From NCBI GenBank assembly GCA_964304625.1, contig OZ199839.1, forward strand, positions 9,376,528 to 9,440,527: a DNA stretch of 64,000 bases, read 5' to 3'. Both the position numbers and the translations under genes were made by a program. Below are positions 1 to 64,000 of this stretch, in pieces. The DNA comes from Kudoa neothunni. Taxonomy: Eukaryota > Animalia > Cnidaria. The notes under the pieces are model-generated. The model made no database searches, was not told the DNA's origin, and was given only the letters and a program-made list of their open reading frames with translations. How positions within the stretch are numbered: the stretch's first letter is position 1; the number at the start of each line of letters is the position of its first letter.

Positions 1-2756
1 TTAGCGACAAACTTTCCACCATACCACAAATAACGTTACAAGAGTGAGTGCAACTGCGGATGATGTTGTGGCGTATATAATTCTAAAAGAAGTTAAAAGT
101 TTTTATTTTTAAATCATTACATTGTGGTTTTCGATCTAAAATAATATTAAAATAAATCGAACAACAGTTAGTTACATTCCACTGGAAACACTTGAACTCT
201 TTCCTAAAAAATAGGGAAAATCAAATTAGTTTTTAGAAAACGATTTTCTTATACCCAATCTAATTTCGGCCACACCATAATAAGATGGTTTATCCTGGAC
301 AAAAACGTGAAGATGATAGTCGGTAACATCACGAATATTCAATATTTCGAAATTTTTGCATGCTTGAAAATCGGCACAATCAACTTTATTATCGAATGTG
401 CAGCGTTTTATTATTTGTCTCTCTGCGGTGCTCAAGTAACTCAAATACCAACCACACTGTTCTTCACTATCAATCCCTTTTGGAAGACTCAAGCTAACAT
501 TAAAAGTAGTCCCATCACGATTAATTATAACATCTATTTTCTTTGAATTATTGGTAGGAAATGGTGGCAATGATTCTACATTCGAAATAACAGCAATTTC
601 CAACGACAAATTAATAACTAGTCAATTACTTGGATCTATAGTTAACCTTTGTTCATAGGTATTTTGATATGCTAAAACCGCGATTAAATATTCTTCGTTT
701 GGATCGTATTGGTGTGTGAAAACAATATCTGTGCAGAGTGACGCGTAAGTACAGGAACCTACATCGGTATCTATTCTCTCTTCGTTGACCACAGCGGAAA
801 ACAAAGAATCCATTCCAACCGGGCACTCGAAAACAAGTTTATGCTTCCCAAATTTTTTTAGCCATATTTTGTAGAAGCAGGTAACAGGCCAATTAACTAT
901 ATAATTATGAGCTTGTGCAAACAACCTGAAGCCGTCATTAACGTAAGCTTTTCTTAGATTCATACGATGACCTGCTATAAAATCACTATTTAACCATTTA
1001 TTAATTTAATATAATACGAGTTTGAAAATTGTAAATATATTCGTCATGGCTGGCAGCAACAACCACTTTCAAATCATAGTTACTAGCTCCTCCAACCGAT
1101 AAGAACATTGTATAAGGGGAACAGTCTTTTATACAGGGATAACTTTTGTTACACATAGTGTCGTAAAACATATTCTTATTTGCTTCACTGAGATAGAAAG
1201 TACACGAAAAAGGCACCTTTGGGATGCCGTAATTTATATGTACTCGGAACGTTACAATTGTTGTTTTCAGTAAATCAAAGTAGGCTCTGAAAGAAGAATT
1301 TGGATGCTTGCCTACTATACAATTAAATAAGCTATGTTATTTTTAGTTACGTGTTCGAAAGAAAAGTCCCTCGACGAAATTTAACTCGGTACCCATGCTA
1401 ACAGTAATATTAACTTTGTAGGGCCTTCCAGAAGATAGTCCAGTCAGGATCTTTTTATTATTGCATCTATTATCACAAGGCAAACCATTATCACATATCG
1501 CGGTTGTGAGAGAATCAATCGACGGAGTGGGTTTGTCAGCCTCGTACACCTTGACATCACACCTGGTAAAGGGGCTAACGTTGCGGTCATTTTTCAACAA
1601 ACTCAAATCCAATTCCACTCTGTTGTGGTATTTATGAAATAGCTGGTTCCCCATATTCTCTTCATTTCTTCTAATAACTAAATATTTAATCACTAGGTAT
1701 ATTATTTGAGATTTTTATATACCAAACTTGGACTGTCTTAATCCAATGGAGTTTTGTTTTGTTTTAATCATAACCTCAACAACAGGGAAATAATTTGACA
1801 TAAATAATGAGACATTTTTAGAGGGAGCAACACACTTGGTATCGCCTTTATTTCCACAGTTTGATTCAAATTCATTCTGTTTGGGATTTGGAGCAGCATT
1901 TCTAATATAAAATTCGTATATTTCTGGCTGATAGTTGTTCAAGAATATAATGAAGTATTCTGCGATTGAACCTCTAGGCTTGTATTCGACGTAAAAATTG
2001 TTGCGAAAAACTTCTATATTATTTCTCATATACACATTTGGCATGTAATAATAAAACGGAGGATGGGATGTGTAGTTTATCTTATAATAGGGTGCCATAA
2101 CATTAAAATCTAGTCGTATAGGATCGCAATCTACACTTTCTTCCAAACCATAGTATTTACGGTCGTTATAGTATACTCTGCATTCAAGCGGAAAAAATGA
2201 AATGATTCTTATTACGAGATCCAAATTTATTTTACTTATTATGAATTTTGGATGCCATAACATTGCTAAATTTATTGTATAATATTAAATTTCAAAGAAT
2301 ACAATATTACGAATCGACAAGCCATAAACTTTCCCGCCACTGCTATTGACAATATCTAATGCATTCAAATTTTCAATTTTTTTCACATAAATATAGTTAG
2401 TTCTAGGAGAAATAGAGGAAAAATCTAAAATCAGGTCGTCTCCCTCACAAATTTTGATACATTTTCGAGCTGTGGTCCCCAATTTGTTGGGACAAACATC
2501 CAAATCTTCGTATCGAGACATCCTATCGTTTGCTTTTTGAATATAGCAGTATTTTCCTGATCCATAATATTTTCCTTCAAATTTCAATTTAACTGCAGAG
2601 TCAGTAATCGTGTATAAAAATGTATTTTTCGTTTCTGTTTCATCTGCATCTACTGTAACAGTGGTTCCAATCACCAATTTAACAATTGAATCTTCATTCA
2701 TTATAAATACATAATGTTAAATTAATTTTCTACTTACATAAAATTATATATTTCAT
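1..2756 (-). CDS. Paralogue A: Cys-rich FN3-like type I membrane protein, 10 exons, about 790 aa
   Basis: Exons 2756-2738, 2691-2311, 2265-1723, 1692-1351, 1314-1018, 974-630, 575-255, 203-176, 135-121 and 82-1 join in frame through GT-AG introns of about 30-54 nt (2373 nt total). N-terminus MKYIILYSIVKLVIG is signal-like. FN3-type motif LTGLSSGRPYKVNITV. C-terminal TM IIIYATTSSAVALTLVTLFVVWWKVCR* ends at the stop at 1-3. Confidence 0.85.
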
Positions 2757-3984
2757 TTTTTTGCTGTTATCGAGTATGTTGTCAACACCAGTTCATCTAC
2801 CGAAATAAGTATATTATATTTAGTGTATAATCATTAAGACTGACTAAATTATAATTTTTGAGATAAAAATTGATTTTCAATTTAAATTTCTTAATTATTT
2901 TTATATACTGATCGAAGGGATTATATTTTCTATTAATTTGTACAATAATTTAATCTTGAATATTTTTTTATGTGGTTTCCAATAAAAAATATAAATTAGT
3001 TACCTGTTTTGTATATTATTATCATATAGATAAGTTAAAATCGAAGTGATAATTTATTGGAAGCGAATACAAAATTATTTTAAGAATGTGTCATTGTGAA
3101 TGGCAGAGACAAAAACCTGTATTATTATGCGTAGGTATAATTATTTTAGATTGATCTCAGATTTAATCCTATATTTTAAATATTTATCTAAATCAAATGA
3201 AATTTTTTACTTCAAGAAGTTATGCATTAAAATTAAACGAGTTTATAACGTGATTTAAACAAGTATGATATGGTCTGTTTAATTAAAATAATATATACTG
3301 CTTCTATTTAACGATCAGTTATTGCAAATTTTTCATATATGTTTAATTCAGTCGTTATCGATATTTTAACCATGAGATAATAGCACATCGGCAACCCCTT
3401 AAAAATCGATGATTTGGTTAATCAAAATATTATCCATGATTTACATAATTCTTATCTTACATACTTATTTTTTATTACTTTATTAATATGGTATATATTT
3501 AAAAATAGAGAAATTGCCTAAACGGTGTAACAAGAGTAATCATATTTTTTCGTTAGAATTTGATTTCAATCATTTATATGAATTTATAATAAACGATAAT
3601 TATTAATTATAACTAAATATATTTAATAGGATTATTTATTTTTAATTTTTTCAATTTAATTACATAAACTTTTATAATAATAATAATTATTATTTTATTT
3701 AAAAATCATAAACTTGTTGAATCGTAGTAAGATCAATATTTACTTATAAACGTCAAAATAAACATTATTTAACCATTTTTTTTAAGCTGATTATAATATA
3801 TTTGGTTAATTACAACAACAGAAATACTAATGTGTATAGTCGTATCTTTGTATCCGATTGTTAAGAACAAACTTTTTAAATTGTATAACGAATAATATCA
3901 TAAATCGAAGTCTTTTAGTCACTTGTAAATTAATATAATTCAGTATTTCCTCAAATACAAGACAGGTGATATTTTTTGGTTTAA

Positions 3985-6900
3985 CCCTCTAAATCACATA
4001 AATATTTACACCTTCCGAGCAAAATTGGGGTTTAAATCCACAACAGGTTTTTTTTCAATCACATTATTGGAAAAGAATAAGTAACTATTCCCGTGTAATG
4101 AGAAAAGTCTTTGTCATTGCATTATCGAGTAATTAACGAAAAAATACTGTCTCCGTGTGTGTGGGTTGCTTGGATATTCCGGCGGTCGGATAAATTTACA
4201 TGAAGCAATTAGTGCTTAACCCTATACGTACGAACAAAATTGGCCAGTTCATTGGAAAATTAAATACTCACATAAATTTTCAAATAAACAAACTAATATG
4301 TGTAATATTTATTACACTAGTTAAGACAAACACATTTCGATTGTGTTTGGAACGAAAACTAGCAAAAATTCCACACTTGACGGAAGTTTTCTTTTCATTT
4401 TTTCTCTCACATAATCGGAATCTACCTTGAACAGTCGTTTCCCGCTCCGCAATAGGTCTAATGTAGGGTTGAATACTTTGAATTTTTCTCAATAGCAGTG
4501 GACATATCATTTGCTCAGACATCATTTTCGAGAAATCTCTCCTAAGGTTTACAGAAGAGAGAGTTCTTTGAATATGAAAAAATCATTTATCAAGGTAACA
4601 CCAGTCATATTGAAAAATACAATGAGTGGCTAACGACGATTGATTCTTCTGATACTAATCCACGCCAATAACCTTGCGATGGTGTCAAATCCCTCATTTT
4701 AACGCATTATACCGCAACACTATGTCGGGACTAAATGGCGTTTCAACTGCAATATGAGACTTACTTGGAGATCAACAAAGCATATAGATAGGTTTATTCT
4801 TCCTCGTTAAATACCTTAATATCATCCTTTTGTTGTTAAATAAAAAAAGAGATGAATGTAACGGGGTGTCTCTTTGAGGTCGTAGATAGAATGGAGAATC
4901 ACGTTTGTTCGCACGTATGATTCCAATAATTGTAAGTTTTCTACTGAACAATTCAGCAGCTTACTCTCAATTGACGTAAAAAATTTGTCACAAACAATAT
5001 TCCGCCTAGAGCTTATGAATGGGTCCTTAAGTTGCAAAACAAAGTTTTTTCTAAGATTAACAGTTCTTATGTCATTCTAGGACCGCTTACCCGAGTAGTC
5101 GGACAAGTTGCAAACATATGTTGATTTAGGATAGTGTTTCCCTACAGGGGATGCGAGAGTCGTTCAAGAATAAATTTAAAAATTTATCTTAGTTTATTCA
5201 TTTCGTAATTTTCGTTAGTCCCCGTTAAAATCATATAAGGACGTAATGCGTAAAATAATATTTCTGGTGGTTTTGATATCAATCAGTTTCCATTTCAAAA
5301 TGGGATTTGATAATTAATTTAATTTATAATTTATTCTGTTTGATTCTACTAAATAGCCCAGTAAAGTAATAATTTATATTAAGCCTGTTCAACCTACAAA
5401 ATCTAATTTTCGCTATTTTCATGAAAAATCGTAACTTTGTTATCTTTCAAAATAACATACTTATATTCTTAAGCTGTAATTAGGTTGTCAGCATTTTTAT
5501 CTACTTAGAAATAATCGATATCCATAAAAATAAAACCACGATGTAATTTTAACTTTGTCTTCTATCTAAATTTGAGATCTTTCATATAATTGTATAGTTT
5601 ATATTATGTTACGTTTCAAGTTTTACTTTTGAATTTGTACCTTATCTCTGATATAAATCTAAATTAAATTGTTCTTAAAAATGTACGTAAATAAATGAAT
5701 GCCAATTTTAACAATATACAAGAGTTATTTTATTTAAGTGTATTTAGAAGGCATATTTTTTGAGTTTATTGAATTTTTATTAACCCACCGCTTCAAAATC
5801 TAAGTGAACGTATGACTCAATATAGAATAAGGAAGTTGCTAGGTTTATTCAGCACAGGATAGCATATGAAACAAGCTTATCGACTTTATTATATACAATT
5901 AATTTGTATTGGAATTCATTAAACCCCGAAAACGATTTTCATGTTTCGCAATCCAACAAGATGTCCTGTTTTGAATTACTTATGAAAAACCGGCGAGACC
6001 AAGAGAGCCGCAAAATCAAATAAATACTAAATGACAATTGATTCTGAACTAACGTTTCTTGGGAACCGAAAGAATTGGCTATTTTTTTTATTTTTATAAT
6101 TTAATATTACTTTTATATTTATTTTTTGCCTCTAATATTTTGGAATAATTATAAAAACATAATTTATTACATTACATAAAAATAGTACACATAAGCAGGA
6201 ATGAATAGTAACTCCAATCATTGAGTGTTAAGTCATGAGGAGTGATAAGATAATGTTCATTCTTTTTCATATATAAATAGCAAATTGAGTTAACTAAAAC
6301 ATTATGGTTTTAATTTATTTTATAAGTAAATGGGGAAATTTGTGAGTTAAAATATAAACTAAAATAATAAAAATTTTAATTTTAAAACATTTTTCATTGG
6401 TATTGTAATTTTCGCATTTAAATAAAATGTATAACTGAGTTTTGACATTCACATGGAGGAGGGAGTGCGAAATGAACGAGGAAATTAGGATGAGGGTATG
6501 GTTCTAAAATTTGCAGAGAAACATTGATCCAGGATCAACCAATAAAAAAATTCCAATATCTGGTAGGTTTCATCGGCATATACTGCTTCAATTTGCAGCG
6601 ACCTCTGAATGCAACAAGTTGTTCATCGACGCAAAGATCTTCATATCGGCGAAAGCTACGATTAAGTAAATCAACTCCAATTTTCCAAACATCTCCTATA
6701 TGACAACATTTGTCATTAACTTTTACCAGGTCTCTGGTTTCTGAGTCATCAAAGTGAAATGCCCGTGCAATTTGCCGGAACCTTGTTAATGACAAGAGAT
6801 TGCGGTATATTTTTTGGCCTTCTTCAGATCCAAACAATTCCTTAACAAGTTCATTGACATCGCTTTATATGCTCATTAAAAATAAGCATCCAATGAAACA

Positions 6901-7579
6901 ATTTAGTTCGGTTTCGTCTAATTTTGTCCTTATTGATTTGTTAATTTTAAAATCAACTTGAACATATCATGATTAAATAACATTTTAAAAGTATCAGTAG
7001 CTTCGTTAATATTTTTAAATATGTAAGGAGAAACGTCTGGACGATTATTTATAATATTTTCAGCTGACGTTCTAGAAGCTATGAGTTTTTCAGCTGCCCA
7101 TAGCATTCCATATTTATTAACTAATGAGTCTAGTGGTAAAATCTTCATTATCTGATGGTATATTATCATCAAATAAGAAATCATAATCAGAGGAATCAGT
7201 ATTAATTAGAACTGTAATCACAAGAACTCATTACTTACCGCGCTTGCGCATTCAATAAATTTTATAAGTTATTGTCAATTTAAGGGTTATTGAATGATTA
7301 GAATTATCTAAAAAGATATAAGTATATTCCCTAGAATATTTTAAATAATTTTATCAGAAAAAACTTTGGGGTGTATTTATACCCTAATTTTATTCGGAAG
7401 TTGTTTGATCTTTTATTTAAGTCATAATACAAAAAAATGAAATTTTGTTTTCGCGTTTTATGTATTAAATAAGTTTTGATGACTAGCGGAAACATGAATT
7501 ATATCTATCGCGTTTGCAATGGGATAAATTGTCATCGACAATCTCCTAGGCTGGAATCCACCCTATTTTACTCTGAAGG
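3985..7579 (-). mobile_element. Decayed piggyBac element with transposase pseudogene, interrupted by a hAT-type insertion
   Basis: TTAA then CCCTCTAAAT left end. Minus-strand fragments carry piggyBac motifs CVDEQLVAFRGRCKLKQYMPMKP (6535-6837) and RNIVCDKFFTSI (4822-5037), plus a Cys-rich tail near 4280-4525. Frameshifts and stops present. Confidence 0.85.
5132..6526. mobile_element. Non-autonomous hAT-like element nested in the piggyBac transposase
   Basis: Imperfect TIRs tagtgtttccctac / gcagagaaacattg and a degenerate 8-bp TSD (atttagga / atccagga). The transposase reads on across the junction (..LIDP|KSTYVCNL..). Confidence 0.65.
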
Positions 7580-9499
7580 TAAACAAGGGATATTAGGACT
7601 TATATTGGTAACTGACAAAACTTCCTATGAATTACTTAGCTCATATAACAACATTAGTAAGCCATTTATTTAAAATATAAAAAATAATATTTTAAATAAA
7701 TGGGACGTGAAAAATAATTCGATGAGTAAGTTTGTGTTTTTTCCTAAAATGAAGAAATAATAACAATAAAATTCGAAAATCAACGTCTTTAATTAGTATT
7801 TTATCGTTAACATTTTTTCGATTATTAACTTAAAAATGAAACAACATTACCAGAGACATTTGTTATGTAATTTAGAATATTCCGATTCTTAATATTTTAT
7901 TAGGCCATATGTTTGAGTTAGGTTTATACTACTAAATAACCCCCAAATACCATTTAATCTTATACTATAAAATAGCTCAAGAATACCTTTAAGACTTATT
8001 TTAGTGGCAAGCCTTATAATCGAGAGATATGACATAAATATATATATAATTATATATTATTTTTCTCGGAAAAGATTTGTTTGGATAACCTCTTGAAGTT
8101 GGCAACGTTGATTGTTGTTTACGGAGCAGTACAAAATACGACAAACAGTTTCTCCGCGTGAATTTTTATTAAAAAGATTTAAGAAGTATTTTCCGATCGT
8201 AATCGTTTTTCTATCACCCCCACTTTTCATTGAAAAAATGTTCGGTTCCCTACCCCTTTCAAAAGTATTGATTTTTTAACTTAAACTGTTTATAACTTTG
8301 AATATGGCTCCCAATAACATTAAAATTCTAAGGCATTTAATATGTACTTTTTTTATTAAAAATTCAAATGAATTCGATCAGAACCAATTTAATTCAACGA
8401 TGGACTTTAAAAATTAACTTCCCTAATGCTTCATTCCATCATAAACAGCGTCGAATGAAACTCGTGGTAATCCAACCATCGGTAGTAAAAACATTCGTGT
8501 ATACGTAGCTAATGAACGGAATATATATAACTTAATCAATATTATATTAGGATTAATCGAAAAAGAATATATATGATCTTAAATGAGAGAAGATTGAGAT
8601 CCAAACTATTCTGATTCTATTTGGATGAGCGGTACGTTAAATTTTATTATTAATTTGTATATAATTATTCATTGTTTGTCGTATTTTTATGTTATTAATC
8701 GTCACTTATTAATAAGCGATATTGACTTCAAAGTACATCATACTTCCCATTTATCCAACCATTATCAGTTTCATAACAATATTTAGGATTTTTCACGTCC
8801 CATCAGAACGGTTCATTAATCGTTTAATAAATTCCCCGCCGCCAAAATTTTTCACATCCCGCGTTGGGATATATTGGGTCAAAGGCTAAGTTTATTAAAA
8901 ATGTTATGTCATTCTTAAATATACTTTTTATAAAATTGTTTTGTTTAAAAAATTTCTAGATCAAATTATACTCTCATTAATTTAAATCGCTCATTTGAAT
9001 CTTTAGTTTAGGTATGGATGTGGATTAGCTGCTAATTAAATAAAATTATTTTATCGTTTTATTTTCAGAATATCCAGAGATCACAGTACATTATGAATTC
9101 ATTCGTGTTATGTATCAAATAGATAATATTCATGTAGAATATAATAAATTAATAATTGTATTCTACATTATTTTAAACATTTAATGTTTTTCTGTTATAG
9201 GATGGGATTATATGATGAGCTTATTAAATAATATTTGTAAAACATATAATTTTAAAAAATATTATTTATTAAAACTAGTAAATATAAAATTATATTAATT
9301 GGGAATGCTTTATATCGATAATTTAATTTAATACTATTACGATAATTAATTGTAAACATGGGGTATCGATGCCGGTACAACTATGATCACAAATGTTTCA
9401 ATTAATATTTAAAATAAGAAAAACAATATTTTATATCATAAAATGATTAATGTAAATATTTATGATGTTAGTATGTTATATAATTAGACTTTAAAGCCA

Positions 9500-9500
9500 T

Positions 9501-9529
<29 letters not shown>
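9500..9529. repeat. (TA)n microsatellite
   Basis: Direct reading. Similar tracts occur near 13420, 29655, 30505, 38408 and 43167. Confidence 0.9.
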
Positions 9530-9531
<2 letters not shown>

Positions 9532-9609
9532 GGCTTTGTTATTAAAGTATTAATATGATCATTTAATAATATAGGATAACAACGCTTGTCGTTGAAGCGA
9601 ATATCATCA

Positions 9610-12600
9610 ATGAGAATTTATATTTTGTCTATTTTTTTTAGTAAATATCATTGATTTGCTAAACAGAAAATAATATATGTCTAGTCATAGCTGTGAAGTC
9701 GATTCGCGTTCATCTCAACGGTGCACATAATATTTTTCTCTACACAATAGTCAGTGACAATCAAATATGTAAGGTATGGATGAGAATGAACATAAAGAAA
9801 TATACAAATCCATCCTGCTACCTGAAAAGCTTAATATTAGTTGAAACCGGCCATAGAAATATTCCTTGGTTTGAGGGTGATGTTGAAAATTCCGAGAATC
9901 ATAAAGATTTTGATTGTGAACTTGGCACCAATATTACATATAGGATAATGCCAATCCAAATTATTTATATCGTTGTGTTATTTACCGAGTACATTTCTGA
10001 GACATTGGTATCAGATAAATTTCTATTTGGATTTCCAACACGTAATAAGTTTTATAAATTGAAATAAATTATCTAAATTATGCTAGCACCTTTGCATTAT
10101 CCTAAAATAACTATCAAGAATGATCCATTGCATGTCTTATTTGAGGTTAATTCGTGTGTTCCATTCGCGTTGATTTGTTCTCTCTTTTACCAAAAAAACA
10201 TTGATTTTACACCGTATACAACTAGTCAACGCCATCAAATACTAAAGGTTTTGAAAAAAGATTTTGTGACCTCTATTCCATATAATGAATTAAGATGTCG
10301 CAAACAACCGACCTACTTTTATTATATATCGGAAAAATATAGAAGACATAACGTGGAAGTGTATAAACCACAGTTCCATGTTACTTATGTATCTTCAACC
10401 GAACTAAATAAATATAACCTAATATTTACAAATATTATTTCTGCTGATATTTGTCACTTCAGCATACGATCAGTAGCAAAGATAGATGAAAGTGATTTCT
10501 CATTCATATCTCGTTGTGGAGGCAGCACCACTACCAAAGAATGTTATGCTCCCTGCAGAGATGTTCAACTTGAATCCCCGAGAGCTCCCATAGTTGAAAT
10601 AATGATAAAAACAAGAAACGACGATTTTTACAATAATTCATCTGGATATTTTTACAAAAAATTTGGTATGATATATTCATTTTAATTCTTAACTCATTTA
10701 AATTAGTGTTAAACGAGATATCAATCAACAAAAGTGCGCTGGTGCATAATATTGGAATAAATCAAGTGAGATTCAATGCAACGCTGTATAAGCCAAAAGA
10801 TGCTGTTGACAAATTTGAGAAGTGTACGATTGTAATTCGCAGAGCAAATGAAATAAATACTTGTTTTGATTCAAATGATCCTTGCCATATACATGGGCAT
10901 TATATGTGTCCCAATGATTGTAGTGAATTTAGCATAATCACACCTGAGTCAGGCTACCCATATGTAATACTTATGAATTCAACTGTTGCAAATTATTACA
11001 CATACATGGAAGTGATATTTTTCCACTCAAGTAACGTCATATACATATATCAATTTAAGTTATGATTTATAACATTTTCTAAGAAAGTTACAAGTCCTTA
11101 TCAGACTTTTCAATGTCCGCGGCTGATGAGAATCAAAGATTCAAAATTAATCTGATCGCAGATAGATTCCTTTCATACAATCAACAATATTGTTCATATT
11201 ATATAAGTTTAATGGAATCCAACTTGTTTTATGAAGCACAATGTTCTATGATCGATTCTTGTAGTGGATTGTGTGGAAACGGAATTATAATTAAAAACAT
11301 TATTCCAACAGCTGATTATAAAATTAAAATATTATCTTACGGATACAGGGAAAAAATTATAGATTGTGAATTAATTTTGTCTGAAAAATTTTATATCTAT
11401 TAAAATAGATAAGGGATCTATTAAACTGACCTACCGCTTTGTTAAAGAAGGAGTTGATATTTTTGGCGTGTTTCCCAATGCTGATGCTCCATTAATCAAA
11501 TGTTATTATAACATCTATATTGGATCGAAGAGGAACATTTTTAATCTAATTTTTGACTGTACTCCATTGGGAGTAAAAATAAAACCCACAGAATATCTTG
11601 ACTACGAATTTGACGATAACATCAACAAGAAGTTAGGTGGATGTTCATTTTTGCCTTTTTGTTCAAATATTAACTTTATTGACTATTACGAGCCAAAATC
11701 GACTTATGTCATTTGTGTGAAACCGGAAAAGGAACCGTCAGATTCAACCTGTATAACAATACCTTCAAGTATTTGAAATTTTCTTATTAAATAACTAAAT
11801 AACGTAAATTAAACGTTTCCATTTGCATGCTTATAATTTATACAAAAATATTAATGTAAAGATTTCCCATACAATTTTATTGAGTTAAGAATAGAAAATA
11901 ATTATTATAACTGAATTAATAAGAATACTCTATTATGAATTATAGTTTAAAATGAATATTTTCCTATTCGCCCTGATCCACAAATTTTTTCCTCATGAAT
12001 ATTTTTGTAAAATTATTTCTATGAGTAATTTCTGTTTGAAATAAAAATATATACGTTTTATGTTAAAATATAATATTTTTATATTAACCCTCTAAAGATC
12101 ATAAAAATGACTTATCTTCGGCGATCATTTGAGGCGGAATTGACCCCACATTTTTATTTTATTTTTCTTTACTAAAAAATAATTTGTTTCAATTTATATA
12201 ATATGTAAGAAATCTATGGTGGAATTTTGAGTAAATAAATGTTTACTAACCAATTGATCTTCGATAATCCGTTAATGTACAGATTCAGACGATTTCCCTA
12301 CATATCGTTAATATTACATACTGTGGAAATGGCAGCTTCATTCTGAAATGAGATTCATCTATAATCACTAATTTAATGATGATAGTTATAATAATGTTAG
12401 AGAAATTTTACTGAAATTAAAACAAACATAAAAGGTAGCTTTATGACTTTGTGTACATAAAAAATAACGCATTCCAACGTTCACCCATAACATAAGACTA
12501 CCTACGTAATAAATGATGGCTCATGGTTTATGTTTTTAAATTTTTAAACACTTAATGCAACATCTAACTGAAAGTCGATTGCACAATCCGCAAATAACAA

Positions 12601-13419
12601 TAATCAAGCATTGATTTTACTCTCAACGTTTTATAGATTGTTGAGCCTGGCGGAGAGTTCTAAAAAATATTTTCTGCGCTTGTTCATGATGTAGATCTTT
12701 TTGGAAGATTCTAAACTAACCCATATATGCTAATAAATCAATTATCGTATATGTCCAGATCGTCGTCATAAGTTTCCTGAGATATCCTCAGTTATAACAT
12801 CCTCATATTCAATACCAGAAGACTAGTCGTTATGGTATAAAAAATTATATTTAGAATCCATAAGTATTATTCTGATACTAAATTACTACTGAAAGAGAAA
12901 AATATTTTATATTATCTAGTGCGATCGATCGTCAAAATTGTACACGAGCGTTGTTCGAATAAGTTGCGTAAGATTAGTTCACGGATTAATTTTGATTTTC
13001 CTTAGAATTCTGTCGGTGAATTTTTTTAATATCTCACAAAAAATTTAAGTAAATTTATGCACAAACTGATGAAATAAAAAGATGGGGTCGTACCGACCCT
13101 AAATGATCGTTGGAGGTACCCTTTTAATTTTGGCTACATATAAAAACCTAAATTATCCAATTTTCCTCTGTTACATAGAAGAATATATTTATAAAGAATA
13201 TGATGAATTCAAAAACATTGAAACTAAGGGAGAAAAAGTTATACGTTATTCAATTCTATTTTGAGGTCGATTCGACCTCGGTATCATTATATCGTTAGAG
13301 AGTTAAAATATTATTACTAATAATATGGTTTATAAAATTAATAAATGTTAATTAAAAACAAAATATTGAACGAATTACATTAATTAGATTGGAAGATTAC
13401 GTTATCATTATTATCAAAG

Positions 13420-13451
<32 letters not shown>

Positions 13452-14933
13452 AATTATTTTAATGATGAATTACTAGCAACTAGCTACAAATAATAATGAT
13501 AATACGGTGCGTTTATTAAAGAAGTATGAGTTGTTATCTTTGAAGTTTCTGCTATTTTAATCTGTTTATTAGAAATCTGAATGTACTCAATGAAATAAAA
13601 CATATTTTATTAAAAATCACATAAATAAATGTTAAAAAATTAGTCGAATTAAGAAATAATGCAATTTAAATTATAAAACTTAAATTTTATTGTACCATCT
13701 AAAAGTTTTTTTAGAAATATAATAAAATATATGCAGGAAAAGATGTTTTATGAATAAAATTTTTTCAATTATAGAGATATATAATAACCAAATAGTCTAA
13801 TTTAAAAATAATATATTAAGAATTTTGCGACATTAATTAATTGACGAAAAAATATTCTTCGAATTTCTTAAATTTAAATTAAATAAAGAAATTTTAAATC
13901 ATTTCTAGATATTGATTTATTACTTAAAAAATTATTGTATGTAAAATAATGCCATTTATAATATAGGAAATGACAATGTGCAATCTAAACTAATAAATAT
14001 TACAATTAAACAAAATGGCGACTTGCTTCTTGCTTCGGCAAGACTTCCCGACGGAATAAGAAAAGAGGACTCGAGATGTTACTGGGAATTAATAGAAACA
14101 GACGAATCTATCAACAAAACTGTGAAAAAATGTTTGAGACGTAATACACAAGAATGTGATGATGAATTAGAGCCAATATGTTACCACATAATCATTAATA
14201 CTATTAAAAAATCCCATCTTTACACATTGAAGGTTTATTACAGCGAGAACATAGCAATCTACGGCGTAGAAAGCTTTTATTATGTTTTATCAAAAGATCC
14301 AATCGGCCACGAAATAAAAATGGCAACCAATAATTTAAATGTCAGCGTGGAAAGAGATGCCAACCGAATTAAAGTCAGCGTTAAACATTCTAACAGAATA
14401 GATTATACCGATATAAAATGTGTCTGGGTACTAAAAAGTGATGATGTTGTTGAACTAATGCCTGAAAATCAATGCATTCAAGGTAAAAAATTTGAATGTG
14501 TCGGTGTGGCTAATTTTTGCGCGAGATTTTCAATAAATGGTGTTAAACCTGCTTCACAATATAACTTAACCGTTTATTATCGCGAAGATTTAAATTACTT
14601 TGGTCATATTATGATTGATAAATGTATTCAAAATAAATTTTTATACATTTCGTTTGTTTTTATTACTTTAGATAAACCTAATCGAAAAAAAGAATCCAAT
14701 CCGTAAGCATTATTATTTTTATTAATATAATTAATTTATTAATATTTGAATTTGATAGGAAGTATTACATAATTCTTATTCTGAAATTTTTATTTAGGAG
14801 AACGAAAATCGCTGTTGTTTTTTCAATAACGTTTGTTGTATTATTGGCCTCTATTGCGCTACTGTTATATTTCAAAAGATCGTACATTGTGCATTATTTC
14901 AACGAAAACCGAAGTCCTGAACACAACTTATAG
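9610..14933 (+). CDS. Paralogue B: Cys-rich FN3-like type I membrane protein, about 918 aa if the long intron is spliced
   Basis: Exons 9610-9640, 9685-10041, 10087-10665, 10707-11030, 11084-11365, 11409-11768, 13967-14623, 14672-14702 and 14798-14933 join in frame. Signal MRIYILSIFFIIAVKS. Family motifs VYKPQFHVTY and CYAPCRDV. TM IAVVFSITFVVLLASIALLLYF then KRS. The join across 11769-13966 is inferred. Confidence 0.75.
12088..13302. mobile_element. Internally deleted piggyBac-type element inside the long intron of B
   Basis: TTAA TSD on both sides. TIR CCCTCTAAAGAT / ATCGTTAGAGAG. Subterminal GGGGT-n-ACCC palindromes. Confidence 0.75.
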
Positions 14934-16431
14934 ATTCTATTATCTTTAGGAAAATTAATATTTAATATATTTTTTTAAACTTTGACTAATATGAATTATT
15001 TAATAATTAAGAATTTTGTAAATTTTAGCTTGTTAAATAATTTATATAAGTTTTTGATGTTTGCGAGCTTTCTCCAGTTCATCAGACAATAATAATTCCT
15101 GCGTTTAACGATCATAATACATTCAATGAAATTTACTACCAGGTTCTACAAGAATTTCTTTTTAACATATTTTACTTACTATATTTGAATTTGTGTGGCA
15201 ATAAAATATATTAGTAAATAATGAATAAGATATTTTTTGAATGTAACTAATAGAGATGAATATATGTGATTGATTAAATACTAGGAGACATAATGTTAAT
15301 GATGAAATGCCCTAATATAAAATACATTTTGATATAAACTAATGATCCAGTAGTATCCATGGAATTTTTAATCAATGACATTTATTTTATTCAATTCACA
15401 AATAATTTATTGGATTCATTAGGAGACGTTATCTTCTCGAATATTTTAGGTTGCTAATATATTTTTCACCGTGATAACGTTAGTGATAAAATAATAACAA
15501 TTTTAGTCCATAAATTTATCTATTTTTAATTCCATATTAATAACTTTGCTTAATGTTTGCTTAACGATACAGAATGGCTCTATAAAATAAAAAAATAATT
15601 ATTTAAATTGATTAATTAAAGTAAATACAATATGGAGTTATTACAATTCAACAACTCAATGAATAAACATTAATTAATTATATTAATAAAATATTTATAA
15701 TAATAATACTAGCTAATCTCCTATGATAATAGTTTTTTGAACGATTACGATATTAAATTATGTTACACATTAATCAATATTTTAAGTTATTAGAAATTGT
15801 TATTTATTTTAACAAAATTAATAAAAATATTTAAAGTTAATTTTAACAAAAAATAATATTTTTGATTATAGTCACCTTGTAATGCTGGAAAGTTAATTTG
15901 AAATATTTTTATTAGTTACTTTCAATTTAGATATACTATATTATTAAATTAATAAAATTCTTTAAACAGAATTCAATATATTTATATACCTAACTATACG
16001 AGGTCTTTTATTATTACTAATATAAATATACTAATTATATTAATTTAGAAATTTTATTTTAACGTATTATTCATGTCATCATGAACTACAACAGTTATTT
16101 CATTCTATACCGTTAATTAAGGTTTAAGAAATATTAATGAACTATTCAATTATTTTTTATATCGTAAAAATGAATTATCAAATTTTATAAAATACATTTA
16201 CGTATATTAATATTTAGTTTATTGTTAATATATTTAATAATTGTGGAAAAATTAACCATAATATAAAAAATTAATTTACAACAAAATATTCAATAACAAT
16301 TTTCGAGATTAAATTAATTACTTACTTTACAAATCGCAGTCTTTATTCTCGTTACTTAATTAAGAATTATCGGAAAAGATATAAACCAATTTATCCTCCT
16401 ATTAAATACTAGTTTATATATTGGAACACCG

Positions 16432-19400
16432 ATGTTTGGGGTATTGTTTCTATATATCGGTAATGAATTAATAGCAACAACTAATAACGCTATTTGTAGT
16501 ACTTTTCTTAGAACGTTATTATAATTCACCTATTTCTACATCACCAAAATTTGAATACAAACTCATTCATCAAAGAAAGTTGGATAAGATATTGTTGTTT
16601 ATGAATGACCCTAATCGGGCAGAATTTTTCTGCACCATCCAAAAATTCGTCTCCGTTAACGACGGATTTTCTTACATTTCTGAGCTTGTTAGAGAAAACG
16701 ACAAATCCTTGTCTCATAAAACCTTCATTTGTAACGATGGCGTTAATCTAACATATGAATTAATCCAACCTACACAAAAATATATCATGGTATCATATGC
16801 GGAAACTAGGAATTCTCCTGACCCTTCAACTATTATACTTGGTTTCCTCGCACGTAAATACAACTAGAATATATCTAAATTTATTTTTTTTCTCTAAAGC
16901 AATTATGCATTTTCCACGGTACGTCTTGAAGATAGGTTCAAGTCATATTTCATTTGATTCGACTTCATGCCCATGTATGGAATGTTACGTGTTTTATAAA
17001 ATAGAAATACCGCATACCCTATATAATCTCGATCAATGTCGAAGGAGCCTAATGATTTCGATCGATGATTTTGACACTTCGCTCCCATACTACGAAATAA
17101 GATGTCCTCATCAGCCAATATTTTACTTTTTTATATCGGACGAATTTAAAAGAAGGAATTTAGAGGTTTATAAACCACAATTTCACGTTACGTTGGTTTC
17201 GTCATCTGAGCGCCTTGCTAAATACAGACTTGTTTTCACAAACACAATTTCAGCTGAAATCTGTCATTTCAGTATAAGACCCTTATCTGCATCTACGATC
17301 GAAACAGAAAGTTATACCTTCAAATCATCTTGTGGTGGAAGTTTATCTAGTCAACAATGCTACGCTCCATGTAGAGATGTTCAACTTGAAATGACAATGG
17401 CACCAGTAGTTGAAATAAGAATTAAGACAATAAAACACGATCTACTGGACGAAAACTCAGGAATATTCTATAAAAAATTTGGTATTATTTATTATCTCGA
17501 TTATCAATAATTATTTGAATATTTGTGTTAGTGCTCAATTGGAATATTTTGGAGACCCAAAATCTACTTTCCAATAAACAGAACGACGAGGTTACCTTCA
17601 ATTCACAATACTATCGACCAAATAATGCAAATGTTAAATATAATACATGTAACATTAAATATCACCGAGCGGATTTATTCATCCAAGGTGATGACTCATT
17701 AACTGATTGTGTCAATAAACAAGGAAAACCCTGTGCTACTAACTGTGCTGCAGTAACAATGAAGATTGATGGCAACGGACATCCATTTGTTATACTTATG
17801 AATTCTTCAATTGAAAATTATAGTCCCTACGAAGAAATTATATTTTTTCGATCAAGTAGCGACCTTAAAATTAATTGGTTTATATATGTATATATTGTAA
17901 TTCTAGAAAGTGGAAGGGTTATCCCGGAGTTTACATTGTTACCAATAGTTGAGTCCAGCAGTATCAAAATAATACCTCCTACATCTTCTGAATTTTATTT
18001 TCCCGATCATTTATTTTGCTCTTATTATATTAGTCTAATGGAATCTGACTTTTATTACGAATCCAAATGTTTGGATAGCAATGGCTGCATTGGTCTGTGT
18101 GAAAACGAACAGATAATTACAAATATTATCCTTACTGCAAATTATAAAATCAAAATTCATAGTTATCAGTATGACGATATAATACTTGAATGTAAACTAA
18201 ACATCGAATTGTTTAAAATTAAATACATTTAGACAAACCTGGTTTTGTAATGGGTTACCGTGACACTTCAGATGGAGTAAGAATAATTGGAGAGCATTCA
18301 TTTGTAAAAATAAAGGATCTTAAATGTTATTACAGCATCTACATCAAGGAAGAAGAATTCAATCGTCTGATTTATAACTGTAAAATAGTTGGGAAGGAAA
18401 TAACACCTACTTACGGTCATGACGAAATATTCCTCTCAGGCTCAGGTGGACTGTTAGGAGAGTGCTCCATTGTACCATTTTGCAATAGTATACAATTTAT
18501 CGATTATTACAACGCTACCGAAGAGTATATATTTTGTATGAAACCGGAAGGGGTTATTTCAGAGACACTTTGTGCGAAAATCTATCCAAGTACTTCAAAA
18601 AATCATACAGAATTATATTGGACTTTTTAAGACATTTAGTTTGCGATAATTTACTTAATATATAGTTAATTTTAATGAATAAACGTCATTTATATTTTTA
18701 AATTTGAAATTAGTTTAACCATTTAAGTAAGTATAATTGGGGTATTTGAACCTCAGGCGATATTAGTTATCAATTTTCTACCTCATTAACTTGTGAGAAA
18801 TTTTTGGAAATCAGTGTATTTTTCTAAAATACTCTTTAGTTAAATTCTACTAATTAAAAAACTTTTTCCTTTCGTAGAAAAAAAGTTATTCAAAAACACC
18901 TTTCAATTAAAAAGTAAAATTGGTGTTCAAAATACCCCACGATTTTTATTTCATCTAATTATCCAATATATTGAAGTAAAAGTCTGGGGAAACGTTGGAA
19001 AAGATCTATCCAGTAAATATATTTTTGTTGCATTAATATCGTATCTTATTCTCCATTATGAATGTACCATAATTAATTTCAATGATGTGTTCAAGTGATC
19101 TTAATAGTAATTACTCCGATACCGTGCCTTCAGATTCATTTTCATCGTTTCATGATTATTTATAATTAGAAAAATTTGATATTGATACAGATATACAACT
19201 TAACTCATTAATACACAAGAACGGAACGGTATGTTCAATGGACCCTCCGTTTGCATCAAGAACATGTGTTGTAAATATTTGAATAGTCGTCCTGGTGTCT
19301 CTCCGTTTCTATTGCATAATACAATTGTTACTTTCAGAATAATATGTAATTTTGTTATGTACGAATTTATTTTAAAATATAACAGTACATGGGTGGTGAA

Positions 19401-21611
19401 ATGTTTGGTGATAGATGGATCGAATTAGACGTGATCATTAGCAATTTATTTCTGATGGTACATCACAGGAATAATCGAGAAACAGTTAAAGAGATATTTG
19501 GGTTAGAAGAAGGAAAGATATATCGTGATTTATTCTCATTACATAAATTTCTCCAAATAATTCGAGTTTCACATTTTGATGGTATGGAAAATATTGAGAT
19601 GATAAAATAATAAGGAAATTTTGCCATGTTGGTGAATCACGGTATATTTAGGTAGATTTTTTACGCGTCGTTTCCGCCCTAGTATAACATTAAAAGCGTA
19701 TCTATGTTACCTGTTTTAAGCAATAGTCTATACCAGGATTATGATATTTTTTATCACTTTAAGCGAAAACCTAATAAAGACTTATTTTTATCAAACGAGC
19801 TGAATTTTAAGTTACGTTTATAGAAAATATGTGATTTCCAAAATAATACATACGCATACGCTGAGGTTAAAATATCTTTTTATCATTCGCATATGCCTAC
19901 ATAATATTACATGATATTATTGATGTAATTAATGAATATATAATCGGTAAAATATCTTAAAAAATTCTAAAAATACATATTGTCATTTTTTTTAAATATT
20001 TTATCAAATAAAATAACAAGTCTTTTGGACCCCAATTTTACTTGGAGGGTGTAAATTTTCATGTGACTTTGATGGTTGGTTAATCATTATATGTTTAAAC
20101 AATCCCAATCAATTTATTAAGCGAGTTAATTTACAATAATCTGTAATATATATTTATATATTATTTTACTTTAATTGTTAAATTGTTCAAATATTACAAA
20201 TAGTGTTATACGATAATTTAAATTGATATATTTTAATTTAATTCAATTACTATGTGGTCATAAATACATAAATACGTCGCAAAATATATAATGGAATAAC
20301 AATAGCTAATAAATTATTATATAATTAAATCATTCTAATTAATTCTGACATTGATGCTAAAATATTTTTGAAGGTGTGTTATGTAACTGGTTTAAATCAT
20401 TCTAGTCTAATACTAATATATCGTTAGTAAATATTTTAGTCATATGTCGTATTAACCTAATTCATTATTCATCTATTTAGAAAATAATTTTGGATGGCTA
20501 AAATATTTTCACATTTAATGAATTCTTCTAAATTCATTAAAAAATTTGATTTGTTTAATTCCATTGACAATTTATTCGCGATTATTTTATTTTTTTTCAC
20601 TCTAGGGAAGAGCGAATATAATCCAGCACCAATTACTTTGGACGTTAAACAATATTCCGATATAATACATGCAGTAGCAACACTTCCTGAGATAATTAGA
20701 AAGAAGGATTCTAGATGTTATTGGAAGATAACAGCAATTATTTCTGATAATAATATGACGATTAAAGAATGTTACAGACAAAATAGAGATAATTGTGATA
20801 GCAATATACCTCCGTTATGCAATAACATTTTTATCCGTGATGTTGGTGAAACTCTTCTATACAACTTGAGTGTATATTATGAAAAAAACATAGAAATTAA
20901 TGGAAAAGTCGAATTTAAATATTTGACTCAGCAAGTTGATCATATTGATGTCGATAATAATAAAAATGAGAAGAAAATAATTTTGTCAGTTGACAGAGGA
21001 AAAACAAGTATAAATGTCACAGCTAGCTTACCTAATGAAATTAATGAAATTCTCGCGAATAATGCGATATGTTACTGGATGTTAAGAATCATAATGTCGG
21101 AAATAAAAACTCCTGAGAAATATTGTCTTCATGGAAATAATGATAACTGTGGTTTTGGTCCTCCGCAGTGCAAAGGTTTCGTAATTGATGGCGTTCTTGA
21201 AGCCTATTCGTACGAATTATTAGTCTATTACAGTGAAGACACCAGTGTTAGGGGTGGAATATTTGTCGAAAGATGTAATAATAATAAACAATTAGGTTTA
21301 TAATTACCATTTAATAATTAGATATCCCTAAAAGCATCATAAAGCCCACTACTGTGAGTCACAAATCAGTGAAGTAATTTGTATGCATAATTTCCTTGTT
21401 TTATTTACTTTTAGCCAAACCTATTCTAAGTACTACATATAATTTATATGCATTAAAGGTATCTTTTAGAAACGTGTTAATTTCAATAATTGTCTTGAGT
21501 CTACTGATTCTAATATCTGTGTGGATTGGAATAATAATTCATCACAAACGCCACTCTATTCATGAACATCTTCGATCTTTATTTGGTACTGAGCAGAAGA
21601 AAAATGAATAA
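16432..21611 (+). CDS. Paralogue C: Cys-rich FN3-like type I membrane protein
   Basis: Signal exon MFGVLFLYI(V)LFL. Exons collinear with B (ORFs at 16580, 16797, 17525, 18250). Phase-1 donor at 18590 and in-frame acceptor at 20605, two CxW modules (20606-21274), stalk exons 21322-21373 and 21415-21429, TM NVLISIIVLSLLILISVWIGIII then HHKR. Confidence 0.75.
18719..20079 (+). mobile_element. Decayed piggyBac element inside the long intron of C
   Basis: TTAA-flanked ends matching the elements at 3985 and 24669. Transposase N-terminal remnant KEIFGLEEGKIYRDLFSLHKFLQIIRVSHFD. Confidence 0.8.
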
Positions 21612-22356
21612 TGGATAAAAACACTTCTTATTCAATCATTCTAAATTATGAGACCAAATTTTTTCCAAATTTGAGAACTTTTCGTTGTTACTAATTTCAA
21701 GCTTATTTCCAAATATGTTAAAAAATCAATAAAATAATACCTAAGCAGATTTGAAAAATATTAATATCATCACATTACCTCACTTAAATATTTTTTTGTC
21801 GTTGAAATAAGTTATTTTTATATGATGATTAAATTTAATATCAAACTTAACTCTTCATAAATATTATTTAAATTTAACTTCGTTTAAATTATATAAATTT
21901 TTCATATTCAAAATAAATAATCTTCGTCCGACGTTTCCATGTCCATTACTGTTGTTAATTTATTTACCTAAATATTATTTTTGTTTTTAGATGAGAGTTT
22001 TTTAATTTATTTCAAGTTTAGGGCGTTTCATGATGTTTCTATTAAAATATCATTTCTCAAAAAACTGTAACGTTCTATTAAGTTTAAATTTTTAAATTCA
22101 TTTCTACTTTAACTGCAAAATCTTGGTACAGATTTCGTTTTTAAGTGTAAATATCATTTGATCTTTTCATTCTCTAATTTTTTTTGCGCTCTGAAAATAA
22201 TAATATGCATAAATGCAGTACATTAAAAAGATTTAAATAGTTGAAATTACTAAATAATTTATCTGTTTTATCATCAACTTGAGGAAAAACTAAAACTTAA
22301 TTAATAGCCCTATTCATATGTATAATAACCATGTAAATATTTCGAATTTTCTTTAA

Positions 22357-23494
22357 CCCTCTAATGAATCCAAAAACGATGAACGTGTAATAGACTTCGG
22401 GGTCAATTTTACCCCACACTTTTTGTGAATTATATCACTTTAAAAAATCTAATAATCAATATTTTGGAATAGTTTTTAATTCCTATGGATGGAACATTGG
22501 CAAATGCATATTAAATTTTGACGTAATCCCCCGATAATCAGCTTCGTTTACGATGCGTCTTATGTCGGTACACATCGACGTTTCATTAATAAAGTAATTG
22601 CGTTAATTCGGTGGAATTAAACGTGTTTCGCCAGTTGAAATATTAAAATAAAACCTAACAAGAATTCTTGAAAGTTATGCGAGGTTAAAACAGTTTTCGA
22701 ATTCGTGAAATGGACAATAAAATTTATAACAATTTTCGCGCCGTTTATAAGATTTTTTATCATTTTTCCTCTCAATATATCCACATGTTGCTCGCTTTAC
22801 GTTAGAATGATGTTTCTACTGGGAAGCATAAACAATGCTAGAATCTACTTTGATTGTTTGTTTGTGGAATTTGTTGTCAACAATGTTTTGTATAATTGTT
22901 CAGCGATTTCTTTAAGAAAATAATACATTCTGAGTTATTGGAAACATAAGATGCCAACATATACTTTTAATAGAAAACAAAAATGTTGTCCAAACAGGCT
23001 CAATTTGGTGATGATTGAAGACATGATGGTATCTCTTTAGTTTTTAAAGTAATGCCTCTCTGGGAAATTTTTTCAAACAATTTTTCAGTAATAAACATCG
23101 AAAAGAAAACATTTTCATCATCAACAACATAATATTCATTCTTTGATAAACAAAATTCAGGAAAGAAATCATGGGAATCACATCCTCATATATTTGCGCA
23201 TGCGATTTACTTAATTTATTTAATATTTCCTTAGTTTCTACAAAAACTACTCATATGTGTTTTATTATATTTATGATCGAGATAATTTACATTTTTTGAA
23301 ATATTATTAATCCAAAAAAATAGGGGGTAAATTTTATCTCAACAACAATTACAAGATAAAATTAAAATTAAAACCTACACAATAATTTCCCGGGAAGACA
23401 TTTTTCGTCAAACCAAATATAAAATTTTATTAAAAGAATAACTAGAATCCATTAGGTATTGGTTTATTGTATACAAAGATAAACCATTAAAGGG
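22357..23494. mobile_element. Non-autonomous piggyBac element
   Basis: TTAA TSD on both sides. TIR CCCTCTAATG / CATTAAAGGG. Subterminal GGGGTCAATTTTACCCC. Confidence 0.8.
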
Positions 23495-24668
23495 TTAAAA
23501 TGCATTAAAAATTCACTTTATATCCGATTAGTAAACAATGGTTTAATATAATCAATATGCTAAAATCAACCAATTGTTGAGTGCACGCTCGAGAATTTTT
23601 CTGTCAACTTTGCATTATCATAATTATTATATACCTAGAAATATTCAAATCCAGGGGTTTAAAAAATATTACAACAGATAAAGTTTTATTATATCTATTT
23701 TTTCTTTTGAGTTAGATATATTATTTAATAATAAATAATGACAATAATTTTTTTTTTAACAACAAAACAAAAATCCATGTATAACATTTTTACATAAATT
23801 TCCTGGCTTTTTAAATTTACAGTTTTTATTTTGTAACTATGAATATTTATATTTTAACAAAAATCTTTAATGGAATGAATTACAATAATGTCAACATGTT
23901 AATTACATTGTTTAAAATGGTGGCTTGTTTAATTTTATTAAAAAATAATTCATTACAATTATTTTTAGTTTTTTTAGCCAGTTAACAATTACCACAACAT
24001 TTTAAAATTATTTGGAGAAAATGTTGAAAATAGACCGCTAAGAAGATGTAATTTTTTCTATTGTTCTTTTAAGTTTAAAAATGAACATTGGGCGCGAATT
24101 AATCATGAAATATAATTATCACTGTTTCTCTGACTTTAATTATTCTAATAATTCGGATTTCATTTGAATGCTAATGTTCAGTAACATAAAATAGCATTTT
24201 ATTGGCAAAATAACATGGGATATTTATGACATTTTTTCTTTAGAAAAGAATATTCATTCTAAATAGCTTAAAATATATATTTAACTAATCTTCAATAAAT
24301 ATTGAACAATCAGACTTCTTTTTGTTATTATAACGATCAGTTTTTGAAAATTAATCGTAAAAAATCATTGAGTACGCATTATTATTAAAATATTACTGGT
24401 ATAATTAAGAATGTGAGTTGTAATGTGACCTCACTATCGCGTAATTATATTCGACGCCATATGTATTACACAATATCAAATTTATACCAAATATTTAAAT
24501 AAATTTTTAATTCCTTTTTAATTAACAAAAATTATTACACTCTGTATAAAAATCTATTTTTATACTACTCATAGTTATTACAAAAAATAATTTATTCTAG
24601 AAATAATCAACAACGAATTTTCTAGGCAGAACTAAAGAATATGTTGTTATTATTATTAAGTATATTAA

Positions 24669-27600
24669 CCTTACAAGTAAAATGGGGTATTTTTATATCT
24701 CGGGCCTATTTAATCATTACTTTATTACCTCAAATTTAGGAGTAAAACTTTCTATATTCCATATAATCTTCTATCGTTTTATAATACATAATCTACCTGT
24801 TACAACATTTTTTTTTGTTTTGTAACATAAAATATAACGCAAAAATACACTCCGAGTAAAATAGGGGCATTTTTTTCATTTCACATTTTTTAGACTAAAT
24901 TGTCCCTAATAAAAAATATTTTTTTAGTAAATTTGATACATTTTCGTTGACGAATTGTTGTTTAAATCAACAAATATTACTGGACATATCGCAATGCTCG
25001 TGCGACAATCAGACAATGGTGGAATGAGCTCGAGTAAACATAGCGGCATATGCTCTGATATTGATTTTTCAAACATGGATTATTCCTTTATGCGTGATAC
25101 GTCATAAGATAATTTGGAAATTGAAACCAATGCTCCATCTGACTCTAATAAAAAAGAATGGAACCTTATGGACAGTTGAAAAATCCTCGATTTCTATAAC
25201 TGCAGCCAAAAATATTTTTACCAGTCATACTGGTGTTTCATCTTTCATTTTGAAGAATATACAAAAATTATTGATACGTTTAAAGTGTTTTTTTTCGTTA
25301 GGAAATGTATGATTTACTTTTAAAACATACAAATCAATATGACAGAAAATTTTTTGGTGAAGCTTGGAAGCAATTAGATAGTGTCGAATTCGATGGATTC
25401 ATCGGATGTTTATTGTTAATGGGAATATTTGATGATAATCAACAACCAGTCAAAGAATTGTTTGGGTTAGAAAAGAATAGACAAGTTCAAATGAGAATGA
25501 TCACAGTCTGGCTCCTTGGTTAGTTTAGAATTGACTAACTCGTCCCTCGGTGCAATCCAAATAACTCGACACGTTCTGTCTCGTAGCTGTGCAAATTATT
25601 TATTTGGTAGAATTGGAGCTTATATGATTATTCAAATTTTAATATCATATGAAAAAAGTTATGGATTCTTCAAGTATAAAAAGAGAATGACAACAAGAAT
25701 ATTCAACCTAGAATGGGAAGAAGAATTTGCCTTTACTCTGATTCGGAGTAAGCCGTTGTGTCTTTTTGCAATATGATTTTGAGTCACAACAAATCACCTA
25801 ACCTGAAACGACATTATGAGACAAATCACTTAAAATTTTTACGTGATTATCTTTCTAAGTCTCAAATAAGAACCAATAAATTATGTTCTTTAAAATCATC
25901 ATTAAATAACAGCCGGTCACTTTTGACAACATTTTCCACCGAATCTGCTGTATCAACTGAAGCTAGTTTTATTATTTCATGGAATATTTCTCGCGCCAAA
26001 CATCCATATTTTTATAGGGAATTTGTCAGGAAGAATATTGCTGAAGTTATTGTAGTTTAGATCCTAAAATCGGAAAACTTCAACGTTTGATAGAACAAAC
26101 ATCAATTTTTCGTCAAACGATCGAAAGGCGAATCTCTCAAATAAGTGCTAATGTTTGCGATAAACTACAAAATGATCTGAAGAGTTCGTTTTCTTTTAGT
26201 TTAGTTCTCGACTAATCAACGGACATTTATGACAATCCCCAAATGGCCATATTCATTCGCTATGTTTTATATGACCTAACTATTAAGGAGGAATTGTTGG
26301 ATTCGATGGCGTTGAAAAAGCTACTTGTGGCTATTGTATCAGCGCGAAAAAATACGAATAGAAAAAAAAGCAGAATAAAAATAATAGATCCGGATTAATA
26401 AAAAATGTTCAATTATATGGGTGATGCGGTTTTTAACGTCCCAACCACGTTATGAGTATTGTAGGGCGGTAGGGGGGGGAATCGTTCCTCATGACAAGAA
26501 TTTGAGGTGTGAGTGGGTTACATGAGTAATTTCTTTCATCATTTCGTTGAGAATTGGATTTTGGATATAAAATAGGAAAATGAGCCTTCTTAGGATTGAT
26601 AGGATGAATTGGAAATTGCATTTAATTATTTGTTATTGGGAAATTGAAAGCGTGAGCTCATGGGAACGATTCTTGAACCCAACAGTGACGTTGACGTTAA
26701 TAATGCACTTGATACAGCCCTAGAAAATTCTGGCGTTTAGTTATGTCATCTCGTTAGCACTTCGAGAGATGGGTATCCTGCAATGGTAGGTAAGAATGTA
26801 GCTTTAATTGCCTTCATGAAAAATGATCCAAGATTTGGAAAACTTACCCCCGTATAGTGCATTAATCATCGCTAACATCTGATTGCAAAATACTTCAAAT
26901 AAAATGGATGAAATGTAGTGTACACTCGAAACTGTCAATTATATACGATCAAATGGGAAGATTCTTCGACAGTTCAGAAATATTGTTGGACAACTTGAGA
27001 TAGATGTTGAACCTAACGACGTTTCATTCTCCTGTATTGTGAGATGGCTGTCAACTAGCAATGTATTGAATAGGTTTGTGGAACTTATAGAACCGATTAG
27101 TTCATTCCTTAAAGAAAAGAACAAATCATAACTTCAGTTTGAAAATAATCAATGGCTCTACGATTAGATGTTTTTACTTAAGTAATGAACCATCCTAAAA
27201 ACCTTAATTTAGCATTACATGAGAAGAATATATTGGTTTCCGATCTTGCTCAAATAATTTTCAACTTCGAGAATAAAAAACAAGTTTTCTAACGAGACAT
27301 AATATCAAGAAACTTTATTTATTTTTCAAATCTCAATCGACAATGGAATTCATTCCCTAATGATGTAATACAAAATGTGGAATTGGAAAAATGTAACTGA
27401 AAATTAGAGCAACTTATGAATGACTTTAAAGATCGTTTTAATGATTTATGGAAACTGAAACCATGTTTTATGTTCCTCAACTACCCATTTGTGATCGATA
27501 TAGTTAACGAATGTAGTAAAAATCTTGATTCGCCGCTCATTGATTTTTCAACTATGGAAATGGAACTAATGGGTTTTCAGGATGATCAGAATTTAAACAT

Positions 27601-28448
27601 CATTCTTAACTCAAAGTCACCGATAGAATTTTGGAAAAACCTATCAGGAATGAAATATCCTAACTTATTTCTATCTTCGGAACTACTTATTGTTGTGAAG
27701 ACCTTTATTCTACGATGAAATTTGTGAAATCGAAGCATCGCGGATCCCTCACGAACAAACACCTGACGAAATTAATTCGTACGGCTTTGGCATCATATGA
27801 TCCAGATTTCCCTCAGCTCAATGCCGATATGGAAACACATAAAAAAAACTTGTTTCTTTAGAAACAAGTTTTATAAAAAAAATTTCGAATTCACAGATTT
27901 ATTGTATTATTACTTTATACACGAATATTTAATTTTATCTTTTGTTAGACTACCATATACGATTAAAATTGAAAAATATTTTATTAATTTTTTGGCCATT
28001 TTCATAGAGAAACAATTTCGTGGATCATTAGCTACTAATATACTTTTCTTGAAAAACTATCATGAATTATACCTGTAGAAATTATATGGAAGTTTTCCAA
28101 CGATTAACTGAATAAGAACATAATTTAAGAATCTTTATTTATAATTCTACAATATTTTACATTAAGATGTGCCGAAAATTTCCAAAAGCGTAAGTTTTAA
28201 ATAAGGAAGCGATACATAAAAAAATTTTTACGCGTTGTGGTTCTTTAAAATTTGGGTACCCTTATAGTTGGCTCGCATTCTAGGAAAGTCTTGCCACCCC
28301 TTGTCTATAATTTCAAATTTAATCGATAAAAATGTTTCAAAATTTACATAAATATTTATATTCTAAATTGTTTTATTTAACAAAATATGGGGAATAAAGA
28401 TACCCAAATTTTACTCGGAGAGTGTAAATTTTCAAGTGACTTAGATGG
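24669..28448 (+). mobile_element. Decayed piggyBac element carrying a nested hAT transposon
   Basis: TTAA-flanked ends. Transposase N-terminus at 25061-25480 (FDGFIGCLLLMGIFDDNQQPVKELFGLEK) is cut off at about 25481. Confidence 0.8.
25482..28303 (+). pseudogene. hAT-superfamily (Buster/Charlie, GTF2IRD2-like) transposase pseudogene
   Basis: BED-like NLKRHYETNH; ASFIISWNISRAKHPYF; FSLVLD*STD; DGYPAMVGK; CIVRWLS; PIEFWK..KYPNL; FGTTYCCEDLYSTMKFVKSKHR. hAT-type right TIR ttgccaccccttg. Many stops. Confidence 0.85.
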
Positions 28449-28902
28449 TTAAAATCGAACGTAGCTTACTTAGGACCTCAAACTTCTTAATCATAATATT
28501 ATATTATATTTAGGTAGTTTATATATTCTTAAGTTATTATATTTGTTTTCAATTCTCGATAAACTTAAATATTTTTCTTACGATTCTTGTGATATAGAAG
28601 AATAAATATACTTTATCTGAGAGGAAAAGGATCTAATTTTTCACAATATATACAATAAACCATTACTATTTAATCATAACATATATTGAATCATACTTTT
28701 TAACTATTTTTTAAATTTTTAATTTCATAGAAATAAGGAAATTTTGCACCAAAATAAACCAAAATACTATGTAATAACATATATAGTTGAAATACATAAA
28801 ATTATTTGTTATATATATTTTCATAAAATAATTACTTGTTTTCTCTATCACATTAAAAATTGCAATTTTTGAATTTTGATAACATATTGTGGTTTTTTCA
28901 GA

Positions 28903-30350
28903 TTACACCGTAAAAGTTGCTACGGTACACATGAAACTACCAATACTATTCAGGAAAGCTGAAGCCAAGAAGGCGATTAATGAAAATCCAAATTTCACAT
29001 ATTCTGCATGTACAGTTTTCATGATACTCGCTCTAGTTGATTTAGCAAAGCAAATAATAATAGAAACGTATATCAGTAATAAAATATCTAAAAGTTCATA
29101 TATTTTTTATTTACTTACAAATTTTACTGGTAATAATAAAAAATAAATGAAAATATTTGATTTTTCTATTTTTGATGACAAAATAAGCGTAAGCAATCAA
29201 TACAATTAATATTAGCGTTGTACTCAAAATTCCATAAATATGAATTATTTTCTGGGTTAAATGTCCATGAGAGACTATAATATTACTATATAACGAATAC
29301 ACTCATAAATTAAATTACATAAATTAAGAGGCATTTTTGTCCACATAAAATGGCTCATTGAAATATCTAAAATAAAATATATTTACATAACATCTAACAA
29401 ACAATAGTTCTAATATATTAATAATAATTAATTATTAAATAATTATGACGTTTGCATTAGGCATTTTGATAATGTTTAATGATTTGATTCGATTCTTAAA
29501 TAAATTATAATTCAAATATTGGAACTAATAGGAGCCCATTTTAACTACTGTTGTTTTAAATTAATCAAACCCATATATTCTCACCATAGAATACTTCATT
29601 GGATATGTCCCTGTACGAACCTGTAAGAAAAATTTAGTGTATTTCTCAACTGGTATATATATATATATATATTTTATTTCATATACTGTCGAAAAATACG
29701 GTTAGCGCTGGTGAGCAATAAGTCCTCTTTAATGCTATATTCACAAAACAAGTTCCAAAAATGCCAACAAATACGACAATATTCTGATGGAGATAGTAGA
29801 CGATAGTTGATGAAAACGCTGCCATACTGAATAATACCACAGCATAGGATATTAGCCATATTCCAATCGCTCCGAAAATACGTGCAGTCTCCATGGTTAA
29901 CTCGTAATCTGCCTAAAAGTAACAAGTTATTATATGAGTACAGATATAAAATGATTCATTCAAACACCTACTGTTTTGAGTAATTCAAATTCAGGTATAA
30001 TTAGTTCTGTAACACACATATATTTCCAACGTATGCGAATTATTTCCACAATTTTTCTATTCTTAAAAAATATCCATATTTAACGCATACAAACACAGAA
30101 GGTCTCCTTACTGTTATACCTCCAGCTACTAGACACCAAAAATTATGTTTCCTAATGCTTCTTCTAATATGATTTAAAAATAGATTTTTATGATTTCATT
30201 AAATGAATAGAATTTTGATTAATTACAATTTTGTAATATAATAATTCTAAATACATATTTCTGTGCTTTCTTCTATGTATTAATTTATTTACTTATTATT
30301 ATTGGCCTTTATAACGCAAAATATGCTTGTTTTCTGGAAATTTTGGTGTG
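28903..30350 (-). CDS. Hypothetical multi-exon, multi-pass membrane protein (5' end uncertain)
   Basis: Several short exons bounded by GT-AG encode hydrophobic helices: IFGAIGIWLISYAVVLFSMAAF, IVVFVGIFGTCFVNIAL, IYGILSTTLILIVLIAYAYFVI and FGFSLIAFLASAFLNSIGSFMC. Family not recognised. Confidence 0.55.
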
Positions 30351-31229
30351 TTTAATGTAGTTATTATAATATGACGGAAAATTGTTATCAAACTGAAAAA
30401 TATAGAGTTTTTGATAAAGAATGGACAGATTTTTTTTCTCAACATAAAATAATGTACCCTACAGATAATCATACGATGAATTGTCCATTGTTTATTATCC
30501 TTCTTTATATATATATATATATATAATAGGTATCTATCTGTATTTCCTCAAAGTGTGCATTTACGAAAATATCTTAACATTATACAAGAATCCTTGACAC
30601 GTTTAACCATTTTTTTATTTTACAACTTTTTATCGTCAATGTAGAACCTCCTATAAATGTTATAGGTCCTTTATTGACGAAGATATAATGGCTTTATTCC
30701 GATGGCCTAATCAGCGGAGGATAAATTATTGTTATCGATTACCTTAAGAAATCAAAATTGAGGGTTCATAAATGTGATTTCAATAATTTAGAGAATTATA
30801 ATGTTTCGGTTATTATATGAACCTTATAATTTAAGCGTAAATTAATCTATCATAATGATATAAGTTTACAACTGTTTGAACTATAAATTTATAGGTTTCT
30901 AATTATAATTTCTAGTCAATAATTCTTTTCAGTATCATTTTATATGCAGTAAGTAACCAACTTCACGCACTTTTTAAAATCCTATTTGGTTAGAATACTG
31001 ATTTGTCATTGGTTATATAATATGTTTCTTATAATATTTCAATCAAAATTTTTATAAAAATTATTTCAAAAAGTTGCTAAATAACTTGACTACAAAGTCA
31101 CGCGATTGGCCAATTCTACGCTCTTTTTTCGGGTACTTCTTGTTTATTATTTAGTTAAGTCAATATTTAATGCCATAAAACTGCCAATGTATAGAATTTT
31201 TAAATATTTATTATCTTGACTCCTAATGA

Positions 31230-31650
31230 CATTCTAGAGATGAAAAATAAAATAATCAAAACCTATAAATGTTTGCAGAATCTAAAGATAGAAATTATTT
31301 CCGTGCAGGACAATTTAATTCTGTTTATGAAGATGTATACGAGCGGATCGGGTGGACACAAAGCAGAAAAATTGTAGTAAGCGTTGTTACGAGAATCATC
31401 CAGAGAAATCAATTAGCCAAAGAAATAGGTTTATCTTCATGTTCAATTCGTGGAGGATTTCAGTGTAATAAAAAAGATCCATATTTAAATATCTAATTTT
31501 ATTAATTATTCTGCTGATGCTAAGCCTGAAACTACTTCAGAGTGGATCAATCAAATCAGAACATTTTTTGAAATATACTCCGAAAATTCTATTTAAAATG
31601 AAGACGAAACAGCTTATTCTACCGATAGCAACAAGAAGAGTATTATTAGC
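31230..31650 (+). pseudogene. pogo/Tigger-type transposase fragment
   Basis: CENP-B-like RAGQFNSVYEDVY, then SADAK..EWINQI...YSENSI*NEDETAY resembling the pogo N-x-D-E-T motif. Frameshifted and truncated by the SINE. Confidence 0.55.
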
Positions 31651-31654
31651 CGTG

Positions 31655-32100
31655 GACAAATAGCACATCGGTGTGACGCTCGGACTCATTATCTTGAGGT
31701 AATGGGTTCGAATCCGCCAGTGGTCAGACTACTGCTTCCGTGTCGGTGGATGTCTATCCCATATTTGGGAGCTGTGGTTAAAGTGTACGCTCGCTGTAGA
31801 GTGGAATGTACTGTCAGCCAGATTTTCGTGAGGTGGGGTGAGCGTGAATAGGAGTTTGAATTTCCGGAACCCGTCGAAGGGTAAAATAATTTGCAGTTCC
31901 CACAGAGCCAACGCCCTTAAAGAGATAGGGTTTGGGATGGTGGTTGCTCCAAAACGAGGATGTTAGTTTAGCGGGTTAAAATCCCACATTACCGCCTAAA
32001 CGTAAGTCGTCATATTATGGGAAGGGCCTAACCAGCCCAATTTCACAACCTAACAAGTTTTGACAGGGGTTTGGTCCAGTAAAACAAAAAAAATAAAAAT
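31655..32100 (+). mobile_element. tRNA(Met-like)-derived SINE
   Basis: The tRNA-like head at 31655-31726 has an A box (TAGCACATCGG), a CTCAT anticodon-like loop and a B box (GGTTCGAATCC). It is followed by a roughly 350-bp GC-rich body and an A-rich tail. Confidence 0.7.
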
Positions 32101-32657
32101 TATAACTCAACAAAATATTATTTTAATTTTTTCTATTGGTTTACTATATGTATTATTACATATTTTAATATTTTTTATCGAAATGTTCTACAGCCTCAGT
32201 AAAGTTAGGAATTCATTTGTTTACAAAAATATTCCAGTTACACCTTTTTATTTTAAAATACTTTATCAAGTAATCACTTTATAAATTTTGAATAATTTTT
32301 TATTATTCTATGAAAAATTTTGAATCTAGTGCTAATGACATTGTTTGTTTTATTTTATATCTAATCGAAAATTCATTAAGTCGTGTCATAATTATTTGAG
32401 CCATACATTTGAAACAATAAATAAAGATTATAAAATTAATAAAATCCAGTAATAAGTTCGATACGCAATTAAAAATTTAAACTTAAGGAATAAAAATACG
32501 AGAAATTAAAATTTAAGTCCCATTTTAAACGCATAAACACGAGAATAATATAATTATCATAGCAAACAATACAAAATATACTTTTCAAATTAATATTTAG
32601 ATCAGTATATTTAACATCAGAAATATAGACCATTTTCAGTCATTTTAAAATTTTTGA

Positions 32658-35472
32658 TTATATGAAACGCTTCTTCCGATAATTGACGGTCAAATAAATA
32701 AATGGAGAATAATATGACCAAAGTTAATAAAATTGCGATAACCCTAAACGAAATTTAAATATATATATTAAATATGATACTTTGCGTGCGTGTCGCTAAC
32801 AAATTGAATTATTATACTTTGACAAAGTAAATTTACTTTTTTTTGGAATGACCCACTTTACTACCTGAAATAGTTAAAAATGAAATTCACGTAATGTAAT
32901 TAACAATATAAAATAGTTTTATTACCCTCCTCAATTTCAGCAACACCATAAATTGAAGAATCGCTTTCCAAAATAACTTGCAAGTGATAGTCAGATTTGT
33001 TGGAAACAGGCGAAATGTTAAAATGAAGACACAAAGGAATCTGAACACATCCAGTCATGTTGATGGGAGTACATCGTTTAACAATATTTCTAATATCAAT
33101 GGTATCCAAATCTGTAAGATACCACAAACATTTTGCTTTATTTTGATCAACCCCAGGAGGGAGTGTTGTTTCCACCTCGAATAAATTTCCATTTCTCGTT
33201 ATTTTTAATGTCAATTAATTTTGAAGCATCACTGATGAGCGGAGGTAAAGTTCCTAATAAACGTTTTTATTATACAAGACGCCAAAAACCGTAAAGTATC
33301 AATATTATTACTTGGACTCACGGTAATATTTTGTTTGTAGGAATATTGGAACGATTTTACTTCAACAAAGTACTCTTCTGATGGTTTATAGTGGTGTGTA
33401 AAGACGATATTTGAGCAAAGAGGAATAATGGCACAGTGACCAACATCCTCATTAATATCAGGACCATCATTCTCAGACATTTTAAACGAATAATTCATTT
33501 GTAACGGACAAATGAAAACCGGAAAATAGTTTCCAGCTGTAATTAGCCATACTTTGTAAAAGCACTTGGCTTGTCGTAACTGAATATGTGACTCCTCTTC
33601 TGCCTTCAGCATGAAACCATTATCCGTGTATGTTTTTTTAAAATTAATATCATTGTTTTCTAAATGTTATACTATTTATCCTATGGAAACATAATCGGGA
33701 TAATACTTGTTTTAAATTTGAAAATGTGTAACCCGAAATAGTCAGAAGCAACTACTTTTAGGTCATATTCGGTTGCTTCTTCGAGTGAATAGAGCAATGT
33801 CAACGTAGAGCATGGTTTCCTGCATGGATTCCCCAAATAACATACAGCTTCATAATAAATATCTTTATTAGCTGGGCTGAGATAATAAGTGCATGATAAA
33901 GAAAACTCAGATATAGCAAAGTGAGGTTTAATATCAACGACTGCTTCGTTATAATTTGTCAGAGCCACTTCAGATTCAACCATATAATTTATTATTGTGT
34001 CTAAAAAATTACTACATCAAACTAAATATTTGTTGTTATTACTTGTTCTAATAAATAATTTCTCCGTAAATTCGAACCCCATTTTCTCGGTAACATTGAG
34101 AGCAATTATATATGGTCTCCCTGGATATAATTTAGTTAAATATTTAATACTGTAGCATTCTGTATCACAAACACCACCATAGCTACAAGTGGGTGGCTCT
34201 AATGTATCTAATAAAGGTGTGGGTTTGTCTGCTTCATATATCATTAATTCACAACGAAAAAATTGGTCATCCCAAATAAAACCTTTTCAGGAGGGTGAAA
34301 TTAATTTTTACATGAACAGACGATGAATCAAGGAATAGATTGTTTTGGGTTTGAAATGTTTTGATAATCACTAAAAACAAAAATCGAAGCTCAAATCTAA
34401 TTAGAACATCAAATTAGTAGCATACCCAGCTTTGATTGACTAAACCCTCCCAAATTGTATCTAGTTCTTATCAAAACATCCACGATTGGCATATAACCTG
34501 CCATGAATAAGGTGACGTCATTACAGTAGCTGTAACATTTTCTGTCCTTTTTATTTCCACAATTTGACTGGTACATATATTTTTTGCTAGGAGACGCATC
34601 GCTTCCTTTTCTAATATTGAACTCACATATTTCTGGTTCGACTTGGTTGGAGAACTTCAAGCTATATCCATCTCTGTTCGTTCCGGATGTGTATTCTACG
34701 TGAAACTGTCGCTGAAACACATCAATATGATTTCTCATATATGTGTTTGGCATTATATAAAAGAAAAGGTGGATAGAGATTGCAATTAATTTTATAACGT
34801 GGGACCATAACGTGAAAATCAAGTATGATTCTTCTGTTTTTCTCAACCTCATTGAAACCATAACATTTCAACGAATTACAAGAAACGTTACAAGAAGTGT
34901 CCAATTTTGAAATTTTTATTACTAAATTTGATTTTTTTAGTTCCTACTTTATATTTTGGGTTAATAATTAAAGCTAAATATAGTTGATAACAGATATGTA
35001 GCATTCGTTTAGCATACGGATTGAAAACACCAAAAACAACACCAATGGTTTGGGGGTTGTGTTTTTTTCGTTTGGATAATCAATTTCTCTAACCAGTATA
35101 TACTTGATCCTAGGGAGAAACTTTCTTATTTTTAAGGAAAATTTGTCTGATTGGCATTTCGTGATACACATGTCATTTGGAGAAAGTGAATCATCCTCAC
35201 AATTGGCATCATTATTAAACGTCCTTATTTTTTCGTCGACCACAGACAAAAAGCAATAATTTTCAAATATTTTTACATTCAGCTTTAATCTAAATTGATA
35301 ATTAACAGACAGCATATACTTTATTGAGCCCGTAGATGAAAGTTTTTTTGGACTTTGCAAGCAATAAAAAGTTCGTAATGGAACCTTAAAATAAATATTC
35401 TCATACAATTAAGAATATAAAATTACATAAAATAAAATATATGAAAATATATATTCAAACTCGGATGAACAT
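32658..35472 (-). pseudogene. Paralogue D of the FN3-like surface protein family (frameshifted: pseudogene or assembly errors)
   Basis: Same exon series and motifs (MPNTYMRNHIDVFQRQFHVEY, YPGRPYII, CLWYL), a 15-nt micro-exon at 32781-32795 and a TM exon. Frameshifts fall in homopolymers near 35345, 34765 and 34280, and in the TM exon. Confidence 0.8.
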
Positions 35473-36835
35473 TATTAATTATATCGACAAATAAGATTAT
35501 TTGGATAATACTTATATTAATAATTTAATATGGATAAATGACACAACGTGAATTTGCCATTAAGTGAAAATAATGTCGGTTTATATTAACTTAAAAAATT
35601 ACATTTAAGTCTATTGATTAAATTCTTAAATAAATATACCACCTATTATTTTCAGTCTTATATTTTAAAATTCTACATTATTTAAAGTTTTATTTTATTC
35701 TATATATACACTTGAATGTTAGTTATGAAATATTTTGAAAAAATAATATTAATTTGAGAATACATTTAATTTAAAATATAAAGATATGTTTCTATAAATG
35801 TATCGTTTTCTTTACAAAAATTCGTCTAATTAGTCTCAATTAAAAACGTATTATATTTAGTTACTAATTTAATTCTTTGTTTATTATATTTTTAACCGGA
35901 ATTTAAATATATATATACATATAATTCCTATATTATTTTTTGATATTTTTTCATTGATAAAATATTATAATTAAAAAATTAAAAATTATACTCATTTGGA
36001 TAAATATACTCACGTTTTCTTGCGATTAAGGCCGAATCAGTAAAAAAACTATACTTTGACTGTAACTACAGTCGACAACGCCTAGGTCACTTTCGAGAGA
36101 ATGAATTGAATGGGCCAATCCAATTGGATTAAATTTAATCATTTCAATGCCTGATATGTGTGAGCAATATAAATTAATTCTTTGATGATTTACGATTTTT
36201 TGGTTTGAATAAAACAATAAAATGTCAGTTATATTTTAAAATAATACTGGTACATGTTTAAGTATATAAATTTTGACATTAATTCAAATATTAATGGAAA
36301 ACGTAGATATTTACCTATATGTGGTTTCCTCTTTGTATGTAAAACATTGAATACAAAAGATTTGTAAAAAAGTCTAAATTTAAGTAAAATAATTTTATAT
36401 ACATTAAAATTTATTAAAAATCAATAATTTTTTTGTTCCATTATTTTATTCACAATCCTATAAAATAAATGAATCCATATTATTTATATTATTATAACGA
36501 TACTTTTATTTATATTCTTAAAAAAATAACTTTTATTATTTTAATGATAAATAATATATTTTTTCTATAACTATTAACTGGCTAAAATCAATGAAATAAT
36601 TTATTAAAAATATTAACGTATATTAATATTCGGTTTTATTTCAAAACTTTTTCCTCACTTTTTTTACTCGTTATCAGTATTTTAAATAATTTGGATCCAA
36701 TTTTTTCAAAATAATGTTGTTTCTTATTTTTTACTATAAAATTGTGGATTAATATATATATATATAAATATTGAAATGAGTTAAAAATTAAATAATTTAA
36801 TAAAAATGAATAAAACAAAATTTATCTTAATGATC

Positions 36836-38394
36836 ATCTAATGATTTTAGATTTTGGGGTAAATTTTACTTCAAGCCGATTTTGTATTCATTATATCTTT
36901 TTAATTCGTCTATTAAATATCACGAGATTTTCAATACTCCTAGATCTTGTAATGATTTACTCTCACAAAATAAATTCAAAAAGAACTAATGAAAATAAAA
37001 AGTTTTACTGAAATATTATCCTCTAGTGTTTTTTTGGGTAAAATTTACCTTATTGTTTTATTATTGTAGTAAAAAGAGGATTATGTAAATAATCAAATGT
37101 TACATTATTAGTTAAATCACACGAGTAGATTTGACGAAAACAATGAACAAAATCACTAGTTGGGACAATGCGCATGTGCAAGTAGCGCATAATTCTAGTG
37201 AATGGCGCGAGTGATTTCATTAAAGAATATACCCCGCATGGAAACGAATATGACGATCAAGTTATTTATAAAAGTGATATAACAGGCGACGAAATAGATA
37301 TTAATTATAATAATTTAAAACGTAAAAGTGGAATTATTTGGAGCTTATCAAAGTCATCTACGAGAAAACCCTGTGCATACAACATAATGAGTTTCATCCG
37401 TGATGTCATTTCGTATGTTGTATCCAAAATAAAATCATTTATTCATTGGTTTTTGTTATCCTTTATCTCAAAAATAGATAGTATTATCATAAAGTATGCA
37501 AAAATATGCTTGGAAATCATTATTTCAATGATGATCGACAAGATGCCAATGAAACTGAATTTAAAGGTTATGTAGACCATCTAATACTAACAGCTATTCA
37601 TAAGGATAGACAAGTACCACTGACAATACTGTCATTGATGCGTCTAAAAATTTAAAACCTCATACGACAATGCGTTACAAAGCAACCAAAGATGGGATTG
37701 ATAATGTGGATAGAATGTTGGCATAAATTTCTACCCAGATGTTTAAAAGAAGATAGCCGTTTATCGTCTTTTCGACATGAGTGAAATTTCGTTGAATAAT
37801 GCGTTTGCATAATTAAATGACATACTTAATTCAGAGAAAAAATTAAGGAGAAACTTTTTGAAAGAGATTTCTAATAAATGTACAATCAATTGTAAACTGA
37901 ATCTCCAGAAAAGTTATCAAAAAAAATTTAAATAAATCTGATATTCGTATAATGATCCAATTTTAAATAAAAAACACGCTGAGATTATTGTGAAAGATAA
38001 ATGATCAGAGAAACTCTAAATGGTGTCATAATTGTTGCAGGTTTTATTTCTTCACTCACGTGTCGAAATTCTTTTGAATTGCCAAGGTTAATTGCTGTTC
38101 TTATTTTTGTCTCTTGTAATTTTTTTATGAGTCTTTTATTAGCCGATAACATTACTTTTATTTTGTAACTGCTTAGGAAAAACGTCGATATATCCCAGAA
38201 ATGTCATTATTGAGATTAGTTTGAGATTACTTGGCGTACTACATTAAATATTCCAATGATTCTACCCCTTGAAATTTAACAATATTTTGTATCCTCCATT
38301 TAATTATTATTTACACACATCGGAGCAATATAAAAGTGGTGTAATTTTTATCCAAAAAATGTTACAGGGGTACCTTTTTGAGATAGTTAGAGGG
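36836..38394 (+). mobile_element. Internally deleted piggyBac element
   Basis: Right end TTAGAGGG-TTAA. Remnants of the N-terminus (37198-37575) and of the TKDGIDNVDRML motif near 37685. Confidence 0.75.
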
Positions 38395-38562
38395 TTAATA
38401 ACCTAACATATATATATATATATATATAGCTACTAAAAATAGAGATTTGATAAAATACAAATATTAGCCAACAAAAAATAATTTGAATATTGAATTTTTT
38501 TTAGGATTAGCACTAATGACGTAGAAGTAATGTAACGTTGATTTTTTCGCCCAACTAATTAA

Positions 38563-41358
38563 TTAATGGTTGGGCAAAATCATACGTTTCCTCCAAATTA
38601 ACATTAAATACGTAATCGAAAAGAGTAGAACGAATGTGAATAAAATTACGATTATCCTAAAAATAATTTTAAAATTCAAAAATAAAAAAAGTACCTCAAA
38701 TTCTTATTCCTATATAAAAAAATTAATGATTACGAAGGAAGGAAAATTTACCCAGCATTTGAAGCTGCAAATTTATTATCTATATTATTACATAAAGGTC
38801 GTGTAAAAATAACCGGTGCTGAAATTACCTATTATTATTATTTCGGCAATACCATAAATTGAAGGATCCTTTGCCAGAATAACTTGCAGGTGATAGTCAG
38901 TTTGCGTTGGAAACGGAGGAAATATTAAATTGTTCGCATGTCGGGATCTGTATGCAACCAGTTATGTTGTCCATTGTACATCGCTGAGTTATTTTTCTTG
39001 TGCCAATCGCATTCAAATCGCTTAGATTACCACCAGCAATCTCGATTTAGTAGAATCCAGCCCAGGAGGAAGTTTTGATCCTACTATCAATGTATCTCCA
39101 TATCTATTAATTGAAACTTCAATTATTTTTGTTTTATCGGTTTGCAATTGTGGGAACGATTCTAATTTAATTTTAAGTAATAAAAGGCCAAATATTAACA
39201 GATATAATATTCTATATTTCTACTTGGATCTACCGTAAGATTTTGTTCGTATGAAATTTGAAATGGTAGTATTGCTATAAAATATTCTTCCGTAGGATCG
39301 TATTGATGGGTGAAGGTAATATTATTACAGTGAGATACAAAAGAACAATTTTTTACATCGTCCATGTTTAATACATCTTTTTCCATTATTTTAAAAGCAT
39401 GGTCGATAACAGACGGACATCTGTAAACTAGCACAAAAATTTCACCTTTCTTTTTCCAAATTTTGTAGTAACATTGTTTTTGTAGTAAATCAGGACTTGT
39501 ATTATTGATTTCTGCATAAATCATAAAGCCATTATCAATAAATACTTGTTTAAACTTGATATTATAGGCCTCTATTAAATATGAACGTAAAATATAACAG
39601 TTATTCTTGTATTTACTGGTTTTAAAGTTGAAGGTATGTACACCAAAACTATTAGAAGATATAACTTTTAAATCATAATTAGTTGCTGGTTGGAGCGACA
39701 ACATATAAGTCAACGTAGAACATGGTTTTCTGCATGGATTAGCGAAATAAACATTCTGCCTCATAAAAAACTATCCTCACTTGCCCTACTGAGATAATAC
39801 GAGCAAGTTAATGAGAAATGGCTTGTCAAAATATTCGGCTCAATATAAAATATTCCTTCGTTTAGATTAATGGAGGCTATTTCTAACTTGGGTTGTAATT
39901 TTTCCACAGGAGCTATCAAAACTATACAAAAATTTTAAAATAACAATTACTTGTTCTAAAAAATATTGTTTCTATGAAAGTGAAATTGGTTTTCTCAGTA
40001 ACATTTAAGGCAATTATATATGGTCTTCCAGGTGATAGGTTAATTAAATATTTTCGTTGATAACAATCAGTATCACAAGGAGAATTATCATTACAAATAG
40101 CCTCTATAAACGACGTAGGTGAGGGTTTGTCCGCTTCGTGTATCATTATGTTACAACAAGATAAATGACTATCTTGAAAAAAACTTCTCACTAGGGTCAA
40201 ATCTAGTTTAACCCCAAATGAAGAAGGTTCTATCAATGGCTCTCTATATGTGTCGAAATTTCGGAAAATCACTAAAAATATATTATTTATGTAATTTCGA
40301 TAAATACTAGATAGTATGGCGATTTACCTACTTTAGATAAATTAATTCCATGATACTTACGTCTATTTTTAATCGTAATCTCAACAATAGGAGTATAACC
40401 TCTCATAAACAACGATACTCGATTACACGGAGCATAACATTCGCCCGCCTCACTGTTACCACAATTTGATTCATATTGATATTTGTTGTGGTGGGATGTG
40501 TCGCTTCCGTTCCTAATACTGAATTCACATATTTCTGGTTCAGCTTTGTTGGAAAATTTCAGTTGATACTCTGCTTTATCAACTCCGGGTTTATATTCTA
40601 CGTGGAATTGTGGCTGAAAAACAGCTATATTTTTTCGCATATACATATTTGGCATGTGGTAATAGAAGGGTGGATGTTCAATGCAACTCATTTTGTAATA
40701 CGTTATTAACATACTGAAGTCCAGTTCGAATGTGTCAAAATCGTAAGTCCCGTTCAAACCATAGCATTTCAAAGAAGCACAAGAAACTGAACAAGTGTAT
40801 TGTTTTTTAGTTATTTTCAGCATCAATGATGACTTTTTTGTATTTATTTTAAATCGTGGATAGATCAAAATGGCTAAAAAAGTATTATATACAACATAAT
40901 TAATCATGGTTACGGATAGTCAGACCGAAAACGATTGCACCCTGCACTGTTGAATCAGCGGAATTTATATTATCAATTCCCTGGGTTAAAATGTATTTTA
41001 ATCTTGGATACATTTTTGAAATGCCCAGTGAATAACTTTGTCCTTGGCAGTTCGTAGCACATATATCCCTTTGATGAACTGATTTATCGCTGCAGATATT
41101 TTCCTCCGAAAACCTCATTTGATTTTCATTCGCCATGCTCAACTGACAAATAGATTGTTTTATCCCAATTCTAATGTTTAGTCTCAGTTTCAGCCTGGAA
41201 CCAGTGCATTTATATTCAAGCACATCTTTAGCTTCTTCGTTCTGATTAGTTACCATATGAATGCATATAAAAATAAAATCTAATATACAAGAACAATTAG
41301 TTAAACATTAAATTAAGTTCTTACAGACTACAATGAATTGGTAATATGTAAAAATCAT
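38563..41358 (-). CDS. Paralogue E of the FN3-like surface protein family (a few single-base insertions)
   Basis: Signal exon MIFTYYQFIVV. Collinear exons, 28-nt and 15-nt micro-exons, TM IIVILFTFVLLFSITYLMLIW then RKR. Extra bases near 39750-39770 and 39028. Confidence 0.8.
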
Positions 41359-41712
41359 TAATATTAATTAATTGTTAATAATAATATTATATAAATTAAA
41401 TATACTTATTGCCTTAATAATAAGCGTCGTGATTAATCATAATAAATCTAACCAAATATAGTCATTAATCCTAGTAATTATTTTAATCACATTATATGTA
41501 ATTCTTTATTAATTTGTTAGTTTAAAAATGGTGTCACAATAACAATAATAAATTATAGAATAATAAAATTAGCTTAAAATAAGAAATATTAAGAATACTT
41601 CCTATTAGAAAAAATAATAGTAAAATTAAAGATAAATATTTTATTTTCATGGTAATTAATTTTATCACAGGCTTGTTTACCTTTGAATATCAAAATTATA
41701 ATGTTTTGTCAA

Positions 41713-42713
41713 CCGTCTAATGTATTAAAAATCGACTGTACTCCGACGAATTTGGGGAAAAAAATTACCCCAGTTTTATATTTCACCATTCGTGCCATAA
41801 AAAATATTTTATTTCAGAAAATAAAAAAAAGGCATAATTCCATTGTTAGATTCAGCTGTAAAACAATTAACATCCTAGTAGTAATCCTCATAATCCTAGG
41901 AAAACTGTATTCGTTAAAATCCGCAATGACAATTTTTGATTAAAACTTAATGTTTGAGTAAATTTCACATTTTTAGCATTAAATAAATATTTTAATTATT
42001 ATTTGCGCAACAAAATAGAATATTGATCATTCATTTGATATACTGAGTTATAACAGAATAGATAAGATTGAACTCTTAGGATTTTGGGCATTAATGTAGT
42101 TCCTTTTAATTAATGTAAACATATAGTAACTTCATCATATTTTAAAAACTTTTCTCATACCATATTATCTCACAAGTTTTTTTGTAACTGAAATATGCAT
42201 TTATAAATAATGCATCCATAAAAAGGAGAAACACCACCATTGGGCGTCATTATTGATTACCGATTGTGGATTGACCCGAATTCTCAAAATTTTCAATCTC
42301 GTCAGATTCTCACGGCATATCAGTTGTAAAGTATCCATAATCACTTTAAACGAATTTAATTCTTAATTTTAGTTATTATCGGTGAAATCCATCTCAATTA
42401 TAGCAATGTTAAAAATAAATAAGGACGTCACGTGATCATTAGCATAGGTAATAACCGTATAACTACAAATTTATCTATCATATCAACCTACAATTAGACT
42501 TACATAATAATTATTACATTATCTATCAATTGAGTTGAAAAAAATCTGGAGTAATTTTTTACCTCAAAAATTCATTGGTGTAATCATGTTATAATTTTTC
42601 TGATTTTATAATTTTAATCATAATATTTTAAAATCTTATATCAATAATTTTTTTGGATGATTACAAACAAATTCGAATCGTATGAAAAACAAACAAATCA
42701 CATATACAACCAT
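41713..42713. mobile_element. Non-autonomous piggyBac element, right end missing; copy of 50010-51143
   Basis: Left end CCGTCTAATGTA. Collinear with 50010-51098. Confidence 0.8.
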
Positions 42714-44090
42714 AATGTACTTCTAATCACATTAACTTAAATAATAAAATCCTTTATTGACAAAAGTCGGTGTTAGCCAAAAAATCGATTCACTTATTAT
42801 TAATGTGCATTTCAATAGTAATTGCAAAATAATAATTAAAGAAATTATATTTAATTCACTATAAGTCTAACTTGTTTCTGCCTCGACGTATTTTACTAGA
42901 ATTTATTAGTCTCTATGGTTAGGTTTGTTATTTTGGGAATAATTAATATATACAAATGATATATTAACTCATTATCTTCAATTTATAATACCAAAGTTAT
43001 GCTCTTCGACAAGTTTATTTGAAATCAAATTTAGCATCACAGGAATTATTGTTTTATTTTTAATAAATTTAATTGGATTATATAAAATGTCCCTCAGATA
43101 AATATTTTTAATCCCCAGGTAGTAATTTTTTACAATAAAATTAATTTTGAAATATTACTAAAATAAATATATATATATATATATCCGCCATATAAATTTT
43201 ATAAACATTATTAAAGCATTTGTGAATTTCATGCGAGTTAACATATGCTTAATTTTAAGTATAAAAAGTAGAATTCGAATATTTATGATAAACTGTATTG
43301 TTTGAAATAATAAACAATTTAAATCATATACGCATAGTTGAGCTAGTTAATAATGCAGTATTTACGATATTTAAAGTAGACATGAATAAAATATGCGAAA
43401 CTTTGTCATAAAAATTTTATTTATTTTTTCGTTATTAAAAATTCTTTTTTAGTATATTTTGAATGTTTTATTTAAACAAACTTAGTTCTTAATTATTTTA
43501 TAATAAAATTTAAACAAATAATACACTTAATTAATGCTGCTGAGGATTATCGAAGCATAACAAAGCTTTTCTGTCTTTGACATGAGTTTTAATGCAATTA
43601 TATTAAATATTTATTTCATATTACTTAAATAAAAATATTTTTAAATTATTTTAATCATAAAATTGTATTAGCACTAAATTTTTCTATTTTTAAGTGGAAT
43701 AATTGAATTTAGACAACTTTTTTTTGTATTTTCACAGTTAAAATTTTGTTTGTTTTACTTTAATATAAGAAATAATTATCATGAATTTTTCTATTTTTCA
43801 GCAAAATTTCTAAATTATTTATTTTTAGCTTTTTTATGAACATAATAGTTCATAAAAATATATTCAGGGATCTTTAGGTAAATTAAACTGTAAATAATCA
43901 TTATGAGTTTTCTTAGTAAAATATTAAGCAATCTTAAACAAAACCGTTTTGATAAAATTAAATACTAAATTTTACGCTCAACATCTTCAAGTAAACAAAA
44001 TAATATAGAGAAATTGATAAGAATATAATAATTTAAATAGTTAAAATCGAAGCACTTATGTATCTTCGAAAAATACTTTCATCTTGTTGG

Positions 44091-46861
44091 TTATTTGAAT
44101 CGTTTTCGCAAAACTACCACCAAACATATTGTTGAGACGAGAAAAAAAAGTGGGATTAATATTAAAATTAACCTAAAACTTTTTTTAATAATATCAAAAA
44201 ATATATTACATTGAATTTTTTTTTCTAGTAATAAAATAATAGAATGCACATTAAAATAAAAATACTTAATGTTGGACTTTGCAAATTTTTGACCTACAAA
44301 TAATAATAAATTACGTGAAATAAAGGTAATAGATATAAAATTGCCCTTATATATTTCTACAGTACCATAAATTGAAGGATCTCTTTCCAAAATAACTTGC
44401 AGATGATAGTCAGTTGTATCAAATACGGAAGAGATGTTAAATTGATTACATTTTGATATTTGACCGCATCCAGTTATGTTGTCTACTGTGCATCGTTTAA
44501 GAATCCTTCTCGTACCAGTCGCATTCAAGTCGCTTAGATACCAGAAGCATTTCGAATTGATGATATCTATTCCGCGTGGAAGACTGGATTCCACCATAAA
44601 AGTATTTTCAATTCTGGTAACTGTAATTCCAATAATGTTTGATATATCTGTGGGAATGGGAGGAAACGACTCTATTTTAATTCCAAATAATTATTAATCA
44701 AATTATACCTGAAATAATGTAATACAATTATACTTGGATCAACCGTTAAGCTTTGTTCATACGAATTTTGAAATGGTAATACTACGATCAAATATTCTTC
44801 GGATGGATCATATCTATGAGTGAAGGTGATATTTTTACAAGGAGGAACTTGAATGCACGATCCTGCGACTTCCACGTTTAACACTTCGTTATCCATAGTT
44901 TTAAATTCAATAGCGTTAGAAGAGGGACATCCGTACACGAGGAGATTACTTCCACCCTTTTTAACCCACACTTTGTAATAACATTCTGCTTGCTTTAAAT
45001 CAAGACTTGATGTGTCTTCTGCATAAATCATGAAGCCACTGTCGATATATTTTTGTCGAAACGTAATATTATGAGATTCTACATGATGTGATGATTAAAT
45101 GATTAATCAAAGAATTATTCACTCGTTTTAAACCTAAAAATATGCTCACCAAACTCATCAGAAGTAACCACTTTCAAACTGTAGTCTGTTGCCGGTTGGA
45201 GCGACACAAAATAAGTCAATGTAGAACATGGTTTTCTGCATGGATTGGCCGAATAACAAACGGCCTCATAAAAATTGTCTTCGTTGGCCAAACTGATATA
45301 ATAGGAGCATGTGATGGAAAAATCAGTGACTAACACATTGGGCTCAATGTAAATCAAACTTCCATAATGATTTCTCAAAATTTCTTTAGCTTCGGGGTGC
45401 ACATGTATTCCAAAAGCTATCACAACAGTGAAATCGTTTTATAATAGAAATTACTTGTTCTAAAAAATAGTTTTTCAGTGAATCTGAAGTTATTTTTATC
45501 GGTAACATTGATGAGAACAATATAAGGTCTACCCGATGGTAAATTTACTAAATATTTTATGTTGTCGCATTCATTATCACAGGCAAGGTTTTTGAGACAT
45601 CTGGCTATCTCTAACGCTTCTATTGATGGACTAGGTTTGTCGGCCTCGTATATCATGAAATTGCAATAAACAAAATGGATATCTTGATACAATCGTTTCA
45701 GTAGAGTCAAATTAAATTTAACATAATTTGACGAAGGTTCTAACAATGGGTATCCATAAGTCTCGAAATCCTTCAAAATTACTAAAAAAATATAACTTTG
45801 AGTTAATAGTTATTTGAATTCAATTTATATACCAAACTTAGTTCGATTGTCTACATTGTCATTATGTCGGGTTTTAATCAAAATATCCACTATCGGACTA
45901 TAACCTTCCAAAAATAATGAAACGTCTTTGCATGGAGCTAAACATTTCCTATCCTTGTTATTACCGCAATTTGACTCATACACATTGTCGCCAGATGTGT
46001 CACCTCCCTTTCTAATACTGAATTCACATATTTCTGGTTCAATCTTGTTTGAGAATCTCAGTCGGTATTCGTTGTTTTCATTCTTATTCATATATTCTAC
46101 GTGGAATTGTGATTGATAAGCGTCAATGTGTCTTCGCATATACAAATTTGGCATGTAATAAAAGAGTGACGGTTGTTGACGGCACTTTATTTCATAATAG
46201 ATAGCCATTATATGAAAGTCAAGTTCAAAATTGGTTCTATCCGAAGTAGACCCCAGACCGTAACATTTTAGCGAATTACATAAAACCGAGCAAGACATTG
46301 GAATTTTTTTAACTTTTATTATTAAATTTGAATTTTTGGTTCCAACCTGATATTGAGGATATATTAATGTTGCTAAACATTTTTGTAAATGACGAATAAT
46401 TATTTATGTTTACGCAGAGGTAGACCATAAACGGATCCAACATTGGTGATATGACTGGTAATGTTTAGATTGTCAGTTTCTTCTATCAACATATACTTTA
46501 TTCTTGGATACAATCTTGAAATTTCCAGTGTAAAACTCGATGATTTGCACTTTGTTGCACATATTTCACTCTGAAATACTGATTGATCTTGGCAAATATT
46601 CCTCTTAGAGAATTCGTTCTTATTCTCTTTTGAAAAATATAACTGGCAAACAGTTTTTGCTACTTCGATATTCATATTTACTCGCAACCTTAGCTTATAA
46701 CCGGAATATTTGTACTCTACTTCACCTTTTGCTTCACCATTCTGGCTGTTTATCCATAAAGTGGATTGTGTAATATAGTCTAAAATGTTTCTTTATAGAA
46801 GAAAGAAAATAAAATTTATAAACTTACATAATAAAATATGTAGGGAATATGAAGATATCAT
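44091..46861 (-). CDS. Paralogue F: apparently intact FN3-like type I membrane protein
   Basis: Signal exon MISSYSLHILL. Exons match the ORFs at 46400, 45825, 45420, 45115, 44672 and 44091. FN3 motifs NLPSGRPYIVLINV and SLQPATDYSLKV. Micro-exons 44266-44293 and 44210-44224. TM LILILIPLFFLVSTICLVVVL then RKRFK*. Confidence 0.85.
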
Positions 46862-47689
46862 TAAAAAACATTACAAATTATTATTTTTAATAGGATTAAG
46901 TTAATTAAGTTTTATTAATGTTACCAATGGGTAAAAGTATTAAATATAATTAATTTTTATATATTTACGAACTTTCCGTATTACATTAAAACACTTTTAA
47001 CGAATTACATTCATATCTTTTAAAATAATAATCCATATTCAAAAAATATAAATAGGAAAATTCAGGAAAAGTATATTAACAAATATTTAATTGAGAAAAA
47101 TGGAGAATAGGGTAAACTTTCCAATCATACACTTCCGTTAATTAAAGTGATCTTTGTAAATATTCGCCAAATTCCCTTACTCTATACTAAGAATATAAAC
47201 CTTTTAGTATAATAAATCAACTCGATTACTAATGAATTTATGTCATACAATAGGAAAGGAATAAATTATATTTTTAATTATTAAATATTTATTTTCTCAG
47301 TAATAACATACTTTAAACAACTAATCAAATGCGGTATATTTAATTTTTAATTCAACAAAATATTAGATTCCATAACTAATTAAAAAATGTTGTGGAAGGC
47401 ACGATTTTTATATAATCGTATAGATTATACAAAACCTTTAAAACATGCACTTAAAATTTATTATGCTTTAATAAAATAAAGGATTAAAAGAAATCTTAAA
47501 CTAAGATACATTCAAATTCATAATATAAACAATATCATTTTTTATACAATCTTATTAGGTGACATTTTGTGTGTAATTTTTTTCATTGATAACTATTCTA
47601 CAGATAAAATTATTGTTATTTAATATATTGAGAAACATATCAATTTATAATAATTTAAAATAATAATTTTATTGAAAACAATTGTTATT

Positions 47690-49576
47690 TATCGGGTAAA
47701 TCTCTAAGTCTGACTGTGTTTGTAGCATCCTAAAATTTGCTACTTTTAGCCATATTTTCCAATTTTTTATGATGAAACTTTTAAAGCGTTTATTATTCAT
47801 ACGAATAAGATTGTGAGTTTTTCATTACGATAGTAAATGGAAAAATCTTCCTTCAGCGAAATCTGAATTATATATATGTTTATCTTTAAATACAAAAATG
47901 GAGTCACTAAGAAAAATGTGTACCTTGAATTAATTATGCGATATATTTCTTAGAGTTATTACACTAGAATAGTCCTATTCAAAAAAATAGAAGTCCTTAC
48001 TTTGGTGACTATGAGACGAGAAATCGAATGTTTTGCCTTTTAACTAATGTTTTCAACTGATGGAAAATTTAATACCGATGTGTTTAGTTCCTTTTGTTAC
48101 TCTTACTGTCGATGAAACACATAGTTACATTCAGAGGAGAGTGTCCCTTTAAGCAGTATGTGCCCTCTAATCCTGTATTTATTAAATTAAATTTTTTTTT
48201 CCAGACCTTCAAAACAACTATACATAAGATTTCTGTTTACCATAGAAGAAATAATAACCAAATCACAAAGTTAAATGTATTTGTGAAACATTATCTGATA
48301 ATTTTTCATTTCGGTTCCGTTAGCGAACAAAAATCTTAACTGTCAACACTCCGAGGGACTATTTGGAATCATGTACTAGGTATCTTACAAATTCTTTAAG
48401 CTAGTGAATCAAAGGCGAATATTAGTTCAATTTTCCTTTTACATGATAGGAAAATGATGATGTCGCATGTTCAAAAAAACGACAAGTGGTCATTTTATGG
48501 GCTAGATTATTACACAATGTAAATTAATGTCAAGTTCCGTCAAAAAAAGCTTCCGATTATCATCGCAATAAACAAAAATAAGGGTGATATGGTTACGGTA
48601 AATCTTGTTTTGTCTATTGAAAGTGTAAAAAGAATCGTTGTAAATAGTTAACATAATAAAAATAATACTTTATAATATGGTTGAAATAAGTTTACTTAAT
48701 TCATTTTATTTATATATAAGTTAAGTAAATCAAACCAATATTCGTAGAAACAATTATTTATAGTAGCTTGTGGAGTCGTGAGTAAATCCTACTTAATATA
48801 ACTATGCTGATTTCTGCGAATAAAATCTTAAATTCTATGACGGAAAAAAGATGCAGCTCATGCATCGATTCTTCTATGTAAAATTAAAGAACAAATCGTA
48901 TGATTTCTTCAAATGTTATAACAATAAATATTTCAGAAATATTCGTTACGAATACGTAAGAAAAAAATGTGAATTAAAATTTAACTATTTGAATATTATA
49001 TTTTCTTAATTAATTTTTATCATTTCTAAAAAAATTAATATTAATTCATTGATAAATAATTACGAATCCATATTTTATTACAAATAATTGATATGTGTGC
49101 TAGCCTAATCATCCATGTGCCTGATTATTTTAATATTTATAACAATATTAGTTTAAGTATATAATATTTTAAATTATTTTAAAATCCAATGAATAATTTT
49201 TACAATAAAAAAATCAGATTCGTGTTGTTTCAAGATAACATATGTATTTTCATTTATTATTATTAGTTTAATTTCCTCTGTCATCCTAAAGAGTTCTGGA
49301 TAATACTTAAAAAACATCAAAAGATACATTAAGAAATAATTTTATTATTATGTAAATACTGCATACTCCAAAATAAACGATCGAACGGTTTTCAGTTATT
49401 TTCGCCTGGTAGATTAATTAGGATGTTGTTGTTAATCGGTTTGAAAAAACTCCCCTACGAGCGAAATAATATTTAATAATATTTTCTATCAAAATATATA
49501 AGAATTTAGAGTTCCCCTTTATTCTAAATCTCCAAATACTTCAGGATGTACAGTCGTTTTGGGGATATTTGAATGG
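47690..49576 (+). mobile_element. Heavily decayed piggyBac remnant (left boundary approximate)
   Basis: DETxVTFRGECPFKQYVPSNP and YNMVEISLLNSFYLY remnants. The right end ..GAATGG-TTAA resembles the other family ends. Confidence 0.7.
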
Positions 49577-50009
49577 TTAAAGTGCAAAATGATATCACCC
49601 TTATTTAGATAAATATGGACCGATCAGAAAAATTCTCCATTAATAATTTAAATTTAATTACTATTAACATATCAATTATAAATTCGGATCCGCTTAATTT
49701 CCAAAAAAAATTGATGAGATAGGAAATATGAGAATCTTTTGTTTATCTCCTTAATTTATTTCATAGATTATCTTAAATTATCACAGCAAAATAAAATTTA
49801 TTAAATTAAACAAATATTTATGTTCTTTATTTTGTGTAATGAGAGAAAATTCATAAAAAATAATCCATCCCTTCTAATATATATTATAAAATCATTTTTT
49901 TAATTATAATAATAACTCTGTATACGATTATTTATATAAAAGTCCTAATCAGTAGTCGGCAGTTTAAAACAATATGCAACAATATTTCCATAAAAAATAT
50001 GAACATTAA

Positions 50010-51143
50010 CCCTCTAATGTACCAAAAAATCGACTGCACTCCGATAAATTAGGAGCAAATAAGTACCCCAGTTTTTTATTTCTCCATTCGTGTCATAAAA
50101 ATTATTTTATTTCAGACAATAAAAACAGGCATAATTCCATTGCTAGATTCTGCTCTGAAACAATTAACATCCGAGTAGTAATCCGCAATGGACTATTTTT
50201 TATTAACGCTTAATGCTTGATTAGATTTCATATTTATATCATGTAATCAATATTTTAATTATTATTTATACAATAAATAGAATATTTAATGAGAATAGAT
50301 TTCATAAACACTCAGAATGAATTTTGCGACAATTAAGTATATCTGAAACAAGCAGTAGCGGGTTACCTATCTCTTTTCCGTAAAAAACATTCAAACCTTA
50401 AAAATACTGTTCATTTTTTTGGTGTGCTGAATTATAACGGAATAGATAAGGTTGAGCTCCTAGGATTTTGGACTTCAAGGATGTTTCTTCACATTAATGG
50501 AAAAAAATAGTAACTTCACCATATTTTAAAAAAACTTTCTCATATATTATCTCACAAATTTTTGTTGTAACTGGAACATGTATTTATAAATAACAAATAC
50601 AAAAAAATAGGAAAACACCAACATAGGGCGTCATTATTGATTACCGATTGTAGATTGAGCCGAATTCTCTAAATTTTCAATCTCATCAGATTCGTATGAC
50701 ATATCAGTTGTAAATTATTAGTAATCACTCTAAAATAATTTTATTCTTCATTTTTATTAGTATCGGTAAAATCCATATCAATTATGACAATGTTAAAAAT
50801 AAATAAGGACGTCACGTGATCATTAGCATAGGTAATAACCGTATAACTACAAATTTATCTATCATATCAACCTACAATTAGACTTACATAATAATTATTA
50901 CATTATCTATCAATTGAGTTGAAAAAAATCTGGAGTAATTTTTTTACCTCAAAAATTCATTGGTGTAATCATGTTATAATTTTTCTGATATTATAATTTT
51001 AATCATAATATTTTAAAACCTTAAATCAATAATTTTTTTGGATGATTAGAAACAAATTCGAATCGTATGAAAAACAGACAAATCACATATACAACCATTA
51101 ACTTCTCGCCGGGGTAAAAATTTACCCCATATTCATTAGAGGG
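50010..51143. mobile_element. Non-autonomous piggyBac element, complete ends
   Basis: TTAA TSD and a perfect TIR CCCTCTAATG / CATTAGAGGG. Subterminal GGGGTAAAAATTTACCCC. Confidence 0.85.
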
Positions 51144-51336
51144 TTAAATATATTCACCGCACTTTTTTAATAAAAATTATATTAATCGTATTTAATTAAT
51201 TTAAGTGGATTTTAATAAACTTCATTGCAATAAGACATTCTCTACCAATAAATGTGTGAAAAACAAGATGAGTGAACGATGTTATTTCGTAATTAAAATA
51301 ATAGTTTTAATCTTATTATTTCGATCCTCAAAAATT

Positions 51337-54125
51337 TTAATGGCGTTTTTTACACCAACAACAGAGTATTACAACAACACAAATAATAACAGCAATCCCG
51401 ACGGCGCCAATTATTCTAAACCAAAAATTATTTCACTCGCACATTACATCCAATACATGTAGGTTTTAGAACTATAATAATAATAATAATAATATAAATT
51501 ATAAAAACAAGTAAATCAAAAAATGCGATACCCAAGCAACCTAAAAAATTCTCCACCTGATATATAATTAATCAGCAACGTATTATATTAACTAAACTCA
51601 CCATTTACAATTTCTATCACACCATAAATTGAAGGAGTTTTCTCCAAAAACACATGTAAATGATATTCAACACTTTTTTGTCAATTGTGTAATATTGAAT
51701 TTTTCGCATGGCAGTGAATCCGCACATTCCATTCTATTGTCAGAAGTACATCTTTTGATTATATTTCTATCAGCAGTGTTCAGCAAACTCAGATACCACA
51801 AGCATCTAGAGTTTTTGTTCACTTCAGGGGGCAGCTTAATTTTCTACACGCAGAGTAGTGTCTTCACGTTTAACTTTAATATGTATTTTCTTTGAATTAT
51901 CTGTTGGAGTTGGAGGTAGTTTCTCTAATTATTTATATGTTCAAAGTGTTACAGACGATAAAAATTCTTACTTGGGTCTATTGTGAATAGTTGATCGTAA
52001 AAATGATGGAACGATACTACTGCTATTAAATACTCTTCCAAAGGGGTTATAGTTGTGTGTATAAGTGATATGTGAGCACATTGACACTTGAGTACAACTA
52101 GGTGTGGTCTCATGAATTTTTTATTTCTTCGTTCTCTACCGCTTTAAAACAGTGAGTCCAATCCCGACGGACAACTATAAACAGACACATTTTTCCCAGC
52201 TGTTTTAAGCCATACTTTGTATTGACACAAGGCTGTATCGGCGTTGAAAGTAGTTCTATAAGGTGTTCGTAACTGGAATCCGCCGTCGACAAAGGTTTTT
52301 CGAAATTCAACTTTATACGGGGCTATAAAAGTTATTTCTATTGCGTCATTGAAAAGAATACGATATATTACGTGTTCGGAACTTTTTCAAGTGTATACCA
52401 TTGTCATCAGCAGAAATCACTTTCAAATCATATTCGGTTGCCGCTCTCGTGGTGAATATCCTGGTTTGTGTATTGCAAAGTTTTCTACAAATATTACCCT
52501 CTTGACAACCAGTCTCCACAAACATATCTTTGTCTGCCAGACTGATGTAATAGGCACATGAGCGCGACACATTTTTAGTTATATGATGTGATCTAGTCGT
52601 CAATGTTACGGCTTCACTAGTGACATAGAAAAATTCAATAGATAAAAATCCATTAGGATGACTGTCTATAAAGAATACAATAAAATCACAAAAGGTTTAA
52701 ACATTACTGGTTCTAAAGAAAAGTTTCTCAGTGAAGTTATAATTGTTTCCTAATTTAATTTTCAGGGAGATTATGTATGGTCTTCCGGGTAATAAACCAG
52801 GAATCCTCTTAACATTGTCGCATCGTTTATCGCAAACAACGTCGTTGTTGCAATAAACAGTAGTTAACGACTCCAGAGATGGAGGGGGCTTGTCAGCCTC
52901 ATACAATCTTATATCACACTCAACAAATAAATTGTCAAATTCGACTTTTCTCAACAAACTCAAATCAAGTTGAACACTATTATATGTGGGTTTAATTAAT
53001 AAAATTTTGCTAGAGTCATTCTCGTTAAAAATCACTATAAAATATTCACTTAAATAACAATTATAAATATTGTACCAAGTTTTGTTTGTTTAAATCCGCT
53101 GAGGTTGTTTTTTGTTTTTATTAGAATTTCTACGATAGGAACATGCCCAGACATGTACAATGTGACGTCCTGGCATGGAGCATAGCAGGTTTTATCGTCT
53201 TCATTCCCGCATTTTGATTCATATATGGAGTAATTTTTTCGGACAGGTTTACTTACATCTCTAATACTAAATCCACATATTTCTGGTGCTGCTTTGTTGG
53301 AGAACTTTAGCGTGTATTCAGCACGCTCATTTCTACGCGTGTATTCCACATGAAACTGGGGTTGGAAAACGTCAATCTTATTTCTCATGTACTGATTAGG
53401 CATGTGATATAAGATTGGAGGAAGTCTTAGACAACTTAAAAGATAGAAAGGAGCCATAATATGTAAATCAAGTTGAATATTGTGATAATCTGCAATTTCA
53501 CCTTCACCAGAGTAAACACCATTGTAAACCACCTGGCACGAAAGGCCTTCCAACTCCGAAATTCCTATTACAAGAGCTGTATTACTTATGTTTATTTTAA
53601 AGCAGGGAGACAATAGCAACGCTAACAAATGGTAATATACATCAACAACAACGTAGTCATACGAATATGTAATCCATAAACTTGGCTATTGATGGGAGAA
53701 GCTTCAATATTAGATGTTGGCTCATCCAACGTTTGTACGTATGTATATTTTGTGTTCGTTGAATATGTCTCAAGCATAAAATTTGTACCGACCTCTTCAC
53801 ATTGACGAATACACCTTCTATCGGAAGAATCTAACTTATTTGTACAAATAGTTTCCTCATAGCCGTTTTTATCTTGATTGCCTATTCTTAGGTAACAGTA
53901 TTTGTTGGAGGGATAATTGTTTCCATGTAATTTCAATTCCATGACGTAATTCATGAGATTGTAGACGAGAGTGTTATTTTGTGAATGCAAGTTAGTGCTC
54001 ACATAAGTCAAAAATCCACAAAGCAACCCTTCAAATATTTGCATTTATTAGTTGTCATAATTCAATTATCGAAACTTACATATATTAAAATATTTTGAGT
54101 ATGTCTTAATCACCCCAAAGCTCAT
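51337..54125 (-). pseudogene. Paralogue G of the FN3-like surface protein family (3' exons frameshifted)
   Basis: The first four exons are open (MPNQYMRNKIDVFQPQFHVEY, GLLPGRPYIISL). Several indels lie in 51600-52650. A 15-nt micro-exon is at 51457-51471 and the TM is IIGAVGIAVIICVVVILCCWCKKRH*. Confidence 0.8.
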
Positions 54126-55217
54126 ATTTATTTATTCAAGGACCGTAGATTGGATTATCTCAAATTAATGATTTCCACGTTATAATCTAATATGTTTATC
54201 AATATAAATAATATTATCCCGCGTATTATATTGGAATAATATTTTCGAAAATTTAGGATTTGATTATCGAGTAGATAATGTATGTCATAATGTCAATAAG
54301 AATTAATTTTCATCATAAATTATTCAATTAAGACAATATAAATAAATCGAACTAAAATTATCAAAGATTTATGATTTTTATCTTAAATATTATTTAGATT
54401 CTTATAACAAAAACTTAATATTTTTAATTTCTTCGATTTATTTCTTTAAAAATAATAATAAATAATGTCGGTATAAACGCCGAAAACTATAGCACGCTAT
54501 AAATTATGCAAGTATTTACGTCTAAATCCCCTTCTTAAAATTGTACAGATAAAGAGCCTGTCTCAAACTTATAATCTAAGTGAGTGTTTATATAGTTATT
54601 TTAAACATCCTAACATGCTTTTCTCTTATTCTATTGTATAAAAATTAATCTGTGAAAATAGTGATAAGATTATTGATCTAATGTTAATATAATGATTGTA
54701 TATATAATAAATTGTAAAAACTAGTTTATCAAATAATATAACCAAGCTATAAGTGTTACTCAATTATCAGAATACTTTTGTTATGAAATTTTCGATTTTT
54801 TCAGATCAGATTACCTGAACTGTATGTGATAAAAATCCGAATAAGGGCCGACCCAATAAATAGTTAAGAAAAATATTTTACTCACACCACAATAAGTACT
54901 ACACCTTATTTTTATTAATTTAAATATATCAATCTCTCATATGGTAGGTTCAATGCATTTAAAAACAGATAAAAAACAATAAATTAAACCCATTCAGGGT
55001 TTTCGTTGCGTTTCCGCAACATTTGTAATCCTACGTATCTTGTCAAGGAGGTGAAATTTTCAATTTTTTTTTTAAATAAATAATAATATAGTTAGTTTTA
55101 ATTATTATTACAATCTTACTAAAATAAAAAATTCATCTCAGTCACATGAAAGAAATCGTAATTAAATATCTTCTCGTTTTTATTCTTTTTATTTAATCAC
55201 TTTTGACTTCATGTCAA

Positions 55218-55220
<3 letters not shown>

Positions 55221-55258
<38 letters not shown>
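55221..55258. repeat. (TA)n microsatellite
   Basis: Direct reading. Confidence 0.9.
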
Positions 55259-55261
<3 letters not shown>

Positions 55262-56230
55262 TTGAGGAATGGATCATCAAATATATAAAATGTAATTTTC
55301 AATTAATCATTTAAATATGAATATTAATACATAAATGAGACCGAAACTATCATATATTCCTGATCTGAAAAGTGTTATGTCATATACGTAATTTTCTTTA
55401 ATATTTTTAGCAATTTTGCCGAATTATAAATATATAAATACATAAATCTCAAATATCTCGGTCTTTATGACATTCGTATTATAATTTTCATCTATCATAT
55501 ATATAATCATAAATTTTTCGTGAAAAATCCTGAAAAAATAAAAATTTTAGATATTCTTTTTGTTTCACGATTTTTAATAGTTTGACGGCGCAGTTTAAGA
55601 TGATAATTTTTCGTAGTACACAGTTAGAAGAAATTTATGAAATATAAAATTAAAAAATATGACTAAATTAATTATCAGTCGTAAAAATTGGACATGAATT
55701 TTATATATAGACAATAGAATATATTCTGTGATTTTAATATTTTTATCTGTATTATTTAATGATTAATGTTTTATTTTTTTTCAAAGAAAAAGATCTGCCT
55801 AAAAATATTATTTATTCTTTAGTAATTTTCGCACATGCGCACTAATTTATTTTACCAAAAAAGAAAATAGAAACAAATCTAATAATTGCATAAGCAAAAT
55901 TAAATTGTTATTTCTAATGTTATGAAGACATAATGTGAACATATTTCTTCACTCCGTCGAAAACTATATTTTTCATAAGTTTAATTAGAAATATGAGTCA
56001 TAAAAATGAATTCATGGTTTGCTTAGGACGTAAAAACGTCATATATTTTCACCTGCTAATTTTCACACAGAAGAATCCGACAAAATGTATCGCACTTTTT
56101 AAAACAAGTCGTAGAATAGCTATTGAGACTAGCATAAACAGATTGTTGAAGATTTCGAATCGTAAATTAATTCCTTATTAAAATGTTGATGTAGAACAAT
56201 TTTTAATGGATTATTCTAGTTGGCGCGGAA

Positions 56231-57406
56231 TTAGGGGTATATGATATTCAGTGGAGTGTAATACAGCAACACTTCCAGCGTGTTCTGTACACCTTTTTTA
56301 ATTTCTTTGTTGTTCAACAATTCTGTTATAGACATATTCTGTGAAAATTGTTCCATTAAATTTACCAATGGCCACATATAATTTTCTACAAAAGCGTCTC
56401 CGCAATATTCCTCAAACTGGTGACATCTTATTAGCTGTCTAATATTGGAGTTGAATGAGTTGTCGCTATCGTTACACAGTATTCCAGGACCCAGAATAAA
56501 TAATTTTTGAGGGCATTGTTTAGCTGTGCAAAACTTGACTACATTTTTAACGGCATTATAAATTTCATCAGGTGAATATCCTTCATCCAATCTATGGTTT
56601 AAATAGAGTATCCCCTCTCTGGATAATCCAATCAACATATAATAGCGATGGTTCTCTAATTTAAAGTTCCTGGTTCTAGTGTCTTTGATTCTTTTGGGGT
56701 GATTGGAGATTTTGGTTCTTGTAGCGATATCCACAATAACCAACCCAAACACAATCACATTTCGATGATAGCGTAGTTCATAATTATTATGTCTTAATAC
56801 ATCTTCCGGGTAGCTGTATAAGAATCGACGTTAAGAAAGTAAAATATCGAATTTATTATTACTCGTTATAATTGATTTGAAATGCGTATGGGTCTGATTC
56901 AGGATCACCATTACCAATAGAAAATGATACATTGTAATAAAAGTTTTCTAAAAACTCTTCTATTTTCTTCTGTTTTATGCTTATATTAAAATTATATCTA
57001 ATAAAGGTTTGCAATTCTCGCATATTATATCCAACATTATTTTGGATGAACAAGGCTAGTAAATGTTTAATTTGGTGATCGTAAAGTAAGACTTCATGGA
57101 GAGCGTGTTTAGAATGGATAGTATTATAACCGTCGTAGTTATTTTCCACTAGCGCGTAATACAAATTCTCCAATATATCATTCTTGTTGACAGTATTTTC
57201 ATCGGTTTCTGTAACTGTGATGATAGTTTCTATAGTCCCAACTGGCAGTTGGACTACCATGGAAATATCTTCATTGCTTACTTTTTTCTAAAACAATTAG
57301 CAAAAACTAATTTCAAAATGTTTATAATTCACAAAATCATTACACTGTACAGTTCAGCAACCTTGTCAATCATAGTTACATCAACTCGATGGTAAGTAAC
57401 GCTCAT
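56231..57406 (-). CDS. Intron-containing Tc1/IS630-transposase-derived protein, about 356 aa, probably catalytically inactive
   Basis: Exons 57406-57344, 57287-56863 and 56813-56231 join in frame (introns of 56 and 49 nt). Two HTH-like segments are followed by an RNase-H/DDE-like pattern (VIVFG, YMLIGLSREGIL, LFILGPG, AFVENYMW). No TIRs seen. Confidence 0.7.
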
Positions 57407-57474
57407 ACTCTTAATTTTACAGTGTACTCCTGCAAGCAATATCCAGATAGTTTACTAGCTAACGAAAATCTCGG

Positions 57475-57483
57475 CCTTATATA
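57475..57483 (-). promoter_or_regulatory. Candidate TATA box of the transposase-derived gene
   Basis: TATATAAGG about 70 nt upstream of the ATG at 57406. Weak evidence in AT-rich DNA. Confidence 0.35.
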
Positions 57484-57850
57484 TTTGATTTAATGATAAT
57501 TAACACCTCAGATAATTCTTTGTTAGTTTGTAAAACTAAGAGCACTAATTGATATTGATACATAACTTCACACATATTCGATGCGTTGTTTACATGTGTG
57601 GAAAATTTAATCAAATAATATAGTATGATAGTATGGGAAAGAATTTGAGAGTTTTAGAGTTTTAGTCCAAGCCTGATTTTCCTTAAATTATTGAACCGGG
57701 CAAATTCCTTTCTAATTTTTTGAAATTTTTGCCGAACTAATTTTTTAGTCAGAATAATTATAATCTTAAAACAAAATTAAAACATTCGTACAATAAAAAA
57801 TGTACAAACAAACACATTTTGATAATTGGTATTTAATGTTGCATGCTTAA

Positions 57851-60666
57851 CCCTTTCACCTCCAAATTTTTCGTATGTCGTCCGAAGATATTTAACGTAT
57901 AAATTGTTTATTATATTTATTTGAAAACTTAGATAGCTAACTATATTTAATCAGCGATTATCATCAAATCAGAGAAAAAATGGAAATTTAATAAAAGTAT
58001 TATTCTTATGAGGTGTATCCACATGAAACTTTCACATTTTCTTTAAAATGCATTGAATATTTTTTTGGTATCTAATTCGTAAACAACTGCTTAATATACT
58101 CAACATGCGTCCATCGATTAATTGTTTTGTGCATGCGCAACAATTTTTGTATCAACTTCTCATTTTCTTAATTATTCAATATCAAAAATTTTTCAAAGCT
58201 AAAGTTCCAATATTTTTTACGGCAGGTCGAGTTTTTGTGTATATATCCACCCCTGAAGTGAATATATTATATAATTAAAAATAGTGACAAATATGATTTA
58301 TAAGATAACACAGAGCAATAAACCCTGTATAACTTTTTTGAATTATTCTCCTAACTTTTTAAATGTATATGTGAATTTTTTTTGGTATGGTCAGAGCCCC
58401 GACTACACTGCGCATGCGGATTTGTTTTTTATAAATTATTTTGGGGTATTTGACTTGTTATAACTCATATTAACTATTTGATTATTTTTTATTTTAAAAT
58501 AATATTTTGCTCTTTTTGATGACAGATGTAAAAAAACAAGAATGTATTATAAATATAAAAACAGAGGTAGGGGGATAAATTCTTCTATAATGTTAATTTT
58601 TATATAAATGACCACATACCTAATTAAAACAAATATTGAAGATATTAAAACTTTGCTAGTAACGGAAGACTTATCAGTTCACTTAAAAGAAATATTTTTT
58701 TCAAGAATGGTGCGACCATAGCCACATTGTTAGGTCTTATGATATTGAATCGGCTATTATTAACGATATAATTAAAAATGTGGATTAACTATATATAATA
58801 TTCAGCTAGTAGGGTCGACCCAAATGTAAACTGAAATATTTTTATCAACTAAACGCATAGAATCCTAATAAATACCATTGTAAAAAGAAAATATCAAATG
58901 AATAACAGAAAACAATAATGAATTTTATTCTAAATTTTAGTTGGAATCATTATCTAAAAAGTACAATTAAACATGATAATAATTTCATATCATAATGTTA
59001 TTTTGCTGTAAAACTTGTGTTTATTATTACTTGTGGCCGAGCGATATTTTTAAATAATGGTAAATTGTATTATAACAGAAATTGTATCCTGAATATTTTT
59101 ATATTTAGCATAAAAATAAATTTAATAGTTTAAAATGGCACTATTGTATATTTTTGAAGATGTATTCTAATGTTATAATTCATTACAGTAAACTCTCGAT
59201 ATGCGCTAGTGGGAATTACGTAATTCGTTATATTTTAACATATTTTCTGATAATTTTATTTTTATAATGAAGAAGATAATAATAATAATAAACATGTTGT
59301 CAGAAACCCATTTTTAATTGTTTTGTCTTATATGAGGCTTGGAAAAATTAATGTTCTTGCTATTGCGTAATTAAAATTGTTTATTTAAATCCTTTTAGTT
59401 TAGAAAATACTTTACAATCAAAACCGACAATGACTCGTTCTCAAAGAAATATTGATGATCAACACAAAATAAACAAACATAAAAATGTAATGAATAGTCG
59501 CGGGCAGGGTTCTAACTCTCGGGTCATGTCTTAAAGGGGGTGGTGCTATATCGCTCTGCTGCTGATTGATTATATTTAGGATATTCAATTTTTCGACGCT
59601 TTTAAGCATAAGGGAGATTATACACAGATCTCCGCAAACATCTCTATGACGCAACAAAAACAAATTATCATTTTATATAATATAACAGAATTATATTTTA
59701 ATTTTACTATTTTAATATAATTATAATATCATCGAAATTTTTTCTCTCGAAAGAACATAACAAATATCCACAACAAATTTAATTTCGAATGAAGACAACA
59801 GTATGTTTAAAAAATATTGTTGGAAAAGTTGACATTGCTATAATCTTTTCTCAAATAATATAGGTAAATGCTTACCAATGGAAATTTTAAGACTAGAAAG
59901 TGAGTGTAATGAAAGACTATATTTTTTGGAAAAACTTCCAGATCTTGTGAGATTATCTATTATTTTAAATGGTAATCCATCTTACACGTCATCTGAAACA
60001 AGATAAATCTTTATTTTTTGATTTTTATGATCTCATAATAACGAAGGAAACTAGAAGAGATGTGCTTTAACGATTCTATCCTTCAAACATGCTTCAATAA
60101 TGCAAAATGTTTCTGCATATGGTTTGGTTTTTTAGGTAACTTTTACTTGCGACATTTGTAACCAAATTCATTTTATATAATTTTTAAATCATCTAAATCC
60201 TCAATAAAATGCTCCATATCACAACTTTTCTGCCCATTCTTATTAAGGCGCTCTTTTCGAAACACTCCGAAAAAAAAAGTCGAGCCATCATGATAAAATG
60301 GATTTAATTTCATGCCCTAATTATATGTATATTTTGGTGACGATCTTTATAATCATTCATTACAATTAATAGAAAAAATCCTTGGAAACCTACAAAAATT
60401 AACGAATATTAAAAAAAAATATTTGTATAGTAAAGCATGTGAGTTTCTGGATTGTGTAATTTCTACCTTTTACGTAATTTTCCTTCGTCCAAAAAATACG
60501 CTATATCAAATATTTGGTATGTTATTATTTTTGAAATTTTTGGAGCAGATAAAAATCGTTGACATTTAAAATTATTTAGGAGAATATATTCAAAATAGAA
60601 CATCATGAAGGTGCAATTTTTTCCCTTGTTTATTTAAAATTTAAACGCACATTTGGCACGGAAGGG
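57851..60666. mobile_element. Possible old piggyBac-type element with unrecognisable interior
   Basis: TTAA-CCCTTTCACCTCCAAAT at the left and ATTTGGCACGGAAGGG-CTAA at the right. A lone pogo-like end TA-CAGTAAACTCTCGAT lies near 59186. Confidence 0.45.
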
Positions 60667-60708
60667 CTAAATTAAGAAATTTAGTAATCTACCAATATTT
60701 CAATTTAA

Positions 60709-63197
60709 CCTTATGAGCATACCAAAACCGCCTATACATTAAGAGTTTTGGGGGTAGAATGTACCCCATGTTTTTATTCATTTATTCCGTGTAAAATATT
60801 TTATAAAGAAATTTTACAGTTTTTAAAAAAATTCTATCGTAAAGAAAAGATTATAATTGTAAAATACTGCGTTTCCGATGTACACCGGAAATTAACTATC
60901 AACAATTACGATTTATTTTAGTTATATTCTCTATTTTAGTTCGATTAAATCGATTTGTATAATAAAAAATTTTATATATAAATTATCATTAGAAAAAATT
61001 TAACAAAGATATACTTAAAATTCAGCTGATACAATTTTAATGAATTATGTTATTAGAATTTATTTCATTAGTTTCGGATTATTTCTAATATAAAACGTTC
61101 TTTAAGTTATAAATATAGTTACAACATGTTTCAAACTTTTTATATCTATCGTCTCAGATATAATAATCACAACGACACTTAATTTTGGTGACATTGGCTA
61201 TTCGGAGACAAATGTTGCATTATGATCTACTGCAATTTTACATTTATGATTAAAGAATGCATCAGTAAGAACAAAGTAATAAACAAAACAGATATATAGA
61301 TTAATTTTTAGGTTGATCTACACGGTTACAACAAATGATTTTTGAATGGTTATTGCAGCAACGTTTCGAGCACTTATAACAGCGTGTTTTTGTTTTTTTA
61401 TCAGATAACCTAGAACAAATGTTACATCTTTCTTCGATTCAGAGAGAATATTTTCATCGAATGGAATAGACTCCTCGCCGCCAACAAAAGGTTTGATTAA
61501 TAAATCTGTCAACTGTTCCGAATACTGATTTTTTGAGATACTGAGGTACTTGAAAATGACTTTGTATAAGTAATAGGAATTTACCAGGCTCATATCAATC
61601 ATGTTGTAAAAAATCACCATTGGCCACCTTTTGGTATATCATTTTACGCTCGTTATTGACAATATTCGATCGATCGTATCCACGCCTCCTTTGGTTTTAT
61701 TGTAGGCCAGAATAACTTTAGGTTTTTTTGTTTTATCATTTGTAATATTTGTGTTGTTGGAAGATGTAGCTAGTAAAATAATTTCCATATTCTTTTTGGT
61801 GTATATGATAATAACATATTTTTTCCATTGAATACAATAATAAAAATAGAGGAAAAAACCTCTCTTGATTTTCGGGGCTTTAAAATAGGCGGGATGTTTC
61901 TTTTATTATGTCTGAGTGTTCCTAACAATGTTAAATTTAGATCAAGAAGTTTCTTCCCTAACGAAAGAGATGTGAAAAGTTATCACATACGATGTTTCGA
62001 TCGGTTTCTTTTAAATAAGAATAAAAATATAAAACGACATTTTCTCCGACATTTTTTGCTCTTTGGGCATTTTTATTTCTACTGTGATAGACACATATAT
62101 TGTGGGTAAAATTGGTGATTGGGTTTATTAGAAGAAAAAACTTTGTGTCATACACAGCTGGTTTGGAAGGCATATACTGTTTAAATGAACATCTATCACG
62201 AAACGCAACTAGTTGTTCATCAACAGTTAGATCATCATGCGGAATTAAATACATGGGTAAAATATTTTTCCATTTTTCAAATACATCCCTTATGTAACAG
62301 AATTTGTCGTTTACCTTACACATTCCTCTAGTGGCATAGTCATCAAAATGGAGACTTCTGTTAATCTGTGTAAACCTTGCCAATGGCATAACATTTCGGA
62401 AAATCTCAAGCTCTTTATCAATACTCCATAATTGTTTGAGGGATTCCATTTTGTATTTGAATATTGACATGTGAATTAAAATGCCAAGATATAATTTAAA
62501 TTAAATAATATTTAATATCTTTCATTTTTCACAGTAATGAAAAGCTCCATATTTGTTAGTATTTGCAATGACGGTTTGATCAAACTCATCATTAGAGAAT
62601 AAAGTAAAACAATCAACAGTATTACAAATCCGTGAGTTTGCATATGCAGTTATGCCCAGCTTTTTCGTCATCATATTTTCATTTTTAGTTTTTGTAGTGG
62701 TTGGGATAGCGGATGTCCACAACACATTTATATCCACGTATAAATTGTTGTGATCAAAATCATCCAAATAATCATCTTCAAGTTTGCTGAAATCAGATTC
62801 ATCGGTAGTTGGAAATTGGCGGTCAATCTCTTCCATTTCAAAGCAAGGATGCAACCGGGTGAAATCACACACCTACGGAAACCAACAAACTCGAATTTTC
62901 TAATAGATTGCAACGATAGAAATTTTTATAAACTTGCAATTTTTCTTTACATAATTTTAGAATTTATTATAAGAAAAAAAAATTGGGGTTCATTCGACCC
63001 CATAAAATGCCAGGTGTATATAATTGATATAAAATCTCGATAAGAGAGAAATCTCAAATGATTAAAAAATATTTAAAAAACTTATTAAATTTTTGAGGAA
63101 TAATGATGGTAAAGTCGACTTTTTAGACAACGGATGATCCGCAAAACCACCTCGACTTATTGCTGAGGTCCAATGGACCCCTAAAATGCTCTAAAGG
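60709..63197 (-). mobile_element. Near full-length piggyBac element with frameshifted transposase (about 61310-62872)
   Basis: TIR CCTTATGAGCAT / ATGCTCTAAAGG. All three catalytic motifs are present (TVDEQL, VCDNF, KGGVDTID), plus a C-terminal Cys-rich domain. Split across several frames. Confidence 0.9.
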
Positions 63198-63261
63198 TTA
63201 TGGATCATTAAAATAATAATGTATGCATGATTAGTAAGGACTTTATTAACAGCCTATGGTA

Positions 63262-63858
63262 GAGGGGTTCTCAGCTGTTTTTTAAATTTACCACCTTAAC
63301 TTGGAAGCCAAATTCATATTTAATTTAAGATTTTATACTGGTTCAACAATGGCAGAGGTTATTTGATAGGTAAATTCTTGTTTTAAATAGCGCGTACGCT
63401 TTCATAATAACAATTTTTTCTCCCATCAACTCTTAACTCACATGCTGTCTACAAATTTTATTTTTTAGATGCTACTAAATTGAATTATATCTATATATCT
63501 ATCCCAATCCCTCACTCTGGGGTTAGACATAATTAAAAGCAGTCAAAACTAACGATAAACTTTAATATTATTTACCATGTAAGTAGTCATTTTATGTATT
63601 ACTATTATAAGCTACACTACTGAAAATAAACGAACCAATAAGGAAGAGGCCGATTATAGTTTTGTTAATAGTCGTTAAATATTTATTCCTGAAAACATTT
63701 TATGCATTTATGCCGACTCCTTATTGAGTTTAATGGCCATGAAAAATATAATTCCTTAGAAATCCTTATGTACGTCACAAACCCACAATCCAAAACTTTA
63801 ACTTTTCTAATTTTGATGTTACTTAATTTACTTCCGGTTGAGAGGTTGAGAACCCCTG
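63262..63858. mobile_element. hAT (Charlie-like) MITE
   Basis: TIR gAGGGGTTCTCAgC / GTTGAGAACCCCTG and a degenerate 8-bp TSD (ctatggta / ctttagta). Confidence 0.75.
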
Positions 63859-64000
63859 CTTTAGTAGATTTCGTACGAACAGTTAATTCGCGAACAATAG
63901 ATAGATAACAAAGAAACAGGGTTTGTGTGGTTAAACATTGTGCGTACTCAAAAAAGGAGAATTATTAATAGACAAGAAAATCCATTACGACAATGTGGTT

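Follow-up and report, generated by a model that had tools for sequence, protein, structure and literature searches.

The 64,000-nucleotide stretch of Kudoa neothunni DNA analysed here (the window) contains seven members, three of them broken, of an undescribed family of several hundred predicted single-pass membrane proteins built from cysteine-stapled fibronectin-III-like (FN3-like) domains. At least 150 exons for the second domain (D2) were confirmed genome-wide, among 384 candidates. The family is a strong candidate for the surface coat of this tuna-muscle parasite, although this role, like splicing and expression, is inferred from sequence and predicted structure alone.

Seven paralogous genes in the window

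The initial annotation described a cluster of seven genes with a shared exon plan, and this observation was confirmed. Seven clusters of stop-free frames occur in the same D1–D6 order between positions 1 and 54044, and a D2 profile matches all seven copies at E 1e-65 to 8e-90. Each gene has six domain exons joined by short phase-1 GT-AG introns, followed by a transmembrane (TM) exon and a tail of 4–24 residues. Four copies (G1, G2, G3 and G6) appear intact while G4, G5 and G7 carry frame breaks inside domain exons. The features are as follows:

1–2716 (−): G1, apparently intact; open frames D1 2288–2716, D2 1718–2284, D3 1346–1714, D4 1004–1336, D5 625–1005 and D6 229–621; terminal TM exon 1–82, tail KVCR, with the stop codon ending at base 1; 5' signal exon not located.
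6538–6864 (−): piggyBac-type transposase remnant between G1 and G2 (DDE_Tnp_1_7, E 1e-14), not part of the family.
9610–14933 (+): G2, apparently intact, G2/G3 subtype; D1 9663–10064, D2 10077–10682, D3 10637–11062, D4 11083–11400, D5 11375–11773; then an intron of roughly 2.2 kb, one exon with two D6-type domains (13945–14703) and a TM exon at about 14798–14933 (tail 19 aa); candidate start at 9610.
16432–21611 (+): G3, apparently intact, same subtype as G2; D1 16475–16864, D2 16764–17507, D3+D4 17519–18229 (the intron reads through in frame), D5 18223–18627; then an intron of roughly 1.9 kb holding a piggyBac-like fragment (judged from its translation only), a double D6 exon (20488–21300) and terminal TM exon(s) at about 21415–21611 (tail 23 aa).
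32617–35408 (−): G4, probable pseudogene; same domain order, with frameshifts inside D2 (near 34740–34760) and D3 (near 34270–34290), both in T runs; TM exon 32617–32754 (tail about 24 aa).
38563–41650 (−): G5, pseudogene; D1 40903–41307, D2 40290–40919 and D3 39925–40323 open; D4 frameshifted at about 39765 (one extra T in a T run); D5 within 39198–39566; D6 split over three frames (38791–39219); TM exon 38563–38703; good signal-peptide candidate at 41650.
44091–46871 (−): G6, intact reference copy; exons 46871–46828 (start and hydrophobic N-terminus), 46790–46414 (D1), 46372–45833 (D2, two subdomains), 45781–45455 (D3), 45416–45123 (D4), 45078–44734 (D5), 44671–44266 (D6 plus stalk) and 44172–44091 (TM, tail RKRFK, stop); 804 codons in total.
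51337–54044 (−): G7, pseudogene; D1 53625–54044 (starting with Met plus a hydrophobic run), D2 53053–53685, D3 52700–53089 and D4 52349–52696 open; D5 split over several frames (51952–52386); D6 fragmentary (51600–51843); TM exon 51337–51426 (tail CKKRH).
61321–62872 (−): degraded piggyBac-type transposase gene downstream of the cluster (DDE_Tnp_1_7, E 4e-29), not part of the family.

A full model was derived for G6, comprising 8 exons and 7 GT-AG introns of 37–93 nt, with all introns between domains in phase 1. When its exons were joined the reading frame was uninterrupted over 804 codons, with 29 Cys and 9 N-x-S/T sequons. For searches and for folding, exons were treated one by one. Cysteines form the main invariant columns, while overall identity to G6 is low: D1 16–42%, D2 32–53%, D3 19–52%, D4 23–52%, D5 23–56% and D6 24–54%. 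A signal exon was located for only five of the seven copies, those of G1 and G4 being weak or unlocated. The micro-exon stalk proposed in the initial annotation remains putative, since in G6 this stretch reads through in frame without any micro-exon.

Predicted fold and sequence relationships

AlphaFold models support the FN3-like reading, though only D6 and D2 were folded. The D6 model (pLDDT 91) has seven strands. Its 50 best structural (VIA) matches are all FN3, with Z 8.0–9.1 and rmsd 2.2–3.5 over 82–96 residues, and the top Foldseek hits are likewise FN3. The large D2 exon is predicted to fold as two tandem beta-sandwiches (pLDDT 78), its best matches being two-domain cytokine-receptor modules and tandem FN3; the C-terminal half matches FN3 at Z 5.5–6.8. 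The tyrosine-corner motif L-x-P-x-x-x-Y-x-h-x-V is present in D4 with close variants in D1, D5 and D6. An invariant Tyr occupies this position in the alignments of these four domains, whereas D3 carries G-x-P-Y in most copies. Searches of the ESM Atlas by features gave a score of only 0.81, with FN3, Ig and cytokine-receptor neighbours, which we treat as a lead; searches by shape returned generic FN3/Ig sandwiches.

At the sequence level no relationship to a described family was found. No exon gave a Pfam fn3 (PF00041) hit at E up to 10, nor did any of 42 D6 sequences at E up to 0.1, and a profile search against PDB gave only fibronectin at E 0.35–0.46. One exon hit Pfam DUF7862 at E 2e-5, but this did not hold up, since only 2 of the 42 D6 sequences matched, at E≥0.04; no paper mentioning this domain was found. 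An Rfam scan of the window returned nothing. The different domain types do not match each other significantly (hhalign probability 0.1–5%) although their cysteines line up. Common origin of the six types therefore rests on fold and cysteine order.

Outside this genome, a search of 1.84 billion proteins gave only 16 unannotated exon-sized ORFs. The G2/G3 type has a relative about 51% identical in another organism. The same D1–D6 order, with no D5 match scored, occurs in a contig from another organism (L003), a distant one whose SNF5 exon is only 44% identical. The paper describing the assembly (PMC12239612) does not mention the family, nor did we find it in the other literature searched.

Family size and divergence across the genome

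The assembly comprises 40.26 Mb, with scaffolds of 17.15, 12.04 and 11.05 Mb, an 18.2 kb fourth contig and a single (TAAACC)n end, as reported in PMC12239612. The orthonectid Intoshia fits in nuclear size and GC, but its mitochondrial genome is 79–84% A+T against 56% for the fourth contig (C4), and an HSP70 search gave only 73–78% identity to assorted animals. The family is far larger than could be seen from the window. There are 384 candidates for D2 and 311 for D6, and all 150 scored for each are at E≤8e-38 and E≤1e-19, respectively. Arrays occur on all three chromosomes, some within 15–70 kb of scaffold ends, and include 68 kb–1.0 Mb and 9.7–11.03 Mb of the 11.05 Mb scaffold and 16.3–16.9 Mb of the 17.15 Mb scaffold. 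The D2 exon is highly conserved across the whole family, with eight Cys positions in most genome-wide copies. Roughly a quarter to a third of the scored D2 matches contain a stop, some of these lying at match edges.

Young arrays include one at 9.79–9.87 Mb of scaffold C2. The D1–D6 order is repeated in 10 genes of a neighbouring, young array. Since the window copies (16–56% identical) are too diverged for synonymous distances, selection was measured in this array. Pairwise NG86 dN/dS medians are 0.28–0.43 per domain exon, with a maximum of 1.04, and only 5% of pairs, in one exon, exceed 1. Values of dS are 0.43–0.53 in D1–D3 against 0.05–0.08 in D5a/D6; that is, membrane-distal domains are about ten-fold more diverged at synonymous sites than membrane-proximal ones.

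Possible roles and related systems

The interpretation in the initial annotation, that this is a lineage-specific and rapidly diversifying surface family analogous to parasite variant antigens, is partly supported. The FN3-like fold, a four-Cys pattern which is not canonical FN3, single-pass topology without a signalling tail, and the absence of a described family are all supported, as is restriction to this lineage. The parallel with parasite multigene families gains weight because the genome is that of a parasite and the family has several hundred members. Rapid diversification by positive selection is not supported by the whole-domain dN/dS values, while surface location and mutually exclusive expression remain conjectural.

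With moderate confidence we suggest that these are members of a lineage-specific multigene family of type I membrane glycoproteins of the myxozoan parasite Kudoa. Each would have an N-terminal hydrophobic leader, a rod of seven or eight beta-sandwich domains of FN3 topology, most carrying four conserved cysteines which probably form two disulfides, a short stalk, one TM helix and a basic tail which cannot signal on its own. We regard it as shown or strongly indicated that the family grows by tandem duplication of phase-1 domain-exon genes and decays by frameshifts, and that in young arrays the membrane-proximal half stays nearly identical while the distal domains diverge. In this view the seven window copies form an old, long-branched subfamily. 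That the proteins are expressed, sit on the plasma membrane as a glycosylated coat or adhesin layer, and bind host or parasite ligands through the variable distal domains is inferred. A host-facing surface or adhesion role is the best reading, but Kudoa plasmodia live inside muscle fibres, so a host-immune-facing role is not self-evident.

Myxozoans are economically important fish parasites with drastically reduced genomes, and their host-interface molecules are almost unknown. If most members are real genes the family could amount to several per cent of a gene set annotated at about 5,300 proteins (PMC12239612); members may have been missed by hint-based gene prediction or masked as repeats. 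If real, it is the obvious first candidate for how Kudoa attaches to, enters or hides in fish tissue, and would be a source of diagnostic or vaccine antigens. It adds a clean example of FN3 domain-exon genes evolving by birth-and-death with partial homogenisation.

Other roles might be considered. Structural or cell-cell adhesion proteins of the parasite's own body plan, such as spore valve or suture components or the interface between primary and enclosed secondary cells, would be consistent with moderate purifying selection and the conservation of D2, and FN3 rods with short tails are typical of adhesion and matrix proteins. However, hundreds of diverging paralogues are hard to explain for a purely structural role in an organism with so few annotated genes, and distal-domain divergence suggests varied ligands; we consider this doubtful. 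That the copies are mostly dead DNA, a burst of decaying gene fragments of the sort counted as repeats, is very unlikely. Three of seven window copies are broken, some genome-wide D2 matches contain stops, and 45.6% of the assembly is called repetitive (PMC12239612), but dN/dS is 0.28–0.43 rather than about 1, and cysteines, aromatic core residues, exon phases and splice sites are conserved across the copies. The open G6 model and the retention of the architecture in the distant organism also argue against it.

A true antigenic-variation system, with one or a few genes expressed at a time on proliferative stages exposed to fish immunity and with silent arrays and pseudogenes as a reservoir reshuffled by gene conversion, is possible but unlikely on present evidence. 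The several hundred copies in tandem arrays, some near scaffold ends, the pseudogenes, the variable distal and homogenised proximal domains and the very short basic tails, as in Giardia VSPs, are in its favour, and another myxozoan genome paper proposes variant surface families for immune evasion (10.64898/2026.02.11.705288). Against it, whole-domain dN/dS is below 1 in every domain, the window subfamily is old and has the relative about 51% identical noted above, the muscle stage is intracellular, and exclusive expression is purely hypothetical. Were it nevertheless so, with gene conversion keeping the membrane-proximal scaffold uniform while distal domains diversify, this would be an animal parasite's independent invention of VSG/var-style antigenic variation, a reading we likewise hold to be unlikely.

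Parasite variant surface families (Giardia VSP, Trypanosoma VSG, Plasmodium var/rif/stevor, and the VSP- and RIFIN-like families reported for the myxozoan Sphaerospora molnari) are, like this family of putative surface proteins, large, lineage-restricted tandem families of Cys-containing surface proteins with minimal tails, pseudogenes and arrays near chromosome ends. Fold and sequence are unrelated, there being no VSG or DBL folds. The CXXC repeats and conserved CRGKA tail of Giardia VSPs were not seen; in the alignments inspected by eye cysteines recur in a spaced four-Cys pattern, and tails differ between copies.

With the FN3 domains of metazoan single-pass adhesion and receptor proteins such as LAR-type phosphatases, sidekick, Dscam and titin, the family shares the predicted seven-strand sandwich, the tyrosine-corner-like motif, one domain per phase-1 exon and tandem rods anchored by a single TM helix. 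It differs in its four conserved cysteines per domain, where canonical FN3 has none, in lacking a cytoplasmic domain and in its expansion to several hundred copies in one small genome. Class I/II cytokine-receptor modules (gamma-c, TSLPR, GHR, IFNGR) are the best Foldseek matches of D2; the predicted D2 sandwiches would likewise be cysteine-stapled FN3 domains, and D6 has a C-x-W motif. These matches are weak (E about 1e-3, TM 0.37–0.45, Z about 6), cysteine order differs, there is no Box1/Box2 tail or sequence similarity, and no WSXWS motif is visible in the alignments inspected. Taeniid oncosphere antigens (EG95/45W/TSOL18 family) are parasite surface or secreted proteins built on FN3 domains with a C-terminal hydrophobic anchor. 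The parallel is by analogy, no sequence relation having been seen; they carry one or two FN3 domains, form small families and occur in flatworms.

Gene architecture of the window

The window has about 28% G+C and contains no N. Based upon an analysis of stop-free frames on both strands, seven gene-like clusters were resolved:

G1, 1-2716 (-)
G2, 9610-14933 (+)
G3, 16432-21611 (+)
G4, 32617-35408 (-)
G5, 38563-41650 (-)
G6, 44091-46871 (-)
G7, 51337-54044 (-)

Each cluster presents the same order of six domain-sized open frames, D1 to D6, separated by very short gaps, and in this respect the observation made in the initial annotation, that seven genes share one exon plan, is real, although several of its details require adjustment. 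Reading G6 base by base gives a model of eight exons, the seven predicted introns of which begin with GT, end with AG and are 37, 41, 51, 38, 44, 62 and 93 nt long. All introns between domain exons are phase 1. When the exons were joined for the purpose of counting, they gave an open frame of 804 codons with 29 cysteines and 9 N-x-S/T sequons, which has a hydrophobic N-terminus and ends in a TM helix followed by RKRFK. Short phase-1 GT-AG introns are available at the corresponding places in G1, G2 and G3, the one exception being the D4-to-D5 junction of G1, where no short canonical intron was found.

Every copy has a single convincing TM exon downstream of D6, with tails of 4 to about 24 residues. 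No TM candidate was found in the long introns of G2 and G3 or in 3 kb of neighbouring intergenic DNA. The stop codon of G1 ends exactly at base 1 of the window. A start codon with a hydrophobic leader was located for G2, G3, G5, G6 and G7, but not for G1 and G4, so that the signal exon assigned to all seven genes was recovered in five.

Unlike the other copies, G2 and G3 form a distinct subtype in which a 1.9-2.2 kb intron follows D5 and a single exon encodes two D6-type domains. The D2 exon is double-sized and carries eight conserved cysteines. The “micro-exon stalk” of the initial annotation rests on sequence alone: in G6 the supposed 21-nt intron (44294-44314, -) is in frame and free of stops, and can simply be exon. 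The predicted 93-nt intron before the TM exon (44173-44265, -) is also in frame and free of stops, and its retention, which is said to be common in myxozoans, would therefore still yield a TM-anchored protein with a longer stalk.

Three of the copies are interrupted. G4 has two frameshifts, in D2 and D3, both in T runs; G5 has one in D4 and at least two in D6; and G7 has a fragmented D5 and D6. Since the Kudoa neothunni assembly was built from HiFi reads with a reported QV of 48.5 (PMC12239612), G5 and G7 are very probably real pseudogenes, and G4 probably is.

Conservation and predicted fold of the domains

Alignments of each domain type across the copies show the claimed pattern of conserved cysteines in otherwise strongly divergent sequence. 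Identity to G6 is 16–42% in D1, 32–53% in D2, 19–52% in D3, 23–52% in D4, 23–56% in D5 and 24–54% in D6. The invariant columns are mostly the cysteines plus a few aromatic and glycine/proline positions. In D6 the invariant set comprises C-x-W, three further Cys, an Ile and the Tyr of Y-x-L-x-V.

D6 exons were collected from across the genome and the G6 D6 exon was modelled with 42 sequences, giving a mean pLDDT of 91, a pTM of 0.83 and seven strands. Foldseek against the PDB returned almost only FN3 domains [E about 1e-3, TM 0.5–0.6], while an independent all-against-all VIA search gave FN3 domains as 50 of the 50 top entries [Z 8.0–9.1, rmsd 2.2–3.5 Å over 82–96 residues]. The G6 D2 exon, modelled with 51 sequences, gave a pLDDT of 78 and two tandem beta-sandwiches. 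Its best Foldseek matches are two-domain cytokine-receptor modules and tandem FN3, at weak scores, and VIA matched its C-terminal half to FN3 at Z 5.5–6.8. The ectodomain would thus be a rod of seven FN3-like sandwiches, or eight in G2/G3, provided that D1, D3, D4 and D5, which share the cysteine order and tyrosine corner, share the fold as well.

At the sequence level no relationship was detected. No Pfam family matched at E up to 0.1–10, depending on the scan, no PDB sequence was recovered, and hhalign does not link the domain types to each other significantly.

Distribution, evolution and interpretation of the family

The window occupies positions 9376528–9440527 of C2, the 12.04 Mb scaffold of a 40,260,978-base assembly of four contigs. 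A D2 profile search of this assembly found 384 first-look candidates, of which the 150 scored were all at E≤8e-38, and a D6 profile found 311 candidates, of which the 150 scored were all at E≤1e-19. The hits form tandem arrays on all three large scaffolds (C1, 17.15 Mb; C2; and C3, 11.05 Mb), with the following dense blocks:

C1, 16.3–16.9 Mb
C2, 6.4–11.4 Mb
C3, 0.07–1.0 Mb
C3, 9.7–11.03 Mb

On C3 the arrays reach within 15–70 kb of both scaffold ends. A neighbouring 80 kb stretch (C2:9793001–9873000), which contains 401 N, holds ten genes with the same D1–D6 order, in which D5 is split in two.

A profile search of 1.84 billion representative proteins gave only 16 hits, all of them exon-sized unnamed singletons from one ENA metagenome assembly and two Logan runs. 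One contig from another organism (L003, 17% G+C) carries D1-D2-D3-D4-D6 matches in the same order with tiny introns, no D5 match being scored there. That organism's SNF5 exon is only 44% identical to that of the present genome, so the architecture is older than the species. In a 7256-base contig of Logan run SRR31175926 (L001), from a distantly related organism of 21% G+C, a family member (D1 and D2 exons at 6170–7201) lies next to RPS29-like and SNF5/INI1-like genes.

The text of the paper describing the K. neothunni assembly, which was recovered from yellowfin-tuna HiFi data (PMC12239612), makes no mention of surface, fibronectin type III or gene families, and no Kudoa paper mentioning fibronectin type III was found in the literature searched. 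The gene models in that study relied on protein hints from other cnidarians, a procedure which would tend to miss an orphan family, and 45.6% of the assembly was called repeats.

A tree of D2 places the six window copies that were included (G4 was left out of that alignment) in one well-supported, long-branched clade [SH-aLRT 96]. The clade also holds one other genomic copy and two metagenome ORFs, one of which, P0001, about 51% identical, is sister to G2+G3. The window cluster is therefore an old, divergent subfamily rather than a recent burst. In the young ten-gene array, pairwise Nei-Gojobori dN/dS medians are 0.28–0.43 for every domain exon, and no domain is above 1 overall. Synonymous divergence in that array differs about ten-fold along the gene, being 0.43–0.53 in D1–D3, 0.26 in D4, 0.18 in D5b and 0.05–0.08 in D5a and D6. 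Amino acid identity is 65–78% distally and 94–96% proximally. The simplest reading, inferred from this gradient alone, is that the 3' membrane-proximal half is homogenised by gene conversion, or by segmental duplication, while the distal domains diverge.

The interpretation offered in the initial annotation is, in our view, partly supported. We regard as established by the analysis that this is a very large, lineage-restricted family with a conserved four-cysteine pattern, a predicted FN3 fold for D6 and a predicted double sandwich for D2, a predicted type I topology with a minimal tail, moderate purifying selection, and birth-and-death turnover with pseudogenes. Location on the parasite surface, glycosylation, disulfide stapling and ligand binding by the distal domains are inferred, as are splicing and expression. 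On balance, and with no more than moderate confidence, we favour a host- or environment-facing coat or adhesin family. An internal structural or cell-cell adhesion role is possible but less likely, a true antigenic-variation system is doubtful on present evidence, and we consider it very unlikely that these sequences are mostly dead repeats.

Other features of the window and the assembly

Degraded piggyBac-type remnants lie between, and in one case inside, the family genes:

6538–6864 (-), remnant confirmed by Pfam DDE_Tnp_1_7
19383–19607 (+), remnant within the long intron of G3, judged from its translation alone
48088–48336 (+), remnant judged from its translation alone
61321–62872 (-), remnant with Pfam DDE_Tnp_1_7 confirmed within it at 61642–62500

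A run of broken ORFs at 25000–28100 (+) resembles by eye a hAT/GTF2IRD2-like transposase, but three of its ORFs gave no Pfam hit at E≤0.01. Two adjacent ORFs of 199 and 142 aa at 56234–57287 (-) have no Pfam match.

The assembly comprises three chromosome-scale scaffolds, C2 being the middle one in size (reported N50 12.0 Mb, PMC12239612), with about 28–30% G+C and introns of about 40–60 nt. Its fourth contig (C4; 18,219 bases) has very divergent mitochondrial-type ORFs and 44% G+C against about 28–30% in the nuclear genome; it carries a highly divergent COX1-like ORF, and no ORF of 150 aa or more in large parts of its second half. This is consistent with the odd mitochondrial genomes reported for Kudoa, for which sizes of 15.9–19.4 kb have been given in other work. 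Telomeric (TAAACC)n repeats occur at exactly one place in the whole assembly, the right end of C2 (12039536–12040069), in agreement with the report of such a telomere at one chromosome end only (PMC12239612).
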